IMG/VR virus record: IMGVR_UViG_3300045988_122866
Span: 26,982-90,981 of that record
Direction: 5' to 3' (one strand)
Source of the DNA: a virus
DNA: 64,000 bases
The position numbers were made by a program, and so were the translations under genes. The notes under the pieces are model-generated. The model did no database searches. It was not told the DNA's origin and saw nothing but the letters and a program-made list of their open reading frames with translations. Positions within the stretch are counted from its first letter, which is position 1. Each line of letters begins with the position of its first letter. Positions 1 to 64,000 of this stretch are shown here, piece by piece.

Positions 1-354
1 GGAACGGTATGGGGAGAACTTCCAGAGCCGGGTGAAGAACCTCAAGTTTTAGTTGATAGATCCAGTTTTAATTGTGATCTAACTGAAGAAGAAATTAATA
101 TTTTAGCTATTTTAATGATGTGCGGTTGGACGCAAAGACAAGTCGCTTCAATTGAGAATACTCGAATGAAATATAGTGGCTCTGATTTTAAATTTACTTC
201 TTAGGCAAATCACCTATCAAAGTTATTGAATTTATTGGGTGAATGTCAAAGACAATCTCACCATATGTAGCGTTTGTATAAACGCAGACGTCTAAATAAC
301 AAAGGTGAGTATGAATCTAATTGGGATGTGTTTAAAAGTCGATATGATTACTAA
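1..354 (+). CDS. C-terminal part of a virion-module protein; the 5' end lies outside the window and the gene stops at TAA 352-354
   Basis: Frame 1 is open from position 1, with in-frame TAG codons near 211 and 286 read as sense. It sits at the head of the structural module. Function not recognisable. Confidence 0.45.
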
Positions 355-652
355 ATATAATTTTGATATTCCAATAGAGAGTATAAAAGTAAATTGTTTG
401 CGCTTAACCAATCAATTATGGAAATTAATTCCAATGCGCGAAAATAATGAAGATTGGCATAAATAGCTAGAAACTGTTATAAATGAAATTGTGGGGTTTA
501 GTGTGATTTTTAGCGCTGAACCCCTTTATTTATAGTTATTAAACAAACTTGAGGGATTGTAGAATCAAGATACTGATTTTAATTTTTATCGTAAGACTGT
601 ATTTGAAACGATTAGTCTTTTATAGGAGATAAATTATGGCATCAGGGTTTGA
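344..652 (+). CDS. Hypothetical small protein of about 102 aa, possibly a head-tail connector-type gene
   Basis: Frame 2 is open from ATG 344 to TGA 650-652 when TAG is read through (4 internal TAG). It overlaps both neighbours. No RBS was checked. Confidence 0.3.
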
Positions 653-1700
653 TTATAGCAGTAAGCAACCTTTTAGATTATAGCAAGGTCGCTTAGGAAT
701 TTATGATAAACCACCCTTTGAAGGTAGCCCTGTTGAAGGCGTTAATTATACAGCGGTTCGGCTCGGTCAGATGGGCGGAAACCGCCAACAAGAGCGTATG
801 ATTTTATCTAAGCGCAGAAGTTTAGATAGAGCAGTATGGAATTCATACCAAGCCGCGGAAATTATTAAATAGGATGCGGAATATAAAAAACCTATTAGAT
901 GTTTGATTAATCCTAATAAATTAAAATAGGATTATGATGACAAGATTTTGTCTGTTGGAAATGAATATTAGTTTAAATCGGGAGATATTTTTGAATGGTG
1001 TGGAACTAATACCTATTGGATTTGTTATCTTTAGGATTTGACTGAATTAGCTTATTTTAGAGGAGATATTAGAAAATGCTCTTATAAGATAAATTGGGTA
1101 GATGAGGGAGAGAAAAAATCTACTTATGCAGCAATTCGCGGTCCTGTAGAAACGAAAATTGATTATATTCAGAAACATGAAATTAGTATAGATAATCCTA
1201 ATTATTCATTAAATATTTTAATGCCAAAAAATAAAGATACATTAAGATATTTTAAACGTTATACTAAATTTTATTTAGATAGTTAGGATGAAGGAGATAA
1301 TTTAATTTGTTGGCGTGTTGAAGCTGTAGATTCTATAAGCATGCCTGGCATTTTAGAAGTTAATGCGACTGAATATTATACTAATGAGTAGGAAGATAAT
1401 TTAAACGATAAGACTGTTGGTTCTTTAATTACAGAACCAATTGATCCAAATCCTACGACAACTGATATTATAGGGGAAACATTTATTTTTCCAAAGAAAA
1501 CTTATACTTATTATTTTGATGGTAAAGCTGTTTTAGAATGGAAAATAAAGAATAATAAAAAGTTGCCGGTTTCTTTAAAAATTATTAAAGAAGCAAAAAA
1601 GCCGACAGTTGAAATAAGTTGGACTTCTGGATATAGCGGATAGTTCGATTTATGTTATGGAGACTATAAGAAAACGATTGTAGTTCAATCATTGTTTTAA
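636..1700 (+). CDS. Hypothetical structural protein of about 354 aa
   Basis: RBS AGGAG precedes ATG 636. A single frame runs to TAA 1698-1700 with about 14 in-frame TAG and no TAA/TGA. It contains the tool ORF 1038-1286. Confidence 0.6.
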
Positions 1701-1715
1701 GGAGTAAAAGGTGTT

Positions 1716-2297
1716 ATGAAAATTAATGGTGTAAATTTACCTAAATCAAGTTTTCTTTCTGTTGAAAAAGATTTAGAAATTATTGTAAAACATCTCTGTA
1801 AAAATGAGAGATTAAAGCGCTTATTGTATTATACAACAAAAGATGCTATTGATAAACCAGATTTAAATGATGAACAAATGATTCAATTATTTAATAAAAA
1901 TATTAAGTTAATTCCTAAACTTTATGTTGATGGAAGTGTATTAAATTATTTAATTATTAATTTTGATAATTTTACACAAAGTGGAAATCCTGAGTTTAGA
2001 GATAATATTGTTGAATTCGATATTATTTGTCATTTTGATCAATGGCATTTAAAAGATTATCAATTGCGCCCTTATCGTATCGCTGCGGAAATTGATAGCA
2101 TGATAGATAAAACGCATTTAACTGGTATTGGTAAGTTAGAATTTCTTGGTGCGAATCAAATTATTTTAACTGATGAATATGCTGGTTTGTGTCTTATGTA
2201 TCAGGCAGTTCATGGCGAGGAAGATAAAAAATTTATGCCGAATCCTAATGACGAGGAAAGATTTATAGAAGATTTTAAAAAAAGAATTGAAGAATAA
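1716..2297 (+). CDS. Hypothetical structural-module protein of 193 aa with no TAG codons
   Basis: Intact ORF in the supplied track with RBS GGAG. The stop overlaps the next start (TAATG). Confidence 0.6.
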   Translation: MKINGVNLPKSSFLSVEKDLEIIVKHLCKNERLKRLLYYTTKDAIDKPDLNDEQMIQLFNKNIKLIPKLYVDGSVLNYLIINFDNFTQSGNPEFRDNIVEFDIICHFDQWHLKDYQLRPYRIAAEIDSMIDKTHLTGIGKLEFLGANQIILTDEYAGLCLMYQAVHGEEDKKFMPNPNDEERFIEDFKKRIEE

Positions 2298-3022
2298 TGG
2301 ATATTAGACTTGGGTTAATGACAGGTATTGATTTACCAATACCTGAATTAGAAGTCACTATTCATTAGCCATCTATAAAAGAAATTTCTTTTATAGGTGA
2401 AAAAGATCTTTTCTTGGGGATTTAGTGTTTATGTATTGATAAAAACATAATAGAGAATTCGGGCGAAAGTCTTTTAAGAGAAACAAATAATTTTTAGATA
2501 TTTATGACAATGATGAAAGAAAAAGAGATGGCCGATAAAAAACAAGCATCTATGTAGGTTCTTACATTATTGTTTCCAAAGCAAAATGTTTTATTTACCC
2601 CGAGGTCAATTGTTTTACAAGGTGATCCACAAATAATGATTGACGAAAGCAATTTTAATATATTATAGGAATATATTAAAGAAATATTTTGTTTTAAATC
2701 TAATGCTTCGCAAGAAATGGGATTCAATCCTGGAAATGCGGCCGCGAAAAAGATAGCCGATAAATTAATGCGAGGTAGACAACGTGTCGCTGAATTAAAC
2801 GGCACGGCTAATGCTAGTATATTTAGTTAGTATCTTTCAATGCTTACTATAGGTCTTGATTCAATGTCTTTACAGGATTTAATGGATTTAACAATGTTCC
2901 AACTCTATGACCTTGTTGAAAGATATCAACTTTATATTAATTGGGATATTGATATCCGGTCTAGATTAGCGGGCGCGAAGCCTGATAATAAGCCGGATAA
3001 CTGGATGAAAAATATCCATTAA
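2297..3022 (+). CDS. Hypothetical structural-module protein of about 241 aa
   Basis: The ATG overlaps the upstream stop. The frame is open to TAA 3020-3022 with about 9 in-frame TAG. It contains tool ORF 2840-3022. Confidence 0.55.
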
Positions 3023-3046
3023 ATTTTTTAAGGAGGAAAAAAACCT

Positions 3047-4099
3047 ATGAAATTTGGTGTACGCGAAATTTGCGATGTCGTTTTAAAGGCAAAGGCTAAT
3101 CAAAAGATTGGTAATAAGCAATTTTATAAGAATGAGCCAGTTATTTATTTCGACACTTTAAAGACTTCCAGTATGGAAGGCGCTGCTACCACCGTATACG
3201 CACAAGGTGGTCGTGGTAATACTAACTTAGTCGCATGGGAAGGCGAGCGTACTGTTACCTTCACAATGGAAGATGCTCTTATTTCTCCTGAAGGTTTCAT
3301 GATTCTTTCCGGTGCTGGTCTTATTGAAGGTAATAAAGAGACAGGTTTAAAATCTGTTAAAATTAAGCAACATGTTACTCAAACTATTGATAAGGATACT
3401 GTTTCTAAAGTGGCTGATAATACTGCTATTGGCACTAAGGGATTAACTATTCCTCTTAGTTATAATCCTTATTTAAAAGATGGTACTGAGTATGAGAATG
3501 ATGCCACTGCAAAAGACGAAGACTATGTGTATGTTTTCTTTATGAAAGATGGTAATATTATTTCAGAGCCTTATATTGCTCATAAAGGAAGTCATACCAA
3601 AGATAGCTATAGTGTTACTATCGAGAATTCTTTTAAACGTAGCGAAAATGATGAAAATAAAAAATTCAATGATGGTAGCTATAAAGCTAATGATTTAGAA
3701 ACTGATTATAGTAAGTGCGATTCTGTAATGGTTGACTATTATACTGAGCGCGGTGAGGGTGCTAAGCAGATTGAAATTACCGCTGATAAGTTTGGTGGTA
3801 ATTATTATCTTGAGGCTTCTACTTTATTCCGTAATCAAGACGGTGTAGATATGCCTGCCGAATTTATCATTCCTAACTGCAAGATTCAGTCTAACTTTAA
3901 CTTTACAATGGCTTCTTCTGGTGATCCTTCCACCTTTACATTTACTATGGACGCATTCCCTGATTATACTCGTTTTGACCATAGTAAGAAGGTTTTGGCT
4001 GCTATCCAGATTATAGAAGAAAGTGAAGAAAGCGATAATGGTATTCGTATGTCTACTGCTGCAGATAAGGCCGTAGCATCAACTACCACTGGAGACTAA
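3047..4099 (+). CDS. Putative major tail protein of 350 aa with no TAG codons
   Basis: Strong RBS AAGGAGGA. The gene is completely free of TAG in a TAG-rich neighbourhood. It lies upstream of the chaperone-like gene and the tape measure, and is followed after a 60-aa ORF by a strong hairpin terminator. The call rests on position only. Confidence 0.4.
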   Translation: MKFGVREICDVVLKAKANQKIGNKQFYKNEPVIYFDTLKTSSMEGAATTVYAQGGRGNTNLVAWEGERTVTFTMEDALISPEGFMILSGAGLIEGNKETGLKSVKIKQHVTQTIDKDTVSKVADNTAIGTKGLTIPLSYNPYLKDGTEYENDATAKDEDYVYVFFMKDGNIISEPYIAHKGSHTKDSYSVTIENSFKRSENDENKKFNDGSYKANDLETDYSKCDSVMVDYYTERGEGAKQIEITADKFGGNYYLEASTLFRNQDGVDMPAEFIIPNCKIQSNFNFTMASSGDPSTFTFTMDAFPDYTRFDHSKKVLAAIQIIEESEESDNGIRMSTAADKAVASTTTGD

Positions 4100-4104
4100 T
4101 TAAT

Positions 4105-4287
4105 ATGGTTGTAAAAGGTCCAGTAAAATATACTCCACCAAAACAGCCTAAAAAAGAATCTACTAAAAAGCAGCCAAAAGTAGAAAAGGCTGTAGAGAAA
4201 GAACTTATCGAACCTATTGAGGAAGTAGTTCTTCAAGAGGAAGATGAGGTAAGTAAGATTTTATCTGAATTAGATAAAAAAGATTAA
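4105..4287 (+). CDS. Small Lys/Glu-rich protein of 60 aa
   Basis: Intact ORF immediately downstream of the putative major tail protein. Confidence 0.4.
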   Translation: MVVKGPVKYTPPKQPKKESTKKQPKVEKAVEKELIEPIEEVVLQEEDEVSKILSELDKKD

Positions 4288-4292
4288 TTAAT

Positions 4293-4328
4293 GGGAGAGA
4301 ATAGAAATATTCTCTCCCATTTTTTTGT
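4293..4328 (+). terminator. Rho-independent terminator
   Basis: Stem GGGAGAGAATA / TATTCTCTCCC with loop GAAA, followed by ATTTTTTTGTT. Confidence 0.7.
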
Positions 4329-4351
4329 TATGTGGAAAAGGAGGATTAAGT

Positions 4352-5404
4352 ATGAATCAAGAAAATTTAATAAATTCTTTATTAGATGATTTATTAAATG
4401 ATAGCACTAATGAAATTAGTCAAGAAGTTATTCAAGAAAGAAAAGCATTAATTTTATCAGATATGACTCGATTAAAATAGATCCGAAAAGAATTAGAAGA
4501 TACTAAACTTTTAATGAAAAAAAGTATAACTAAATCCTCTTAGTTATATAGTATTTTAGGAGGTAGTTAGTCTAGGGGATTATCTTTAATAGTCAATAAA
4601 TAGAATGATTATGGTAAAATTAGTCGATTAATTCTTGAAGCCTATCACTTAACTACAAATATATTATCAAATGTAGGACTAATAAGTAAAGTAAATTATG
4701 TAATTACTTATTAGACAGATAAAGATTTTTATAGACTTACTGATATTCCAATTGATGAAAATGCTATGACCTATGAAATTCGAGGAGAAGATAAGGGAAA
4801 AACTAGATTAGTATTAAGAATGAATGAAAGCTATATCAGAAGTAAGGTAAATGAAAAAAAGAATAATAATGATATAAATTGGGTTTCCGCGCATTATAAA
4901 TAGTTTATATAGCCTTTTAAAGATGCTGAAAAACGAAGCTCTAAACGTAGAAAATATAAATTTACAATGAACGCGGGCGTGGCGGCTGAAGCTTTTGAGC
5001 GTCATTGGGAGAATTTACATCATCAATTAGATAAACCTTCTATTAATTATAACTTAGAAGTATAGAATCCTATTGGATATGCCTGGGTTTTATATAAATA
5101 GAGTTCTGGTAATGCTCCTTATTATACCGGTCCTGATACTTTATACTCTTAGGTTAAAAATAGTAACGCTAGTATTATTAGTAATGCAGATACAGTTTTA
5201 AATACCATGGAAGCTGTTATCCAAATGGGGGAAGAAAATATTAGTGAAAATGAATTAAATAAAATTAAAGAATAGTATAAAAAAGCTTTTAAAGCAAAAG
5301 AAGGAAAATTAAAAATTCCTAAAAAAATTATGATGAATGTCGATAAAGAAGCTAAAAAATAGATTAATAATGTTTTAAAAGATTTTAAAATTAAGAATAA
5401 TTGA
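4352..5404 (+). CDS. Hypothetical tail-module protein of about 350 aa
   Basis: RBS AGGAGG precedes ATG 4352. The frame is open to TGA 5402-5404 with about 10 in-frame TAG and no TAA. Confidence 0.55.
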
Positions 5405-5407
5405 ATT

Positions 5408-5436
5408 TTGACTAAATAAAAAATTTTTTGTATAAT
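5408..5436 (+). promoter_or_regulatory. Near-consensus sigma-A/sigma-70 type promoter
   Basis: TTGACT, a 17-nt spacer, then TATAAT. It lies directly upstream of the chaperone-like gene and the tape measure. Confidence 0.55.
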
Positions 5437-5463
5437 ATAATAAAGAGTAAAAGGAGGCTAATT

Positions 5464-5997
5464 ATGGCTAAAATTTCATATAATAAATTAGGAATTACTA
5501 AGGATGAACTTAATAAAGTTCAAACTGTTGAATACAATGATTAGACTATTGAAGTAAAGCAATATCTTCCTATCGCGGAAAAGAGTGAATTGATTACTCG
5601 TGTATTGAATAATTCAGTGGATGAAAATACTGGATACTATAACCTTTTAAAATTAGATATGAATCTTGGTTTAGAGATTGTTTATGCTTATAGTAATATT
5701 TCATTTACTGAAAAGCAAAAAGAAGATCCAATGAAGCTTTATGATATGCTTAATGCTTCTAAAGTGCTTAATCTTATTATTGGTCTTGTGCCAGATGGAG
5801 AATTTTATTATTTAAATAAAACGACTCACGAGATGGCTAATAATATTGTGGCATATCGCAACTCTGCGATGGGTATTGTGGAAGCAATTTCCACGGATTA
5901 TAGTAATTTAGATTTGGATGCGACAGATATTCAAAAGAAGTTAAATGATCCAGATAATATGGCTTTATTGAAAGACGTACTTACTAAATTGGGCTAA
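5464..5997 (+). CDS. Putative tail assembly chaperone of about 177 aa
   Basis: RBS AAGGAGG. It sits immediately upstream of the tape measure. One in-frame TAG; stops at TAA. The call is positional only. Confidence 0.4.
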
Positions 5998-6042
5998 TTA
6001 AATTAGTTAATAATATTATTTTTTGAAAAATAATAGAGTGAT

Positions 6043-6083
6043 GGGGATAAGAGTATAATTGCTCTTATCCCCGTTTTATTTTT
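6043..6083 (+). terminator. Rho-independent terminator or attenuator between the chaperone gene and the tape measure
   Basis: Stem GGGGATAAGAG / CTCTTATCCCC followed by GTTTTATTTTT. Confidence 0.6.
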
Positions 6084-6119
6084 ATATAAAGATAAAACTT
6101 GGAGAGAAAGGAGATTTCT

Positions 6120-9100
6120 ATGGCTAAACAATTAAATAGTTATTAGGTTAATTTACAATTTACTGCTGATGCTAAATAGGCTCAATAGCAATTATAGAGT
6201 TTGTAGAGTCAGTTGGATGCTATAACTAAAGGGTCATTAAATGCTAGTATAGGCACTGGCATCTCAGAGGAAATTACCAAATCTACTATTGCGGTCTAGA
6301 ATTTAAAAAATAGTTTATAGGAAGCTACTAATGTTAATACTGGTAAATTAGATTTAAGTAAATTTAATGCTAGTTTAAAAGCTTCTGGTATGAGTTTAGA
6401 AAAATATAGAGATATTTTAAAAACTTTAGGGCCAGAAGGCAATAAAGCATTTTCAACTTTAGCTAGTTCTATAGCTTAGGCTGAAATGCCATTAAAGAGA
6501 TCAAATGCTTTAATCTCAGAACTTTGGACCACTTTAAAGAATACTGCTCGTTGGCAAATTTCTTCAAGTATTTTACATGGTTTTATTGGATCAGTTCAAT
6601 CTGCGTATTATTATGCTTAGGATTTGAATGAATCTTTAAATAATATTCGTATTGTTACGGGACAAAATACTGAGTAGATGGCTAAATTTGCTAAATAGGC
6701 AAATGCTACTGCTAAAGCATTAAGTACTACTACTACAAAATATACTGATGCTGCTTTGATTTATTATCAATAGGGTTTATCTGATGAAGAAGTAAAAGAA
6801 CGTACTGATATTACAGTAAAAATGGCTAATGTAGCTCGTGAAAGTGCTGAAACGGTTTCAGATCAAATGACCGCGGTTTGGAATAATTTCTATAATGGAA
6901 GTTAGTCATTAGAGCATTATGCCGATGCGATGGTACGTCTAGGTGCTGATACTGCTTCTAGCGCTGATGAAATTGCTGGTGGTCTTGAAAAATTCGCAGC
7001 TGTTGCTAATACAATTGGTTTAAGCTTTGATAATGCGGCTGCTGCCTTAGCTACTATTACTGCCACTACTCGTCAAAGTGAAGATGTCGTAGGTACGGCT
7101 TTAAAAACTATCTTTGCTCGTATTCAAGGTTTAAAACTTGGTGAAACTTTAGAAGATGGCACTACATTAAATCAATACTCATAGGCTCTTGACAAAGTTG
7201 GAATTAATATTAAAGATTCTAACGGTGAATTAAAAGATATGGATAATATTATCGAAGAGATGGGTAATAAATGGTAGAGTATTGATAAAGATTAGCAAGT
7301 GGCTTTAGCACAATAGGTAGCGGGTGTCCGTCAATATACTCAGTTAATTGCTTTGATGGATCATTTTGATTATTATAAAGAAAATCTTGCTAGGGCATAG
7401 AGCGCTGATGGTTCTCTACAAGAACAAGCAGATATTTATGCGGAGTCTTGGGAAGCAGCCAGCAAGCGTGTTAAAGCAGCGATGGAAACTATATATTCTT
7501 CATTATTAAGTGATGAATTTTTTATTGATTTAGCTGATGGAGTAGGTAGCTTTCTTGAAATTTTAAATAGTGTAATAAAAAGTCTTGGTGGAATGAAGGG
7601 TTTACTTTTAGGAATTACTTCTATCGTTTTAACTAAAATGTAGCCACAAATTACGAAAGGTCTTAGTAATATTAAATATAATATTGACTAGATGACTGGT
7701 AAAGAAACTTAGAACGTTGCTAATACAAAAAAGACCGCAAATTAGATGTTAATAAATTCTGCGGATGTAAACTCTGTTTATGGGAAAAATGCTAATAAAG
7801 CTTATCAAGAATAGGCAAATCTTTAGAATGAGTATATTAGAATAGCTGATAAATTAACAGAAGTACAACAAAAAGAAGCAGCATCATATTTAGATATTTA
7901 GAAAAATTTAATTAAGAATATTGAACTTAAATCTCAAGAATTAGAAATAAGTGAAAAAGAAGCTTATAAAACTACAAATAGAGCTAAAGGAGATATTTAT
8001 TCTGGAGATTACACTAAAAATAGACTAACTTCTTAGCAAAGATCAGGTATTGATTTATTAATGAATGATTTGGCTTAGTAGAGTAAAGCTTATGCTGAAG
8101 TAGAAAGTTACCAATATAATTTAGGAACTTAGGGTGAAACAACGGTAAAAGACCTTGAAATATTAAGAAAAAAAATTAATGAATGTAGTATGTCTGCGGA
8201 AAAGTTTGGGCTTGCTTATGGGAAAGAAGGAGCTAAAGCATTTTTAGAATTTGAAAATGCTTTAAAAAATAATAATATTGACAAAGTAGATTAGTCATTA
8301 GAAAAATTAAATAACTTAATGACTTAGAGTGAACCAGTATATAGAGATACTAAAAATATTATTTTAGATTTTGTTACTGCTTTAGGAGCTACCGAAGATC
8401 AATATAATGATTTAAGTAAGGTTTTAGATGATATTGTTAGTAAAAATCAAAAAGTTGGAGAAACTGAATAGGATTTATCTAATAAACATGTTATTTTAAA
8501 GAATTTTACTAAACAAGTAGAAGAAGTATTTAAAGAACTATCAGTGCAAACAATGTCTGCTTCTCAATCATTTGTTGCTTTTGCTGGAGCTTTATCTTCT
8601 GTTGGTATGTTAGTATCATAGATTTAGGGTATTATAGAAACTTTTAATGATGATACAGTAGACACAAAAGATAAAATTATCAGTATCATAACTTCTTTAG
8701 GATTTATGATTCCTATGCTATCTTCTGTGATTAATAGCTTAAAAGATTCTCGTTTCTTTTTAGGTTCTTTAGGAGCTTAGATGGGAGTAGCTGCTAACGG
8801 GGCAGGATTGTTAAGTAAGTCATTGGGAGAGGTTAGTATAGCAGGAACTTAGACGGCTATTTCATTAGGATCAGTTTTAACTGGACTTTCTGGATTATTA
8901 GCAGCTATTGTAATAGTAGGAACTGTTATTCTTGCTATAAAAGGTGTTATTGATTATGTAAATTAGGCTTCAATTGCTTTAGAAGACGCTACCAAAAACG
9001 CAGAAAAAGCTAGTGATGCTTTCAATGAAGTAAAAACATCTTTTGATTCATTAAAAAGTGATATTGAAGATTACTCTTCTATGAAAGATTCCCTGGATAC

Positions 9101-12100
9101 TTTAACAGAAGGTACAAAAGAATGGAATGAAGCTTTACAAAAAAATAATGAACAAGTTTCTTAGATGCTTAAAAATTATCCTGAATTAGTTAAATATTTT
9201 GATAAAAAATCTAACGGATAGTATTATTTTACTGATACTGAAGCTGTTGAAAAAATTTATGACAATAAAGTAAAAAATGCTTAGAATGCTGTTAATATGG
9301 CAAATGTAGCTAAAGCTAATGCTAATTATAATAATGAGAGAATTGCTTCTTTAAGAGATGCTAGTTCTTTTGATACTTATAATAGTTCTGATTTTATGAA
9401 AAAAATTGGAAATAGCACAATAGCTGGTTCGGGTATGGCTGCTATTTTAATGGGGATATTGGGCGGTAGCGCTGCTGGAATAGGAGCTGGTCCAATTGGA
9501 GCTTTAGCTGGTGGATTAGTAGGATTAACTACTGCAATTATAGATAATCAAAAAGCGGCAGAAAAAAGTCAGTAGGCTATGGACCTTTTACAAGAAGCTT
9601 ATAAAGAATCTGGCACTTTAGTTTTTTCTTCTCAAGAAGAATTTACAAAAGCTCTTAAAGGCGTTAAAAATGATACTATAGAAGCATTATGGAAAAATGT
9701 TGATACTATTTAGGATTAGATCATAGCTTTAGATAATAATTCTACGTAGCTAAAGAATTTATTAGAAATAGCTTCTAGCGGATATAATGAAAATAATGAA
9801 GATTATAATAAATTAAATGATAAAGAAAAAGCTCTTGCTGACGCTGTTATTGCTGAAAGAGCATCAAAAGATATTACTAATTAGACTCAAGATTATGTAA
9901 ATGCTCGTTCTACTGGGGCAATGCTATTATCGGGAAATAAGTAGCAACAAAAATAGTATTTACAAGCAGTTTATGGAGCTGATAGTGAAAATTATCAAGT
10001 TAAACAAGGTTTGTTTGGAAAGTATACTATTTAGAAAAGAGACTCTAATGGGACTTGGGCTGATTATAAATCTGGAAATGCTAATGAATTAGGAGCAGAT
10101 TATGCTACTTATCTTTTAAATCAATTCACATCTGAAGACTCTGACAAAATTGATAAATTAACTCAAGTTAGGGATCAAATTAAATCTAAAGATAGCAAAG
10201 AAGATTTAAGTGAAAAAATTCTTTAGTTACAAAAAGATATTATAGATGGTGTTGGGGTATCTTTAGCTGGTTTTGATGAAGATGTTGTTGAAAATCTTAA
10301 AAATAATTTAGGTTAGATCCCTGATGAGTATAAAAAGTAGATAGAAGCAGCTATAGAAGATTATGAAAAGAATTCTTCTGATTATGCAATACAACGATTT
10401 GCTGAAAAAGCTGAAGCTGCTAAGGGTAATGCAGAAGGTGTTGGAGGGGTTTTAACATCTTTAAATAATGGTGATGATTTATCAACAGAACAAATTGCTT
10501 TTTTAGATACACTTAAATAGAAATATACTGAATTAAATGATATTAAAGATTAGGGTAGCCATGAATATTTAGCTTTATTAAGAGAAATTCAGGAACAAGA
10601 AGAAACTAATTATCTATAGGCTTTAGAAGATTCTAGAAATACTTTATTTAATCAAGCATCTGAATTATCAAAAGAAATAAAAAACAAAGAAAGCACTTTG
10701 AATGATCCTACTTTAGGTAAAGAAAAAAAGACTGAATTAGAAATTGAACTATAGGCAAAAACAGATAAATTTAATGAGGTAATGGATAAAATCCAAAATA
10801 CTGATTATTCAATTCAAGTTGCGATAGATGCTGATTTAAAGTCCGATGTTGATTAGGCTTTTGGATTAGCTGATGAATTTGAAAAATTATAGTCTTATGT
10901 GAGTGATGGTTTAACAATTAGCGTAGAAAAAGCACAGTAGATTATTGCTGATGGATATGGAGCGATACTCACAAATGCTGAAGAGACTGCGAATGGTTAG
11001 ATTAAATTAAATCAATAGGCAAGAGATTCTTTTATTGATGATAAACAGGCAGAATTGAATGCTGATAAAGATGCTAAAATTAAATAGTTAGAACTTGAGC
11101 GTCAAATGCTTGTTACTAAATAGCAAGCAACTGAAAAAGCTATTGAAATTTTATAGGGTGGATTAGAAGCAACTACTGCCACTGCTAAAGCAGAAGCTTT
11201 AGTTAATGCTGGTTTAGAATCTTAGAAAGCAGACCAAGCTGTATAGACTGAAGAAATAAAATCAAATGCTGCTGATGCCGGTAATGAAGAAATAGCTTAG
11301 GATACTGAAAATTTAGTTAATGATTTAGGTTTAATGTATTCAGATAATGCTAAAAATCTTGGTAATTCATTTGATGATGCTACAACAAATGCTGAAACAT
11401 CAGCATCAGCGCAAGTTTCAGCTTGGAACTAGGCTCAAAGAGCTGTTGTTGAATACGGTAAAAAAGTAAGAGAAGCTCCAAAAACCACCGGAGATATTTC
11501 TTATAATGAAATTAAATTTACGGGGTCTGGTAAGAAAAGTAAAACAACTGAAAGCACTCCTACTAGCAGTAATTATACTTATTCTGAATCTACTATTGGA
11601 GATACAGTTGATTCAATACTTCGTGAAGCCGGGAAGCATGAAAGTGGTACAGCATTTTTAGATGAGGCTATTGAAAAGGCTATCGCACAACAATAGTAGA
11701 AGCTTGCCGCAGTAAATGCTCAGATTGGTAGTATTGATGCAGGAATTGCTGCTTTAAAAAGTACTGATGTTTATTTAGATAGATTACAAAAGAATTTAGG
11801 AAAAACTTCTAGTGAAGTTAAAAAATTAGCGGAACGTTACCACGAGATAACTCGTGAAATTCAATATCAAGAAAAGCTTTTAGATAAGTTATCTAAAACT
11901 AAAGATAGAGTTTATGGCAAAACTAGAATTGATAATATCAATTAGGAAATTGAAGCTAATAAAAAATTAGTTGACTTACAAACCCAACTTTATGATTTAG
12001 TATTAGCTAATGTTCTTGTAGATTAGCAAGAAGTTCAAAAACAATTCGGTGGATAGGCAATTTTTAATAAAGAAACATTAGAAATTGATAATTATACTGC

Positions 12101-14606
12101 TTTATATAATAAAGCTACCACAGATAAACAAAGAGAAGCTTTAGAGCAATATGAAGAAACTTTAGATAAATTAAAAGAACAAGAAGCAACATTAATTGAT
12201 TTAAAGAACACAATTCAAGAATTACATTACGAAAAATTAACTTATGAAGTTGAAGTAAAAATTAAATTAGACGAAAATGATACTAAGAAATTAGAATATT
12301 ATTTTGATAAATTAAGTGATAATATTTATAAAGCTGTTGAAGCTCTTGGATATTTACAAGGTCAATTTGATCCAGTAATTAGCCAATTAGGAACTTATGA
12401 AAATTTCTATGATTAGTTAAACAATGCTTATTCTAATGGAGAAATTTCTCAAGAAAATTATATTGAAGGCTTACAAGATGTATATGATAATACATTAGAT
12501 AATTTAAATGCTTTGTAGGATTTAGATAAAGAAATGCTTGAATATTATGGTAATACTATAGATTTAGCAAATGATGAATTATCTAAATATACAGATCATA
12601 TGGAGCATTTGACTAGTGTATTGGATCATTATCGTTCTATTATTACTTTGTTAGGTAAAGACAAAGATTATGATAAAGTTTTATCAGTTTTAAATGGAAC
12701 TGCTTAGACTAAGAGAAATAATTTTGATGCTTCTAAACAATGGTATGAAAGTCTGAAGCGTGAACGTGATGCAGCGGCCGCAGCTTTAGCCAGTTCAACC
12801 GATGAGGCTGAGCGTGAAGTGCTTCAAAAGAATTATGATGCTATATTAGCCGCATTCGATGAAGCGGAAGAGGATATGCTTTCTAAAGCAGAAGAATATG
12901 GTGAAGCATTAAAAGAAATTCTTACTACAAAGATGGAACAAGCTGCGGATGAAATGAATAAGCAATTGAGCACTACTAAAGTAAGTATTAATGGTAATAA
13001 CTTTAATATTTCCGGTTGGGATGCTTTAAATGATGCTTTGGATAGAATGTCTTCTTATCAAGATGAATATTTAACAAAAACTAATTAGATTTATGAAATG
13101 AATAAACTACTTAACAATGTTAATTAGGCTATTGATAAGACAAATAATCAAGCAGCTAAAAATAGATACCAGCAATTTACTAAAGAAATTGAATAGTTAA
13201 GAGATAAAGATAAATTAAGTCAATTAGAATTAGAAATTGCTTAGGCTAAATATAAAGTGCTTGAAGCGCAAATCGCGTTAGAAGAAGCTCAAAACGCAAA
13301 ATCCACAGTTAGATTACAACGTGATAATGAGGGCAATTTTGGTTATGTGTATACCGCAGACCAAGAGAAAGTAAATGACGCGCAATAGGCTTTAGCAGAC
13401 GCGGAAAATGACTTATATAACATTCGTCTTGATGCGACAAATAAATATGGTCAACAAAAACTTCAATATGAGAAAGAGTTAGCTGAAAAGCTCGCGGAAC
13501 TTGATTAGAAAGCCGCGGAAGATGCTGTTTACCGTGAGACTACATATCAACAAGAACGTGCTTTAGTAATTCAACAATATACTGATTTAATTACTACTGC
13601 TGGAAACCTTTATGCGAAAGCGCAAGAAGAGGATAGCAGAGTCGTTCAAGATGCTTGGGTAAATTCTTTTGATATTATTAAAGATAATAGTAATAGTTGG
13701 AAAGATACTATTACTGAAAATACTAATATTATCAATGATACATTTAAAGAATGGCAAGATAGCATGGATGAAATCACTAAAATTGTTGGTGATGATTTAA
13801 AAGATACTCAATAGAAAGTTAAAGATGTTACTGATGAAAGTAATAAACTTTATCAAGAGGTATCTAATAGAGTTATTCCTGCTCTTGAAAACGAGTTAAG
13901 TTCTGTCCGTAGTGCTACTGAAGCTTGGGCACAACATCGTCAGCAATTACTTGATACTATTAGAGCTTATGAAGAGCTTTTGAGCGCTATTCAAGCAACA
14001 TTGCGCGCTTAGAGCGGATTTGGTAGCGATAGTGGTGGAGACACTGACTGGGCGGCCATGATGGGCACTGTGGCTTATGGTTCCGCGCAATATAATCAAT
14101 ATAAAAGAAATCGTGAAGAAAAAATTGCTAATGGTGGTAGTATCAATGAAGATACTACGGCTCGAGTTGATGCATATTATAAATTGCTAAGTGAAGGAAA
14201 AATTTCTGGTAAACTTCCTAATGGTAAATATAGTTTTACTTAGCTTACTGATTAGGAATGGAAAGATTTAGTCGGATTTAGAAGTGGTGGTTATACTGGC
14301 ACTTGGAATGATGATGGAAAATTAGCGTTCTTACATTAGAAAGAATTAGTTCTTAATTCTGATGATACAGAAAATATGTTAGCTTCTATCCAATTAGTTA
14401 GATAGATCGCAAAACAATTAGACTTCAATAGTCAACAAATCTCTACTCTTTCTTCTTCTGGATTTACTGTTAGTTCTCAAGATGGAACATTAGAATAGAA
14501 TGTTAGAATTGAAGCTAGTTTCCCGAACGCTACTAATAGATACGAAATTCAAGAAGCATTTAATACATTAGTTAATGTAGCTTCTCAGTATGCCAATAGA
14601 AAATAA
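6120..14606 (+). CDS. Tail tape measure protein of 2828 codons
   Basis: A single frame (coordinate mod 3 = 0) runs from ATG 6120 to TAA 14604-14606. It contains on the order of 100 in-frame TAG and no TAA or TGA. It includes a TP901-family core-like segment (…ADEIAGGLEKFAAVANTIGLSFDNAAAALATITATTRQSEDVVGTALKTIFARIQG…), Gly-zipper transmembrane segments near 8560-9560 and long coiled-coil-like sequence. Tool ORFs 6930, 9297, 12819 and 14058 are all in this frame. Confidence 0.9.
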
Positions 14607-14610
14607 AATT

Positions 14611-14649
14611 AAGGGTGAAGTCTTATAGGCTTCACCCTTTTTCTTTTTG
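14611..14649 (+). terminator. Rho-independent terminator after the tape measure
   Basis: Stem AAGGGTGAAG / CTTCACCCTT followed by TTTTCTTTTT. Confidence 0.7.
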
Positions 14650-14721
14650 GGTAATTATATTGAATAAAACTAATTAATTTTTTAGAAAATTATAGAGTAA
14701 TGAGTAAAAGGAGGGATTATT

Positions 14722-17700
14722 TTGGCTGATAACGCACTAAATATTCAAGAAAGTTTATGTCAAGCAATGAGTATTATTGCTAATTCAAGTGTTGATAAAG
14801 TTAAATTTGATAGTACCATTGAATGTACTATTATTGATGCCATTGACAAACTTATTGGTAAGTATAAGGTTAAAAATGAATCTTATGCTGAATTTTATGC
14901 TTATTCCCAAATAACCACTTATAACAAAGGCGATAAAGTATATGTATAGATCCCAAAAGGAGACTATAATAGCACTAAATTTATTGTCGGTAAAAAGACA
15001 GATAAAAATGAAGATAAACCATATAATTTTGTCAATCCTTTTAATACTTTTATTGATTTAACTGGCAATTTTTTTATTGCCAAAGACAATAATAAAGAAG
15101 TTTGGAGCATCTTAGCCAATGGTAATGAAGAGGAAATTGAGATTACTCCAAATGGCGGAATTACCTTTACTGATGAGCAATAGGGATTTACGCGGTTGGG
15201 GTTGCGTGCCGATTTCCGCGCCTGGCTTGAAACGCTCGGTGTAGTAAGTGGTAATTATGGATTAAAATTAAATATATATGGTATTAGAGATGATACTGCG
15301 GACAATATTAAAAAAATAGAAAATAGTATTAAAAATAATGGAGAAATCCCTTTAATTGCATCTATTGATTTAGATACTAATGATATGTATGGCAATCCTT
15401 ATAATTTTGAAGGATATTATTCTCAAGAAATTGTTATTGATACTAGTGCAGTAGCTAAAATATATAATATAAAAATATTTTTATATCAAAAAGGTAATTT
15501 TAAAGATAGTAATAATAATTTAATTAGTTATGCCAATGATTTCAATATGTCAATTCCGCCTAATAATATCTTTGTAAAAGATATATATATGGGACTAGGT
15601 ATTTCTGCGGATGAAATAGAAAATGAATATGTAAGATTATATTCATTGGATGGAAGTACTTATGTAATTGACGATAAGGGTTAGATTGATTCTAAAACTA
15701 TTAAATTGAAATGGGTTCATTTTGATGAAGATGGCAATAGAACTCAAATAACTGAACATAAAAAAGATGATGCTTTTGAAGTTCGTTGGTATATGTATGA
15801 ATTTGGAGCACCGTCCGCGGACGAATATTCTGGTGTCTATTGGACTGCGATTGAAGATAATAAAAATAATTTTTATTATTAGCTAAAACCGCGTTCTAAT
15901 AAAAATCAAGAATAGGTTAAAGTAATTATTTTATATAATGGAAAAGTTTATAGAAGTAATATAATTACTTTTAATAATGAAAAACAAGTTCCTAATGATG
16001 CGACTATTGATAGTTTAAATGCTTTGTCTATCCACTGTGAAGATTAGACTAATGGTAATTATTTGATTTATAATTAGGCTAATTATTTAATGAATAGATC
16101 AGATGGAAAGATTAGTCGTAAATTAACTTTACATTTTGATTCTAAGACTTATGCTATTAATAATGGTATAATTGGTAAAAATTAGAATGGAGAAAGTAAA
16201 TTAGTTGAAGCTTAGAGAGTAATTTGGCAAATTCCTATTAAAAATACTATGCTTAATTTTGGTATTAAAGATGATGGAACCGATGCCACTTATAAAGAAA
16301 TTATTATTGATTTAACTAATGAAAACGTCAATGTTTCTCCTGGAGAATTTTCTTTAAATTATACTATTAATACTTTTTATAGTAGCAATAAATCTAATAA
16401 TACTGTAATTGCTAAAGTAGAAAAGGATGGTATTGTTTATACTGCTATTAAAGATTTTACTTTTGGATAGGCAGGAACTAATGGTACTGATTGTACTTTG
16501 GTAATTGATATGGTAGCTCATGAAAATTTAAATAATAAAGTATTTACTGCTATAAAAAGTGGGGTAAGAGATAATTATACTTTTAGAGCTTAGTTATATG
16601 ATAATGAAGGTAAAGAAATTACTGATTTTAAAAATTGTAACTGGACTTGGAGTTTTATGTCTGGATCAACGGTTAATAATGTTGATTTATAGAATACTAA
16701 TAATTAGAATTGCGTGTTAAGAGTTAATACTACAAATTCTATAATGAATAATTTAATTATTTTATAGGTAAAGTTATCTGGTTGGGGAGATTACGATTTA
16801 ACTGCTTATTATCCAGTTCCTATTACAACTTTAGATAATGCTTATATAAATGGCCCAACAGAGGTAATTTATTTGAGTAATGGCGAACCTACATTTTCTA
16901 AAGAGCCTTATAAATTATTTATAAATGGTGAAGTAGATGAAACTGCGACTTGGAGTATTTATCCTACTGGGTCTACAGATAAATTTATTGGATAGATTAA
17001 ATATAATGATAAGAAAAAAGAATATAGATTAAGTCCTATGAATTTTTATGTTGACGGGGTAAGTACTTATGGAGTTCAAGGAAAATAGGGAAGCAATGTA
17101 ATTTGGAGCCAACCTATTTTAGTCATATAGAATAAATATCCATCAGCTATGGTAAATAAATGGGATGGATAGTTAAGTATAGACGATAGTAATAATTTTA
17201 TTGGGGTTGCTTAGATCGCAGCTGGTAAAAAAGAAAATAATAATACATTTACTGGCGTTTTAATGGGATCTTTTGGTGATAGTAATGCTGATAGTAGTCT
17301 TAGCAAAAACACTGGTGTTTATGGATATTATCAAGGCAAATAGGTTTATGCTTTAAAAGATGATGGAACCGCTACATTTGGTAAATCTGGGAATGGGCGA
17401 ATTACAATTAATGGAAGTGCCAGTTAGATAAAATCTGAAGGATATGATAGCGGTAATGGTCTTTTAATTGATTTAAAAGAAAGTAAAATAGATGGTAAAA
17501 GTAATAGTTATAGTGCTTTTTTATTAAATAAATCTAGTCCATATTTAACAATTAAAGACCCTGTTAGTAATACTACTTTAATGAATGTAGGAGATAATGG
17601 TTATTATTTAAAGTCTAAAAATTATACTACAGATGGTACTACCGGAATGTATATAAATTTAAATGATGGTTCTATCACTGCCAATACTGGTACATTTAAA

Positions 17701-18153
17701 GGCGACATTATAATTAATTATACTGGTAGTACAGGCGACGGATGGGTTTATGGTAACAAAAGTTTAAGTTATATTTTAAATTAGATTGGAAAAGCGGCTA
17801 AAGAAGCTGGTGATTTAGCAGAAAGTTCTATTCAATGGACTAAAGATTTGGCACAAGCATAGGATGATATTAAATATGCTTTAAATGGAATTTCAAGTAC
17901 TGTTAGTATGTTGGATAAATTTTTTGAAATTGGTACTTCTATTGACGCCGAAGGGTACGTACATTATGGACAACGTCCATCTTTTACAAGTCCTCTTGGC
18001 GGTTCTGTTGCAGTGGGTTCTGGTGTACAGATTACAGGAGATAGAATTATTATAGGAGATAATCGAAGTTCAGTAAACTTTCAAAGTGCTACAATATATA
18101 TAACTGGAAGTACAACATTAGAAGAATATATTAGACAAATCGCTGGCGTTTAA
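14722..18153 (+). CDS. Large tail protein in the distal-tail-protein (Dit) position, about 1143 aa
   Basis: TTG start after RBS AAAGGAGGG. A single frame runs to TAA 18151-18153 with only TAG interruptions. It joins tool ORFs 14722, 15196, 16249, 17581 and 17908. Confidence 0.6.
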
Positions 18154-18178
18154 ATATGATAAAAGGAGAAAAAGGAAA

Positions 18179-18358
18179 ATGAATGAAAGAGATATTAATT
18201 TCTTAAAAGTTTTATATAATACTCTTTCTTTAGTGACAACTAAAGGAGAGGATACTATTCTTATGGGAGAATGCTTAAAACAATTAAGAAATTTTACGGA
18301 TAGATTGTCAACAAATCTTCAAGAGGAGAAGAATAACGAAAATAATTAGGAGGGATAA
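18179..18358 (+). CDS. Small protein of 59 aa
   Basis: RBS AAAGGAG precedes ATG 18179. One in-frame TAG; stops at TAA 18356-18358. Confidence 0.35.
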
Positions 18359-18359
18359 A

Positions 18360-21239
18360 ATGGTTAATAAATTATATCCACCTATTATATCTGGAACTTT
18401 ACCAGCATTTGTTGGATAGGAAATTACTATTCCATTTCAAATGAATCGTGCAGTTAGTATGGTAGAAGTTTCAGGATTGTGTTATATAATTAAAACAGTA
18501 TCAAGCAATGTTGTAATTGCTTAGGGAACAACCGCGGATTTTACTCCAAGCAAAGTTCGCGGTTGCTTGGAACAAGGGTCTATTACTTTCAATATAAACC
18601 TTAAATCAATTACTAATAATGGAAAACCTATCCAGTATAGATTAAATCCAGGATAGTCTTATAAAATTCAATTAGCATATATTAATACTAATGGAGTAGT
18701 CGGATACTATTCTACAGTTGGTATTGCTAAATGTACGACTAAGCCCGCAGTTTATATAAAAGGTTTTGAAGATAATTTAGTAGGAATAAATAAAACAAAT
18801 TTTATTGGAGTATATGGCCAAAAAGAAAAAAATGATGATATTACTGAAAAAGTTTATTCATATAGATTTAAAGTATATGATGAAAATGGTAATATTTTTG
18901 CTGATAGCGGAGAACAATTACATAATTCAATCAATGATACAGAATTAAATGAAAGTTATGATAGCTTTGAATTAAATAAAGAATTACAAAAAAATAAAAA
19001 TTATTTTATTCAATATTCTATAACTACTATCAATAATTATGAAGCAGAAAGTGTTCGTTATCAAATTATTAATAGAGAAACTATTAATCCAGAATTACAA
19101 GCAACTCTTTCTGCGGTTATGGATGAAAATAATGGGTATGTAAAAATTAATTTAAATGGAATCCGTGATAAAAAGACAGGATTAGAAATTCCCACGACAG
19201 GAGCTTTTGCTTTATTGAGAGCCAGTAGCGAAGATGATTTTAATACTTGGAATACAATATTAAAGTTTAAATTAGTTGGTGAAACTCCTTCAAGAGAATT
19301 GTATAAAGATTTTACTGTTGAGCATGGATTTAGTTATCAATATGCGGTGTAGCAATATAGCGATGAAACCGCAGTCCGCAGTAATAAAATTTTCTCTAAT
19401 ACAATATACAGTATTTTTGAAGATAGTTTTTTATATAGTAATGGACAGTTATTAAAAATAAGATTTAATCCAAAAGTAAGTAGTTTTAAAATTAATACTC
19501 TTGAAAGTAAAACTGATACTATTGGAAGTCAATATCCTTATATTTTCAGAAATGGAAATACTTATTATCACGAATTTCCTATAAGTGGTTTAATTTCTCA
19601 CCTTATGGATGAAGATCATTTGTTTATAGATAAATTGGGCGATGATGAAATTAAAGATTTTACATCAACTGATTTGACTAACTATAATATTAATATAGAG
19701 CGTCAATTTAAAACTAAGGCTTTAGAATTTTTAACTGATGGAGAACCTAAGTTATTTAAGTCTCCAACCGAAGGAAACTTTATTGTGCGTTTGTTAAATG
19801 TAAGTTTAAGTCCAGAAGATAAATTAGGTCGTATGCTTCATACATTTAGCGGAACCGCCTATGAAATTGATAAAGTTAGTTTTGATAATCTCACTACTTA
19901 TGGATTTATTGATGCAGATCCGCCTGAAAGTGAAATTCTTAAATGGGATAGTATTTCTTTTGATGGATGGTATAAAATTAATGGGTATATTGATGACGTA
20001 AATACCTATATTGATAACTTAAAAGATGAAAATTTAACTTAGGCAGAAATTAATAAATTACAAGCAAATAAACAAACTTGTTTAGATAATTTATTACAAA
20101 CACTAAGTTTTTATCCTATGTTTGAATTACTTTATAATGGAGACCATTATAGCTTATAGACTAAAGATATCTTGGCTAATTCTCCTGCAATAACTATTCG
20201 ATTTGAAGGTTTTGCGCCGGGAGATAAATTTAATGTTGATGGAGAAGAAATTGTTATTGGTATTACGGGAGCTTATTTAATAGATCATGTAGCTCCTATT
20301 CATAGTGTAAAAATAATTGAATTATCCGATGTAGGATTACAACAAGGAACTATTGTATATTCTTATTATGGTAAACAAGCAAGTAAATTTGATACCATTA
20401 GCGATATTCAAGTTGCTGATTTACCTTTAGAGCAATATTATGGTACTGAAGGTAATATTTTAAATCTTTATAATGATAATTTCAAATATAAAATCACAAA
20501 AATTTATTTCTTGCGTTTTACGAAGCGCGAAGTATAGAAACTATATACTAATAATAGAGTTAATTTTTATATAGCTCCTGATAGGGCATTAGAAGATAAT
20601 AATTATACCATGGAGATTAAGCGTGAAGATTTTGATCCAACTTTAATCTATCATGTGTATGTGGTTAAAGAAAATGAAGAAAGAGATTATTATATTGATG
20701 GTTATACTAAAAAGGAAATTTATGATTCAGGTATTTTAGTAAATGAGAAAAACTGGGCCTGTAATATTAGAATAAATGAAGATAATAAATAGATTATTGG
20801 TATAGACCATAAAAATGAATATCAAATAAAAGATTTGACTGATATTACTTCTATTGAAATTGATCCTGGCGTTTTATGTGAATTGTCAGTACAACGTCAA
20901 GAAATAGTTTATTCTTTTGAAAATGATAATCAAACTACTTATAGAATTTTTAATGGTCAGACTTATACTACAACAACTATTTATCAATTAAAGCAAAATT
21001 GGTTAAGAGCTAAAAAAACTTTAAAAGATTTTAAAGAATTAGAACAAGATAAAAGTAATCCTGACTTCTCTAATGATGATCCATTCTATAATGTAAATCA
21101 AAATAATATTTAGGATTGTATAAAAAAATACAATAGAAAAGTAGCAGAATTACAAAAGATTATAGACGAAACTTATACTTTATTTATTGATACTTTAAGA
21201 AAGGCGGTAGAGGATTATGAAGACTCAAAGACAATATGA
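18360..21239 (+). CDS. Baseplate or tail-associated protein in the Tal/hub position, about 959 aa
   Basis: Frame 0 runs from ATG 18360 to TGA 21237-21239 through TAG only. It joins tool ORFs 19119, 19605, 20172, 20610 and 20835. Confidence 0.6.
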
Positions 21240-23523
21240 TACCGACTTTCTTAAAAAGTTAGATGAATTTAAACATAAAGTAGTTTATGCTCGTATTGAG
21301 CTACTAACATTTGATGAATTACCAATAGAAAGTATAGAGGGTAAGATAACCGGCGGATCAATTAATATTGATGGAACATCTGCGGTCCGCCGGTCTTGTT
21401 CTCTTACTATGGCCACGAATGAGAAATTATATAAACAATATTCTTGGGGTTTAAATTCTAAGTTTAGTTTGGCTATTGGATTAGAAAATAAAATTGATAA
21501 TAAATATCCAGATATTATTTGGTTTAATCAAGGTATTTATTTAATTACATCTTTTAATACTTCTCAAAGTGCTAGCTCATATAATATCTCTATTCAAGGT
21601 AAAGATAAGATGTGTTTATTGAATGGAGATTTAGGAGGAGATTTACCTGCTTCTGTAGATTTTGGACAAGAAGAAGTAATTACTTATAGTTATAATAAAC
21701 AAAATAGTATAACTAAAGATAATTATATAAAAGGTAAATATTGTTATATTGTTAATAGTGAAGAAGAAGCTAAAAAACATAATATTTATTATATTTCTAC
21801 TTAGAATAAACAAACTACTTATTATGTTTTAGATGAAGAAGAGTTTAGTAATAAAGAGTATTATTTAAGAGAGAGTTATTTGAATCTAATTTCAATTCCT
21901 ATTTAGACTATTATTAAAAAACTTCTTACAGTTTATGGCAAAGAAAAAGAAAGTAATATAATTATTAATGATTTAGACCAATATGGTTATGAGTTGTTAG
22001 CTAATAAATGCGATGAAACTATGTATTTTTTCAAAGACGCACAAACGAATAGAATAGTTAATGCTTCGATAGGGACAATGCCTACTTTATTAGATATAAA
22101 TAATAATAAAATAACTGATATGAGTAGTATTAAATTCGATAATTTAGGTAGTAATAAATTATTAGATAACGCTCCTGAACCGACTAAAGTAAGGTTGGTA
22201 AATAATGGAACTATTTACACTATTATAAGTCGAATAACTAATGAAACAGTTGGTTATCGTATTTGTGATTTAGTCTATGCAGGAGAGCTTATTACGAGTG
22301 TTGGTGAAAATATAACTAGTGTATTAGATAAAATTAAAAATATGTTAAGTTGTTTCGAGTATTACTATGATATAGATGGTAGATTCATTTTTTAGCGAAA
22401 GAAATTTTATGAATACCAATCTTGGAATAATATAGTAAAAAATTCTAATGGAGATAATTATATTGAGCCTGCGGTTTATTCTTCTTCTTCAATTTATTCT
22501 TTTAGAGATGGATAGACGGTTATTTCTTTTAATAATACTCCATAGATTGCTAATCTAAGAAATGATTTTTCTATTTGGGGATAGAGAGAAAGCGCTAGTG
22601 GGGCAGAAATCCCTATCCATTTAAGATATGCAATAGATCAAAAACCTATTCAATATACTACAATTATTGTGAATGATAATGATATAAATAGGTATAAATC
22701 TACAATGTATAATAATGATATTTTTGATACTATGAATCCGCAATTAGAACAAAAGACTTATAAAAACAAATGGTATCAAAGCGAAAATGAACCGGGAGTT
22801 ATTTATTGTGATTGGCGTGAAGTTTTATATCGTATGGCTGTAGATTATTATCAATATAATTATGCGGATGATTTTACTAGTAAAGTGGCAACCGCGAATC
22901 CTGATTTTTATCCTTCTGGAATAACTGGTTATGAAACTTATTATGTAGATTTATTTTCTTTTTGGAGAGATATTTATGATTATGATAAGTTAGATTTTAA
23001 AGAAGAAGTAAAGAATAATCCTGAGAATTTAAATTTCTGGTTTGATTTTATTGGAGAAGAAAATGCGGATATTGCTAAATACTCAGTTCAATTAATCGGA
23101 GATAGAACAAAAGCAATTAATGATACTAATATAAAAGTCATATGTTATAGAGATACACCTGATGTATTATTTATGACATAGACAGATTATGATTCTATTA
23201 TTTAGAATAATTATCCAATAGAAAGTGGATATATTTGGATTAATATTCCTTCAGGGTATGATAATTATTTTAAAATTAGTTCTAAAGGTAAGAGCGCAGT
23301 TGATGAAATTGAAGATTTACTTTATACAACAGCTTATTGTACGGAAAGTGTTTCAATTTCTACTATTCCAGTTTATTATTTAGAACCTAATAATAGAATT
23401 TATATTGAAGATAAAAGAAGTGGCGTTGAAGGAGAATATTTAGTTAATAAAATAACTATTCCATTAACTTATAATGGTTCAATGTCTATTAGTGCCACCA
23501 AAGCAATATCAAGAGTATATTAA
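21217..23523 (+). CDS. Baseplate or tail protein of about 768 aa
   Basis: RBS GGAGG precedes ATG 21217, which overlaps the upstream gene by 23 nt. Frame 1 runs to TAA 23521-23523 through TAG only. It joins tool ORFs 21217, 21994 and 22669. Confidence 0.6.
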
Positions 23524-23536
23524 GGAGGACCACTAA

Positions 23537-23881
23537 ATGGCAAGAAAGATAAGACAAATTCGTTATTATGGTGAAGGTCTTAATTCTAAGAACTATCCAA
23601 GTGATGTTAATATGAGTAAACTAATTACAGGAACCGCATTTAAAAATAATAATCAAAATGTGTTGATTACTCAGTTGGGTATTTAGACTTTACCAGGAAC
23701 GAAATTTTATTTGAATGATAGCTCTAATGCTATTATTGTTGGAAATACTGGTATTTATGAATTAGATTTAGAAGGTATTTCTACTATTAATTTAATTAAA
23801 TTTGACAGAAGTTCTATGAATTTGATTAATCAAAATAAAGAAGCGTATCTTATTATAGATTATTTATTTGAGGAGGGTTGA
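23537..23881 (+). CDS. Small baseplate-module protein of about 114 aa
   Basis: RBS AAGGAGG precedes ATG 23537. Stops at TGA 23879-23881 with one in-frame TAG. Confidence 0.5.
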
Positions 23882-23883
23882 TA

Positions 23884-26199
23884 ATGGGTTTTTATGGTAA
23901 TATAACTAATACTTCAAAAACAACCTTCGCTTTTGATAGAATTTATAATAATAGACTTCAAATGGATAATAATTGTGCTAGCGATGGAGTGTTTTTAGGT
24001 CGCTATGTTTTAGTCGAGTATGGTCTTCCAGCTTCTTAGTATATAATAGGCTATCTTGACAATAATGGGAATATGTATGATGATCCTACTGATAGAAGTG
24101 ATTCTCATATTATTTTATGCGAAAAAGGAAAAATGGTAAAAATTAGTAAAAGTAGTTATTGGTATTTATATACGGGAGATATCAAATCTGATGGTGCTCC
24201 GTATTGGAGATATCTTACTAGAATTACTAATGACAGAGTTGATGATGAATAGTATAATAAAAATTATCAAATAGATTATCCCGTTTATGGACGAGGATAT
24301 GATTCTACCGTTTGGATAAAACAATATATTAATAATCAAGAAACTTATATTTAGATTGCTGAATTAAATACTGTTGTTCCAAATTTTTCAATTTATCCAT
24401 TGCTTCCTCAAGACCCATATGTTGCGGTTGATAACGCTAGTATTGTATATCAACCAGGTAAGTATTATTATTACGATGAAACTGATAGTCATTATAAATT
24501 AGATAATAATGATACTAAAACTGAAGGACGTATTTATTATTTAGAAAGTGAACTTGGACCTGCTATAACTGCAGATCAAAGTAGTACAAATTTACTTTAT
24601 AAATTAAGAGTTCCTACTAATTTTCAACTTGATTTAGATGATAATAATATTTATTATAATAAAGAAGGGTTTAGTAAAACAAAACACTCTTATGATAATA
24701 CTACAAAAAATAGTATTAATTATAAATTAAGTTAGTCAGGATATAAATTTTATTATAATGTAGAATAGGATAATGTTGTTGGTGAACCGATTGAAGATGG
24801 CTATGACCGCAAATCACTTGTAGTAAAACTTCCTGCTCTTGGTAATGCAGTATGTGAAACTTATGATTTACTTTATGGTCAAAATCGTAATGATTCTACT
24901 ACTAATTTTGACAAAACTAATGTTAAGGGAGCTTTAAATACTCTTAATAAAAAAATGAATTTAGGAAAATTAGAGACCAATAAACTTATTTACTTTTCTA
25001 CTGAAACCGATAATGATATTAATGACAATTATATGAAATCTGCGACTATTCAAGGAGATAACCTAATTTCAATAAATGCAGATATCGAAAAAAATGGTGG
25101 AGCTATTAAAATTACCCATAATAATTTAGATGTAAGTAAAGCATCAAAAAATTATGGTAAAGATGTTGATTTTAGTACTTTTGGCTCTTCTATTACTTTA
25201 CCTAAATTATTTACAGATAGAGCTGGGCATATTGTAAAAGAAGAAACATTCTCAGTTAGTATTCCAAAAGGCTCTTATGAAAATACTAAAGAGGGTAATG
25301 TTCTTACTTCTTTAAGTTTTATTGATACTACCGGAGCTTTAAGTAGTGAAAAATCTTATTTAGGTACTTTAACGTTAGGAACTGGATATATTACTAATGA
25401 TAAATTAAATACTATTACCAAAGATACAACTCTTAATGATAGTATTAATAGATTGATTGATAATAGCGATAGCAAATATAATACTTTATTGGGTCAAACT
25501 AATAATAGTTTTGGTAAAGATACTATTCCAACTCTTTATGGCTTAAGACAAGGAATCAATAGTGATAGAGATAATATTAGTAATTTAAGCGATAAAATTG
25601 ATATTTTAAATGGAGCCGTATCTACTACTAATTCTGTTGCTTATAGTATTAAGTAGGCTATTGATAAATTAGATAAAACTGATAACAAGGTAGATAAACA
25701 ATTTGTTACGGCTGTAGAAGAAAAAGATGGTTTAATAACTGTTTCAAGAAGTGCCTTACAAGAAAATGATTTACCTATTACTTTTGATGGAACTTATAGT
25801 AGTAGCAATAAAGTTGCTACTATGAGTAGTTTAAATACTTTAAAAGCAAATCTTTTAGGCGATTATACTGGCACATTAGCTGATGTAAATACTTTAGCAA
25901 GTAGTAAATTAAATGAAGACGCAGTGCGCGGTCTTACGTATAATGCAACTTCTGGAACTAATGGAGCTAAAACCATAGCAGAAATGTTTGATTTAATTGT
26001 AGAATTATAGAATAAAAATACGTAGTTAAATACAACTATTAAGGCATTATAGGATAAAGACGCGGAATCTGATACGACTATTAAAGCATTATAGGACAAA
26101 GATATTGAATTAAATAATTTAATTGCTGGATTAAGAACTGATGTTGATGCTTTAAAGAATAATTCGAATAATACTGATACTCCATCTGAAACAACTTAA
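23884..26199 (+). CDS. Tail fiber protein of about 771 aa with a C-terminal coiled coil
   Basis: Frame 1 runs from ATG 23884 to TAA 26197-26199 through TAG only. The C-terminus has near-tandem heptad-like repeats (…TIKALQDKD…). Confidence 0.6.
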
Positions 26200-26208
26200 T
26201 TTAAATAA

Positions 26209-26240
26209 AGGGTTTGGTCTTAATAGGCCAAACCCTTTTA
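26209..26240 (+). terminator. Rho-independent terminator
   Basis: Stem GGGTTTGG / CCAAACCC followed by TTTT. Confidence 0.65.
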
Positions 26241-26287
26241 GTATTGATTAAAAAGATTTTATAAATAATAGAAAGGAGTCGATTATC

Positions 26288-26869
26288 TTGCCTAATACAT
26301 TAAATAAATATGTAAAATTTGTCAGAGGTTCTAAAACCGCTTTTGAAAATTTAGGGACGAAAAGAGACAATGATACTTTATATTTTATTTATGGAGAAAA
26401 TGATTCTTCTGGAGAACTTTATTTAGGTAGTCGTCTAATTTGCGGTGGAATTAGTTCCGCAGGTAAGTTAAGCGATTTAAGTGATATTGTTCTCAATGAA
26501 GTTAAGACAAATCAAGTTTTAATTTATAATGAAGAACAAAAGAAATGGGTTAATTAGGGTTTAGAAAATAATGAGACTTTAATTAATTCTATTGTTGAAA
26601 AATTATCTACAGAAGAAAATTTAGCTAAATTAGCTCCTGTTTTTAAGGGTACAGTCCCAGGTTTAGTTCCAGTTTCTTTACATGAAATCAAAGGAAAACA
26701 TATTCTTACTGATGCAGGCACATGGATTAATATGCCAGTAGGAACATTAACTTAGGGAGATATTGAAACAATTAATATAGCTAATAAATATTTAGTAGAT
26801 AAAGGTCCTGATAATTTGGTAACTCGTGTTGAAGCAGTTGAACAAACTGTTTCTTGGTCTGATATTTAA
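26288..26869 (+). CDS. Tail fiber / receptor-binding paralog A, about 193 aa
   Basis: TTG start after RBS AAAGGAG. Its N-terminal motif (KFVRGSKTAFENL…LYFIYGE) is shared with the genes at 26884, 28664 and 39095. Two in-frame TAG; stops at TAA. Confidence 0.55.
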
Positions 26870-26883
26870 AGGAGTGAAAAAGA

Positions 26884-28545
26884 TTGAACGTTAAGTTTTT
26901 AAAAGGTTCTCAAGCCGAATTTGAAAATGTGGCAGGCAGATATAAACCTGGTGCATTTTATTTAGTAATTAATGATGATAAGTCCGCAGAGGACTATAAA
27001 AAGCCAAGCCGTCTTTATTATGGCGTAGATGAAAATAATTGTGTTCCTGTAAATCAAGGTATTAATGTAGTTGATACTACCGCAGGTTTACCTCAAAGTT
27101 TTGCTCAAAACACTGCTGGTGAATTTTATTATGTAAAAGATAAAAATATTTTATGTATTAATAATGGTAAAGGTTGGATTCAAACTAACACCGATACTGT
27201 TTTAGATACTAATAAAAAAAATAGCAATGTATCAGTAAACAGCAATCCTGAAAAACCTAATGGAGTTTCTATAACTAATACTATTGCTGACAGTAGTGGT
27301 AATATTATTACTGAGACTTATGATATTATAGGTAGCGATTATATCCAAATTGAAGCAGTTCCTGCTGTTGATGATAAAGGTGTAGACACTGTTAAACTGA
27401 GTTTAAAAGGAATCAATTATCAATTAAGCTCTTCTTTAAATGAAAAAACTTTAAATGTTAATTTGAAAAATACTGATACTGACGCAGGTAATTTTAATAT
27501 TATTGCTGGTAGTAATGTTAATATTGCTGAAACTTCTACAGGAAACTATACATTAAGTGTAAATAAAGCTGTTGATAGTATTGATGTAGTTAATCACGGT
27601 ACTGGTACTGGTTTTACTGCTTCTATTAGTGGTCCTGGTGTTGAAGGAGCTGGTAATGGTACGACTTTATCTGCTGATATTGATCCAGAAATTGCTTTAG
27701 AAGGCAAGACTGGTAGCTACAAATTTAAAGATGGCGTTTTAACTCTTCCTGTTTATAGCAAACAAGATATTGATAATCAACTTAGAACTATTAATGCTAT
27801 GGTATTCCGTGGCGGATTCCAAGTTAAAGATGGAGCTATTGCTTATGATAATTCTGATATTACTGAAATTACTGAAGGTAATACCTTTATTTATACTGGA
27901 GCCGAAGATACACTTTGGAATGGTCATTATTTACGTCCTGGTGATTTAATTATTGCTTCTGGTGAAGAAGTTAATGGGGTTATTACTGGTACTATTAATT
28001 GGACCTATGTTCCTTCTGCCGATGATCCTGTTACTGAAATTGAAGGAGCCAATGATAATAGTACTGCTGGTTTTATCATTAAACTTGGTTCTACTAAAAA
28101 ACTTTTAGATTATGCTCTTAACGGTGAAAGTGGTATTGTTTTAGAAACAAAAGTTTTAACAGATTCAAAAGGTCAACCTACTAATTCTAAAGTTGTTACT
28201 ATTAAACATAGTAATACTTTAACTGTAAATACTCCAGTTTCTCAACCCTATGCTGATGAACAAACTATTACTATTAATGAGCCAACTGAAATTGATGCTC
28301 AAGGGCATGTAATTAAATCTACTCAAAAAACTTTTACTGTAAAAAATACTCATCAAGAAATTGCTAATGCAGATTATACGGTAAATGGTACTGATACTTT
28401 AATTCCTAATCTTAAAGTTGCTGGTGCTGATCTTGAAGGCAAACCGCTTGTTTTCACTAGTAATAGCCTAAAGGTTAATGTTTCTGCGGCGACTGCGACT
28501 GATGATGCTAAAGTTAATTTTGAGTTAGAGTGGGGAACATTCTAA
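26884..28545 (+). CDS. Tail fiber / receptor-binding paralog B, 553 aa with no TAG codons
   Basis: Intact in the supplied track. The N-terminus (KFLKGSQAEFENV…FYLV) matches the shared anchor motif. Confidence 0.65.
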   Translation: MNVKFLKGSQAEFENVAGRYKPGAFYLVINDDKSAEDYKKPSRLYYGVDENNCVPVNQGINVVDTTAGLPQSFAQNTAGEFYYVKDKNILCINNGKGWIQTNTDTVLDTNKKNSNVSVNSNPEKPNGVSITNTIADSSGNIITETYDIIGSDYIQIEAVPAVDDKGVDTVKLSLKGINYQLSSSLNEKTLNVNLKNTDTDAGNFNIIAGSNVNIAETSTGNYTLSVNKAVDSIDVVNHGTGTGFTASISGPGVEGAGNGTTLSADIDPEIALEGKTGSYKFKDGVLTLPVYSKQDIDNQLRTINAMVFRGGFQVKDGAIAYDNSDITEITEGNTFIYTGAEDTLWNGHYLRPGDLIIASGEEVNGVITGTINWTYVPSADDPVTEIEGANDNSTAGFIIKLGSTKKLLDYALNGESGIVLETKVLTDSKGQPTNSKVVTIKHSNTLTVNTPVSQPYADEQTITINEPTEIDAQGHVIKSTQKTFTVKNTHQEIANADYTVNGTDTLIPNLKVAGADLEGKPLVFTSNSLKVNVSAATATDDAKVNFELEWGTF

Positions 28546-28606
28546 GGGCAATACTATTTAATAATAAATATAATTTTTTCTATTTTATATAGAAGAATGT
28601 TTTTAT

Positions 28607-28644
28607 GGGGAAAGATGAAATATTCTTTCCCCATATTTTTTTTA
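28607..28644 (+). terminator. Rho-independent terminator
   Basis: Stem GGGGAAAGA / TCTTTCCCC followed by ATATTTTTTTT. Confidence 0.65.
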
Positions 28645-28663
28645 GGATAGAAAGGAGTAAATT

Positions 28664-31600
28664 ATGTCTAAGATACGTTTTCGTCCTGTATAGGGTCCAG
28701 AAGAAAAAATAAAAGAATATCCTCAAAGCGATGGATATTTTTATGTGGCAACAGATACAGGCCGAATTTATTTAGATACGGCAACTGAAAATAAAATGCC
28801 AATAGGGTCTAGTGGTGTTCAGGTAATTTACGGTACAGATAATACTGTAGAAATTGAATATGATGCGGATGAAAACCCAGTGGCTTATTTAATTCTTTTA
28901 TCAAAATTATCTATAACAAATTGTCATATAGATGATTTAATTTTAAATTTAGACGGATGTTTTTATCGAATTTTAGGATTTGCTTTAAATGAAAACCGCG
29001 AAGAATGTGCGAGATGTGAAAAATTAACTGTCGCCGGGGCGGGCGGTGGCGGAGAAGGAGACTCTGAACAAAAAGTTTTAGGAACTGTTTCTTTAACAAG
29101 AATTCCACCCGATAGTCCTGTTGATGTTTTGAATGAAGAAAATGTTAAAGTAAAGGTATTGGTTAAATGTAGAACTGTTGGAGGAGTTCCACAATCTTCT
29201 TCTGTGCAAGGAATTATAACTATAAGCGAAATTAAAAGTGCTACAGAAAAAGAAATTTATTATACTTCTCCTCCTACTACTTATGAGCATAATATTCCGC
29301 AAGAAATTGATTTAACTAATATTTTAAGAAATTCATGTTCTAGTGAAATTAATTTTAGTATTTATTATAATCCTGATAAAGAAAATAATAGATTTTAGAA
29401 AAGCTCTGATACTATTAATATTAATAAACATCATCTTTCTTTTACTTGGAAAGAAAGTAGTTTTAGTAATGATAGTCCAGTTGATAATGGACAAATATCT
29501 GTTAGTTGGTTAATGTCTGAAGATATTGCTAGATCTGTTGAAGTTTATTTTGATGATTATTTAGTTTTAGATAGAACTTATAGTGATACTGATTCTTCTT
29601 CTGAAGATTCTTTTGTTATTACTCCTGATACAAATATATTAGGGACTGATAAAGTTTCTACTTTAAAAAATTATTTTACTCATGGTGAGCATATAATAAA
29701 GGCAAAGTTATATTTAATGAATAATTCTAAAAAAGGTACAGGAACAGATTTTATTTAGAAAGAAATCGTTATTCAAGAACCAGGCAATAAAATGCCTTTA
29801 ATTTGGGTACAAGATTTTAAAACAGAATATTATACTTATGAGACAATAAGAATTCCTTTTAAAGTATTAGATCCAAATAATAATGGAGCTTTTATAACTC
29901 TTTATAAAAATGGTGTTCAAGTAGGAACTAGAGAATTAGATAGTTCGCAAGTTAGAGAATGGCAATATTGGGAAATTACTAATTTAACTGTAGATGATAG
30001 TTCTTATTATACTATTAAAGTTGGTACTGATCCTTATTCTTATTCTCGTAATTTTAATTTTACAATTTTAATTGACCCTTTAAGAGATATGAAGTTAGTA
30101 AAAAAAGATAATTTAAAGGTTAATTTTATAGCTACTGGTCGTTCTAATTCAGAAGGAAAATTAGGTCGTGAAACTTATTTAATTAATAATAATAAATATG
30201 TAGAATTTAAAAATTTTAACTGGTATAATAATGGTTGGGTTTTTGATGAAAATAATACGACTTGTTTACGAGTAAGCAATGGTGCTGAAGTATCTATCCC
30301 AGTCGGAAAAATGGCTTTTAAAGATGGATCATCATCTGCTACTATTGAGATTCAATTTAAAATAAAGAATCCTCAAAATTATGCTAAAGTTATAACTAAA
30401 TATACTAGATATAAAGTAAGTAAAGATAATTGGGAAGATAATGATGCTTGGGATAAATTTAAAGCCCAAAATAAATATCTTAATTATGATGAGTTTTTAA
30501 CTAAAGAATATTTACCGACAACTAATTATACTTATGATGATTTAGAATATAATAAAATAGAACAAGATTTTAATTTAAAGAATTTAGTTTGTGCATATGG
30601 TAAATTAGAGAATTCTGTTTCTCCTGGTATTTATTTTAGTCCATAGGATGCTGTATTTACAGCTAACGGGGCTCAAGAAACAGTTTCAGTTGATTTTATT
30701 GAAAATGAAATGCTAAATCTTTCATTTGTTTATACTAAAAAGAAAAGTGATATAGAAGGCGGAAATTCTAAATTATTAGAAATTTTTATGAATGGCGTTT
30801 TAACTAGTGTTGTACGTTGTAGTAGTGATGTTTGGAATATTGATTCTGATTTCATTAAATTTATGTCTAATACTTGTGATATTGATATTTATAGTATTAG
30901 AGTTTATGATACAGATTTAACTATTCCTGAAATAGTCCAAAATTACGCTTTTGATAAGAGAAGTATAAAACAGTGGGACCAAAAAGATCTTTATGAAAAC
31001 AATACGGTATTAAAAGATGATGTATTTTCTTATACTAAAATGAAAAAGTATAATGATAATCATCCGACTGAACCTTTAATGCCCTATATTATTCTAAGGA
31101 CTACTAAAAATAATAAAAATAATACGGATAATAGATTACCTTATTCTAAAGCAAAAGGAAGCTAGGAAGGAACTTTAGAATTTGTTAACACTGCTTTAGA
31201 CGCTGCTTACAATAGTGGTGAATTAGAAAAAGTTGCTATAAAAGAAGGATGGAAACCTGTAATCGAAAAAAATGAAGAAACATAGGAAGAAGTAGTAAAA
31301 TATACTGCGGTATAGAATTATTATATGCATCATTGTCCTAGTTTTATAACTGTTCTTAATGGATGTACTTTCCAAGTTCAAGGGACTTCTTCACAATTTT
31401 ATCCTCGTCGTAATTATAAAGCTAAATGCAAAGAATCAATGCTTTTAAATAGAGGCCCATTTGCTGAAGACTATAAAAAAGCAGGAGACTAGTATAATGA
31501 AGATATAACTAAACATCCTTGTTATTTAGAGTGGTTTTATATGGATAATAAGACAGTCGGTACTACTAAATTTACTTTAAAAATAGATTTTATGGAATCT

Positions 31601-34600
31601 TCTGGAGATTATAATAGAGGATTTGCTAATTTAGTTAACGAGATTTATTCTAAACATCCAGTAGAAGACTATAAAGATTCTTTTGATAATTATAATTTAT
31701 ATGGAAATTTAGAAGATTATCGCACTTCGGTAAAAGGATTCCCCGTTTTAGCTTTCCATTATATGTCCAACGATGATAATACTTACTCTAAGGAAAATAG
31801 TAATAACTGTATTTTTATTGGCAAATATAATATGTTATTAGATAAAGGCTCAGATGAATGTTTTGGATTTAAGCCAAATAAAAAGATTTTACAAAATCAA
31901 ATTACGGGCAACCCTAAAGTAAGAGATATGGCAGAATGTTGGGAATTTTAGAACAATTCAAGAACTTTTTGCTCTTTCCGCGACCCTTGGAATCGTTATA
32001 AATTATCATTTAGAAATCCTAATATGGTAATCCCTCCAGATGGAGATAATCCTGAATTAGTTAAAGGCGCTCCAAAAGTCGTTGATTCTTTTGAACCAAG
32101 ATATAATCCAAATGATGATTTAATTGCTGATAATTTATTTAGTTTAAAAGAGTGGCTTGATCCAGATGGGACATAGACTAAGATTGTTGGGGAAGAATTA
32201 AAAAATGTAGCCCCAGATAGACTTACTAAAAAAGAAATAGTTGATGAAATTACTGGTATAAAATCTATTAAATGGATTATAAAGAACCCAGACGGAGAAG
32301 AAATAGAATTTAATGTTGCTAATGATACAAGTAAACAAGAATTACTCTTAGCTTTAATGTCTAACTGGGAAGACGCAGTTAGTTGGGTGTGGAGTACTTG
32401 TTTAGATTGCGATATTGAATTTGATGATGGATAGAAATTAAAAATTCCATCTATGGGCATTTATACTAAAGTTGATGGATTAGCTGAAGCTATATATGTT
32501 CCTAATGTCTATTATGTTGAAGATGGAGTTAATGAAAATGGAAAAATTATTTATAAATTAGCTTCTGAAGAATATAACTCTGAAACAAGATATTATAAGT
32601 AGATTAATGAAAATAATAGTTTAAAGTATGTAAGCATAAAACTTACAAATAATTCAGATAAAGTATATAAAGCAAATATTTATTATCTTTTAACTGATAG
32701 TAAAAATGAAATTTATGTATTAAGTTCTGATAAATTTAATTCTTCTTTAGATTATTATTCTTTTAATAAAAATGAAGAAGGTATTGAGGAAAGATGGAAA
32801 TTACCTAATCCAGTAACCTATGGCTCTATTACTTATACTAAAGATAGTAAAGAATACCGTCAAGCTAAATTTAAAAATGAATTAAGTAATTTCTTTGATA
32901 TTGAATATTTAGCTTCTTACCTTTTAATGACAGAAATTTTTGAATGTTATGATTCTCGTGGAAAAAATGCAATGTTTGCTTCTTGGGGACCTCAAAAAGG
33001 TAATATTCAAAAATCTACTGGCAAACAACATTATATTTGGTATCCTATCTTTTATGATATTGATACTCAATTAGGTATTAATAATACTGGTATCCCATCT
33101 TTTGAATACTACATTGATGCTACTGAAGAAGGAAGTTTTTCAACTAATGATAGTGTTCTTTGGAATAATTTTTACACTTTCTTTAGAAGTAAGATGGTGG
33201 ATAAATATAAGCAATTAATGGGAACTCAAAATAATTCTTATAGTCCAAATGATTCAAGAGTAAATAAAATTTTTACCAAAGGAGCAGGAAGCGGGGCTAA
33301 AAAAAGTGATATTGTAGATAAATGGTATCGTACTGATCCATCGGTATTTCTTGATAGCTATGCCGTTCTAGGAGACAGACCAATTGTTGCCTTAAGTTTA
33401 GACGAAGAATTTAAGTATATTATTCCAACAAACTCTAAAGCCAAAGATATGCCAGTGTTTGGTCGTTTGACTGATGGAGGTTCATATGAGGTTGAAGATG
33501 ATAAATATTTTTATGCTTTGCAAGGAGATAGAAATCTTTATCGCGCGCAATTTTTAGCAAATCGTCTTAATTACATCGACTCTTGGTTAACCGTTGGTAC
33601 TTATGCTAGAAATGGTGGAGGAAGTTATATCAGAAGTCGTATTTCTGCGAATAATCCTAAAAATACGTCTGATAAATGGATTGAAGGTACTAATACTCAA
33701 AATATGGAAGGATTAATTACAAATTCTTAGTATTGGAAAAATAATGCTGAATTCGGAGAAAAAAATCATATTTTTGATGGTGAGTATTGGATTAATATGG
33801 AACCCGCCCGCAATGCTTATGTCACTATTGGTACAGATGGAGAGAATTTTCCTTCAAAGAAATATAATGGTTTAGAACCAGTTAAATATGTAGCTCCTGA
33901 TATTAAAAAAGGGATTATGAGTAGTGGTAATTATAAAGAACAATTATATTATATTTATGGAATGGATCAAATGAAATCTCTCGGTGATTTAAGTAAATTA
34001 TATTTCCAAGAGTTCGCGGCTGAAGGAAAAATGGAGCGTTTAACTGATTTATTATTAGGATATGATGGAAAAGATGAAAGTGGTAATGAATATTTTAATA
34101 ATGATGTAAATGACTGGTCCTTCTCAAAAGGCGGAATGCCTTTACTTAAAGAAATGAATCTTTGTAATATTAACTTTAAAAAAGACTAGGGGGCATTAGA
34201 TTTAACTAAAAGTGAAAAACTTGAAAACTTTAGAAATACTAAATCTAATATCCCGAGAGTTAATTTTGCTCCTGGAGTAGCTTTAAATACTTTATATTTA
34301 ACCAATCGAACAAATTATTTAAGTTTAATAGAAGCTAATTTATTAACGAAATTAATAACTAACTATATATATCCTGAAAAAAATCCAATTACTGGAAAAC
34401 TTGAGGTCTCAGATGAAAATCGTGGTTTATATATTCAAGGTCTTACTGATGCTGAAGAAGGAAAAGAAAAAACCGAGATAAGAACTTTTGATATTCGAGG
34501 CGGTAATTTAGGTTATAATAGTTATGAATTGTTACGCAAATATATTTCAGCTAGTAAAAATAGTAAATTAGATTTATCTAATTGTATTATTAATTTAAAT

Positions 34601-36409
34601 AATGTTTAGTGGAGTCCATATAGACTTCTAACTGACACTAAAACAACTCTTGATCCAGAAAGAAAATCTTATTATAGAGATAATGGACATTTTTAGTTGG
34701 TAGCTATTCCAAAAGATTAGGTTAATAAAATAACAAAATCTGATATTAAAAATAATTAGATTTATTATTTAGATACAATAAATGGAGACAATAATAATCA
34801 TAGTATAATAACTGATTATAATTTATTAATTGATATTTATAATAATTATAGGGGTCTTAATACTAATAAGCCAGAAATATCTGGTGTTATGTATATAAAA
34901 AATAATAATTAGATTGATGAATCTATTATCTAGACTGAGTTATAGGATAAATACCCTGATTTAATAATTTTTGTAGAAAATGTTAAACAAGAATGTTCTG
35001 CCAAGTTTATTTTAGAAAAAGAAGATATTGATGGAGTATTAATTTAGGAGGTTCTAAAAACTTAGAAATTACCCTTATCTAGCAGTAAATTCTTTGATGA
35101 TCCAACAAATTCTTCTAGCGAAACTTATATTTCTTTTGGTAGCTTACAAGAAAAAATGCCAACTTATGATTTTAAAGGTTGGGAAGATGATACGGGGGAA
35201 TTAGTAATTACTGTTGGAAAAAATGTAAATGAAGAAGACGTTGTTTTAAAAAGCGATTGGAATTCTTTGTCTTTACAATCTAATAAAATGGATTATATTT
35301 TTAAAGCGAGATTTGAACGCAAATCTTATACGATCACTTTCGTTAATGGTGACCGCGTTATTAATGATTCAACTGTAAAGAAAGTATTTAATTATGGTGA
35401 AAGAATTACTGTTCCAGAAGAATTTTATTATTTTAATAATACAGAAGTATCTGATTTACCAGAAGGTGAAGACTCATTAGAATGGACTTGGAGATAGACG
35501 GGATGGGCGGATAAAGATGGAGTTAAAATTGATTTAACTAAACAATTAGCCTATGCTGACCGCGAATTCTACGCTGTTGGAGAGCCGATTAGTGTTTATG
35601 ATAATATTTTAACTAATGATTCTACTCATAAATATTATGATATTATAAATTCTGATGGAGAGTTATCATTTGTAATGACTGACTTAGCTAAGAATTTAAA
35701 AGGTAAAGTTACTTTACCTACAACTTATAACGGTTAGCCGATTACAAGAATTAAATATAGCCAAGTTAATCCATCAGCAGCAGTTGGTATTCAAGTAAAT
35801 CCTAATATCACTGCGATATTTTTTGCTCCAAAAGATAGCAATAAAATTTCTGTAATAGATGATTATGCTTTTATTTTAGATAGTGGGTTAGAATATTTCC
35901 AATTTAGTGATTGTTTAAAGAAAATTGGTACTAAAGCATTTTATCAATGTCCTTTAAGTCGTAATAACATAATTCCTTATTCTTCTTCTACTGAAGGTTT
36001 GACTTTTGGAGCTCAAGCATTTTATCAAAGTAAGATGGGTTCTTATTCTCCTTATAATTTAATTATAGAGGGATGCAAAGACGGTATTCTTAATTTTGAT
36101 ATAAATGCATTTTCTGGTCAGACAATTTTAAATATGTCTGGTAATTAGTTTAAAGGTTATACTGGCGCTATTCAAGTATAGATTGGTACTAATAAACACC
36201 CAATTAAACAAATTACAGCAGATAGCTCTGGCAATATTTTTACTCCTCGTCAAACTGGTATGCCTACAGTGGCTAATGGATACACAGGTCGTTTTAGATA
36301 TTATTATGTTGCTAGTTATGGTGAAAGTATTAAAAATACTTTACACAATATTTATGAAGCAATGATATCTAATAGAGCGAATTTTGAAGAAGAGCCTATT
36401 GTAAAGTGA
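28664..36409 (+). CDS. Giant tail fiber / receptor-binding protein of about 2581 aa with a BspA-type leucine-rich-repeat C-terminal region
   Basis: Frame 2 runs from ATG 28664 (RBS AAAGGAG) to TGA 36407-36409 with about 45 in-frame TAG and no TAA/TGA. It joins tool ORFs 28745, 29513, 29792, 30710, 31541, 32927, 33797 and 35156. The N-terminus carries the shared fiber anchor motif. The C-terminal third has a Flg_new / Listeria-Bacteroides-repeat-like segment and BspA-like LRR repeats (…ISVIDDYAFILDSGLEYFQFSDCLKKIGTKAFYQC…). Confidence 0.65.
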
Positions 36410-36418
36410 GGATAAATT

Positions 36419-36619
36419 ATGGAAAAAGAAATTGTTTATAGATATATGGGTTCTAATGGTATTATTGAATCTTCTATATAGTTAACAGGAATTCCTGTGA
36501 CTAAATTATATAGATTAATAGCGGATTATAATAAAAAATTAACGAGAGATGGAAAAGAATTCTTTTCCATCTCTCCTTTAGTTCCCGAAGATGAATTAGA
36601 AGAATGGTATGAGGTCTAA
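36419..36619 (+). CDS. Small protein of 66 aa downstream of the giant fiber gene
   Basis: ATG immediately after the giant fiber gene's stop. One in-frame TAG; stops at TAA 36617-36619. Confidence 0.35.
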
Positions 36620-36653
36620 ATAGGCCAGAATACATTGATTTAAATATAAAAAA

Positions 36654-36697
36654 AATTAGGTTAAATAGGAAAAGAAACTATTTAACCTAATTTTTTT
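36654..36697 (+). terminator. Rho-independent terminator
   Basis: Perfect 15-bp stem AATTAGGTTAAATAG / CTATTTAACCTAATT followed by TTTTTTT. Confidence 0.7.
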
Positions 36698-36715
36698 AGA
36701 AAGGAAGAGATAGAT

Positions 36716-38395
36716 TTGATAGTTAAAAATGATAGTGTTATCGAACAAGCTAAATGGGAAGAGCTTCAAAAGAAAATCAATACTTTAGCTAAAGATAACT
36801 CAATAAAAAACGTTAATGGAAAAATCGTTGAAATAAAATCTATTGAAGACTATTATAGTAATATCACTGGTATCGTTCAAATGAAGAAATTAGATCCATC
36901 TGTTCTTCGTATACCTTTAGATGAACCTATTATAAATATAAACGCTGATACTCGTCAAATTGAATTAACTAAAGAATTTGGAAAAACTCAATTACTTACT
37001 GTTGAAAATGATCATTTGGCAGAAACAATTTATTTTCAAATTGATAGATATTTTGATCTACAAGATTTAGCAGCTGATGATATTAAAATTTATATTTAGT
37101 ATTATTTAAATGATCAAATTCAAGGTTATTCTGAAGCTATTTGCCCCGATATTGGTACTGCTGGAAAATTAATTTTTGGTTGGCAAATTAGTGATGAAGT
37201 AACTAGTGAGTCTGGTACTTTATAGTTTTCTATTATTTTCTTCAAAAAGAATCCAAAAGATAATAATAATTTAATGTATGTATTTAATACATTACCTGCG
37301 CAAATGGTTATTAATAAAACTTTAGATATTGATGAAGATTTAGTCACTGCGCAACCGGTTGATTATTTAACTGGGTATTTAGAAAGTTTAATTGATTCAA
37401 AGAAATCCGCGGGCTTTGGAGTTCCTGATAATGTGGCTTTCTTGACAAGTATTTTAAATAATAAATCAGTTTATTTAACTGGCGATAAATTATATGCTTT
37501 AGCTTATAATGATACTTTAAACAATCCAGATAATACTACTATTGAATATAAATGGATTTGTAACTATAGAGGAACTAATACTGAATTAAAAAATGGTATC
37601 GGCTATGAATACAAAAAAATTGTTGAAGATGGTAGTATTTTTAGTGGAGATATGACTTATAATGAGAAATTAACTTATTTCACTAAAAATGGAGACTCTT
37701 ATATTAATAGTAGCAGTGATATTAATCTTGAGAACTATACTGCTAAGAAAAACGATCTCTACCTAAAAGTTCAATACTGCGAAGTTGATGGATGTGGAAG
37801 TTATAGCGTTACCGCATTTGGTACAACTGCCAATCAAGTGAGTAAAGAAGTTAAATGGGCTGGATTAGCTATTTCTGTTGAAGGAATTAGTGAAGATTTT
37901 AGAATTGTTCTTGATCCTTCCCCTGATAATGGATGTTATTATGGTTCTTCTAATACTATTACTGCTGTTGGATAGAATGATGAAGGCGTTCAGTGTACTT
38001 ATCTTTGGAAAAAGAATGGCTCTGATTTTAGCACTGAAAAAACTGTAACTTTAACTAAAGAGGATAATTATACTTTATCAGTTCATGGTTATAAAAATAA
38101 AGACAATATAGATTATCCTACAATTAGTTTTACTAATTATTTTGACCCAACTAATTTAGTTCCTGTTATTAAAGAAGTTTCAATTGAAAATGGAAAATAT
38201 ATTGTTAAACTCGAAAATACTAGTGAGTTAGGCAATGGTATTTATGAATATCAATGGAAAAATGCGAATGGTCTTACTCAAAAAACAACTTCTGAAAATT
38301 CAACAGAAGTAGATGAAAATATTACTCAAGTAGCTGTAATTATCTAGAAAGGTGAAAGAAAATCAAAACCAGGAACCTTTAAGATTGAGGGGTAA
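36716..38395 (+). CDS. Structural protein of about 559 aa, paralogous at its N-terminus to the next gene
   Basis: TTG start after RBS GAAAGGAAGAG. Frame 2 runs to TAA 38393-38395 through TAG only and includes tool ORF 37274. Confidence 0.55.
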
Positions 38396-38400
38396 GATAA

Positions 38401-39021
38401 ATGATAACTAATCCAACTGATTATTATAGTGTTTTACATCAAATACAAGATGAAAACTTTCCAGTTAAGTATCCTGCTCTTCCAGCCCCAGAAGATGAAA
38501 AGTTAGTTTAGATAGATTTAAACTCAAGAACTATTAGTAATGAAAATAGTTATATTACAGTTGAAGGCGATCACGCTGCTGAAATTATTTATTTTGAAAT
38601 AGATAGATATTTTGATACTATGGATTTAACTAATATGATGTGTATTATTTAGTATATTAATGCTGATAATGAAAAACGCATTTATCCCGTTCCATATTAT
38701 GATACTTTAACTCACAAAGATAAAATTATTTTTCCTTGGGTTTTAAATTATAGTGCTACTAAAAAATCTGGTACTTTAAATTATATGATAACTTTTTATA
38801 AAATAGAAAAAGATTCTAATAATTTACTATATAATTTAAATACATTACCAGCAAGTCTTTAGGTTTATTCTAAACTTAATTTAGATTCTATCGTAAAAGA
38901 AGAAGATTATTATGTAATTGATGATAGCCAAGTAGTACAACAAATTTGGGAACGCTTAGCACGTTTAGAAGGATTTGTTGGCGGTAATGGGTTGGATGTT
39001 TATTGGATTGTTCTCGAATAA
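38401..39021 (+). CDS. Structural protein of about 206 aa, a paralog of the N-terminal region of the 36716 gene
   Basis: Shared motifs with the upstream gene: DH.AE.IYF.IDRYFD … NTLPA. Frame 1 runs to TAA 39019-39021 with 4 in-frame TAG. Confidence 0.5.
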
Positions 39022-39029
39022 ATAAACTA

Positions 39030-39070
39030 AATGGTATAGAATTATTAATTTAATTCTATACCATTAATTT
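39030..39070 (+). terminator. Hairpin terminator
   Basis: Stem AATGGTATAGAATT / AATTCTATACCATT. The downstream T-run is weak. Confidence 0.45.
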
Positions 39071-39094
39071 ATAGAAAGGAGTTATTGAAGATCG

Positions 39095-47784: not shown

Positions 47785-50018
47785 TCTAATACTCCCGTAT
47801 GTTTTATCCTTGCTTCAACTTCTTTTTGTTTACCCCAGTTAAAAGCAGTTTTATAATTACCTGTAAGATAACCGGTCACACGACGTAATTGTTGAATATT
47901 GTGGCTTCCGCACACTGGGCAAGAATCATTAAATTCATCACAATAACCACATTCAAGACAAGTATCATTAGGAACATTTACTGCGAAATAAGGAATATCA
48001 TGATCCATAGCATAATTAACAATAGTTTCAAGAGCATCAATATTATGTTTTACCGTAGAATCAAGTTCAACATAAGTGATACATCCTGCGGATGAATAGC
48101 CAGTCAGCTCAGATTCAATATCAATTTTTTCAAATGGACTCATTTCTTTCCACACCGGAACATGAATACTGTTAGTGAAAAATTCTCTATCACTAACATT
48201 AGGGATAATTCCATACCTTTCTTTAAATTTCGTCATAGCTGTATAACAAAGATTTTCTGCTGGGGTATAGTATACACCAAAATTTAATTTATATTTTTCT
48301 TTATATTCAGCACATCTTTCTTTAAAGCGCTTTTCAATCTTCTTAGCAATTTTCATACCATATTCAGTGGTATGGTCTTCACCAACAAGAATTTGAAGGG
48401 TTTCCGCAAGACCAATTTGACCAATAGCAAGAGTTCCATGTTTAAGAGCGGAACGAATTCCTTCTTCTGGAACATAACCAGCCATGACATTATTTTCATA
48501 CATAAATCTCGCAGACCCAGGGTCTTGAGAACAAATCCATTCAAAACGCTCCATTAATTGAATACGTGCTTCATTAATCTTTCTATCAAGCAAAGCTAAG
48601 AAAACAGGAATAACATCTTCTTCTTGTCCTTCTTTCTAACATTCTTCTTTTGCTATCATAGCAAGAGTGGGAAGAATAATAGTAACAGGACAAATATTTC
48701 CACGTCCGTCTTTAAGCTGACCAAATCCGTTAATGTCCCAGCCATTCGCAGTTCTACATCCCATTGTAGAGAAATAAGTGCGAGGATCATTGATATCATA
48801 TCCTGCATTGCCAGACCAATCAACATTCGCGTAATTAGGATAAAGGCGTCTCGCGGTACTTTCTAATGCTAATCTATATAAATCATAATTAGGATCGCCT
48901 GGTTTGCGGTTAACACCTTTCATACATTGGAAAATTCCGCAAGGGAAAATCGAAGTTTTATGAAGTTTACCAAGACCTTCAATAGAAACATCTAATAACG
49001 CCTTAGTCACCATTCTGCCTTCTGGTAAGGTGCAAGTGCCATAATTAATACTCGTAAATGGTAATTGGTTACCGCTACGAGACTGTAAAGTATTAAGATT
49101 ATGATAAAGACCTTCCGCAGCTTGATGAGTTTCACGGACAGTCATTTTCATAGCATATTTATATGCTTTTGGAAATGATTTATAAAAATCATCTTCAATA
49201 GAAGTTTCTTTACTATAGCAGCCATCATATTTATTCATATCTAATCCTTCATATAAAAACTCAATACCATCATTGAAATGTTTAAAGAAAGATTTTCTTA
49301 CATAAGGAACCATAGTCCAATCTAAGTGAGTGGCACTAACTCCACCAAACTAGCAAAGGCTTTGGATTTGGAAAATAACAGCAATTAATTGAAATGCTGT
49401 ATTAATTGAACCCGCAGGACGAACATCTGCTTGACGAGTATTAAATCCATTAGCAAGTAAATCGTCAAAAGGAATACTTAAGCAATTATGAGAACCAACA
49501 TAATAAGAATCAAGATCGTGAGTATAAATAATATTATCAATATGATTCTTACGAGCCATTGGTGAAAGTAAATAATCAAGTGCAAGTTGCTTAGTAACAA
49601 CACTACTTGCTTCACCTGTGCGGCCGCCGAATGAATGTTCGTCAACGTTAGCATTTTGATTCTTTACATTATTGCCATCAAGTTTTTCACGAATTGCTTT
49701 AATAAAATCGTCTTTTTTATTACGAGCAACTTCTTTTTTATATCTATATCTGATATAAGCACGAGCAACATCACGTCGCTCAGAGCGCATTAAATAATCT
49801 TCAATCCAATCTTGAAGATCTTCTACTCCAACACTTCCATCAGGGAAATGATTTATTTGTCTTTCAATATCTTCCGCGATATCTTTTGCGGTATCATCTT
49901 CATATAATTTACCATCAACTTCAATAAATGCTTTATTGATAGCATTAATAATTTTCTTTTTATTAAATTGAGTTATACTTCCATCACGTTTAATAATATA
50001 CAAATTTTTTGCCTCCAA
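47781..50018 (-). CDS. nrdD: Anaerobic (class III) ribonucleoside-triphosphate reductase
   Basis: Three tool ORFs (49350-50018, 48636-49313, 47781-48593) lie in one frame and are separated only by TAG at 49350-49352 and 48636-48638. The C-terminus has the glycyl-radical motif RVTGYL and a Zn-ribbon Cys cluster. Confidence 0.9.
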
Positions 50019-50077
50019 ACTAAATATAGTAGTTCTTTTAGAATATTCTACTATATTTAGGTTTTGTTAGTAAATAA

Positions 50078-50683
50078 TTATTTATCTTGGTCCATTTCCG
50101 CCCATTGCTTAACTTTTTGAGTTAAAAGATCAACAATATTATTATAATCTTCTAATGTTTCATTTATCACAATATTGCACTTAATATCATTCATTAGTTG
50201 AAATTGAATTTCATCAGCAGTATATCTTCTAACGATTTCATTTACATCAGGATTTTTTTCTCTATTTAATTGCCTAATTAAGCGTGTCGCTTCTTTGGCG
50301 ATGATATAATATATCTCTAATTCAATTCTATCATCTTTAAGAAGACTTATAATTCCTTCAGGATTAAAAACACCAATATTAATTTTACTGTCAGACAAAC
50401 TATCAATACTTGTGCCATAATACCAATTATTAAAAGAAGTGGTTTCTAACATTTTATTTTCATCAATTAAAGTTAAAAACTGATCATCTGAAACAAAATG
50501 ATAATTTTTGTCTGCTATTTCTTTTTCACGCTTCGGGCGCGTAGTATGGCTTATAATAGGATTTAGGTATTCTTCTAAGTGGGAAAAGGTAGCCATCATT
50601 AGGCTATCTTTTCCTGCACCAGATTTTCCACATAATGCAATAATTTTATACATCTTCTTCAATTCCTCCTTGATAACGAGCAT
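50078..50683 (-). CDS. Guanylate-kinase-like nucleoside monophosphate kinase
   Basis: P-loop GKSGAGKDS and a TTRPKRE motif. Confidence 0.65.
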   Translation of the reverse strand: MLVIKEELKKMYKIIALCGKSGAGKDSLMMATFSHLEEYLNPIISHTTRPKREKEIADKNYHFVSDDQFLTLIDENKMLETTSFNNWYYGTSIDSLSDSKINIGVFNPEGIISLLKDDRIELEIYYIIAKEATRLIRQLNREKNPDVNEIVRRYTADEIQFQLMNDIKCNIVINETLEDYNNIVDLLTQKVKQWAEMDQDK

Positions 50684-53600
50684 CTTTTAAAACTAAATCG
50701 CCATTGGATAAAATTTCATCAATTTTATATAATTGATGCCCTCCAGAAGAAGCATATTTTTTTGACATGAAATTATCTCCATTACGAATTCCAGAGACTA
50801 CAATCATATTTCCGCGATTAAACCAAGATTTTTCAACAATATGTTTAGTTCCGTCCGCTCCGCGCTCTGAAATTTGTTTATCAAATAAACTAAAATATTC
50901 TTTTCTAAATTTTACTTCTACAGGACCAGTAGTAGTAAGGATAGTTACGGTACTTTTAGTTTTATTTTTGGCAATACAAGTTCCGCAAATCTTAAACAAT
51001 TTGTAAATATGAATAGTGTGATTTCCTTTAGTAAAACTTCTATCAATTATTGGGTCTTCTGGAAGTTTAAAGAAATCTACAAATCCATATTTATCATTGT
51101 TAATATTGTTTAATTCATGAGTATGATAATAATAACAAAGAACTTCCATTTCCCAAGCGGATAGATTATTTTTATTAGCGTATTTATCCCAATCATCTTT
51201 AAATATTTTTATATTCAGATTATTCAAAATTTCATCTTTATTATTAGCAATCCAAGTGCGAAATATATCCATCCACTTTTGGTATATACCATTCCAAATA
51301 TTTTCACTTAAAGAATAATTAGTTCCATCAAATTGAATATTATTATCTTCTCCAATTTCTACTAAGAAATTAATAGCTCGTTCATCAAGTTGATATAAAC
51401 CATTATTTTTTGTAGTTTTACAAATTGCTTTTAAATATCTATTAAATTCATAAATACGGCGAGCCATAATTTGATTTTCATTTTCTTCTGGAAGAAGATC
51501 ATACTTCATAAGTCCGCCCATATTTTGAAGAGTAATTCTTTTCTTTTTGTCGCAAGTTTCCCAAATATACCAAATCATTAATTCTTTTCTATCCATCATA
51601 TTATCAAAAGCTCCGCCTTTAATAAGAGAAATCATAGCTTGTTTACCTGGCTTAATACGATATAAAAATTCTTTAGGATTTGAATAAGGGCGATTGGCAA
51701 TGATTGTATTAACTAATTCATCACCAACATTTAGCATACCTTTTAGTCCAAAAAGGATTTTATTATTTTCAATATCAGGGGCAAATCCAAATTTAGATTT
51801 GTTAATATCAGGAAGACCTACTTCAATTCCTGCTTTTTGAATGTCACTAATAGCCTTGGCAATTTTTCCATAATCAGTAGCCGCGGTTTTGCGGATTTTA
51901 CCACTTTTGTCAGGAAGATCTTCAAATGTTACTCCATTAGCTAAATCATCGCCTTCAGGAGCATAAATATCTACAATCTCTTCTTCGCTATTATCTTCAA
52001 GGGAGCCACTATTAACAATTAAGCAAGCGGTATCCCAATAGATAGGATTAAAATGAATTACTAAGTAAATCATTTGAATTGCTACAAATGAATAGGGGAG
52101 AGAATGATTAAGACTAAATGCATACCCTAATTGAGGAGCAACTGCGATTTCCCAAAAGTATTCAGCAGATTTTTCATTATCAAATTTACTAAATACTTGT
52201 TCTCTCAGTTGTGGAATTTTAGCCATTTGCTTTTTAGCAACAATCTTACGCGCAGTATTAGCTTCACCAAGAGTAAAATGAGCTACATCCATAAGAATTT
52301 CCATCATTTGCTCTTGAATAGGACAACATCCATAATATTTATCACAATGCTTATGCATCTTATCAATTAATTCTTGTGGAAGATGCTGAGCCTTCATTTC
52401 ATCATCAAATACTTTAATACCTGAATGTTGAATGCGGTAATATCTATCTTGCTGTGATTCTTTACCTTTTTCAGACATAAGACGCATCATAGCATTGGCC
52501 GCCGTCATTTCCATAGGGTCTTGGGGTTTAAGGCGTTTCGCAATTGCCAAACCAACTCCCGTAGAAAATTGGAATACATCTAATACATCACCGGCGGCGA
52601 GGTGGTCCCAAATTGCTTGGTCAGTTGTATCTATTACTTCTGGATGAATATATTTATTATAGAATTCTCGTAAAGATAATTCTGGAATTTGTTTATCTTT
52701 TAGAAGTAATTGATAACAAGTAATAATTTTGTCAGAAGCTTCAGTTACAAGGAAGTCATATTTTGTATCTCCAGCGGCTTCCGCTTTATGAAGATCCCAA
52801 CAAGTAATCATATCTCCACTAGGAGTTCTCATAAATGATGCTGTATCAAATGGATCGTCACCATACAAAATAACGCCAGAAGCATGAGAAGAACGTTTAT
52901 TAACCATTCCTTCAATATATACAATAATGTCCAAAAGACCAGGATATTGGTTTACTTCTCGAATAAATGCTTGAACGGGTTTACGATCTTTTTCTTCATT
53001 ACCATAAATAACATCATGAATAGGCCATAAAAATCCACGTTCTTGGGGAATTAATGAAGACATATATTGAGCATTATCAACATCAATTCCTTCTGGAAAT
53101 TCTTCACTTCTATATCCACGACAAGCAGTTAAAATACTTTGTTTAGTGCCTTCAGTTCCAAATGTAGCAACTTGAACCAATCCCAATTCTCCGCGTTCTT
53201 TTCTAATTGCTTTGAAAATCGCGGGACGTTTACTTGGGGCAAGGTCAATATCAATATCAGGCAATTCCGCGCGCTCCTTATTTAAAAATCTCCAATAAGG
53301 AAGTCCCCAACGAATTGGGTCTAATTGAGTAATGCCTAAAAGATAATTAGATAAAAAGCCAGTCGCTGAACCACGTCCAGGACCTACAATACTTCCACAT
53401 TCCCAAAATAAATTAATATAATGTTGGAAAGTATTAAAATAAGCAAAAAGACAATCATCTAATTTTTCGCCAATATCTTTTATGATATCAGCTTCAATTT
53501 CAAGTCGCTCTAAATAATTTTTATTATCATAAAGTTGCTTTTCTTGTAAAGCTTTAATACATTCATTTACCCAATATCGTTCTTGAATATTGTCGCTATT

Positions 53601-54659
53601 AATTAAAGAACAGATAATTGGATATTTATCAAACCATTCTGAAGGAATAAATCCTTTCTTATAATCCTTTACTTCAACTTTTGGAATAATTTGTTTTCTT
53701 TCTAATGAATAAAAAGAAATTTTATTTTGGATCTCTTGAGTGTTATCAAGAATCCAATTTATCAATTCTTTTCCTGTTTTATTATCTTTATCCCAATCAT
53801 TAGCATAAGGTTCCATTAATTCAAAAATTTCATCACTTGTCATTAAGTAAGTAAATTTATAAAAATCGTCAACTTCTCTTTCTCCTGGCTTAGAAGTAAG
53901 ATATGCTTTATGAATGGGTCTATCTTCTTTAGTTAAATAATGCGCGTCTGTTCCAACTACCATTTTTAAATCAAACGCCTTAGCGATTTGATAAATTTTA
54001 TGATTTACAATTATTTGCTCAGCATCAGTAGATGGCGCACATTCAAGATAAAAATCATCTTTTCCAAATACTTTAATACAAAAATTGATATAATCAATTA
54101 TTTGATTATAATATTTAGTTTGAGTTTCAATATCTTTGTTTAATTCAGCTTGGAACATTGGTAAAATACAGCTACCGAGTTCTCCACCAATACAAGCAGT
54201 TGTTGCTATAACATGCCCTTTATATTGTTCCATTACCATTTCAAGTTCACTTTTTAAAGTAGGAACTCGTTCCATTCGTCTATCAACATAACTATGAATC
54301 CAAGCAATAGAACTTAATTCTCTTAATGCTTTATGTCCAATGGCATCTTTAGCAATAAGAATAAAGTGGTAATATTTTTGTCCGTTATCTCTTGTATCAG
54401 TGAGATAAATTTCATTACCAAGAGCAATAGTAAAATCAGGATTTTCTTCTCTTATTTTTTTTGCATATTGATTTACTTCCATATGCGCAGAAAGGCATTC
54501 ATGGTCTGTAATAGTTATTCCTGATAGGCCTAATTCTATCGCTTTATCAATAAGAGCTTGTGGTCTATTGATACAATCTAATAGACGTAAATTTGAATAC
54601 ATTGTATGATTGTGAATCCCGAAATATGATCTCATTCGCACATTCCTTTCATCTTTCAT
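50646..54659 (-). CDS. dnaE: DNA polymerase III alpha subunit (DnaE-type) with an N-terminal PHP domain, 1337 aa
   Basis: PHP motif GIHNHTMYS at the N-terminus. The length and overall motif pattern fit PolIII alpha. No in-frame TAG. Confidence 0.85.
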   Translation of the reverse strand: MKDERNVRMRSYFGIHNHTMYSNLRLLDCINRPQALIDKAIELGLSGITITDHECLSAHMEVNQYAKKIREENPDFTIALGNEIYLTDTRDNGQKYYHFILIAKDAIGHKALRELSSIAWIHSYVDRRMERVPTLKSELEMVMEQYKGHVIATTACIGGELGSCILPMFQAELNKDIETQTKYYNQIIDYINFCIKVFGKDDFYLECAPSTDAEQIIVNHKIYQIAKAFDLKMVVGTDAHYLTKEDRPIHKAYLTSKPGEREVDDFYKFTYLMTSDEIFELMEPYANDWDKDNKTGKELINWILDNTQEIQNKISFYSLERKQIIPKVEVKDYKKGFIPSEWFDKYPIICSLINSDNIQERYWVNECIKALQEKQLYDNKNYLERLEIEADIIKDIGEKLDDCLFAYFNTFQHYINLFWECGSIVGPGRGSATGFLSNYLLGITQLDPIRWGLPYWRFLNKERAELPDIDIDLAPSKRPAIFKAIRKERGELGLVQVATFGTEGTKQSILTACRGYRSEEFPEGIDVDNAQYMSSLIPQERGFLWPIHDVIYGNEEKDRKPVQAFIREVNQYPGLLDIIVYIEGMVNKRSSHASGVILYGDDPFDTASFMRTPSGDMITCWDLHKAEAAGDTKYDFLVTEASDKIITCYQLLLKDKQIPELSLREFYNKYIHPEVIDTTDQAIWDHLAAGDVLDVFQFSTGVGLAIAKRLKPQDPMEMTAANAMMRLMSEKGKESQQDRYYRIQHSGIKVFDDEMKAQHLPQELIDKMHKHCDKYYGCCPIQEQMMEILMDVAHFTLGEANTARKIVAKKQMAKIPQLREQVFSKFDNEKSAEYFWEIAVAPQLGYAFSLNHSLPYSFVAIQMIYLVIHFNPIYWDTACLIVNSGSLEDNSEEEIVDIYAPEGDDLANGVTFEDLPDKSGKIRKTAATDYGKIAKAISDIQKAGIEVGLPDINKSKFGFAPDIENNKILFGLKGMLNVGDELVNTIIANRPYSNPKEFLYRIKPGKQAMISLIKGGAFDNMMDRKELMIWYIWETCDKKKRITLQNMGGLMKYDLLPEENENQIMARRIYEFNRYLKAICKTTKNNGLYQLDERAINFLVEIGEDNNIQFDGTNYSLSENIWNGIYQKWMDIFRTWIANNKDEILNNLNIKIFKDDWDKYANKNNLSAWEMEVLCYYYHTHELNNINNDKYGFVDFFKLPEDPIIDRSFTKGNHTIHIYKLFKICGTCIAKNKTKSTVTILTTTGPVEVKFRKEYFSLFDKQISERGADGTKHIVEKSWFNRGNMIVVSGIRNGDNFMSKKYASSGGHQLYKIDEILSNGDLVLKDARYQGGIEEDV

Positions 54660-54684
54660 TTATATTTATATAATATCATATTAT

Positions 54685-54948
54685 TTAATAATAATCAAAT
54701 CGAGAGATATAATTATCGCATATACTACGAATATCTTTTAAAAAATCAGCAAATTCCCTTGACCGAGATGATATCTTATGCATATTATCACGAACCATAG
54801 AATTTAACATATCTAATTCTACATTTAAGTCATGGGTAAAAAGTTCTAAATTAGAATTTAAATCCTAAGCTAAATCCGCATCCTTAAGAAACATATTATT
54901 TTCAAGTATAGCATTAATACTTGAATTTAAATTAGATGTATCTACCAT
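54685..54948 (-). CDS. Hypothetical small protein of about 87 aa
   Basis: ORF obtained by reading through one TAG; it sits between dnaE and the upstream gene. No RBS was checked. Confidence 0.3.
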
Positions 54949-55576
54949 TATTTTCTTCGTCTCCTTGAACTTTAAATTCAGTATTATAAATACTATTAAA
55001 TATATCTACGATAATATAAAAAAGACATCTTAAATGAGGTGGAATCCATTGAGGGGATAGACAAATAAACAATTCATCAGGAGCATCAATTGTTTCTAAA
55101 TTACATTCTATAATAGGAGTAGAAGAAAAATTAAATTTTCTATCTTCTGGATAATTAGTTGAATCTTCATTTCTAATCCAAACATAATTTTCTAATTTGC
55201 CTTCTTCTGATAGATATTTTACCCAATTTCCACAATTTAAATCTTCAATTTTATTTTCAATGTCTTTATCGGTATAAGCAATATCATGATGATGATCTAT
55301 ATTAATTAAAGATATAGTATCATCTATATTCTTATCGACATAAGTAGCAATCATTTCATGTGAAACAATAAAATGAATGTTTTCTTTTTTCATACTTTTA
55401 CTTAATTTTAATAAAAGCTGTAAAAGCCTTTTAAAATGAATGTAATCGGGTTTAGCAAATTTTAAAATTTCAAAATGAGAACATAATGCTTCCCAATCAT
55501 CAGTTGAATAATTGTTATAAAGTTGAATACAAGGAGACATTATAATATCAAAATCTATTGATAATATTTTTTTCAT
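54932..55576 (-). CDS. Hypothetical protein of 214 aa with an IDHHHD motif, possibly a phosphoesterase
   Basis: Intact ORF. Confidence 0.45.
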   Translation of the reverse strand: MKKILSIDFDIIMSPCIQLYNNYSTDDWEALCSHFEILKFAKPDYIHFKRLLQLLLKLSKSMKKENIHFIVSHEMIATYVDKNIDDTISLINIDHHHDIAYTDKDIENKIEDLNCGNWVKYLSEEGKLENYVWIRNEDSTNYPEDRKFNFSSTPIIECNLETIDAPDELFICLSPQWIPPHLRCLFYIIVDIFNSIYNTEFKVQGDEENNGRYI

Positions 55577-55579
55577 TTA

Positions 55580-56779
55580 TTACTTCCTTATAATTACTAA
55601 TTTATCGCTAGCCCTAGTAGCCATAGTATATAAATACTTTTTATGTTCTTCTCGATCAAAAGGATGATTTTCTTCAAATCCTAATACTTTTCCATACTCG
55701 CTACCTTGCGCTTTCCAACAGGTAATAGCGTAAGCATAGGAGAAATCAAGGGGAGGATCGAGGCATTGTTTATTATTTCTTAATTGATAGCATTGACTAC
55801 CTGTAAGAGTCCCTTCACCGGTAATAAGTTGTTTATAATCAATTGGAGTCCCACAAAATTTATCTCCATCGCTTAAAACAATTTGAGTAAACATATAAGT
55901 AATAGGAACTTCTGAAATATAATAAGGGACTCGAATGTCTTCAGTATAAAAATCTTCAATAGTTCCAACAGTGCCATTAGTTAAAGCCCATACTCGGTTT
56001 TCAGACATGAAATCCCAGTTATTATGTAATCCAATAATTTTATCTCCAATTTGAGGGACATTAGGATCAAATCCTTTTCTTAATCGGACTACATTATTAA
56101 TTTTAGTTCTTGTAGCATTTTTAGCACAAATGATCTAATCAGCCCAATCATACATTTCAGGTATAACTTGACTTTTATCATATACTCTTACTTGTTTTCC
56201 TTCTGGACGATAAGAAATTAAAGATTTGCCTTCTCTAATCCACATTGAGAAACGAATAATCTCACTATCTTGCGCTTGACGCATAATTTCATCGAGAAAA
56301 ATATGTGGTTTATCTAATACATGATTATTTTCATTAGGATCTACAGGAGGTAATTGACCTGGGTCGCCGGCCGCAATAATATAAATACCATGGGTTAGCA
56401 TTAAGTCCCATAACTTTTTAGGAAGCATTGATACTTCATCGACAACAATTACTTTATATTGGGCTAATTCACTGTTATCTTTTGGAAAAAATTTAAAAGT
56501 TCCATTGGCCATCATTTTAGCTTTATATAAAAGTTTATGCGCGGTTGTTGCATTTGGGCAACCTTTTTGTTGAAGCACAGTCGCAGCTTTACCTGTAAAT
56601 GCTACATAACAAACTTCTTCTTCTGGATCAACATCAAGAGCAGAAATAATAAATTTAATCAAAGTGCTCTTTCCGCTTCCCGCGTATCCCGCTATACAAG
56701 TCCAACGCTCATGGGCATAATAGCGCTCAACCGCAATTTTTAATCCTTCTTCTTGTTTACGAGTTAATTCCATTTTCAC
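55580..56779 (-). CDS. Dda/RecD-like superfamily 1 DNA helicase
   Basis: Walker A GYAGSGKST, VVDEVSM, and a C-terminal …WKAQGSEY motif. Two tool ORFs are joined through TAG 56135-56137. Confidence 0.8.
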
Positions 56780-56978
56780 AGTCTCCAGGGTTTAATCTAT
56801 AATATTTATTCTCATCAACTATAAAATAATCACAAGCCCATTTTAATGTTCCATAAACACCTGTTGTATGTCTATCTATGTTATCTAATTTAGAAATTAA
56901 TTCTTGAGCTTTATTATAATAAGAACAATTTTCATAATTAGAACAATAATTACATTGTTCTTTCCAGTAAATCCACAT
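56757..56978 (-). CDS. Cys-rich small protein of 73 aa
   Basis: Intact ORF. Confidence 0.45.
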   Translation of the reverse strand: MWIYWKEQCNYCSNYENCSYYNKAQELISKLDNIDRHTTGVYGTLKWACDYFIVDENKYYRLNPGDCENGINS

Positions 56979-57256
56979 TAATCATGTTCTCCAATTGCTT
57001 CATTAAGAATTTGGTAAAAACGCATACAATCTCTTTCATAAAGGTCTCTAGCCATGTTTTCAGCTTCTCTTTTAGAATATCCTTTACTATTAATATACAT
57101 TTCAATATCTTCCTTCATAGCTTTGTAGCGGGCTAATTGATATCTATAACAAAGACTATCATATATATAACCTTTAGTATGTTTTTCTCTTTCTTCAAAA
57201 AATTCTAAACTATTATCATATTTATGAGCTTTATTAACCATTTCTTTTAAATCCAT
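56978..57256 (-). CDS. Hypothetical protein of 92 aa
   Basis: Intact ORF. Confidence 0.45.
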   Translation of the reverse strand: MDLKEMVNKAHKYDNSLEFFEEREKHTKGYIYDSLCYRYQLARYKAMKEDIEMYINSKGYSKREAENMARDLYERDCMRFYQILNEAIGEHD

Positions 57257-57259
57257 ATT

Positions 57260-57574
57260 TTATACCTCTTTAAAATCAACATCTTCGGGTTCATCTATAT
57301 CAAATAATTCAAATAACATTGGGATAGTTGCGACACAAGCATTAACTTCATCATTACAACAATTATTTAAAAAATTTGAAGTAACAATACCTGCTACAAA
57401 GCAAGCAAAATCTTTATGACTCTAATTAAATTTTTTTACAAGAGACTCTAATTCTTCTTCATTTAAAGAAAGTAAATACTCCTTTGAAAATTGTTTCTAA
57501 TATTTAGTTAAATAACTATTCCATTCTATATAAGACCTTAAAATCTTTTTATAACATAAAGATGGACTACCCAT
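57260..57574 (-). CDS. Hypothetical protein of about 104 aa
   Basis: ORF obtained by reading through 2 TAG. Confidence 0.35.
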
Positions 57575-57637
57575 AATATTTTTCTTCTTTCTTCATTTAT
57601 ATTTATATAATACCATATTTTAATTATTTAGTCAAAT

Positions 57638-58087
57638 TTAGAATATAATAAACTCATCATCATCTGTATTATCAGCTTTAATTATCATAGGTGGTCCAAA
57701 AGAAATAGTTTTTGTGCGTGGCTAATTAGGTTCAGAAAAAATTTCAGATTTGAGTTTTTCTCCAAAAATTTCTAAATCACTTTTTTCATTTGATTTGTCG
57801 GTTTTCTCGCTTGTTCCCGGCCCGAGCAACCATCCTTCTTCTTTATAGCCAGTGATAGAAGCTTTAATCCATAGGTCTGCGATTTCATCTAATACCTTGA
57901 ACAAATCGTCTTTAGAAGAAATCCCCAGTTCATTTAATTGTTTATTTATTCTATTGTTCACTTCATTATATGTATACCCATATGACCTTAAAGATTCTAA
58001 AGTTTCATAAAGCGCTTCGCCACTTTTTTGTGGGGTTGCCTAATATACCATATTAATGTCATCAGCATAATAATTAAATTTTCCCAT
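57638..58087 (-). CDS. Hypothetical protein of about 149 aa
   Basis: Tool ORF 57722-57961 extended at both ends through TAG codons. RBS GGAG. Confidence 0.45.
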
Positions 58088-58110
58088 AATCTACTCCATA
58101 AATAAAAATA

Positions 58111-58146
58111 ATGGCTATATGAAGAAATAAATCTTCATATAGCCGT
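58111..58146 (-). terminator. Rho-independent terminator
   Basis: Stem GGCTATATGAAGA / TCTTCATATAGCC followed by a T-rich run on the minus strand. Confidence 0.6.
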
Positions 58147-58150
58147 AAAA

Positions 58151-58990
58151 TTAATTAGTAAAATAATTATAAGCAGTGGTCGCATTCTTTTGTCTTTGAT
58201 TTAAAGAACTTGATCCACAACGCTCATAACATTTTGCAAAAGCTTTAGCAACTTCTTTTTCATCATTTAAATTTAAAAAAGAATTAAAATTAAATCCTCT
58301 TTTATATGAAGAACCAAAAGTATTAAATTCATATCCAATAGTATTTATTAAGAATTCGCATTGTGTGTCTAAATTAGAATACCAAACACTTGAATATCCT
58401 TTACTCCATTGACAAATTCCATAATAATATTTATTAGAGGCAGTTGGTTGCAAGGATAAAGTATTGCCACCACACTCTGCCATCATATTACCCAAAATAC
58501 CGGCGCAAACCGCGTCATTCCATCCTTGGTCTTTCATATAAAGCCAAATTTCTGTCGCTACTGGATAAGTAGATGATTTATCACTCCATTGAGAATTAAT
58601 TTTATCTAAACGATTCTGATAAATTTCTAAATATCCATTAGCAGTTTCATATTCTTTTTTAGCAAATTCAATAATAGGATGATTTTCATCATACCCTAAT
58701 GCTCTCGTTGCTTCGGCTAAGTCATGAGCACTATTCACAATCTCTTGATACTCTTGGATTAGAGATTTGAGCTCTTTACGGTTAACTGTATCATTAATTT
58801 CTCTATCCATAGGCTCCATATCAATAGTTTCTTCTGGTAAAAAATTATATACAGTTGATGATTCAGAAGGGATGTAAGCTTCCGAAAAAGTAGTGATTTC
58901 GCTATAATTTAAAGCAAGAGCTGATGTTTGTAAAATAAAAATTAATACAAAACAAATAATGCTTCCTGCTAAAATCTTATATCTTTTCAT
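58151..58990 (-). CDS. Secreted lysozyme-like protein, candidate endolysin or virion lysin
   Basis: N-terminal signal peptide (MKRYKILAGSIICFVLIFILQTSALA) and the motif AGILGNMMAECGG…ICQW, which resembles the phage tail lysozyme fold. Confidence 0.4.
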   Translation of the reverse strand: MKRYKILAGSIICFVLIFILQTSALALNYSEITTFSEAYIPSESSTVYNFLPEETIDMEPMDREINDTVNRKELKSLIQEYQEIVNSAHDLAEATRALGYDENHPIIEFAKKEYETANGYLEIYQNRLDKINSQWSDKSSTYPVATEIWLYMKDQGWNDAVCAGILGNMMAECGGNTLSLQPTASNKYYYGICQWSKGYSSVWYSNLDTQCEFLINTIGYEFNTFGSSYKRGFNFNSFLNLNDEKEVAKAFAKCYERCGSSSLNQRQKNATTAYNYFTN

Positions 58991-59163
58991 AAATGATTTC
59001 CTCCTAATAGGTTTTTTAAGTCTATTAGTCGTAGTGTCAATTATTAAAAATAATAAGCAGCCCTATCTACAATTTCGTAATCTTCTATAATAATCTAAGG
59101 ACTAATATTATTATTCCATATATTTCGTTCGCATTTACCAACGATATTAATTGTCACATAACC

Positions 59164-60792
59164 CTATTCAGAATACAATTTCTCGTATTCCTCCTCGGAC
59201 GACTTAAACTTGATTAAACTGATGCCATCTGGCATAGTTATCTTCAAGGTAGGATTTTTATCTTTTGACATTAAAGTTAAGTTATTTGATGCAACTTTTA
59301 TTCCTTCAACGGCAATAGATGCTTCTTCTACCCCTTGGCCCCAAAGTGGTTTAAGTTGAGCGATATCAATAATATCTTTTCCAACTAAATCATTAGTGTG
59401 ATAAATAAAATCAACACTATAAATTGGGGTGAAATCAAAATCTTGTAAAGCAGAATTCGCGTATTCAATAAATTTATCAAAATTATCATCAATAATACCA
59501 AATCCAAAAGCATTAGGATGTCCTTCCGCATACATAATTAGATTTGATTTTTGACAAAATTCTCTAAAGTCTTTAAGCGCGGATTTGTCGTATCCTCTGC
59601 CGGAGCCTTCCCAACAAATTTGTTGAGTTTCTTCATCTATTGTTTTATTAAGAATTAAAACAGGACATTGATATTTGCTCATTAATTGATTGGCCATTAA
59701 TCCAGTCAAATTTTTGTCAGCAGCAAATCCATCTAACTTAATTCCTAAGATTTTATTACTTAAAAGATTTTGATTTGCGATTATCTATTCAATTTTTTCC
59801 AAGCTAGTGTCTCTGATTTTAGTTTGCCTATTCTTGATATTAGTACAATTACGACAAGCTTGTTCTACTCTTGTTTCTGCTTGACCTTTACATCCACGTT
59901 TTGTTGAAGGGACAAGTTCGTATCCCTTAAAATCAAGCATCGACTCGAATAGCATGAGCTTTTCTTCTTGCGTCCCAACACGAGTAGTTGCATTAACTAA
60001 AGGAGCAATATAGAAAGCTACTCCAATAGGCGTAATCTCATTATTAAAATGAAACTAATCTCTATTGATTATGCCTCTGAAGTAAGGATTGGTGATTTGT
60101 TGTAAGCCTTTATTAATTAAATGTTTTGTTTCAAAATCACGCATATCCATCATGTCGGCCACCATTCCAAGAGCAACTAAATCCAATATATGATCCGCAT
60201 ACTGAACATTCATAAGTTCATCAATATAACAACAAAACTTATAAACCATTCCTACACCAGATAAAGATTTGGTCGGATAATCACATAATTGATTGTTAAT
60301 AATACAAGCATACTATGATATTTTATCAGCTTCATGGTGGTCTATTACCAACACGTCAATACCATTTTTATATAAATATTCGTGTTCTAAATAATCATTT
60401 GATGAAGAATCTGGAGCAATTACTAATTTAATATCTTTATCAATACTATCTGGTATAATTCCGTGTTGTTTTCCTGCATGGACACGATAAAAAATATTGT
60501 TTTGCACAAACGCAGGAAAAAGACAGTATAAGTAATTCATGAGTGCAGCCGCCGAAGTATAGCCATCACAATCACTATCTACCTATATAAGAACTTTGTC
60601 ATTTTGTGCAATATGTTTGACGAGCATTTTTGCACCATTTTCTATTCTATCAATAGTTGCTGGTTCTATAATGTCGTCATCAGTGGTATTAAGATAATGA
60701 GGAATATCTTGTAATTTAATTCCTCTATTGGTTAGCACCTGTTCGACCGCTGAATACTGCGGGATGCGAGGAGCTTTTAGTTGATAGTCCAT
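59164..60792 (-). CDS. RecJ-like DHH-family single-strand DNA exonuclease of about 542 aa
   Basis: DHH motif (VIDHHEADKIS) and DHHA1 motif (EGHPNAFGFG). Four tool ORFs share one frame and are separated only by TAG, for example at 60055-60057 and 59785-59787. Confidence 0.7.
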
Positions 60793-60861
60793 AGGCTATT
60801 CAACCTCCTTTCATAATACCACCACTATTATTTAAGAATTTCTATAATTTACTTATTCATA

Positions 60862-61179
60862 TCAGTCCTCTCCTACTGGATCACCATAATAATGATAAGC
60901 AGTATAAGGAAGGGCTCTTGTGCATGGAAAAATAATAGTTTCAATAACTGAAAGAGGGGTTTGACGAGAAATATAAGAAATATTACACTTATATCCTCTG
61001 GCATTTCCAGTAGAAATAACTACTTTCCAATAATCTTCATTTTCAAAAACTATAGAATAATGATTGATAGATTTAATTTTTTCTATTGGTTTTATACCCA
61101 TTGCTTTATATTGTTCTTCAATTCTTTCCATTTGTTCAATTCCTTCAATGAAAGTATTACACCAAACAATACCTGTCAT
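60862..61179 (-). CDS. Hypothetical protein of 105 aa
   Basis: Intact ORF. Confidence 0.45.
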   Translation of the reverse strand: MTGIVWCNTFIEGIEQMERIEEQYKAMGIKPIEKIKSINHYSIVFENEDYWKVVISTGNARGYKCNISYISRQTPLSVIETIIFPCTRALPYTAYHYYGDPVGED

Positions 61180-61466
61180 AAACCACTCTCTCCCATCTTA
61201 TGCCCTAATGGACAAATATGAAAAAGAACAGGAATCTCTATTTCCGTATATCCTTTTTCTAAATCTCCATTATATCTAATTACTTTTCGAGTTTCAATTC
61301 CACTTGATATACAATTACTGGTTTTGTCATAATATTTATTACATTTATCGCAATAAATACAACTTCGGAGCAAACTATCTCTTTGTTTTTTTAATCCTTC
61401 GATTTGCGCGCTCAGTGAAATAATTGTATCATTTACAGAGATAGGAATATCATAATCATCATTCAT
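61176..61466 (-). CDS. Small Zn-ribbon protein of 96 aa
   Basis: Contains CIYCDKC…HICPLGH. Confidence 0.45.
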   Translation of the reverse strand: MNDDYDIPISVNDTIISLSAQIEGLKKQRDSLLRSCIYCDKCNKYYDKTSNCISSGIETRKVIRYNGDLEKGYTEIEIPVLFHICPLGHKMGESGL

Positions 61467-62566
61467 ATAAATATCCTTTCCTTATATAATTGTAAAAATT
61501 TTTCTTTACCCTCATCAATTGGTGAATCTTTGTATTTTGTAATCATATTTTTATCAAAAATAAAAGATATAAGCACATCATTTTTAAATTTAGTTCTAAT
61601 CTTTAAAAGATTTAACTTTAAGTGTTGAAATTCCGCATCTCCAATTTCTTGGAATTGCCTATCAAAAGCAATTATAATTTCCTGCGCACCGCTATCTAAC
61701 AATAGTTGAATTTGATGCGAAGAAACATTGCTTCCGCAACAAGCTACTGATATATTATTATTCCAACCAAAATCAGTTGCATATTTTAATACTGATTTTT
61801 CGCTTTCAAAAATGATTGCTTTTTTCATTATGCCAATGGCATTTTTAGACCAATTTAATCCATATAAGTTCATTCCAAGAGGATGATTATATAATTGATT
61901 ATTTATTTTCATTGGTCTATATTTCCCATATAGCTCCGCCTCGTCTTTGCACATAGTGCGTCCGCGCAAGCCTACAAATCTTCCACTAATATCATAATGA
62001 GGAATCGTAATTTGATCGGCTCCTGGATAAAAACCAATACGTGCTTTATTAATTACCTCTTGAGAAATTCCCTCATCAAGCCAAGGAATTATTTTAATAT
62101 TATAATTTAATCTATTTAAAATAGAGTCATCATAATCTTTTAGAATAATTTTATTATTTTTTAATTCAATCTCTTGAATACGAGAATAATTTGATAAAAT
62201 TTTCCAATCATCTAAAGTTTTACCCATATCGTCATCTTTTATCATGCCTGACAAACCAAAACGACGAGCAACCCATAACACTGAATCATTTAAATCAAAT
62301 TCTTCATCATATTGAATTTTCATTACTTTAGAACATAATTCAAAAATATCAAAAGTTGAATCGCATCCCGTGTAGCATTTAAATAATCCTGTATTTTCAT
62401 AAAAATAAAGTTTTCTGCTACCTTCTCCAGGAGGATTATGACAAATGGTGGAAGAGAGAATCCCGAATTCTGTATATTCAGGATCTCCGCCCCATTCAAT
62501 TAATAAATCATAAATATTTTCAAGCCCAAGAGCTTGACGAATTTCTGATTTATCAAATACTATCAT
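61463..62566 (-). CDS. DnaG-like DNA primase with a zinc-binding domain and a TOPRIM domain
   Basis: Zn-finger CHNPPGEGSRKLYFYENTGLFKCYTGC and a TOPRIM-like EIIIAFD segment. Confidence 0.75.
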   Translation of the reverse strand: MIVFDKSEIRQALGLENIYDLLIEWGGDPEYTEFGILSSTICHNPPGEGSRKLYFYENTGLFKCYTGCDSTFDIFELCSKVMKIQYDEEFDLNDSVLWVARRFGLSGMIKDDDMGKTLDDWKILSNYSRIQEIELKNNKIILKDYDDSILNRLNYNIKIIPWLDEGISQEVINKARIGFYPGADQITIPHYDISGRFVGLRGRTMCKDEAELYGKYRPMKINNQLYNHPLGMNLYGLNWSKNAIGIMKKAIIFESEKSVLKYATDFGWNNNISVACCGSNVSSHQIQLLLDSGAQEIIIAFDRQFQEIGDAEFQHLKLNLLKIRTKFKNDVLISFIFDKNMITKYKDSPIDEGKEKFLQLYKERIFI

Positions 62567-62735
62567 AAGTAATTACTTTAGAACAATTTCTCATAAGTCC
62601 ACACTGTTCATTAACATAATGGACAAGCATTTCCTGCGGACGAAGCTTAGCAAGACTAGGAACGGCTTTATAAGAACGAATAATCTCCTTAGCCATTCTA
62701 TTGCTCATCTTGTATTCAACATTACCACTCTTCAT
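62553..62735 (-). CDS. Hypothetical protein of 60 aa
   Basis: Intact ORF. Confidence 0.35.
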   Translation of the reverse strand: MKSGNVEYKMSNRMAKEIIRSYKAVPSLAKLRPQEMLVHYVNEQCGLMRNCSKVITYDSI

Positions 62736-62752
62736 AATTTTTCTCCTTAATT

Positions 62753-64000
62753 TTAAAAAGCTGACTCTTCTTCAAGAGTAATTTTTATATCATCAATAGG
62801 AACAAGTTCATAAGCGTATGTAGTACAAAACATAGGAATAATTCTACAAGTTCCTAAATCTGCTTTACACCATAAAATAACTCCTTTATACCTACCACGT
62901 CTATTTTTATAAACAGACATTTTAATAGTTGGAGTATCAAATAATTTTGTGTTTAGTATTTTTTCCAATGAAATTAAATCATCATCTTGGACATTTAAAA
63001 GAATTGATCCATAATCTACTTTATCGGCAATAGATTTTGCTCCACGCAAAAGATTCTGGTCAGGAGTTTTAGAATCAACATAATCACCATTTAACTGTGT
63101 TGCTGACATAATAAAAACACCATATTGATTACAGATATCTTTTAATTTGTTAGATAGCATAAAAAGTATGTTATCTTCACGAAGTTTTACTCCACCACTA
63201 CGACGAGTAATTTCTTCAAGAATTTTCATGCTTGTATGAATATAGTCGTGAAATATATATTTTACATCGTGATCTCGGATGCCTTTTTTGATTTCATTCT
63301 CGACATCCTGCAATGAAAAATCAGGTAATTCACGGATATACAATGGGCTATCTTTAAGAATTTTTGCGGCCTCTATTACTCGTTCTTTTTCATTTCCTTG
63401 ATATTCATTATAAATAATATGTTCTTCATTCACATTAGAAAGAAAAGCAAGCATCATTGTTTGAATTTCATTTTTATCTTGCTCTGTAGTTATATACAAT
63501 ACTGGTTCTTGAATTCCGTTTTTAATCCAACTTCCAAAAGTATCATCATATATTTTATTACAAGCAATATAGCACGAATCCGCAATCATAGAACGAGTTT
63601 TACCTACTCCTGTGGCCGCGGAACGCAAATAAAACTTTTTAAGTCTTGCACCACGAGTAACTGTATTAATTAATGGCCCATATAGAGGACTTCCTGCTAT
63701 TGGATGTTGCTCTAAGTCATCAAGCAATTCAAAAATTCCATCACCTGCTTGAACCGCAACTCCTTCAACGTCATTTACATACTCATATTTAATTTGTTCT
63801 ATGCGGTCATCAATTAATTGTGCGATATGCTCTAATGAAGAATTATCAAGATTATCTTCTTGTAATTGTTTTTTTTCAGTATCTAAAATATTATCAGGAT
63901 CATAAATAAAAGAAACATCAATGCCATATCTGTCATAAGCACGAAGTAGAGACATTTTTTTTAAACGACCATAATAATAATCAAATGACAAAGGTTTCGC
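62753..64000 (-). CDS. DnaB-like replicative helicase; the 5' end lies beyond the window edge
   Basis: RecA-like C-terminal domain with Walker A ATGVGKTRSM and FIMSATQLNG. The frame stays open to position 64000. Confidence 0.85.
   Translation of the reverse strand, partial: AKPLSFDYYYGRLKKMSLLRAYDRYGIDVSFIYDPDNILDTEKKQLQEDNLDNSSLEHIAQLIDDRIEQIKYEYVNDVEGVAVQAGDGIFELLDDLEQHPIAGSPLYGPLINTVTRGARLKKFYLRSAATGVGKTRSMIADSCYIACNKIYDDTFGSWIKNGIQEPVLYITTEQDKNEIQTMMLAFLSNVNEEHIIYNEYQGNEKERVIEAAKILKDSPLYIRELPDFSLQDVENEIKKGIRDHDVKYIFHDYIHTSMKILEEITRRSGGVKLREDNILFMLSNKLKDICNQYGVFIMSATQLNGDYVDSKTPDQNLLRGAKSIADKVDYGSILLNVQDDDLISLEKILNTKLFDTPTIKMSVYKNRRGRYKGVILWCKADLGTCRIIPMFCTTYAYELVPIDDIKITLEEESAF

What the first reader, a model, noticed from the sequence alone, without database searches (positions are those of the whole stretch)
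1..64000. TAG (amber) is read as a sense codon across the whole element
The 8.5 kb tape-measure gene (6120-14606) stays open in one frame with on the order of 100 in-frame TAG and no TAA or TGA. The same holds for a 7.7 kb fiber gene (28664-36409) and for the Dit/Tal-position genes. Conserved enzymes (NrdD, the Dda-like helicase, RecJ-like exonuclease and RuvC-like resolvase) appear split in the supplied track only at TAG positions, with protein-like sequence continuing in frame on both sides. Every gene I could close ends at TAA or TGA (for example TGA at 5402, 21237, 23879, 36407, 43287 and 44603), and these ends are usually followed by hairpin terminators. This resembles translation table 15, as reported for stop-codon-recoded gut phages. 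Standard annotation would misreport the element as heavily pseudogenised. No suppressor tRNA gene was found in this window.
Basis: partly seen in the sequence, partly recalled or inferred. Interest (0 to 1): 0.85.

Follow-up and report, generated by a model that had tools for sequence, protein, structure and literature searches.

The report
Gut phage reads TAG as glutamine
This 64 kb stretch of a roughly 195 kb SPbeta-like gut phage uses the stop codon TAG as a glutamine codon, mostly in its late structural genes, and close relatives carry the matching suppressor tRNA; this is real but is a further example of a recoding already described in gut phages.

Summary
With TAG read as sense, open-frame length rises from 40.8 to 69.2 kb. 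The tape-measure gene (6120-14606) has 88 in-frame TAG and no TAA or TGA; the fibre gene (28664-36409) has 27. TAA and TGA occur in frame only at gene ends.

TAG means glutamine. In 98 of the fetched related loci, TAG sites swap almost only with CAA/CAG (19 of 20 changes at 95% identity or more), and the substitution profile of TAG fits Gln far better than any other residue.

Use is uneven: 36.5% of Gln codons in the late + strand block against 10.7% in the replication block. Pol III alpha, primase, DnaB and the tail tube are TAG-free.

The window has no tRNA. About 60 kb past its right end, relatives carry a tRNA(CUA) at one fixed place in a tRNA array, in 14 of 14 loci that cover the spot. 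The arrays serve 19 amino acids, all but Gln. I could not read that region on the window's own contig.

The closest published relative is phAss-1, a 136 kb code-15 phage (tail tube 49% identical). This is a new member of a known kind (Borges et al.; Babkin et al.), so interest is moderate to low.

The parts
6120..14606 (+). Tape-measure gene: 2828 codons, 88 in-frame TAG, ends in TAA
   Evidence: The identical gene on L134 is called whole (2828 aa) with PF10145 PhageMin_Tail.
28664..36409 (+). Giant fibre gene: 2581 codons, 27 in-frame TAG, ends in TGA, followed by a hairpin at 36544-36575
14767..18153 (+). Distal-tail or baseplate-position gene: 1128 codons, 23 TAG
18360..21239 (+). Tail or baseplate-position gene: 959 codons, 9 TAG, ends in TGA
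21217..23523 (+). Tail or baseplate-position gene: 768 codons, 8 TAG
23884..26199 (+). Fibre-like gene: 771 codons, 10 TAG
4352..5404 (+). Structural-block gene with the highest share of TAG among its Gln codons for a gene of this size: 12 TAG against 5 CAA/CAG
3047..4099 (+). Tail tube gene (Pfam YomU_Tube): 350 codons, TAG-free
   Evidence: 49% identical to the phAss-1 homologue.
41674..42120 (+). Small late gene with the densest TAG use: 8 in 148 codons
47781..50066 (-). Anaerobic ribonucleotide reductase NrdD: 2 in-frame TAG
   Evidence: One Pfam NRDD match over residues 46-664. PDB alignment: TAG site 1 aligns with Gln in 9d3x and with Met in 8p23.
47290..47814 (-). NrdG activase: 1 TAG at residue 150 of 164
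   Evidence: The Pfam Fer4_12 match over residues 15-154 runs across the TAG.
55580..56791 (-). Dda/PIF1-like SF1 helicase: 1 TAG. Standard-code gene callers split it into 212 + 142 or 167 aa.
59044..60810 (-). DHH/RecJ-like exonuclease: 6 TAG
45145..45723 (-).
   Evidence: No Pfam or PHROGs match
50646..54659 (-). DNA polymerase III alpha (YorL-like): 1337 codons, TAG-free here and in all seven relatives that were checked in frame
61463..64000 (-). Primase-position gene and DnaB-like helicase, both TAG-free

Best explanation
The window is the late structural block plus the replication block of a roughly 190-197 kb SPbeta-like tailed phage from pig and human gut. In this phage TAG is a glutamine codon (translation table 15), and only TAA and TGA end genes.

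Likely course of events. The host reads TAG as stop. The TAG-free genes (Pol III alpha, primase, DnaB-like helicase, dUTPase, guanylate kinase) can therefore be made at once. The phage then expresses its own tRNA arrays, which include an amber suppressor tRNA with anticodon CUA. A host enzyme charges it so that glutamine is inserted. That opens the about 250 in-frame TAG codons, which lie mainly in the tail, tape-measure, baseplate and fibre genes. Recoding thus acts as a translational gate on late genes.

Shown: TAG is sense; TAG corresponds to Gln; TAG use is biased to the late block; relatives carry a conserved tRNA(CUA). Inferred: that the window's own genome carries this tRNA; which enzyme charges it; the order of expression; and the standard code of the host.
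For: 1. Only TAG as sense restores long ORFs. In-frame TAA and TGA are confined to gene ends, while TAG occurs 16 times per 1000 codons.
2. Pfam, PHROGs and PDB matches run through TAG sites.
3. Codon comparison with ORFs from 98 related loci. At 95% identity or more, 19 of 20 non-TAG partners of a window TAG are Gln (CAA 16, CAG 3). At 60-80% identity the partners are Gln 296, TAG 155 and the next residue, Lys, 22. Most exchanges are TAG with CAA, two base changes apart, so the signal lies at the amino-acid level. The substitution profile of TAG is closest to that of Gln (KL 0.13; next is Lys at 0.91).
4. TAG makes up 36.5% of Gln codons in the + strand late block against 10.7% in the - strand block (odds ratio 4.8, p = 1e-14). 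Pol III alpha is TAG-free in all seven relatives checked.
5. A tRNA(CUA) lies between tRNA-Val(UAC) and tRNA-Tyr(GUA) in 14 of 14 related loci that cover the site. There are 4 distinct sequences. In a four-sequence alignment (two of them, a more distant relative, and phAss-1), 13 of 20 stem pairs show compensatory changes.
6. The two tRNA arrays hold standard-anticodon tRNAs for 19 amino acids; Gln is the only one missing.
7. The closest GenBank relative, phAss-1, is a published code-15 phage with three Sup-CTA tRNAs that tRNAscan-SE typed as Gln.
8. The pattern matches the one described for recoded gut phages (10.1101/2021.08.26.457843).
Against: - The tRNA(CUA) was seen only in relatives (about 93-95% nucleotide identity along the chain of overlapping loci). 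I could not read that region on the window's own contig, ENA ERZ27260998:k119_127087.
- About 25 kb of the genome type remains unread.
- By sequence the suppressor tRNAs are no closer to tRNA-Gln than to tRNA-Trp or others, so their isotype origin is open.
- At one NrdD site a solved homologue has Met rather than Gln.
- Per site, Gln is the majority partner at only 44 of 146 sites, as expected for variable surface positions.
- Host identity and the timing of expression are not measured.
Confidence: 0.88

Rival explanations
1. The element is a decaying, heavily pseudogenised prophage, and the TAG codons are true nonsense mutations.
For: Standard-code gene callers do fragment the genes; for example the helicase is split into 212 + 142 aa.
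Against: Only one of the three stop codons interrupts genes. TAG sites are conserved, or exchanged with CAA/CAG, across many independent assemblies from pig and human gut. There is no frameshift decay, and ORFs of 8.5 and 7.7 kb stay open (p about 1e-81 and 1e-74).
Confidence: 0.01
2. TAG is a sense codon but stands for an amino acid other than glutamine, such as pyrrolysine, tryptophan, tyrosine, lysine or glutamate.
For: ARAGORN labels the tRNA 'Pyl(cta)', but that label follows from the anticodon alone. The suppressors are 64-71% identical to the phages' tRNA-Trp. From my own knowledge, an E. coli tRNA-Trp carrying a CUA anticodon is a known amber suppressor.
Against: The substitution profile fits Gln (KL 0.13), against Lys 0.91, Glu 1.03, Tyr 2.14 and Trp 3.51. 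Tyr, Trp, Leu and Ser are one base away from TAG yet are rare partners. Gln is the only amino acid without its own tRNA in the arrays. No pyl genes were noticed in the Pfam-annotated loci.
Confidence: 0.04
3. The host itself reads TAG as glutamine, so the phage merely mirrors its host's code and there is no code switch.
For: The host is not identified. The bins that hold related contigs carry mixed labels such as Mollicutes, Clostridium and Acutalibacteraceae.
Against: The phage carries its own tRNA(CUA). It keeps its replisome genes and a block of at least 25 kb at 40-46% GC essentially free of in-frame TAG, which makes sense only if TAG is not readable at first. Borges et al. predict standard-code Firmicutes or Bacteroidetes hosts for all TAG-recoded clades. 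From my own knowledge, no bacterial lineage with a genome-wide TAG to Gln code has been described.
Confidence: 0.04

Closest known systems
phAss-1 and the proposed genus Phassvirus (GenBank OQ749652; NCBI 'Caudoviricetes code 15 clade'; Babkin et al. 2023, PMC10607447)
   Same: Both are gut siphovirus-type phages with a tape measure of about 3000 aa, NrdD/NrdG, dUTPase, TAG read as Gln in terminase, portal, tape-measure and fibre genes, arrays of about 30-36 tRNAs and tRNA-Sup(CTA). phAss-1 gives the best GenBank match both to the window's tail tube (49% identity) and to the suppressor tRNA (73.6% over its full length). The suppressors share a 1:72 mismatch, G73 and the anticodon loop CUCUAAA.
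   Different: The genome is about 190-197 kb against 136 kb. There is no nucleotide-level match. phAss-1 has three Sup-CTA genes plus two ordinary tRNA-Gln, and two of its suppressors sit directly upstream of nrdD. Here one suppressor sits upstream of a second fibre module, and no tRNA-Gln was found.
TAG-recoded gut phage clades of Borges et al. (Lak, crAss-like, Jade, Sapphire, Agate, Garnet, Amethyst, Topaz; 10.1101/2021.08.26.457843)
   Same: Code 15. Recoding is concentrated in structural and lysis genes and is variable in replication genes. Suppressor tRNAs are present. The sources are pig and human gut. Structural genes lie in more than one recoded module, as reported for Jade, Sapphire, Agate and Lak.
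   Different: No RF2 was found here, whereas some Lak and Agate phages have one.
SPbeta-like phages of Bacillus (SPBc2, phi3T) and the large Enterococcus siphoviruses EF1 and VRE9
   Same: Shared gene set and order. Pfam families named after SPbeta genes match here (YomU_Tube, YomV, YomW, YonB, YonD, YonG, YorF). The YorL-type Pol III alpha is 39% identical over 99% of its length. The tail tube is 38-40% identical to that of the Enterococcus phages.
   Different: Those phages use the standard code: Babkin et al. report no recoding in EF1, and for SPbeta this rests on my own knowledge. They are 127-142 kb and have nothing like the two tRNA arrays seen here.

Membership tests
Code-15 (TAG to Gln) recoded phage | Conserved genes are interrupted only by TAG and become full-length when TAG is read as sense | tested here: met
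Code-15 (TAG to Gln) recoded phage | TAG positions correspond to glutamine in homologues | tested here: met
   relatives; one NrdD site has Gln in PDB 9d3x
Code-15 (TAG to Gln) recoded phage | TAA and TGA remain terminators | tested here: met
   All 50 ORFs end in TAA (38) or TGA (12). This is true by construction, but the ends coincide with gene boundaries and with hairpins.
Code-15 (TAG to Gln) recoded phage | The phage encodes a tRNA with anticodon CUA | tested here: inconclusive
   Absent from the window. Present in 14 of 14 related loci that cover the syntenic site. That region of the window's own contig could not be fetched.
Code-15 (TAG to Gln) recoded phage | Recoding is enriched in late structural or lysis genes, and early genes are readable in the standard code | tested here: met
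   36.5% against 10.7% of Gln codons, p = 1e-14. Pol III alpha, primase and DnaB are TAG-free.
Code-15 (TAG to Gln) recoded phage | The host uses the standard code | not testable with these tools
   Host not identified. The MAG labels of related contigs are unreliable.
Phassvirus (phAss-1 genus) | Genus-level nucleotide similarity to phAss-1 | tested here: not met
   Megablast of window 36000-60000 against 50,697 phage records found nothing. Only protein-level similarity exists (49% for the tail tube).
SPbeta-like phage lineage | Shared structural and replication gene families (Yom, Yon and Yor families; YorL-type Pol III alpha) | tested here: met
Pyrrolysine decoding of TAG | TAG positions are not Gln-like, and a pylT-type tRNA occurs with pylS and pylBCD | tested here: not met
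   The profile is Gln-like. The tRNA has an ordinary cloverleaf, and the ARAGORN 'Pyl' label rests on the anticodon alone. No pyl genes were seen among the Pfam-annotated neighbours.
Jade or Sapphire clade (Borges et al.) | Terminase falls in the named clade with at least 95% bootstrap support | not testable with these tools

The most novel reading that the evidence does not exclude
This phage lineage may run a two-compartment translation programme.

- One compartment, at least 25 kb read so far and possibly much larger, has 40-46% GC. It consists of small genes on one strand and shows no sign of in-frame TAG use.
- The other compartment has about 30% GC and holds the structural and replication genes.
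- The low-GC compartment may depend on the phage's own tRNA arrays: about 30 tRNAs for 19 amino acids (several read A- or U-ending codons), in which the tRNA-Gln slot is filled only by a CUA suppressor with an unusual unpaired 1:72 position.

If so, the code change would be one part of a wider phage-driven takeover of decoding, and the 1:72 mismatch would be the identity feature that lets a host enzyme load Gln onto the suppressor.
Probability: 0.25. Interest if true: 0.6.

Novelty: new member of a known kind. Interest (0 to 1): 0.35.

Why it matters
In practice, standard annotation with table 11 would report this roughly 195 kb phage family as fragmented. Public gene calls already split its helicase, and binning has filed its contigs under bacterial names such as 'Mollicutes' and 'Clostridium'. 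Re-calling with table 15 recovers tail proteins of 2828 and 2581 residues.

Biologically, it adds an SPbeta-like, probably Bacillota-infecting lineage of about 195 kb to the code-15 phages. The split between a TAG-free replisome and TAG-rich late genes is very clear. The suppressor tRNA sits at a fixed position, and it is the only 'glutamine' tRNA in an otherwise complete phage tRNA set. That makes the lineage a convenient system for asking which host enzyme charges such suppressors. It does not change the known picture of phage stop-codon recoding.

Tried and rejected
- Nucleotide search of 24 kb of the window against GenBank phages: no match.
- Rfam on the window: nothing.
- Search for the suppressor tRNA by walking the genome. 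Eight scans of viral contigs covered about 0-50 kb and 109-197 kb of the circular 197 kb relative IMG/VR 3300045988_118370 and found no tRNA at all. Only the metagenome scan and three rounds of protein search plus contig look-up reached the arrays.
- ARAGORN with relaxed thresholds gave hundreds of hits. The conserved low-scoring 'CUA' candidates (L252:16934, L371:5036) have poor stems, and I rejected them.
- Direct link to the window's own contig failed. The exact Pol III alpha protein is not on record under either start. P0122 and P0304 are not indexed. Wider look-ups of DnaB and of the NAGPA-domain protein did not list the same contigs.
- Isotype of the suppressor from sequence similarity. 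BLAST against E. coli genomes found no match. Pairwise identities to 98 phage tRNAs do not separate Gln from Trp, Val or Gly.
- Release factor: no GGQ[HNS]VN motif in six-frame translations of 7.2 Mb of loci.
- 'RuvC-like' identity of 45145-45723: no support from Pfam or PHROGs.
- Host from genome bins: the contigs are phage-sized and the labels inconsistent, so I did not use them.
- Structure prediction, fold search and the large representative-protein search were not needed.


Full report
**1. The observation**

The window has 29.9% GC. Stop-to-stop ORFs of at least 300 nt sum to 40.8 kb under the standard code. They sum to 69.2 kb if TAG is sense, but only 47.1 kb if TGA is sense. The longest ORFs grow from 4.0 kb to 8.5 and 7.7 kb.

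- The tape-measure ORF runs from ATG 6120 to TAA 14606. It has 2828 codons, 88 in-frame TAG and no TAA or TGA.
- The fibre ORF runs from 28664 to 36409. It has 2581 codons and 27 TAG and ends in TGA.
- From base composition, such ORFs have probabilities near 1e-81 and 1e-74.
- In the coding frame of the + strand genes, TAG occurs 16 times per 1000 codons. TAA plus TGA occur 1.9 times per 1000, at gene ends only. In the other two frames TAA plus TGA reach 49 and 150 per 1000.
- Pfam matches run straight through TAG sites. NrdD matches over residues 46-664 across two TAG. The AAA_30/PIF1/UvrD_C_2 helicase has one TAG, the DHH + RecJ_OB protein six, and NrdG one. PHROGs matches do the same, for example residues 1-240 of a 241-residue protein that has six TAG.
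- The window holds no tRNA and no Rfam family.
- The 'RuvC-like' label for 45145-45723 could not be confirmed.
- Strong hairpins with T-runs follow several module ends, at 28604, 36544, 39030, 40668 and 44589. There are 14 against 6.2 +/- 2.8 expected in 26-46 kb.

**2. What the element is**

Pol III alpha (50646-54659, minus strand) finds its best cultured relatives in SPbeta-like Bacillus phages (YorL, 39% identity over 99% of its length) and in large Enterococcus siphoviruses.

Public gene calls around exact copies of window proteins carry Pfam families named after SPbeta genes: YomU_Tube, YomV_2nd, YomW, YonB, YonD_N, YonG_N and YorF. The gene at 3047-4099 is therefore the tail tube.

IMG/VR, ENA, Logan and JGI hold many contigs of 190-198 kb from pig and human gut whose polymerase is 96-100% identical. 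One of them, IMG/VR 3300045988_118370 (197,006 bp), has the polymerase gene split over its two ends, so it is circular or circularly permuted.

The window is 100% identical over its first 12,297 bases to ENA ERZ27260998:k119_127087 (159,189 bp).

Modules are mosaic. Contigs with a 99-100% identical polymerase have tail tubes only 64-77% identical.

**3. Which amino acid**

I translated ORFs from the 126 related loci then in hand (98 gave matches) with TAG as X and aligned them to the window's proteins.

- At 95% identity or more, 736 window TAG sites face TAG. Of the 20 that face something else, 19 face Gln (CAA 16, CAG 3).
- At 60-80% identity the partners are Gln 296, TAG 155, Lys 22 and Asn 21.
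- The reverse comparison, TAG in a relative against the window residue, gives the same picture.
- Most exchanges are TAG with CAA, two base changes apart. The residues one base away from TAG (Tyr, Trp, Leu, Ser) are rare. So the conservation lies at the amino-acid level.
- The substitution profile of TAG is closest to that of Gln (KL 0.13; next are Lys 0.91 and Glu 1.03). Of 146 sites with a non-TAG partner, 81 have Gln among their partners.
- In solved NrdD structures, the first TAG site aligns with Gln in 9d3x (motif Q-Y-G-G) and with Met in 8p23. The second site lies in a gapped region.

**4. Where TAG is used**

The + strand late block (1-44605) has 225 TAG in 13,470 codons, which is 36.5% of all Gln codons. 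The minus-strand block, mostly replication and nucleotide metabolism, has 24 in 6,313 codons, which is 10.7% (odds ratio 4.8, p = 1e-14). In the + block 24 of 27 genes contain TAG; in the minus block 11 of 23 do.

Pol III alpha, the primase-position gene, the DnaB-like helicase, dUTPase, guanylate kinase and the tail tube have none. Pol III alpha is TAG-free in all seven relatives that I translated in frame. NrdD, NrdG, the Dda-like helicase and the RecJ-like protein need read-through of TAG.

This is the pattern that Borges et al. describe and interpret as a translational gate on late genes (10.1101/2021.08.26.457843).

**5. How TAG is decoded**

I walked along related genomes. Eight scans of viral contigs found no tRNA from about 20 kb left of the window to about 40 kb right of it, nor in a 40-46% GC block upstream of the terminase.

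The metagenome scan then found a first array, 3-9 kb upstream of a vault-protein-like gene: Thr, Ser, Ser, Leu, Gly, Lys, Cys, and in some relatives Ala. It also found a well-formed tRNA(CUA) in a more distant relative, at L358:613-690.

Two further steps passed a second fibre module (DUF6273, Mtd_N, Flg_new) and reached a second array of 23 tRNAs that starts after a YcaO gene.

- In that array a tRNA(CUA) sits between tRNA-Val(UAC) and tRNA-Tyr(GUA), about 1.2 kb upstream of the Flg_new gene.
- It is present in all 14 loci that cover the site. There are four distinct sequences: three of 73 nt and one of 90 nt with a long variable arm.
- Aligned with the L358 suppressor and one phAss-1 suppressor, 13 of 20 stem pairs show compensatory changes. 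All sequences keep the anticodon loop CUCUAAA, an unpaired 1:72 position and G73.
- Together the two arrays hold standard-anticodon tRNAs for 19 amino acids. Gln is the only one missing.
- No class-I release-factor motif was found in 7.2 Mb of fetched loci.

**6. Limits of the link**

I could not read the suppressor region on the window's own contig. By synteny it should lie about 60 kb beyond the window's right end, still inside that 159 kb contig.

The chain of overlapping loci from the window to the suppressor runs at 92-100% nucleotide identity per step. Fragments of the NAGPA-domain and Flg_new genes that flank the suppressor are recorded on a 196,076 bp JGI contig. That length equals IMG/VR 3300045988_110853, whose polymerase is 98% identical to the window's. 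About 25 kb of the genome type was not read.

Sequence similarity does not tell whether the suppressors descend from tRNA-Gln or from another isotype. Their nearest non-suppressor relatives include tRNA-Trp at 64-71% identity. Which enzyme charges them is unknown.

**7. Comparison with what is known**

The best GenBank match of the suppressor (73.6% over its full length), and the highest-identity match of the tail tube (49% over 64% of its length; other records cover more at 38-44%), is phage phAss-1 (OQ749652). NCBI files it under 'Caudoviricetes code 15 clade'.

Babkin et al. (PMC10607447) describe it as a 136 kb phage with a 3149-residue tape measure and 36 tRNAs. Three of those are Sup-CTA genes typed as Gln, and TAG stands for Gln in 41 ORFs. 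They place it in a group with Enterococcus phage EF1.

The present phage differs in size (about 195 kb), has no nucleotide similarity to phAss-1, and has a different tRNA layout. It is therefore not a member of that genus.

Its size and habitat fit two of the large clades of Borges et al. (210 +/- 35 and 201 +/- 22 kb, probably Jade or Sapphire), as does the spread of recoded structural modules over the genome. I could not test membership.

**8. Verdict**

TAG is a glutamine codon here, most likely decoded by a phage-encoded amber suppressor tRNA, and it is concentrated in late genes. The phenomenon is well documented, so this is a new member of a known kind. Its practical value is for annotation, and it has some value as a clean system for studying how suppressor tRNAs are charged.

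Noticed in passing
Relatives, outside the window: L254:5500-20360, L265:1-15000, L169-L179:1-6500: About 3.5 kb upstream of the terminase gene the GC content jumps from about 28-30% to 40-49% and stays there for at least 25 kb. The block consists of short genes (100-270 aa) on one strand that end mostly in TAA or TGA, and reading TAG as sense gives no particular gain. So a roughly 195 kb phage genome has two compositional compartments, and only the low-GC one is recoded.
   Followed up: partly
Relatives: L383:2545-13224 (array of 23 tRNAs), L343:861-5628 and L344:1846-5069 (second array): About 30 phage-encoded tRNAs in two arrays cover 19 amino acids. The only amino acid without a standard-anticodon tRNA is Gln, whose place is taken by tRNA(CUA).
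   Followed up: yes
L379:8750-8822, L383:12490-12562, L398:5583-5672, L358:613-690, phAss-1 L387:6001-6072: All suppressor tRNAs have an unpaired 1:72 position (U.C, C.U or U.U) and G73, although their stems are otherwise strongly diverged and compensated. This may be an identity feature for charging; it was not tested.
   Followed up: partly
L343:3182-3310, L344:2910-3038: A RAGATH-33 RNA motif (Rfam RF03102; 127 and 125 bits against a gathering score of 120.4) lies inside the second tRNA array.
   Followed up: no
L376 and L379 (second structural module), L383:23-1576: Far from the main tail genes, relatives carry a second TAG-containing fibre module: a Flg_new repeat protein (674 aa), two Mtd_N-domain proteins (the domain of the Bordetella phage tropism determinant that is diversified by a retroelement), DUF6273, and a fibre whose C-terminal part resembles that of window gene 39095-40222. 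Nearby are an 828-aa protein with a vault MVP_shoulder domain, and a YcaO gene.
   Followed up: no
window 26252-26869 and 26878-28545: Two fibre-like ORFs look protein-coding from their first codons but have no ATG for 160 and 307 codons. Each has a TTG near its start (codon 12 and codon 2), so they probably start at TTG. The second ORF, 556 codons long, is TAG-free.
   Followed up: partly
L018, L025, L028, L030, L036, L039, L040, L046 (polymerase matches of 4.9-5.9 kb instead of 4.0 kb): In several relatives the Pol III alpha match spans 1-2 kb more DNA than in the window, which suggests inserted elements (inteins or introns) in the polymerase gene.
   Followed up: no
window 40668-40711 and 44589-44635; gene 40714-41529 (minus strand): Two long perfect hairpins (19-20 pairs) with T-runs on both strands act as two-way terminator-like sites where genes converge. 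The first separates the + strand late genes from a lone minus-strand gene embedded in the late block.
   Followed up: no
L331-L342 (GTDB genome contigs): Phage-sized contigs of this family (128-176 kb) are deposited inside bacterial MAG bins labelled Mollicutes, Clostridium, Acutalibacteraceae, Bacilli, Lachnospiraceae and Endomicrobiaceae. They are probably mis-binned phage DNA, not prophages.
   Followed up: no
L127-L132 against L133-L134: The public gene calls are inconsistent for the same phage. Some contigs were called with the standard code (helicase split into 212 + 142 or 167 aa) and others with TAG as sense (tape measure called whole at 2750-2828 aa).
   Followed up: yes

Follow-up and report, generated by a model that had tools for sequence, protein, structure and literature searches.

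Predicted tape measure gene with 88 in-frame TAG codons in the tail module of a probable large siphovirus-type phage

Results

Organization of the tail module

The window (the whole 64-kb stretch of phage DNA that was analysed) carries a plus-strand structural module in which a tube gene lies upstream and tail protein genes lie downstream of one gene of 2,828 codons, an order also found in Enterococcus phage VRE9_4 and in SPbeta (Table 1). The tube gene is assigned from its match to phrog_2729 (E 9e-54) and from the 39% identity between its product and the positionally equivalent virion structural protein of VRE9_4. Its orthologue in the closest relative (L001, 77% identical) has the Pfam family PF27173 YomU_Tube, and matches to the solved tail tube proteins 8k98 and 9jgh are weak (E 0.05). 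Neighbouring genes in three relatives (L001, L063, and L064) carry the YomW, YomV, and YomU_Tube families. The small ORF that follows the tube gene lies in its -1 frame, and a search for a slippery heptamer there found none. The variable gene at 4352-5404 has no PHROG, Pfam, or NCBIfam match, and over 4369-5389 it shows no nucleotide similarity to L001, in which the flanks are otherwise 91% identical. PHROG and profile searches with the first distal tail gene (14767-18153) likewise gave no family match.

The gene directly upstream of the long gene, which the earlier note called chaperone-like, matches phrog_30570, and a phrog_30570 gene occupies the same relative position in VRE9_4. Its homologues match PF27287 YomO weakly, pairwise comparisons of the gene itself with SPbeta YomO, YomJ, and YomK reveal no similarity, and the AlphaFold model of its product is unusable (pLDDT 41). 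In phage lambda, the tail assembly chaperones gpG and gpGT are produced by a -1 frameshift and gpH is the tape measure; such G/GT pairs are common, not universal, before tape measure genes. We found no -1 frameshift partner of this type: the 3′ end of 5464-5997 is free of overlapping ORFs, and the frame of this gene opens only at 5416, past the stop of the preceding gene at 5404. The missing pair does not exclude membership of the tape measure class because the feature is not universal. A chaperone role is suggested by the position of this gene and by a weak YomO profile match, and we refer to it as a YomO-like gene and putative chaperone.

Table 1. Genes, protein regions, and transcription signals of the tail module, in window coordinates
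Feature	Coordinates	Strand	Details and basis
Tail tube (major tail) protein gene	3047-4099	+	350 aa, no TAG codons; phrog_2729, VRE9_4 homologue
Small Lys/Glu-rich ORF between tube gene and its terminator	4105-4287	+	60 aa; same place in L001, L063, L064
Intrinsic-terminator-like hairpin after tube gene	4290-4331	+	14-bp stem (4290-4321) and T7 run
Variable gene	4352-5404	+	350 aa, 12 TAG (71% of its Gln codons); no family match
Near-consensus sigma-70-type promoter	5408-5436	+	TTGACT-17-TATAAT; best promoter match in 1-19000
YomO-like gene, putative tail assembly chaperone	5464-5997	+	177 aa; phrog_30570; role from position only
Terminator-like hairpin before tape measure gene	6040-6085	+	16-bp stem (6040-6075) and T-rich tail
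Predicted tail tape measure protein gene	6120-14606	+	2,828 aa, 88 TAG (Gln) codons, TAA stop; domain matches, PHROGs, colinearity
Conserved tape measure core domain	6609-7595	+	aa 164-492; TIGR01760, PF10145
Hypervariable central "ruler" segment	7541-12240	+	~aa 475-2040; blastn against relatives
Region with hydrophobic, membrane-span-like segments	8673-9542	+	aa 852-874, 912-948, 1105-1141; Kyte-Doolittle scan
Conserved C-terminal part	12241-14603	+	~aa 2041-2828; nucleotide and protein identity
Terminator-like hairpin right after tape measure stop	14611-14650	+	13-bp stem (14611-14639) and T5CT5 tail
First distal tail gene	14767-18153	+	1,128 aa, 23 TAG; same length in L001
Tail protein gene	21217-23523		phrog_1887 match

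Integrity of the gene and reading of TAG

From 6120 to 14606, the frame has 88 TAG codons and lacks TGA, and its only TAA is the terminal stop at 14604-14606; in the two alternative frames of this region, TAA and TGA together occur 121 and 407 times. From base composition, ~189 such codons are expected in 2,828, and the probability of finding none is ~1e-85. The gene starts at the ATG at 6120, with AGGAG at 6109-6113, and the length of 2,828 aa is correct because homologues align from residue 1. Single-protein homologues of ~2,600-2,700 aa are colinear from end to end (residues 1-2827 of the query against 1-2661 of the subject). Complete single-ORF tape measures were found in 52 IMG/VR relatives, seven of them in the standard code, and the standard-code single-ORF homologues (2,785-3,343 aa) are colinear with the gene as well.

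The residues opposite the TAG codons show that the phage decodes TAG as glutamine. Glutamine is the top residue opposite TAG in homologues (22.6%, compared with 27.3% opposite CAA/CAG), the runners-up are identical for the two codon classes, TAG and CAA are the commonest partners in codon-level swaps at TAG sites, and at 84 of the 88 sites at least one relative has CAA or CAG. ORF coverage is higher, and genes throughout the late module become intact, when TAG is read as sense, with 88 such codons in the tape measure gene and 23 in the first distal tail gene. TAG is present in most structural genes and absent from those encoding DNA polymerase III alpha, a DnaB-like helicase, guanylate kinase, and dUTPase, the pattern of a phage whose late genes are recoded and whose replication and early genes suit the standard code. 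We conclude that 6120-14606 is one intact gene, as the earlier note had proposed in treating TAG as a sense codon.

The opposite reading, in which there is no single gene and the 8.5-kb frame is an artefact of ignoring TAG in a string of short standard-code ORFs or a decayed pseudogene, draws on two observations: under table 11 the region yields only ORFs shorter than 100 aa, and no tRNA gene, hence no suppressor tRNA, was found within the 64-kb window, where an Rfam search was also without a match. We assign this reading a negligible probability. The open frame, the colinear homologues (including those in the standard code), and the exchange of TAG with CAA/CAG effectively refute it, and the same recoding has been published for related phages with a tRNA-Sup-CTA (PMC10607447). 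Some TAG-recoded phages have no phage-encoded suppressor tRNA (PMC10607447). Of note, the agent that decodes TAG is not seen in the window, which is only part of the genome; contigs of relatives reach ~190-199 kb. The tape measure gene of the closest relative, L001, has an in-frame TAA TAA 117 codons short of its end, a feature confined to this one contig.

Domain layout of the predicted tape measure protein

The earlier note had proposed that a conserved tape measure core be sought, and a core of the TP901 type is present. TIGR01760 (tape_meas_TP901) matches with 116.4 bits (E 1.4e-33; cut-off 28.8 bits), PF10145 matches at aa 196-402 with 103.9 bits (E 1.3e-29; cut-off 33.2 bits), nine tape measure PHROG families match the protein, and the mean column identity of the core domain with homologues is 0.6-0.76. 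Lytic domains, for which a search had also been suggested, were not found in domain searches of the protein, nor was any other enzymatic domain. In blastn, the central segment matches none of 60 relatives, and in about 20 of these the flanks are 75-97% identical and end in sharp junctions; at the protein level its identity to homologues is 10-20%. The C-terminal part is 87-97% identical in nucleotide sequence in about 20 relatives and has a protein identity of 0.24-0.59 with distant full-length homologues. In composition, the protein fits the tape measure class, whose members are proline-poor and often have hydrophobic segments: proline makes up 0.5%, and Ala, Leu, Lys, Glu, and Gln are abundant. 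A search for repeats found none. From these matches and from gene order, we conclude that 6120-14606 encodes the tail tape measure protein, and that this protein consists of three parts: a TP901-type N-terminal core (aa ~1-500), a central ruler that changes fast, is poor in proline, and includes the membrane-span-like hydrophobic segments, and a C-terminal part that is conserved.

Protein length and predicted tail length

The earlier note considered the gene exceptionally long, a description that the comparison with relatives does not bear out. Tape measures of the 52 complete IMG/VR relatives span 2,720-3,343 aa with a median of 2,896 aa, 34 of the 52 are longer than 2,828 aa, and longer ones have been published. 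TAG-recoded tape measures of 3,149-3,209 aa are known (PMC10607447), Bacillus phage Tsamsa has a tape measure of 3,123 aa and a measured tail of 440 nm (PMC3903500), and Thermus phage P23-45 has one of 5,002 aa and a tail of 800 nm (bioRxiv 10.1101/2022.12.01.518664). Because the Tsamsa and P23-45 tape measures are longer, 2,828 aa is no record. It is a normal length for a large, already described phage group, and the gene is solid but ordinary.

The published cases correspond to 0.141 nm per residue in Tsamsa and 0.16 nm per residue in P23-45. At 0.14-0.16 nm per residue, 2,828 residues give ~400-450 nm, and the tape measure protein would set the tail at this length by the established ruler mechanism. 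The earlier prediction of a tail of ~420 nm at ~0.15 nm per residue agrees with this arithmetic.

We considered two ways in which this prediction could fail. In the first, the tape measure is real and only part of it measures, the conserved ends or the hydrophobic segments being globular, cleaved, or membrane-directed, so that the tail would be well below 400 nm. The N-terminal 500 aa and C-terminal 800 aa are indeed conserved like domains around a center that is free to vary, the P23-45 tape measure carries a non-ruler N-terminal RNA polymerase domain (bioRxiv 10.1101/2022.12.01.518664), and the Tsamsa protein is seen as bands of 280 and 100 kDa (PMC3903500). We nevertheless regard this alternative as unlikely. 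In Tsamsa and in P23-45, it is whole-protein length that tracks tail length; proline is at 0.5% throughout the protein here, which lacks any enzymatic domain detectable in our searches; and total length is kept at 2,720-3,343 aa in relatives between which the central sequence is wholly replaced. A total length that stays steady despite central turnover is expected if selection acts on total length.

In the second, the phage would be a myovirus, and the tape measure would set the length of a contractile tail and not of a flexible siphovirus tail. Morphology is predicted here from the genes, and several upstream genes have no assigned function. Against this very improbable alternative, no sheath-like family match occurs within 6 kb upstream, YomV- and YomW-like genes precede the tube gene as in the siphovirus SPbeta, published relatives are called siphovirus-like (PMC10607447), and Tsamsa is a siphovirus (PMC3903500). 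Electron microscopy of the Enterococcus relatives was not found in the literature searched.

Terminator-like hairpins and a conserved promoter

Two hairpins had been reported in the earlier note, at 4293-4328 and 6043-6083; both are real, with slightly shifted coordinates and a T-run after each. The hairpin after the tube gene has a folding energy of -21 kcal/mol (z -6.7 against shuffles), and in most relatives a hairpin and T-run lie 0-230 nt past the tube gene with differing stem sequences. The hairpin before the tape measure gene (-25.4 kcal/mol, z -7.4) ends 44 nt before its start. At 49 of 51 loci, a hairpin of -17 kcal/mol or lower and the T-run that follows it end 30-59 nt short of the tape measure ATG, compared with 2.5% of control 170-nt windows containing such an element, and the stems at these loci represent at least 12 unrelated sequences. 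A third hairpin, past the tape measure stop (-19.5 kcal/mol, z -6.2), was missed in the earlier note; it is present in most sub-clades and absent in the 38% GC sub-clade. Lying on the coding strand, between genes, and at positions that are kept while the sequence changes, these elements fit Rho-independent terminators, and we propose that the hairpin before the tape measure gene is a leaky attenuator.

Between the terminators after the tube gene and before the tape measure gene sits a sigma-70-type promoter candidate, the only match of at least 11 of 12 positions in the plus-strand structural module that is intergenic with a gene close downstream; only a few consensus-type sites of this quality occur within the 64 kb. 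Across relatives, a promoter at or above this threshold precedes the orthologous YomO-like gene in 52 of 60 loci by ~26-37 nt, a transcript-leader distance, with the 17-nt spacing in 59 of the 60, whereas 0.76% of control 110-nt windows reach at least 11 of 12. We conclude that the predicted promoter and terminators are present and that their positions are conserved across relatives.

TAG usage and graded expression

The genes of the module differ in how glutamine is encoded. TAG makes up 42% of the Gln codons of the tape measure gene and none of the nine in the tube gene. Among 16 sub-clade representatives, its share is 32.7% in tape measure genes compared with 6.0% in tube genes and 8.5% in YomO-like genes (Fisher p 3e-13 and 6e-8, respectively, for representatives that are related and so phylogenetically non-independent).

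Taken with the transcription signals, this looks like expression of the tail module graded at three levels. First, a strong terminator lies past the tube gene. Second, the sigma-70 promoter would drive the YomO-like gene, which the next hairpin terminator would separate from the tape measure gene; the 44 nt past this hairpin are too short for a promoter, so the tape measure gene would be transcribed only by read-through or antitermination. Third, the tape measure gene is TAG-rich and the tube and YomO-like genes are almost TAG-free, so that TAG must be suppressed 88 times before a complete tape measure protein is made. We infer that the hairpins act as attenuators and that the TAG codons lower the yield of tape measure protein. 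The earlier proposal of graded transcription therefore stands as far as the terminators flanking the gene and their kept positions are concerned; as a simple decay along the module it does not, because it omitted the conserved promoter between two terminators.

Independently expressed inserts, or morons, likewise show up as a host-type consensus promoter within a late module. The promoter, gene, and terminator at ~5464-5997 might thus form an autonomous moron-like or early cassette with no dosage grading of tail genes, its terminator only shielding the TAG-rich tape measure gene from transcripts initiated at a time when suppressor tRNA is still lacking, and the other hairpins mainly stabilizing mRNA 3′ ends. 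We hold this joint reading to be possible, if somewhat unlikely. A promoter, one gene, and a terminator are the classical moron layout, the promoter is of a host-consensus type with few such sites in the 64 kb, the YomO-like gene is nearly TAG-free, like early genes, and it has no homology to a known chaperone. However, this gene is core and position-fixed in the tail module clade-wide and in VRE9_4, unlike typical morons; the tube gene, which is certainly late, likewise avoids TAG; and with no promoter of its own past the hairpin, the tape measure gene would need read-through regardless.

Discussion

We consider it highly probable that the best explanation overall is one tape measure gene of a large, siphovirus-type, gut-type phage with an SPbeta/phAss-like tail module, in which TAG is read as glutamine and tail-module expression looks graded. 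Its nearest described counterpart in coding strategy is phAss-1 (GenBank OQ749652) of the proposed Phassvirus group of human-gut phages (Babkin et al. 2023, PMC10607447). Both concentrate TAG-to-Gln recoding in virion genes, have a very long TAG-interrupted tape measure ORF (3,149 aa in phAss-1; 3,149-3,209 aa in the group) and a DNA polymerase III alpha gene, and share EF1 as a wider relative (PMC10607447); tblastn matches the tape measures at 33% identity over aa 44-479. In contrast, megablast finds no match and only the N-terminal core is similar, the present tape measure, at 2,828 aa, is the shorter one, contigs of the relatives here reach 190-199 kb compared with 133-136 kb for phAss-1, and phAss-1 has three suppressor tRNAs compared with none in the 64-kb window.

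The cultured Enterococcus phages EF1, EF5, VRE9_1-4, and H1 (134-142 kb) use the standard code. They share the PHROG order 31155, 6123, 4051, 2729 (tube), 30570, tape measure (phrog_34405), and tail proteins, a giant ORF of ~2,570 aa, and a tape measure of 2,673 aa that is ~25% identical, in patches, to the one described here; they differ in that two additional genes separate the phrog_30570 gene from the tape measure gene, and the phrog_30570 gene is not preceded by a consensus promoter (8 of 12 positions). Bacillus anthracis phage Tsamsa (PMC3903500) and P23-45 are characterized siphoviruses with a very long tape measure and a very long tail, and calibrate our prediction by length; in P23-45, an RNA polymerase is fused to the tape measure, and nothing comparable was found here.

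Lambda resembles this module in having a small gene directly upstream of the tape measure gene that should yield far more product than the latter. An overlapping -1 frame ORF or a fusion is impossible here, and for the putative chaperone the ratio would come from the promoter-terminator pair and codon choice instead of frameshifting. SPbeta differs in several respects: YomI has 2,285 aa and carries the annotation of a lytic transglycosylase, whereas our searches found no lytic domain here; inserted genes, among them one for an integrase, form a block that separates the tube and tape measure genes; the code is standard; and the tube and YomW-like proteins show marginal similarity when compared directly in pairs. 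It shares a homologous tape measure core in YomI and, through the relatives, the Yom families of the neighbouring genes and the weak YomO match, and its record annotates stem-loops right before and after yomI and before yomU.

Evidence for TAG as glutamine in a single tape measure gene

Under the bacterial code, the tape measure interval contains ORFs that are all shorter than 100 aa. Read from the ATG at 6120, the interval nevertheless contains 88 in-frame TAG codons and no TGA; its one in-frame TAA is the terminal codon (14604–14606), so the earlier note's claim of a single open frame holds. Base composition predicts ~189 TAA and TGA codons per 2,828 codons, which makes the chance of an uninterrupted frame ~1e–85; the other two frames of the interval carry 121 and 407. 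With TAG as a sense codon, a tight run of long genes emerges on the plus strand from 311 to ~40.7 kb.

In BLASTP alignments with 120 database homologues, the residues opposite TAG were most often Gln (22.6%), then Glu and Lys, nearly the same profile as that opposite CAA and CAG (Gln 27.3%, then Glu and Lys). At the codon level, the most frequent partners of TAG in alignments with 50-odd IMG/VR relatives were TAG itself (14.3%) and CAA (13.4%). CAA or CAG occupies 84 of the 88 sites in at least one of these relatives, and direct swaps are seen among near-identical ones (e.g., ACT-TAG-CTT, ACT-CAG-CTT, and ACT-CAA-CTT). These residue-level and codon-level tests are independent, and both point to glutamine as the meaning of TAG in this phage. 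The 64-kb window contains no tRNA genes (ARAGORN) and no Rfam family above threshold. Standard-code gene callers shred the tape measure gene and most of the late genes, so annotation of the phage would go wrong unless TAG were translated as glutamine.

The conserved TP901-1-type core that the earlier note proposed to look for is present (TIGR01760 'tape_meas_TP901', aa 164–492, E 1.4e–33, NCBIfam; PF10145, aa 196–402, E 1.3e–29, Pfam), and nine tape measure PHROGs are matched, two of them with profiles ~2,650 positions long. With aa 1–1527 as the query, 1,210 matches were retrieved from 5.8 billion proteins; the full-length ones among them group at 2,600–2,700 aa. The possibility that the interval comprises two or more genes can be set aside because full-length homologues are colinear with it from end to end (e.g., query 1–2827 with subject 1–2661, BLASTP). 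In the closest relative, L001, in-frame TAA TAA (13958–13963, equivalent to window 14250–14255) stands in place of TAG GAA (aa 2711–2712), 117 codons before the end of the tape measure, and the frame beyond is still conserved. Since 18 other close relatives have sense codons at this position, we attribute the L001 stops to an error of assembly or a mutation private to that contig. Neither INPHARED phages (megablast with the gene) nor PDB sequences (search with the protein) gave a match, and the tape measure showed neither a lytic nor any other enzymatic domain in Pfam, NCBIfam, or PDB searches.

Tape measure length and predicted tail

Relatives of the N-terminal core are encoded at 59 IMG/VR loci that we surveyed. 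Complete tape measure ORFs were found in 52, with lengths of 2,720–3,343 aa (median 2,896), and 34 of these are longer than the 2,828 aa encoded here. In loci L027 and L054, the ORF is at least 3,795 aa and still open where the fetched DNA ends, so some clade members may have tails well over 500 nm. Longer examples have also been published: TAG-recoded phAss-1-group tape measures of 3,149, 3,150, and 3,209 aa (PMC10607447); the 3,123-aa tape measure of Bacillus phage Tsamsa, with a measured tail of 440 nm (PMC3903500); and the 5,002-aa tape measure of Thermus phage P23-45, with a tail of 800 nm (bioRxiv 10.1101/2022.12.01.518664). The last two correspond to 0.141 (Tsamsa) and 0.160 (P23-45) nm per residue. 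Tail length generally scales at ~0.15 nm per tape measure residue, and the three values together predict a tail of roughly 400–450 nm for the window phage, neither exceptional nor new. The earlier note was thus right in kind (a tape measure gene, a long tail, terminators) and overstated in degree: the predicted tail is long relative to those of most characterized siphoviruses, yet the tape measure length is ordinary within the clade and is exceeded by the published cases. Our literature search found no electron microscopy for EF1/VRE9-type Enterococcus phages and nothing usable on SPbeta tail dimensions or Yom proteins.

This tape measure is one more case of a known kind and leaves knowledge of tape measures unchanged. 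The gene adds a member to the very abundant, mostly uncultured, large gut-associated siphovirus-like phages, whose tails are predicted at 400–500 nm. More useful than length are three further features: the conserved arrangement of promoter and terminators, the scarcity of TAG in late genes whose products are needed in high copy number, and the replaced centre of the ruler, which differs entirely among near-identical phages at a steady total length. Together they could reveal how phages with a recoded TAG balance the amounts of their virion components.

Conserved layout of the tail module

The genes upstream of the tape measure gene match phrog_31155, phrog_6123, phrog_4051, phrog_2729, and phrog_30570; the cultured Enterococcus phage VRE9_4 shares these families and their order, and its tape measure has 2,673 aa. 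The window's own neighbour proteins had no direct match in a Pfam set without the Yom* families. Orthologous neighbours in three related contigs match Pfam YomW, YomV_2nd, YomU_Tube, and, weakly, YomO, which ties the tail module to siphovirus SPbeta, whose tape measure YomI was also retrieved with the window tape measure (tblastn). The genes downstream encode distal tail proteins and a holin. The distal tail region includes a giant 2,581-aa ORF with 27 TAG codons, which matches only a BspA-type leucine-rich repeat, below threshold and close to the C terminus; its VRE9_4 counterpart, of 2,572 aa, occupies the equivalent place.

Positions of features in the window
Feature	Position	Strand	Remark
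ORF with internal hairpin	311-652		
Terminator-like hairpin in ORF 311-652	493-524		12-bp stem, T-rich tail
Tube gene	3047-4099	+	350 aa
Small ORF behind tube gene	4105-4287		60 aa, Lys/Glu-rich, conserved
Hairpin after tube gene	4290-4321		
Variable gene	4352-5404	+	350 aa
Second replaced segment	4369-5389		in variable gene
Candidate sigma-70 promoter	5408-5436		TTGACT-17-TATAAT
YomO-like gene	5464-5997	+	177 aa
Hairpin before tape measure gene	6040-6075		
Tape measure gene	6120-14606	+	2,828 aa
Central segment of tape measure gene	7541-12240		4.7 kb
Hairpin after tape measure stop	14611-14639		
Giant distal tail ORF	28664-36409		2,581 aa
Response-regulator-like gene	40714-41430	-	at coding-strand switch
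Intergenic near-consensus promoter matches (one of them a perfect 12/12)	47312-47284	-	sigma-70 type
	41533-41483	-	sigma-70 type
	56775-56803	+	sigma-70 type
Replication and nucleotide-metabolism genes	44639-63955	-	TAG-free or nearly so
dUTPase	45690-46208	-	TAG-free or nearly so
Guanylate kinase	50078-50683	-	TAG-free or nearly so
DNA polymerase III alpha	50646-54659	-	TAG-free or nearly so
Phage_lysozyme2 ('tail lysozyme') domain protein	58151-58990		TAG-free; among minus-strand replication genes
DnaB-like helicase	62753-63955	-	TAG-free or nearly so

The candidate terminators proposed after the tube gene and before the tape measure gene are supported by strong folds, T-runs, and positions kept in the clade. 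These two and the hairpin behind the tape measure stop have folding energies of –21, –25.4, and –19.5 kcal/mol, respectively (z –6.2 to –7.4), each followed by a T-run. Because the spacers of L001 are too similar to provide an independent test, we used the wider clade. A hairpin of –17 kcal/mol or lower with a T-run, ending 30–59 nt before the tape measure ATG, is present in 49 of 51 loci and is built from at least 12 unrelated stem sequences, whereas 2.5% of control 170-nt windows hold an element of that kind. Most loci have a comparable hairpin and T-run, with differing stems, after the tube gene or the small ORF behind it. The hairpin after the tape measure stop is found in most sub-clades but not in the 38% GC sub-clade. 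The SPbeta GenBank record annotates stem-loops on both sides of yomI, directly adjoining it, and one more in the yomV–yomU interval. A further strong terminator-like hairpin of the window lies inside the coding frame of an ORF near its left end.

The earlier note overlooked a near-consensus candidate sigma-70 promoter 27 nt before the YomO-like gene. Of 60 loci, 52 keep it with at least 11 of 12 matching positions, and the identity of the downstream protein falls as low as 30%, and a promoter of that quality occurs in 0.76% of control windows. The whole 64 kb holds a handful of near-consensus sites; two overlapping matches precede the response-regulator-like gene. Conservation of these elements defines a common layout, in which a terminator follows the tube gene; next come the variable gene, the promoter, the YomO-like gene with a terminator behind it, and the tape measure gene with another. 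The 44 nt that separate the hairpin from the tape measure ATG leave no room for a promoter, so that transcription, judged from the layout, must presumably enter the gene by read-through or antitermination.

A chaperone role for the YomO-like protein is weakly suggested by gene position, a PHROG without assigned function, and the weak YomO profile match. The protein has no pairwise BLASTP match to SPbeta YomJ, YomK, or YomO. AlphaFold models of it (19-sequence alignment, pLDDT 41.5) and of the tube protein (single sequence, pLDDT 30.6) were too poor for fold comparison. No frameshift partner for the YomO-like gene was found; a G/GT-type frameshift joining the variable gene to it is rejected because the two frames do not overlap. 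The unit of promoter, gene, and terminator may equally well represent a cassette that is expressed independently. The small ORF right after the tube gene, before its terminator, is in the –1 frame of that gene. This frame is open from 4069, and no classical slippery heptamer was seen for the pair, so a tube extended by frameshifting is possible but unsupported.

Turnover of the ruler centre

An 11-sequence alignment of full-length homologues divides the tape measure into a highly conserved N-terminal part (aa 1–500, mean column identity 0.47–0.76), a centre of very low conservation (aa 500–1900, 0.10–0.27), and a moderately conserved C-terminal part (aa 1900–2828, 0.24–0.59). Proline accounts for 15 of the protein's 2,828 residues; Ala, Leu, Lys, Glu, and Gln are abundant, and there are hydrophobic stretches resembling membrane spans (aa 852–874, 912–948, and 1105–1141). 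Internal repeats as the source of extra length are rejected, as no self-similarity or tandem repeat was found in the DNA or the protein; the additional residues relative to the 2,600–2,700-aa homologues are many small indels spread over the centre.

At the nucleotide level, the window and ~20 relatives share 75–86% identity in the 5'-terminal 1.4 kb of the gene and 87–97% in its 3'-terminal 2.4 kb. The central segment has no detectable nucleotide match in any of 60 loci, and its junctions are sharp, at gene nt ~1420 and 6121 (5683 in one sub-group), which indicates that the centre of the ruler turns over completely. This turnover would reflect either cassette exchange or very fast divergence, with total length kept in a narrow band; from its nucleotide pattern, the segment looks like a cassette replacement of the ruler. 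The replacing segment in L001 is 91 codons shorter.

A second replaced segment, without nucleotide similarity in L001, lies in the variable gene. L001 has a 314-aa gene in its place, and the flanks are 91% identical. The variable gene has no family match, and TAG makes up 71% of its Gln codons, the highest share among the window's larger genes.

Codon choice and a possible dosage system

Of the 209 Gln codons in the tape measure gene, 88 (42%) are TAG, whereas the tube gene has none among 9 and the YomO-like gene one among 5. The corresponding figures for 16 sub-clade representatives are 32.7%, 6.0%, and 8.5%, respectively; the Fisher p values (tape measure versus tube 3e–13, versus YomO-like 6e–8) make the difference look stronger than it is because the representatives are not phylogenetically independent, although the direction is consistent. 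The tube gene also moves from CAA to CAG. TAG is thus shunned in the two genes whose products are presumably needed in bulk and abundant in the one whose product is needed in few copies per virion.

We think it rather improbable, yet worth stating, that these features jointly form a three-layer dosage system that, in this clade, replaces canonical frameshift control of chaperone dosage, with the ruler centre swapped as a cassette. The dedicated consensus promoter would overproduce the YomO-like protein. A leaky terminator would then admit only a fraction of transcripts to the tape measure gene, and its 88 suppressible TAGs would act as a putative translational throttle and as a timer awaiting suppressor tRNA. 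The outcome would be a ~310 kDa protein made for few copies per virion, and bulk expression of the TAG-free tube and the chaperone-like genes. The central segment would be exchanged as a cassette between otherwise ~91% identical phages; if true, such exchange would yield populations of differing tail length.

Other codes, host labels, and replication genes

The 52 complete ORFs comprise 44 that are TAG-recoded (21–111 in-frame TAGs), seven in the standard code, and one, in L053 (IMGVR_UViG_3300021255_000152), with TGA as Trp. The L053 tape measure ORF (9683–17845 in that contig) has 26 in-frame TGA codons and no TAG. These TGA sites align with Trp in relatives at 19%, compared with a background of ~0.6%, and full ORF coverage is obtained only with TGA as sense. 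TAG-recoded, TGA-recoded, and standard-code phages therefore all share this tail module.

Relatives occur in MAGs labelled Mollicutes, Bacteroides, Eubacterium, Oscillospiraceae, and Bacilli; among them, the related 148–164 kb contigs L065, L067, and L071 lie within MAGs named Mollicutes, Eubacterium, and Bacilli. Because these names conflict and phage contigs were probably binned with bacteria, we rejected host assignment from genome bins and do not read the labels as hosts.

The minus-strand replication and nucleotide-metabolism genes carry little or no TAG, and the Phage_lysozyme2 domain protein encoded among them is distinct from the tape measure.

Follow-up and report, generated by a model that had tools for sequence, protein, structure and literature searches.

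Why should a 553-codon gene contain no TAG codon when it lies in a TAG-rich module of a phage that reads TAG as glutamine? The question is posed by gene B, which encodes a putative tail-fibre or receptor-binding protein, and by two further late genes that also lack TAG, all three lying within a 64,000-nucleotide stretch (positions 26,982 to 90,981 of IMG/VR record IMGVR_UViG_3300045988_122866) that we refer to as the window. An earlier sequence-only reading offered two explanations: selection that keeps codons needing suppression out of highly expressed structural proteins and, as its preference for B, recent acquisition of the gene by recombination from a standard-code phage. The first of these stands for the major tail protein and falls for the other two genes, and the second falls for B. 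We think it probable that the three genes are TAG-free from three separate causes, with purifying selection acting on the tail protein, sampling accounting for a 193-codon gene, and B being a long-resident polymorphic gene.

A genome that reads TAG as glutamine

The source of the window is an ∼190-kb SPbeta/Phass-1-like siphophage, and the window is TAG-recoded (code 15, TAG→Gln). Open reading frames of 100 codons or more add up to 69 kb in the 64-kb window if TAG is a sense codon, compared to 41 kb with the standard code; genes with TAG read-through include those for NrdD, a RecJ-like protein, the tape measure, and the fibres, and at 14 of 21 TAG sites glutamine is the majority residue in standard-code relatives. 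Across the 24 genes of the late module, 214 of 587 glutamine codons are TAG (a share of 0.365, or ∼36%). We considered whether the standard-like relatives are themselves partly recoded, as a single TAG is present in their portal ORFs, and rejected this; the TAG is the real stop codon of the portal gene, which argues that these relatives are truly standard-code. A tRNA search of the window (about a third of the roughly 190-kb genome) and seven related loci found no tRNA and no suppressor tRNA, and we infer that TAG is decoded via a phage suppressor tRNA. Since TAG, CAG and CAA would interconvert at glutamine sites by single transitions (CAA↔CAG↔TAG), the TAG share of each gene can be viewed as a balance between mutation and selection.

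Late genes without TAG

The three late genes reported to lack TAG (Table 1) are present as open reading frames with zero in-frame TAG each, and their glutamine codons (CAA/CAG/TAG) number 16/0/0 in B, 6/3/0 in the major tail protein gene, and 6/1/0 in the 193-codon gene. The probability of drawing no TAG among the 16 codons of B at the fibre-region share of 0.30 is 0.003, which is marginal given the ∼20 genes tested; the corresponding values in the window are p = 0.005 for the tail protein (0/9) and p = 0.06, not significant, for the 193-codon gene (0/7). All 553-codon segments in the other late genes contain at least two TAGs, and with the 350-codon tail-protein gene left aside the longest TAG-free run elsewhere is 375 codons. 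Gene A, immediately upstream of B, has two TAGs as reported, and the giant downstream gene has 27 rather than about 45. These genes had been described as fibre paralogs, a label that suits A and B, which are similar at their N-termini (31% over 45 amino acids, E = 2e-4), and does not extend to the giant gene, which has no BLAST-detectable similarity to B.

Among the recoded relatives, orthologues of the 193-codon gene have a TAG share of 0.336 (34%), and 13 of 52 are TAG-free. Given only seven glutamine codons and a normal TAG share in orthologues, the TAG-free state of this gene is sampling noise, and the proposed selection on a highly expressed protein is not applicable to it.

Table 1. Features of the window discussed in the text, with glutamine sites of gene B at which relatives carry TAG.
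Feature	Coordinates	Strand	Description
Virion structural protein (phrog_6123)	1716..2297	+	193 codons; TAG-free in window only
Major tail (tube) protein homologue	3047..4099	+	350 codons; TAG-free, relatively CAG- and GC3-rich; Bacillus siphophage homologues annotated major tail protein
60-codon ORF directly 3' of tail protein	4105..4287	+	TAG-poor, CAG-rich: 1 TAG / 10 CAA / 24 CAG over 11 orthologues
Upstream fibre-like gene	23878..26199	+	773 codons, 10 TAGs; 3' end (from about 25.75 kb) in divergent block versus L119
G+C-rich hairpin then T run, upstream of A	26209..26240	+	GGGTTTGGTC-TTAATA-GGCCAAACCC-TTTT, read directly from sequence; left edge of A-B transcription unit
Gene A	26288..26869	+	193 codons; N-terminus similar to B; 2 TAGs (26555, 26753), both inside divergent mosaic block
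Gene B, putative tail-fibre/receptor-binding protein	26884..28545	+	553 codons, TTG start, AGGAG ribosome-binding site, all 16 Gln = CAA
B codon 58	27055..27057	+	CAA in window; TAG in 5 relatives, CAG in 1
B codon 100	27181..27183	+	CAA in window; TAG in 3 relatives
B codon 299	27778..27780	+	CAA in window; TAG in 4 relatives, CAG in 6; all three Gln codons at one site
B codon 313	27820..27822	+	CAA in window; TAG in 3 relatives, CAG in 4
B codon 460	28261..28263	+	CAA in window; TAG in 9 of 19 relatives
Terminator-like hairpin just 3' of B	28604..28635	+	12-bp stem + T8; coincides with sharp right breakpoint of mosaic block
Giant fibre-like gene	28664..36409	+	2581 codons, 27 in-frame TAGs

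TAG avoidance in the major tail protein

The product of the 350-codon gene has tblastn matches in Bacillus phages, where the proteins bear the annotation 'major tail protein' (28% identity, E 4e-19 to 3e-21), and in Enterococcus phages, to a 'virion structural protein' (39%); it also matches phrog_2729 with E = 9e-54. Three ORFs (60, 350, and 177 codons) separate the gene from a 2828-codon tape-measure-like ORF at 6120-14606, as expected for a siphophage major tail protein, whose gene precedes chaperone-like genes and that for the tape measure. Judged from the 28% identity to annotated major tail proteins, this gene order, and codon bias, the protein would be an abundant component of the virion. 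Structural comparisons add little: matches to PDB tail-tube sequences are weak (E = 0.05) and a profile search of PDB sequences was empty, the AlphaFold model (mean pLDDT 52, and lower than 50 in the conserved core) is too poor to confirm the fold, and Foldseek of this low-confidence model against the PDB returned only noise, with no match at E ≤ 0.001. The Pfam family PF27173, precomputed for homologues of the tail protein, is absent from our local Pfam search even at E ≤ 1. Pfam gave no matches with the putative head proteins, and PDB sequence and profile searches with the MCP-like protein, the tail protein, and B gave nothing or only E values of about 0.05-0.06.

We recovered 80 orthologues of the tail protein, 53 in TAG-recoded and 27 in standard-code genomes. 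The 53 recoded loci together contain 7 TAG, 223 CAA, and 294 CAG codons, a TAG share of 0.013 (7 of 524 glutamine codons), compared to 0.29-0.50 in five flanking gene families of the recoded relatives; against the pooled share of 0.416 the binomial p is 2e-108, a value that ignores phylogeny and is, like all family-wide p-values here, overstated because the relatives share ancestry. The gene is TAG-free in 47 of the 53, and the rare TAGs in the remainder are scattered, with none shared. The same picture is seen in two head genes that lie immediately before the start of the window, p305 and p368, with TAG shares of 0.012 and 0.015, and in Phass-1, an independent code-15 lineage, where the tail-protein homologue has 0 TAG and 12 CAG, an MCP-like ORF has 0 TAG and 15 CAG, and the neighbouring genes have six to nine TAGs.

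These TAG-poor genes are also rich in CAG. The CAG share of the tail protein is 0.56 in recoded and 0.62 in standard-code relatives (n = 27), and those of p305 and p368 are 0.66 and 0.75, compared to neighbouring genes with 0.06-0.10 in recoded and 0.20-0.33 in standard-code relatives; the GC3 of the TAG-avoiding class is 0.27-0.34. Over 13 gene families, the CAG share in standard-code relatives and the TAG share in recoded relatives are negatively correlated (Spearman -0.64, p = 0.018). Because the near-absence of TAG is conserved in 53 diverged recoded relatives and in Phass-1, and because it accompanies a CAG preference and raised GC3 already present in standard-code relatives, the major tail protein gives good support to the idea that abundant virion proteins are under selection against codons needing suppression. 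The tail protein and the two head proteins may thus form a small class of abundant virion proteins that prefer CAG and have raised GC3 even under the standard code, and from whose genes purifying selection would remove TAG. These genes hold the most CAG, and CAG→TAG is a single C→T step, yet TAG stands at ∼1%; a TAG here would probably be costly because the suppressor decodes it slowly or inefficiently while release factor 1 competes for it.

Gene B is polymorphic for TAG

Gene B lies between the baseplate and tail genes and the 2581-codon fibre-like gene, and among relatives is only 36-40% identical where its flanks are 72-99%, a location in the distal tail module and a hypervariability as for tail fibre or receptor-binding proteins. 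It has no matches in PHROGs or Pfam, and A yields nothing useful there beyond a sub-threshold match to Phage_tail_C. The structure model of B is beta-rich and of low confidence (pLDDT 61, pTM 0.22); Foldseek of this model against the PDB returned noise only, and a PDB profile search was uninformative.

B occupies the same syntenic position in every one of the 20 clade genomes; it is found in 19 of 19 IMG/VR relatives and also in a GTDB contig. All 19 IMG/VR orthologues have a TTG start and a TAA stop, and 14 of them contain between one and three in-frame TAGs at sites that are CAA in the window. A single TAG is present in the GTDB copy, and B is TAG-free in six of the 20 genomes compared. Ten of the 15 glutamine columns are never TAG, five are polymorphic (33%, compared to 36% in neighbours), and none is fixed. 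The absence is seen in majority-TAG columns, which make up 27% of the glutamine columns in neighbours and 0 of 15 in B (p = 0.009). Across the clade the TAG share of B is modestly low at 0.081 versus 0.306 (8% versus 31%, permutation p = 0.005); no other fibre-region gene with 15 or more glutamine columns has so low a share, the others lying at 0.18-0.36.

The codon usage and GC3 of B, proposed earlier as indicators of foreign origin, are typical of its neighbours. Compared to 553-codon segments of the late genes, its RSCU distance lies at the 82nd percentile and its GC3 (0.13) at the 12th; the one marginal outlier is the tetranucleotide distance, which at 0.414 just exceeds the null maximum of 0.390. 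Its synonymous diversity within the clade is 0.195, with neighbours at 0.10-0.28, and its CAG share (0/16 in the window, 5% in the clade) is like that of the recoded neighbours and unlike the 20-33% of standard-code relatives.

More distant versions of the gene are also informative. Other B alleles with 36-40% identity, found in syntenic recoded phages, contain three to seven TAGs at shares of 21-39%, and wherever a B homologue with 36% identity or more can be placed in its genome, that genome is TAG-recoded. Below this level, TGA-recoded phages and a single standard-code phage (24% identity) have distant homologues. The sequence-only reading had proposed a search of standard-code phages with the C-terminal domain; searches with B found no standard-code relative above 24% identity in IMG/VR, a set of 5.8 billion proteins, GenBank phages, or GTDB genomes, and blastn and tblastn searches of GenBank phages with B and its surroundings gave no matches. 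A second scan with the conserved tail gene at 21217-23523 recovered the same 19 contigs only, so that the fibre regions of standard-code relatives are absent from this comparison.

A mosaic two-gene cassette

B is part of a terminator-flanked two-gene cassette that is a recombination hot spot. Together with the 3' half of A it forms a block with only 50-60% nucleotide identity to three related loci (L119, L121, and L141), set between flanks that are 85-99% identical in L119 and L121, and the right edge of the block is sharp at about 28.5 kb. The hairpin upstream of A has a similar counterpart at the same place in L119, and was not flagged by a consensus terminator scan. Recombination breakpoints had been anticipated near B codon 60, at the boundary of a conserved N-terminal anchor. 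B does lie in a mosaic block with sharp identity breakpoints, and these fall where B ends, on its 3' side, and either within A or upstream of it; a breakpoint at codon 60 was rejected, as identity over the first ∼100 codons is only slightly higher and the sharp transitions are elsewhere.

Origin of the TAG-free state of gene B

The reading we favour is that B would be a long-resident gene of the TAG-recoded clade, in which TAG is found only as a polymorphism, at five of 15 glutamine sites, each of which is CAA in the window. The modest shortfall of TAG in B is most probably a matter of allele history, or of drift across a small number of glutamine sites, since the CAA→CAG→TAG route needs two steps, and high expression is an unlikely cause. 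The TAG share of B across the clade is nonetheless lower than drift alone comfortably explains (p = 0.005).

A second account supposes an older introgression, in which the B allele was recombined in from a relative that does not read TAG as glutamine – either standard-code or TGA-recoded – before the 20 genomes diverged, was TAG-free at that time, and has gained TAGs neutrally since. We consider this unlikely. It is in keeping with the low identity of B and the 3' part of A to related loci between well-conserved flanks, with the polymorphic and never fixed TAGs of B, with the normal TAG shares of other B alleles, and with the slightly outlying tetranucleotide distance, and possible sources can be pointed to, as standard-code family members are present in the same metagenome and distant homologues occur in TGA-recoded phages and one standard-code phage (L146). 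However, the four large collections yielded no donor-like allele outside TAG-recoded genomes, the CAG share fits the recoded neighbours rather than a standard-code genome, the divergent block includes both TAGs of A, and the depletion is based on only 15 glutamine columns.

It is very unlikely that selection has kept TAG out of B, as might occur if high or suppressor-independent expression were needed – for example with earlier timing, and translation before the code switch – and TAG were purged as in the tail protein. The low TAG share, the strong ribosome-binding site, and the position within its own terminator-flanked unit would fit such a role, but the GC3 of B is well below that of the TAG-avoiding class and there is no CAG preference, TAG polymorphism per glutamine site is as frequent as in neighbours, TAGs are tolerated in most orthologues and are more numerous in other B alleles, and in the co-transcribed gene A TAG is the majority codon at two glutamine sites. 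That the B cassette was recently acquired from a standard-code phage, as suggested by 553 TAG-free codons inside a TAG-rich module and by the mosaic locus, is scarcely credible and is refuted by the sequence comparisons, in that the closest homologues are all TAG-recoded, siblings with 81-94% identity carry TAG at the equivalents of CAA codons 58, 100, 299, 313, and 460, B is syntenic throughout the clade with neighbour-like synonymous diversity, its codon usage and GC3 do not stand out, and standard-code homologues reach 24% identity at most.

A broader proposal is that TAG share serves as a record of gene history, being about zero where suppression is costly, at an equilibrium of ∼40-50% with CAA in genes that are long-resident and weakly selected, and intermediate after a history outside a genome in which TAG encodes glutamine; B, with no fixed TAG and five young polymorphic TAGs, would then have come from a relative lacking this reassignment shortly before the clade radiated. 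We regard this as quite unlikely to be correct; if true, B would be an example from nature of genes moving between codes at a receptor-binding locus.

Implications

With B read as a long-resident gene of the recoded clade, the three islands represent one case of selection, one of noise, and one polymorphic haplotype, and the TAG-free genes here are the ordinary codon-usage biology of a code-15 phage. TAG-free islands in a recoded phage are thus not foreign DNA by default, and sister genomes need to be checked. What are presumably the most abundant virion proteins of this phage family are nearly free of the reassigned stop despite having the largest pool of CAG codons one transition from TAG, which implies that suppressor decoding carries a measurable cost, and a comparison of TAG share with CAG share across standard-code and recoded relatives offers a simple gauge of that cost. 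TAG-free genes are also correctly predicted by standard-code gene callers, and are therefore reliable markers for finding such phages.

Comparison with known systems

Code-15 gut phages have been described in which in-frame TAG is concentrated in structural genes and aligned with glutamine, and in which standard-code and recoded members are close kin within one clade (Borges et al., bioRxiv 10.1101/2021.08.26.457843). The phage described here is like these in its structural-gene TAGs, in their occurrence at glutamine sites, and in their uneven use among genes. Family-level tests of TAG versus CAA/CAG have already been run by these authors, who reported TAG to be enriched in lysis genes and a crAss tail-tube family and avoided in integrase genes of temperate phages; their text contains neither 'capsid' nor 'highly expressed' (10.1101/2021.08.26.457843). 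The tail-tube homologue here strongly avoids TAG, the opposite of the crAss tail-tube family, and its avoidance tracks an existing CAG preference.

Phass-1, from the gut, is a siphophage that likewise reads TAG as glutamine and has a polymerase of the PolIII-alpha type (PMC10607447), and its group (GenBank OQ749652) is listed at NCBI as 'Caudoviricetes code 15 clade'. The Phass-1 report notes TAG in TerL and the tape measure, listed beside MCP and PolIII, and does not discuss TAG avoidance in abundant proteins (PMC10607447). Its tail-protein homologue is 49% identical to that of the window; Phass-1 differs in its smaller genome (136 kb), its higher GC3, and its lack of a detectable B homologue.

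The behaviour of the tail and head genes resembles classical codon-usage bias, in that a few very abundant proteins favour a preferred codon (CAG), avoid a poorly decoded one, and have GC3 raised relative to mutational bias. It differs in that the disfavoured codon here is a reassigned stop, presumably dependent on a suppressor tRNA, such that misreading would truncate the protein rather than merely slow its translation. The A-B region in turn resembles the mosaic tail-fibre cassettes of other phages, with a peak of divergence over the fibre gene (36-40% amino acid identity) between flanks of 72-99%, sharp breakpoints, and several alleles in one syntenic slot; unlike those cassettes, the B alleles share homology from end to end, with a conserved ELEWGTF motif at the C-terminus, and are not chimeras of an N-terminal anchor and a C-terminal head.

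Genetic code and TAG-free genes

The window has a G+C content of 30% over its 64 kb, and open reading frames of at least 100 codons sum to 69 kb with TAG as a sense codon versus 41 kb with the standard code. Of 21 window TAG sites compared with standard-code relatives, 14 align with glutamine, and we therefore read TAG as glutamine in this phage (code 15). Structural genes precede a replication block on the opposite strand (see table) whose Pfam matches are akin to those of SPbeta (YorF, YorH, YonG_N); tRNA genes are absent from the 64-kb window, and related IMG/VR contigs have sizes up to 181-201 kb.

Coordinates of features in the window
Feature	Position	Strand	Codons	CAA	CAG	TAG
Head-tail joining, tail and fibre genes	1-40.7 kb	+				
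193-codon gene (virion structural protein)	1716-2297		193	6	1	0
Tail protein	3047-4099		350	6	3	0
Small ORF after tail protein	4105-4287	+	60			
Gene between tail protein and tape measure	4352-5404	+	350			
Tail gene	21217-23523					
Hairpin, left bracket of A-B block	26209-26240					
Gene A	26288-26869					2
Gene B	26884-28545		553	16	0	0
Hairpin, right bracket of A-B block	28604-28635					
Giant fibre-like gene	28664-36409					27
66-codon gene	36419-36619	+	66			
Replication genes (PolIII-alpha, NrdD, RecD-like helicase, RecJ-like protein, primase, DnaB)	45-64 kb	-				
NrdD-like anaerobic ribonucleotide reductase, ATP-cone N-terminus	47781-50003	-				2
PolIII-alpha	50646-54635					0
Putative endolysin	58151-58990	-				0
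RecJ-like DHH protein	59044-60792	-				6

Recoding extends beyond the late module, since with standard decoding the NrdD-like gene falls into three ORFs (270, 225 and 222 aa), which only readthrough of its in-frame TAGs turns into one 740-aa protein. This 'early' block matches the late block in how unevenly its genes use TAG: the RecJ-like gene has six, and none occurs among the 50 glutamine codons of PolIII-alpha or in the genes for primase and DnaB. The putative endolysin gene, inside the replication block, has 11 glutamine codons, and its orthologue in the related locus L149 matches Pfam Phage_lysozyme2. The 66-codon gene has a sole conserved glutamine site, where TAG is essentially fixed: the window and 18 of 19 relatives all carry it.

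The sequence-only reading had reported that B, the tail protein and the 193-codon gene are TAG-free and that A contains two TAGs. These observations are confirmed by our counts, the one exception being the giant gene, for which it had estimated about 45 TAGs. Across 24 late genes TAG makes up 214 of 587 glutamine codons (TAG+CAA+CAG), a share of 0.365. Glutamine codons of all kinds account for 2.9% of B and 3.0-4.4% of its neighbours, and B is thus short of TAG rather than of glutamine. At the local TAG share of 0.30, the count of 0/16 in B has p = 0.003; every other 553-codon late-gene stretch has at least two TAGs, and TAG-free runs in the remaining TAG-containing late genes reach at most 375 codons. 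Zero TAG in the 193-codon gene has a p of about 0.06. In recoded relatives TAG takes a share of 0.336 in the orthologues of this gene, just 13 of 52 of which lack it, so its absence in the window is sampling noise over seven glutamine codons.

TAG avoidance in the major tail protein and head genes

The tail protein has homologues in the code-15 phage Phass-1 (49% identity), in Enterococcus siphophages of about 140 kb (39%) and in Bacillus phages, the last being annotated 'major tail protein' (28% identity, E about 1e-19 to 1e-21). An IMG/VR scan yielded orthologues at 80 loci (55-86% identity), which we sorted, according to how much TAG their remaining genes contain, into 53 TAG-recoded and 27 standard-code loci; in the latter the portal gene stop is TAG. 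In the recoded loci the tail protein uses 7 TAG, 223 CAA and 294 CAG codons (TAG share 0.013) and is TAG-free in 47 of the 53, the few TAGs being scattered singletons at differing codons. Five flanking gene families in the recoded set have TAG shares of 0.29-0.50, with CAG shares of only 0.06-0.10. Since the tail protein is CAG-rich in standard-code relatives too (CAG share 0.62, versus 0.20-0.33 in neighbours), its CAG preference is older than recoding and still kept.

Two head genes of 305 and 368 codons, which follow the portal and scaffold genes immediately upstream of the region homologous to the window and probably encode the decoration protein and major capsid protein (MCP), have TAG shares of 0.012 and 0.015, CAG shares of 0.66 and 0.75, and GC3 of 0.33-0.34. 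Among 13 gene families, those with a higher CAG share in standard-code relatives tend to have a lower TAG share in recoded ones (Spearman -0.64, p = 0.018). The Phass-1 tail-protein homologue has 0 TAG and 12 CAG and its MCP-like ORF 0 TAG and 15 CAG; ORFs adjoining them carry 6-9 TAGs. As CAG becomes TAG by a single C to T transition, mutation supplies TAG to the tail and head genes more than to any others in this AT-rich genome, and that they nevertheless contain the least points to purifying selection against it. The cost would presumably lie in inefficient decoding by the suppressor when messages are translated at very high levels. The earlier proposal of selection against suppression-dependent codons in highly expressed structural proteins thus holds for the tail protein, but not for the 193-codon gene or B.

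The small ORF beyond the tail protein starts 5 nt past its stop in another frame and has similar CAG-rich, TAG-poor codon usage (24 CAG, 10 CAA and 1 TAG in 11 orthologues) and may represent either a frameshift extension or a small protein expressed together with the tail protein. No gene in the window with at least 15 glutamine codons has a higher TAG share than the 350-codon gene preceding the tape measure (12/17); an orthologue of this gene is detectable in just one of 80 related loci, so it occupies a fast-evolving or replaceable slot.

Standard-code and TAG-recoded members of this phage family (L020-L099, especially L031-L049, L058-L060, L064, L065, L071, L083 and L085; tail protein 59-66% identical) occur side by side, many in one metagenome (IMG 3300045988). 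The standard-code members use TAG as a true stop, as at the portal gene end. Modules carrying the tail protein and B are shuffled among relatives (L001/L053, L014/L020): the closest B (97%) is in 3300029860_000004, whose tail protein is just 64% identical, and the closest tail protein (86%) is in 3300014039_000024, whose B is the most divergent (81%). In the related locus L119, the tail gene orthologue (4356-6718) is split into two overlapping ORFs (residues 1-538 and 540-768), which could reflect a frameshift, an assembly error or programmed slippage.

Gene B is native and polymorphic for TAG

Orthologues of B in 19 IMG/VR contigs (81-97% identity) all have a TTG start and a TAA stop. Fourteen of them contain one to three in-frame TAGs, at codons 58, 100, 299, 313 and 460, all opposite CAA in the window; at 58, 299 and 313, CAA, CAG and TAG are all present among genomes. 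Shortened versions (311-458 aa) in the protein database are suspected to derive from standard-code gene callers halting at in-frame TAGs. The sole match among 185,579 GTDB genomes is L152 (contig CAMELE010000001.1, 163,874 nt, 'MAG: uncultured Mollicutes bacterium'), which has the same TAG-recoded fibre module, belongs to the same clade as the window phage, and carries a 91% identical B with one TAG; its bacterial label almost certainly stems from the binning of a phage genome into a MAG.

Ten of the 15 glutamine columns of B are never TAG, five are polymorphic and none is fixed, compared with 36% polymorphic and 19% fixed in neighbours; the polymorphic fractions are equal by this measure, and only old, fixed TAGs are missing. 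From the TAG frequencies at the five sites (0.25, 0.15, 0.20, 0.15 and 0.45), about 24% of genomes are expected to be TAG-free at B, and 6 of 20 are. A proposed comparison of codon composition with neighbours found B typical in RSCU distance (82nd percentile) and GC3 (12th percentile), with a tetranucleotide distance slightly over the null maximum; across the clade, its synonymous diversity of 0.195 lies inside the range of its neighbours (0.10-0.28). The presence of TAG in sister genes, together with this typical codon usage and neighbour-like diversity, refutes the earlier suggestion that B was recently imported from a standard-code phage, and we conclude from these comparisons that B is native to the TAG-recoded clade.

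Averaged over glutamine columns, TAG frequency is 0.081 for B against 0.306 for its neighbours (permutation p 0.005, Mann-Whitney p 0.02), and the chance of zero majority-TAG columns among 15 is 0.009, a depletion that is modest after allowing for the several genes tested. In comparisons with the syntenic recoded phages L119, L121 and L141, A is 53-59% and B just 36-40% identical, versus 72-99% protein identity for flanking genes in L119 and L121. This divergent A-B block begins at about 25.75 kb in the comparison with L119 and at about 26.55 kb in that with L121, and it ends sharply at about 28.5 kb in all three; hairpins bracket the block. Location in such a mosaic hot spot, with nucleotide identity dropping to about 50-60%, the missing fixed TAGs, and the ordinary TAG shares of other B alleles (3/14, 5/21, 7/18 and 7/21) make an older introgression of the window's allele from a genome not reading TAG as glutamine a possible but less likely reading; against it, B has no CAG excess, both TAGs of A lie inside the divergent block, and searches of IMG/VR, a 5.8-billion-protein set, GenBank phages and GTDB genomes turned up no donor. 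Distant homologues (24-28%) occur in one standard-code phage and in phages (L143-L145, L147 and L148) that look TGA-recoded. Selection on B for high expression is unlikely, as the CAG and GC3 signature is absent and both orthologues and other alleles tolerate TAG.

Discussion

Gene families have already been tested for preference between TAG and CAA/CAG by Borges et al. (10.1101/2021.08.26.457843), who found TAG enriched in lysis genes and a crAss tail-tube family and avoided in integrases; avoidance in abundant virion proteins is not among their reported results. The Phass-1 paper (PMC10607447) named TerL and the tape measure, though not MCP, as containing TAG, with no further comment. The TAG-free putative endolysin gene stands in contrast to published reports of preferentially recoded lysis genes. 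The TAG avoidance described here extends codon-usage selection in a straightforward way to a reassigned stop codon and, though no new kind of system, is a pattern worth noting.

Follow-up and report, generated by a model that had tools for sequence, protein, structure and literature searches.

A recoded 296-kDa phage protein with a CotH-type kinase-like core and an exchangeable Flg_new-BspA tip, probably a tail fibre

Positions 28664-36409 (plus strand) of the 64,000-nucleotide stretch of viral DNA analysed here (the window) are one real gene of a gut-type phage of ~193 kb, written in genetic code 15 with TAG read as glutamine, and the giant protein that it encodes is a member of a large, already noticed, unstudied family. 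The largest and best-conserved module of this protein is a CotH-type kinase-like domain; its C-terminal tip, made up of Flg_new-like units, a BspA-type LRR domain and a cap, has been exchanged as a cassette among close relatives. The gene looks to be a late, structural one, and its product is probably a modular tail-fibre or receptor-binding-type protein, for which we infer both presence in the virion and binding. The features discussed below are collected in Table 1.

Table 1. Features of the giant gene and its flanks, in window positions; aa numbers refer to the giant protein
Feature	Position	Strand	Basis and remarks
Terminator-like hairpin	28604..28645	+	12-bp stem (28604-28635) + T8, tail TTTTTTTT; ends upstream gene
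Shine-Dalgarno-like GAAAGGAG	28651..28658	+	Read from sequence; 5 nt 5' of ATG
Giant gene	28664..36409	+	2,581 codons + TGA, 27 in-frame TAG = Gln; full-length homologues
N-terminal ~60-aa motif, presumed attachment module	28664..28843	+	FRPVxGxE...GYxYxATDTxxIYLD; common to fibre-like 39095-40222
LamG / concanavalin-like lectin region, aa ~480-770	30101..30973	+	Pfam match transferred from homologue P0083
CotH-like kinase fold, N-terminal part, aa ~800-1160	31061..32143	+	Invariant QGTSS 906-910, K973, D975, E1094, N1098
Lineage-specific insertion in CotH-like domain, aa ~1161-1395 (~235 aa)	32144..32848	+	Segment lengths, model, per-domain identity
CotH-like kinase fold, C-terminal part, aa ~1396-1660	32849..33643	+	Catalytic-loop and metal-binding motifs
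First LRR-type solenoid, aa ~1765-1995	33956..34648	+	3' of kinase-like domain; limits inferred
Two Flg_new-like (Listeria-Bacteroides / InlB B-repeat-like) units, aa ~2160-2310	35141..35593	+	
BspA-type LRR (LRR_5) domain, aa ~2340-2520	35681..36223	+	Family profile
C-terminal cap, strand-helix-strand	36224..36406	+	Exchanged with LRR tip; model, per-domain identity
66-codon small ORF	36420..36620	+	One in-frame TAG; position conserved in L001 (17759-17959, 66 aa)

A single reading frame in code 15

Translation of 28664-36409 gave 2,582 codons including the terminal stop, a TGA at 36407, and all 27 internal stops were TAG (27/27); the closest in-frame TAA upstream lies at 28658. Reading TAG as Gln gives a product of 2,581 residues with a mass of 295.9 kDa, and homologues of 2,100-2,800 aa are collinear with it over the full length. 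The earlier note had described a single TAG-rich frame and named a genuine TAA or TGA splitting it as grounds for refutation; there is none in the 2,581 codons, a run with a chance probability of ~1e-74 at this base composition, and the description is further borne out by a 97%-identical relative (L001). All nine differences from L001 at TAG sites are exchanges with glutamine codons (TAG<->CAA, 7; TAG<->CAG, 2), so TAG reads as Gln, and homologues have Q at the TAG columns of the giant gene.

Were the TAGs genuine stops, the region would hold several short ORFs or a decayed pseudogene, which would fit the JGI/IMG and NCBI entries for the same sequence (fragments of 244 aa and 371 aa) and an ARAGORN search that found no tRNA, hence no suppressor tRNA(CUA), in the 64-kb window, about one third of the genome. 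The public fragments arise because standard-code gene callers split the frame, and this alternative, already effectively refuted, is scarcely credible: besides the length of the run and the interchange of TAG only with glutamine codons, the first TAG is already codon 10, folded domains cross TAG codons (943 and 1096 inside the kinase fold, 2358 and 2495 inside the LRR), and code 15 has been validated in gut phages by metaproteomics (PMC9523058). Standard-code annotation shatters this 296-kDa protein, and it is the correct recoding that reveals its full domain plan. A nucleotide search with the giant gene against 50,697 GenBank phage records gave no match.

The CotH-like kinase core

Upstream of the tip, the domain plan holds three elements that the earlier note's description had missed: a LamG-like domain, a CotH-type domain (aa ~800-1660) and a second LRR solenoid. 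The LamG assignment comes from the homologue P0083, whose Laminin_G_3 match (29.6 bits, above the cutoff) maps to aa 655-757 of the giant protein, the limits beyond that span being drawn from conservation. The additional solenoid has regular short strands in the model, an LxxLxL pattern and generic LRR matches. A Cadherin_3 match (E 0.032) was weak and was dismissed as noise.

Pfam CotH (PF08757) gave no match to the giant protein itself; two homologues scored above the 23.8-bit cutoff (P0083, 47.3 bits; P0088, 31.8 bits), and their matches map to aa 1066-1547 of the giant protein. The model of the core (aa 795-1665), built on the proxy P0017 with one substitution (I1458V), has an atypical protein-kinase-like CotH fold, interrupted by the insertion, the second half of which is beta-rich and which, of all parts, differs most between close relatives. 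Within the C-terminal part of the fold lie a catalytic-loop motif, YDSRGKN (D1430, K1434, N1435), and a metal-binding motif, FYDIDT (D1465, D1467); D1430, N1435 and D1465 do not vary across 47 sequences, and 131 of 136 further representatives also have them. These residues stand in register with D228, N233 and D251 of the Bacillus CotH spore-coat kinase (5JD9/5JDA), D1430/N1435 through the AKFKNE motif (ungapped) and D1465 through FYDID, a mapping by motif and not by significant alignment. In B. subtilis CotH, D228 and D251 mutants are inactive as kinases (PMC7821199).

The phage core is 13% identical to Bacillus CotH, contains the ~235-aa insertion and forms just one part of a protein of 2,581 aa, and none of the sequence or profile comparisons was significant. 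A profile of the central region (A3) found no match among PDB sequences even at E<=1​0, a phmmer search of the PDB with a segment of a Pfam-CotH-positive homologue gave a chance match only, hhalign of the core alignment against B. cereus CotH gave a probability of 0.1, and in hmmsearch against two CotH sequences the bit scores were negative and only short local motif alignments were obtained. The CotH assignment is thus based on the fold, on homologues that bridge the gap and on the register of the motifs. Foldseek matched the central model, with E-values of 3e-11 to 7e-8, to large phage proteins that carry a CotH or spore-coat-like annotation in UniProt/BFVD, including gp353 of Bacillus phage G and the crAss-like proteins cr124_1 ("spore coat protein-like") and cr52_1 ("internalin-like"). 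These matches have 10-16% identity and TM-scores of 0.25-0.36, the low overall TM-scores being due to different domain contexts; the CotH-like fold, together with the internalin-like annotation of cr52_1, suggests the same core idea. The literature searched contained no experimental study of proteins of the gp353, cr124_1 or cr52_1 type.

In distant homologues aa 1396-1660 are ~50% identical, compared with ~20-45% elsewhere, and the core is under the strongest purifying selection in the giant protein, its constraint exceeding that of the binding tip. The core is predicted to be catalytically active as a kinase. The domain might instead have no catalytic activity and serve as a scaffold or for binding, much like the GRP78-binding CotH invasins of Mucorales, in a purely adhesive fibre that possibly binds the mucus or matrix of the host animal and not bacteria. 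PcpA and other BspA-type LRR proteins act as adhesins, and a source of ATP is absent outside the cell, both of which would suit a scaffold, as would the role of CotH homologues as invasins in Mucorales (PMC6561750) and the mucus adherence that Benler et al. proposed for the related Hankyphage protein (PMC6199706). However, a scaffold would not be expected to keep the catalytic Asp, the Asn and the metal-binding Asp across more than 130 diverged representatives, nor to have its catalytic half as the most conserved part in distant homologues, and we regard this reading as unlikely.

An exchangeable C-terminal tip

A Flg_new-like segment followed by BspA-type LRRs had been proposed for the C-terminus in the earlier note, and both peptides quoted there occur in the translation: YTITFVNGDR...EEFYY spans aa 2222-2256 (nt 35327-35431), and FFAPKDSNKI...AFYQC spans aa 2386-2429 (nt 35819-35950). 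Pfam searches of the giant protein alone fell short: LRR_5 (PF13306) scored 19.9 bits against a gathering threshold of 27.7 (aa 2393-2454), and Flg_new (PF09479) gave no match at E<=1. Lack of a significant LRR hit had been named as grounds for rejecting the LRR claim, and on Pfam alone the claim would narrowly have fallen; it is rescued by profile and structure, since 14 of 18 aligned family members reach the LRR_5 threshold, the family profile matches solved BspA-type LRR structures at E 4.6e-30 (T. pallidum TpLRR 6MLX, B. ovatus BACOVA_04585 4FS7 and S. pneumoniae PcpA 4CP6), and the fold matches as well. The phage domain differs from these bacterial surface proteins in being short (~180 aa) and part of a phage-borne tip. 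For the preceding segment, the Flg_new match of the homologue P0027 (23.6 bits, below the cutoff of 27) maps to aa 2222-2305, and the model has an InlB B-repeat fold; the tip model (aa 1660-2581) was built on the proxy P0001, with 22 substitutions.

Identities along the protein are mosaic among close relatives. In P0011 and P0012 the body is 75-93% identical to the giant protein, compared with 43% for the BspA domain and 21-23% for the cap; in P0013, P0015 and P0016 the reverse is seen, with a body of 48-78% identity and Flg_new, BspA and cap at 90-97%. This is the pattern of a distal specificity module evolving by exchange, and such cassette exchange is typical of a host-range module. Clean exchange of the tip also offers a route to predict or engineer host range. 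In a large protein search the cassette (aa 2160-2581) recovered only two short proteins, with no clue to the host.

Relationship to the Hankyphage tail fibre

The core family comprises at least 1,330 clusters at 50% identity that match at E<=1e-30, mostly from uncultivated phages, and one of its members is the tail fibre of the globally common Hankyphage (Bacteroides phage p00, BK010646.1). The Hankyphage protein is giant too (2,245 aa); it is a DGR target, the equivalent of the PC_00012-type viral DGR targets of Roux et al., is encoded directly after a "minor tail protein" gene, and is named a tail fibre by the authors who describe its diversification (PMC12135933). It is collinear with aa 356-1888 of the giant protein (Ig-like, LamG, CotH-like and first LRR regions) and has QGTSS, DQRAKN and YDGDT motifs matching those of the giant protein; a CotH-like kinase domain in proteins of the Hankyphage type has already been noted in the literature.

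The two proteins are nonetheless highly diverged, with only 21-26% identity and unlike N-termini. Hankyphage is temperate, with a genome of 43 kb, and its ORF is open in the standard code; the protein terminates in a C-type lectin variable region diversified by the DGR, in contrast to the Flg_new and BspA-LRR modules of the giant protein. The latter is not a DGR target of the Hankyphage type, ending as it does in LRR and not in C-type lectin, and a direct-repeat search of the window for a DGR TR/VR pair found none involving the giant gene.

Tail context and possible function

The giant gene lies in a tail module in which its neighbours match PHROG tail families (e.g., 21217-23523), and it has the attachment motif of a fibre-like gene. 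An HMM of this N-terminal motif identified one significant match among the window genes (39095-40222, E 6.4e-6) and two borderline ones (E ~0.05; 40259-40669 and the frame 26878-28542), so the motif described in the earlier note as common to three other genes has one clear counterpart. The same note's host-adhesion fibre agrees with the tail-gene block and the motif in a fibre-like neighbour as far as the fibre is concerned, adhesion being a putative role. Its gut or anaerobic host is plausible given that the window encodes an anaerobic ribonucleotide reductase and that the nearest GenBank relatives of the core are from Bacteroides phages and human faeces.

Based on the domain plan, we picture the protein as running from the N-terminal attachment motif through poorly characterised beta-rich repeats, a LamG-like lectin domain, the CotH-type core with its catalytic motifs intact and the LRR solenoid to the two Flg_new units and the BspA-LRR with its cap. 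The N-terminus would attach the protein to the tail or baseplate. Specificity would be set at the other end, where the exchangeable Flg_new-BspA tip would bind a cell-surface ligand, and the core would supply a phosphotransfer-type enzymatic activity, either in the cytoplasm, while the phage assembles, or on adsorption or later. In its strongest form this is a tail-borne, active CotH-type kinase that phosphorylates the host envelope, a phage component or itself, with the tip targeting the enzyme and the step obligatory for adsorption or infection; we offer this tentatively, as unlikely to hold in all its parts. To our knowledge, kinase chemistry has been demonstrated for no phage receptor-binding protein, and outside the cell there is no obvious ATP supply, which counts against a displayed kinase. 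If true, kinase-bearing fibres would be a widespread strategy of gut phages, given the number of diverged clusters in the family.

The need of a kinase for ATP, and hence for the cytoplasm, would also suit an ejected or internal virion effector, the CotH-type kinase of which phosphorylates host proteins for takeover while the LRR and lectin modules, in place of receptors, recognise targets inside the cell or in the envelope. Very large size is seen in some ejected virion proteins too, and the family-wide invariance of the catalytic motifs is compatible with such a role. Roux et al. (bioRxiv 10.1101/2020.04.01.020958) put forward, as speculation, that DGR targets with a CotH domain manipulate host signalling. 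We nevertheless consider an effector decidedly improbable: the N-terminal motif is held in common with a fibre-like gene, the giant gene sits within the tail-fibre cluster, the terminal domains match surface-adhesin structures, and a tip that is exchanged as a cassette, or DGR-diversified in the Hankyphage homologue, bears the hallmarks of a receptor-binding protein. What the central kinase-like domain does would matter for the way in which many gut phages recognise their hosts or condition them.

Gene boundaries and flanks

The start site of the giant gene is credible because of the Shine-Dalgarno-like element before the ATG and the terminator-like hairpin upstream of it. Promoter-like sites were no more frequent than in shuffled sequence, and no promoter is claimed. 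Downstream, the small ORF at 36420..36620 is possibly co-transcribed with the giant gene.

Reading Frame and TAG Recoding of the Giant Gene

Translation of the giant gene (window 28664–36409, plus strand) from its first base gave 2,582 codons, interrupted 27 times, by TAG without exception, and terminated by a TGA at 36407; the closest in-frame non-TAG stop on its 5' side is a TAA at 28658, and at this base composition the chance of 2,581 codons without TAA or TGA is ~1e-74. An earlier note, made from the sequence alone, had described a single TAG-rich frame, which was borne out, and both of the peptides it quoted were found (aa 2222–2256 and aa 2386–2429). With TAG read as Gln, where it accounts for 27 of the 81 Gln codons, the product has 2,581 aa, 295.9 kDa and a pI of 5.0.

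When the gene was compared with its 97%-identical counterpart in relative L001 (a 192.9-kb ENA contig), the TAG sites differed in nine codons, each time by an exchange between TAG and CAA (seven) or CAG (two). TAG columns were mostly Q in homologues, which is partly circular if the homologues were themselves translated with code 15. Metaproteomics has validated TAG-to-Gln recoding in gut phages (PMC9523058). The reading of these TAGs as real stops, or of the gene as a pseudogene, is effectively excluded. No tRNA was found in the 64-kb window, which spans only some third of the genome.

Mapping ORFs with TAG treated as a sense codon showed plus-strand genes densely packed from 311 to 40669, many of them TAG-rich, and several minus-strand replication genes without TAG. 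TAG use is heaviest in the window in a 2,828-codon ORF (88 in-frame TAGs), whose product resembles a tape-measure protein of great length because of its coiled-coil-like, Q/K/E-rich sequence and its place upstream of baseplate-like genes. Also present in the window are genes for NrdD, an anaerobic ribonucleotide reductase (E 3e-143), for a polymerase of the PolIII-alpha type, and for RecD-like and DnaB-like helicases; as two genes of this replication module carry in-frame TAGs (see table), recoding is not strictly limited to the plus-strand late genes.

Features of the giant gene and its surroundings (window coordinates)
Position	Strand	Feature
6120–14606	+	2,828-codon ORF
26004–26087	+	Two tandem copies of a 42-nt repeat (74% identity), 3' end of fibre-like gene 23884–26199
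26878–28542	+	Frame open from 26878 with TAG as sense, well upstream of first mapped ATG (27799)
28604–28645		Terminator-like hairpin and T8 tail, ending the upstream gene
5 nt 5' of giant-gene ATG		Ribosome-binding site GAAAGGAG
28664–36409	+	Giant gene
32144–32848		Insertion with Tyr-rich units (aa 1161–1395)
36420–36620	+	Conserved 66-codon ORF directly 3' of giant gene
36544–36575		Hairpin within the 66-codon ORF: perfect palindrome, 14-bp stem
near 36650–36700		Another inverted repeat and T-run, after the 66-codon ORF
36881–38395	+	First of two adjacent genes
38401–39021	+	Second of two adjacent genes
39095–40222		N-terminal motif partner
40714–41430	−	238-aa gene within late-gene block
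44639–63955	−	Replication module
47781–49790	−	NrdD; two in-frame TAGs
50646–54659	−	PolIII alpha; no in-frame TAG
55580–56773	−	RecD-like helicase
59044–60792	−	Gene with six in-frame TAGs
61463–62566	−	Gene with no in-frame TAG
62753–63955	−	DnaB; no in-frame TAG

The CotH-Type Core

The main biological content of the giant protein, missed by the earlier note, is a strongly conserved CotH-type kinase-like core. Direct sequence and profile comparison of this core with Bacillus CotH gave no significant match; Pfam CotH scored above cutoff in the distant homologues P0083 (47.3 bits) and P0088 (31.8 bits), with columns corresponding to aa 1066–1547, and Laminin_G_3 of P0083 corresponds to aa 655–757. 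The best conserved part in distant homologues is the catalytic half of this domain (about 50% identity), and in a 47-sequence alignment invariant residues were concentrated in the centre (QGTSS 906–910, K973, D975, E1094, N1098, D1430, K1434, N1435, Y1464, D1465 and D1467). The B. subtilis CotH sequence used here matched 5JD9 at E 1e-140, and its numbering agrees with the literature. Ungapped motif registers place its KAQFKSE...NYDGFVHNY against AKFKNE...CYDSRGKNA of the giant protein, and its PWDYD against FYDID, so that D1430/N1435 fall on D228/N233 and D1465 on D251. The D228Q and D251A proteins of B. subtilis CotH are catalytically inactive (PMC7821199). Of 136 further representatives with a length of 1,200 aa or more, 131 carry the motif pair D-x-R-x-K-N ... 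Y-D-x-D-T.

The CotH-like domain contains a ~235-aa insertion (aa ~1161–1395), beta-rich in its second half, which smaller relatives lack or have in a short form; among close relatives, no other segment is conserved so little. Short Tyr-rich beta-hairpin-like units (tYY...dG.Y.L....y....tYY) recur in it, and are found at different places in other homologues (P0050, P0058, P0064), including inside the downstream LRR region; they look like a mobile mini-module.

The C-Terminal Tip and Its Recombination

For the C-terminal third, a Flg_new-like segment followed by BspA-type LRRs had been claimed. On the giant protein alone there was no Pfam match to Flg_new, and LRR_5 reached only 19.9 bits where the cutoff is 27.7, so that by Pfam alone the LRR claim narrowly failed. 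However, LRR_5 was matched by 14 of 18 aligned homologues (best E 1.6e-56); the family profile matched BspA-type LRR proteins of known structure, led by 4fs7 (E 4.6e-30) and followed by 4gt6, 4h09, PcpA and TpLRR; an AlphaFold model of aa 1660–2581, built on the near-identical proxy P0001 (22 substitutions), had a pLDDT of 82.7; and in homologue P0027, LRR_5 matched at positions equivalent to aa 2376–2486 and Flg_new at positions equivalent to aa 2222–2305. The Pfam-only negative is therefore reversed, and both profiles and structure support the Flg_new-BspA-LRR C-terminus. A separate solenoid at aa ~1765–1995 in the model may be a first LRR domain, given its regularly spaced short strands and an LxxLxL sequence pattern.

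Compared with the giant protein, homologues P0011/P0012 are 75–93% identical in the body, 43% in the BspA domain and 21–23% in the cap, whereas P0013/P0015/P0016 are only 48–78% identical in the body and 90–97% in Flg_new/BspA/cap. These per-domain identities show tip recombination, a pattern as would be expected for an exchangeable specificity module.

Protein Family, Known Relatives and Proposed Function

The 90%-identity cluster of the giant protein comprises 401 members, on contigs of some 188–198 kb, with no name in any source; a 244-aa JGI/IMG member is called just 'hypothetical protein', and NCBI and ENA contain a 371-aa fragment. A search of 5.8 billion proteins gave 90 matches, over 60 of them of 2,200–2,870 aa and collinear with the central and C-terminal regions; precomputed annotations included LRR_5 in many and Flg_new, CotH, Laminin_G_3 or LTD in a few. 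When the core profile was run exhaustively against 1.84 billion cluster representatives, 4,096 proteins matched at E ≤ 1e-3, of which 2,875 reached E ≤ 1e-10 and 1,330 reached E ≤ 1e-30; the 150 top-scoring ones were mostly of 2,100–2,800 aa, with the domain usually between about residues 700 and 1,700. The giant gene belongs to a large class, already noticed but experimentally unstudied.

Among GenBank phages, tblastn with the core matched 28 records at 23–32% identity, mostly temperate Bacteroides phages, including Hankyphage p00, where the match lies within an unnamed ORF of 6,738 nt that immediately follows the 'minor tail protein' and has the DGR variable repeat at its 3' end. Its 2,245-aa product is collinear with aa 356–1888 of the giant protein and carries QGTSS, DQRAKN and YDGDT motifs. 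This gene has been termed a (putative) tail fibre with an actively diversified variable region (PMC12135933; PMC6199706), and a CotH-like domain was reported in a 2,284-aa viral DGR target family (bioRxiv 10.1101/2020.04.01.020958). Foldseek against BFVD matched Bacillus phage G gp353 and crAss-like phage proteins annotated 'spore coat protein-like', 'internalin-like' and 'CotH kinase'. No TR/VR repeat for the giant gene was found in the window, and its product ends in an LRR, unlike that of Hankyphage, which ends in a C-type lectin; the giant gene is a non-DGR, cassette-swapping variant of this shared architecture.

Most likely, the giant protein would be a tail-anchored fibre that binds a receptor; its Flg_new-BspA tip is exchangeable, and its core would retain phosphotransfer chemistry. 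We infer its virion presence, ligand binding and kinase activity.

Gene Neighbourhood

Neighbours upstream of the giant gene matched PHROG tail families. The N-terminal motif was said to recur in three other genes; an HMM from the family's first 60 residues, run on the window, gave one significant partner (39095–40222, E 6.4e-6) and two borderline ones (E about 0.05), so this claim holds only in part. One of the borderline matches is the frame at 26878–28542 (E 0.058), whose gene may be longer than mapped or have a non-ATG start. Further upstream, the tandem 42-nt repeat encodes a repeated peptide, TIKALQDKD, inside a coiled-coil-like tail.

Just downstream of the giant gene, the two adjacent plus-strand genes are apparent paralogues of a fibre- or adaptor-like kind, with a common N-terminal domain, 79–80% identical DNA repeats (D4 and D8) and the motif TVE(N/G)DH(L/A)AE(T/I)IYF(Q/E)IDRYFD in both products. 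The 66-codon ORF region may have a role in fibre assembly, as a factor, or in regulation, as an element. The positional equivalent in L001 of the minus-strand 238-aa gene has a response-regulator receiver domain (PF00072), unusual in a phage structural region.
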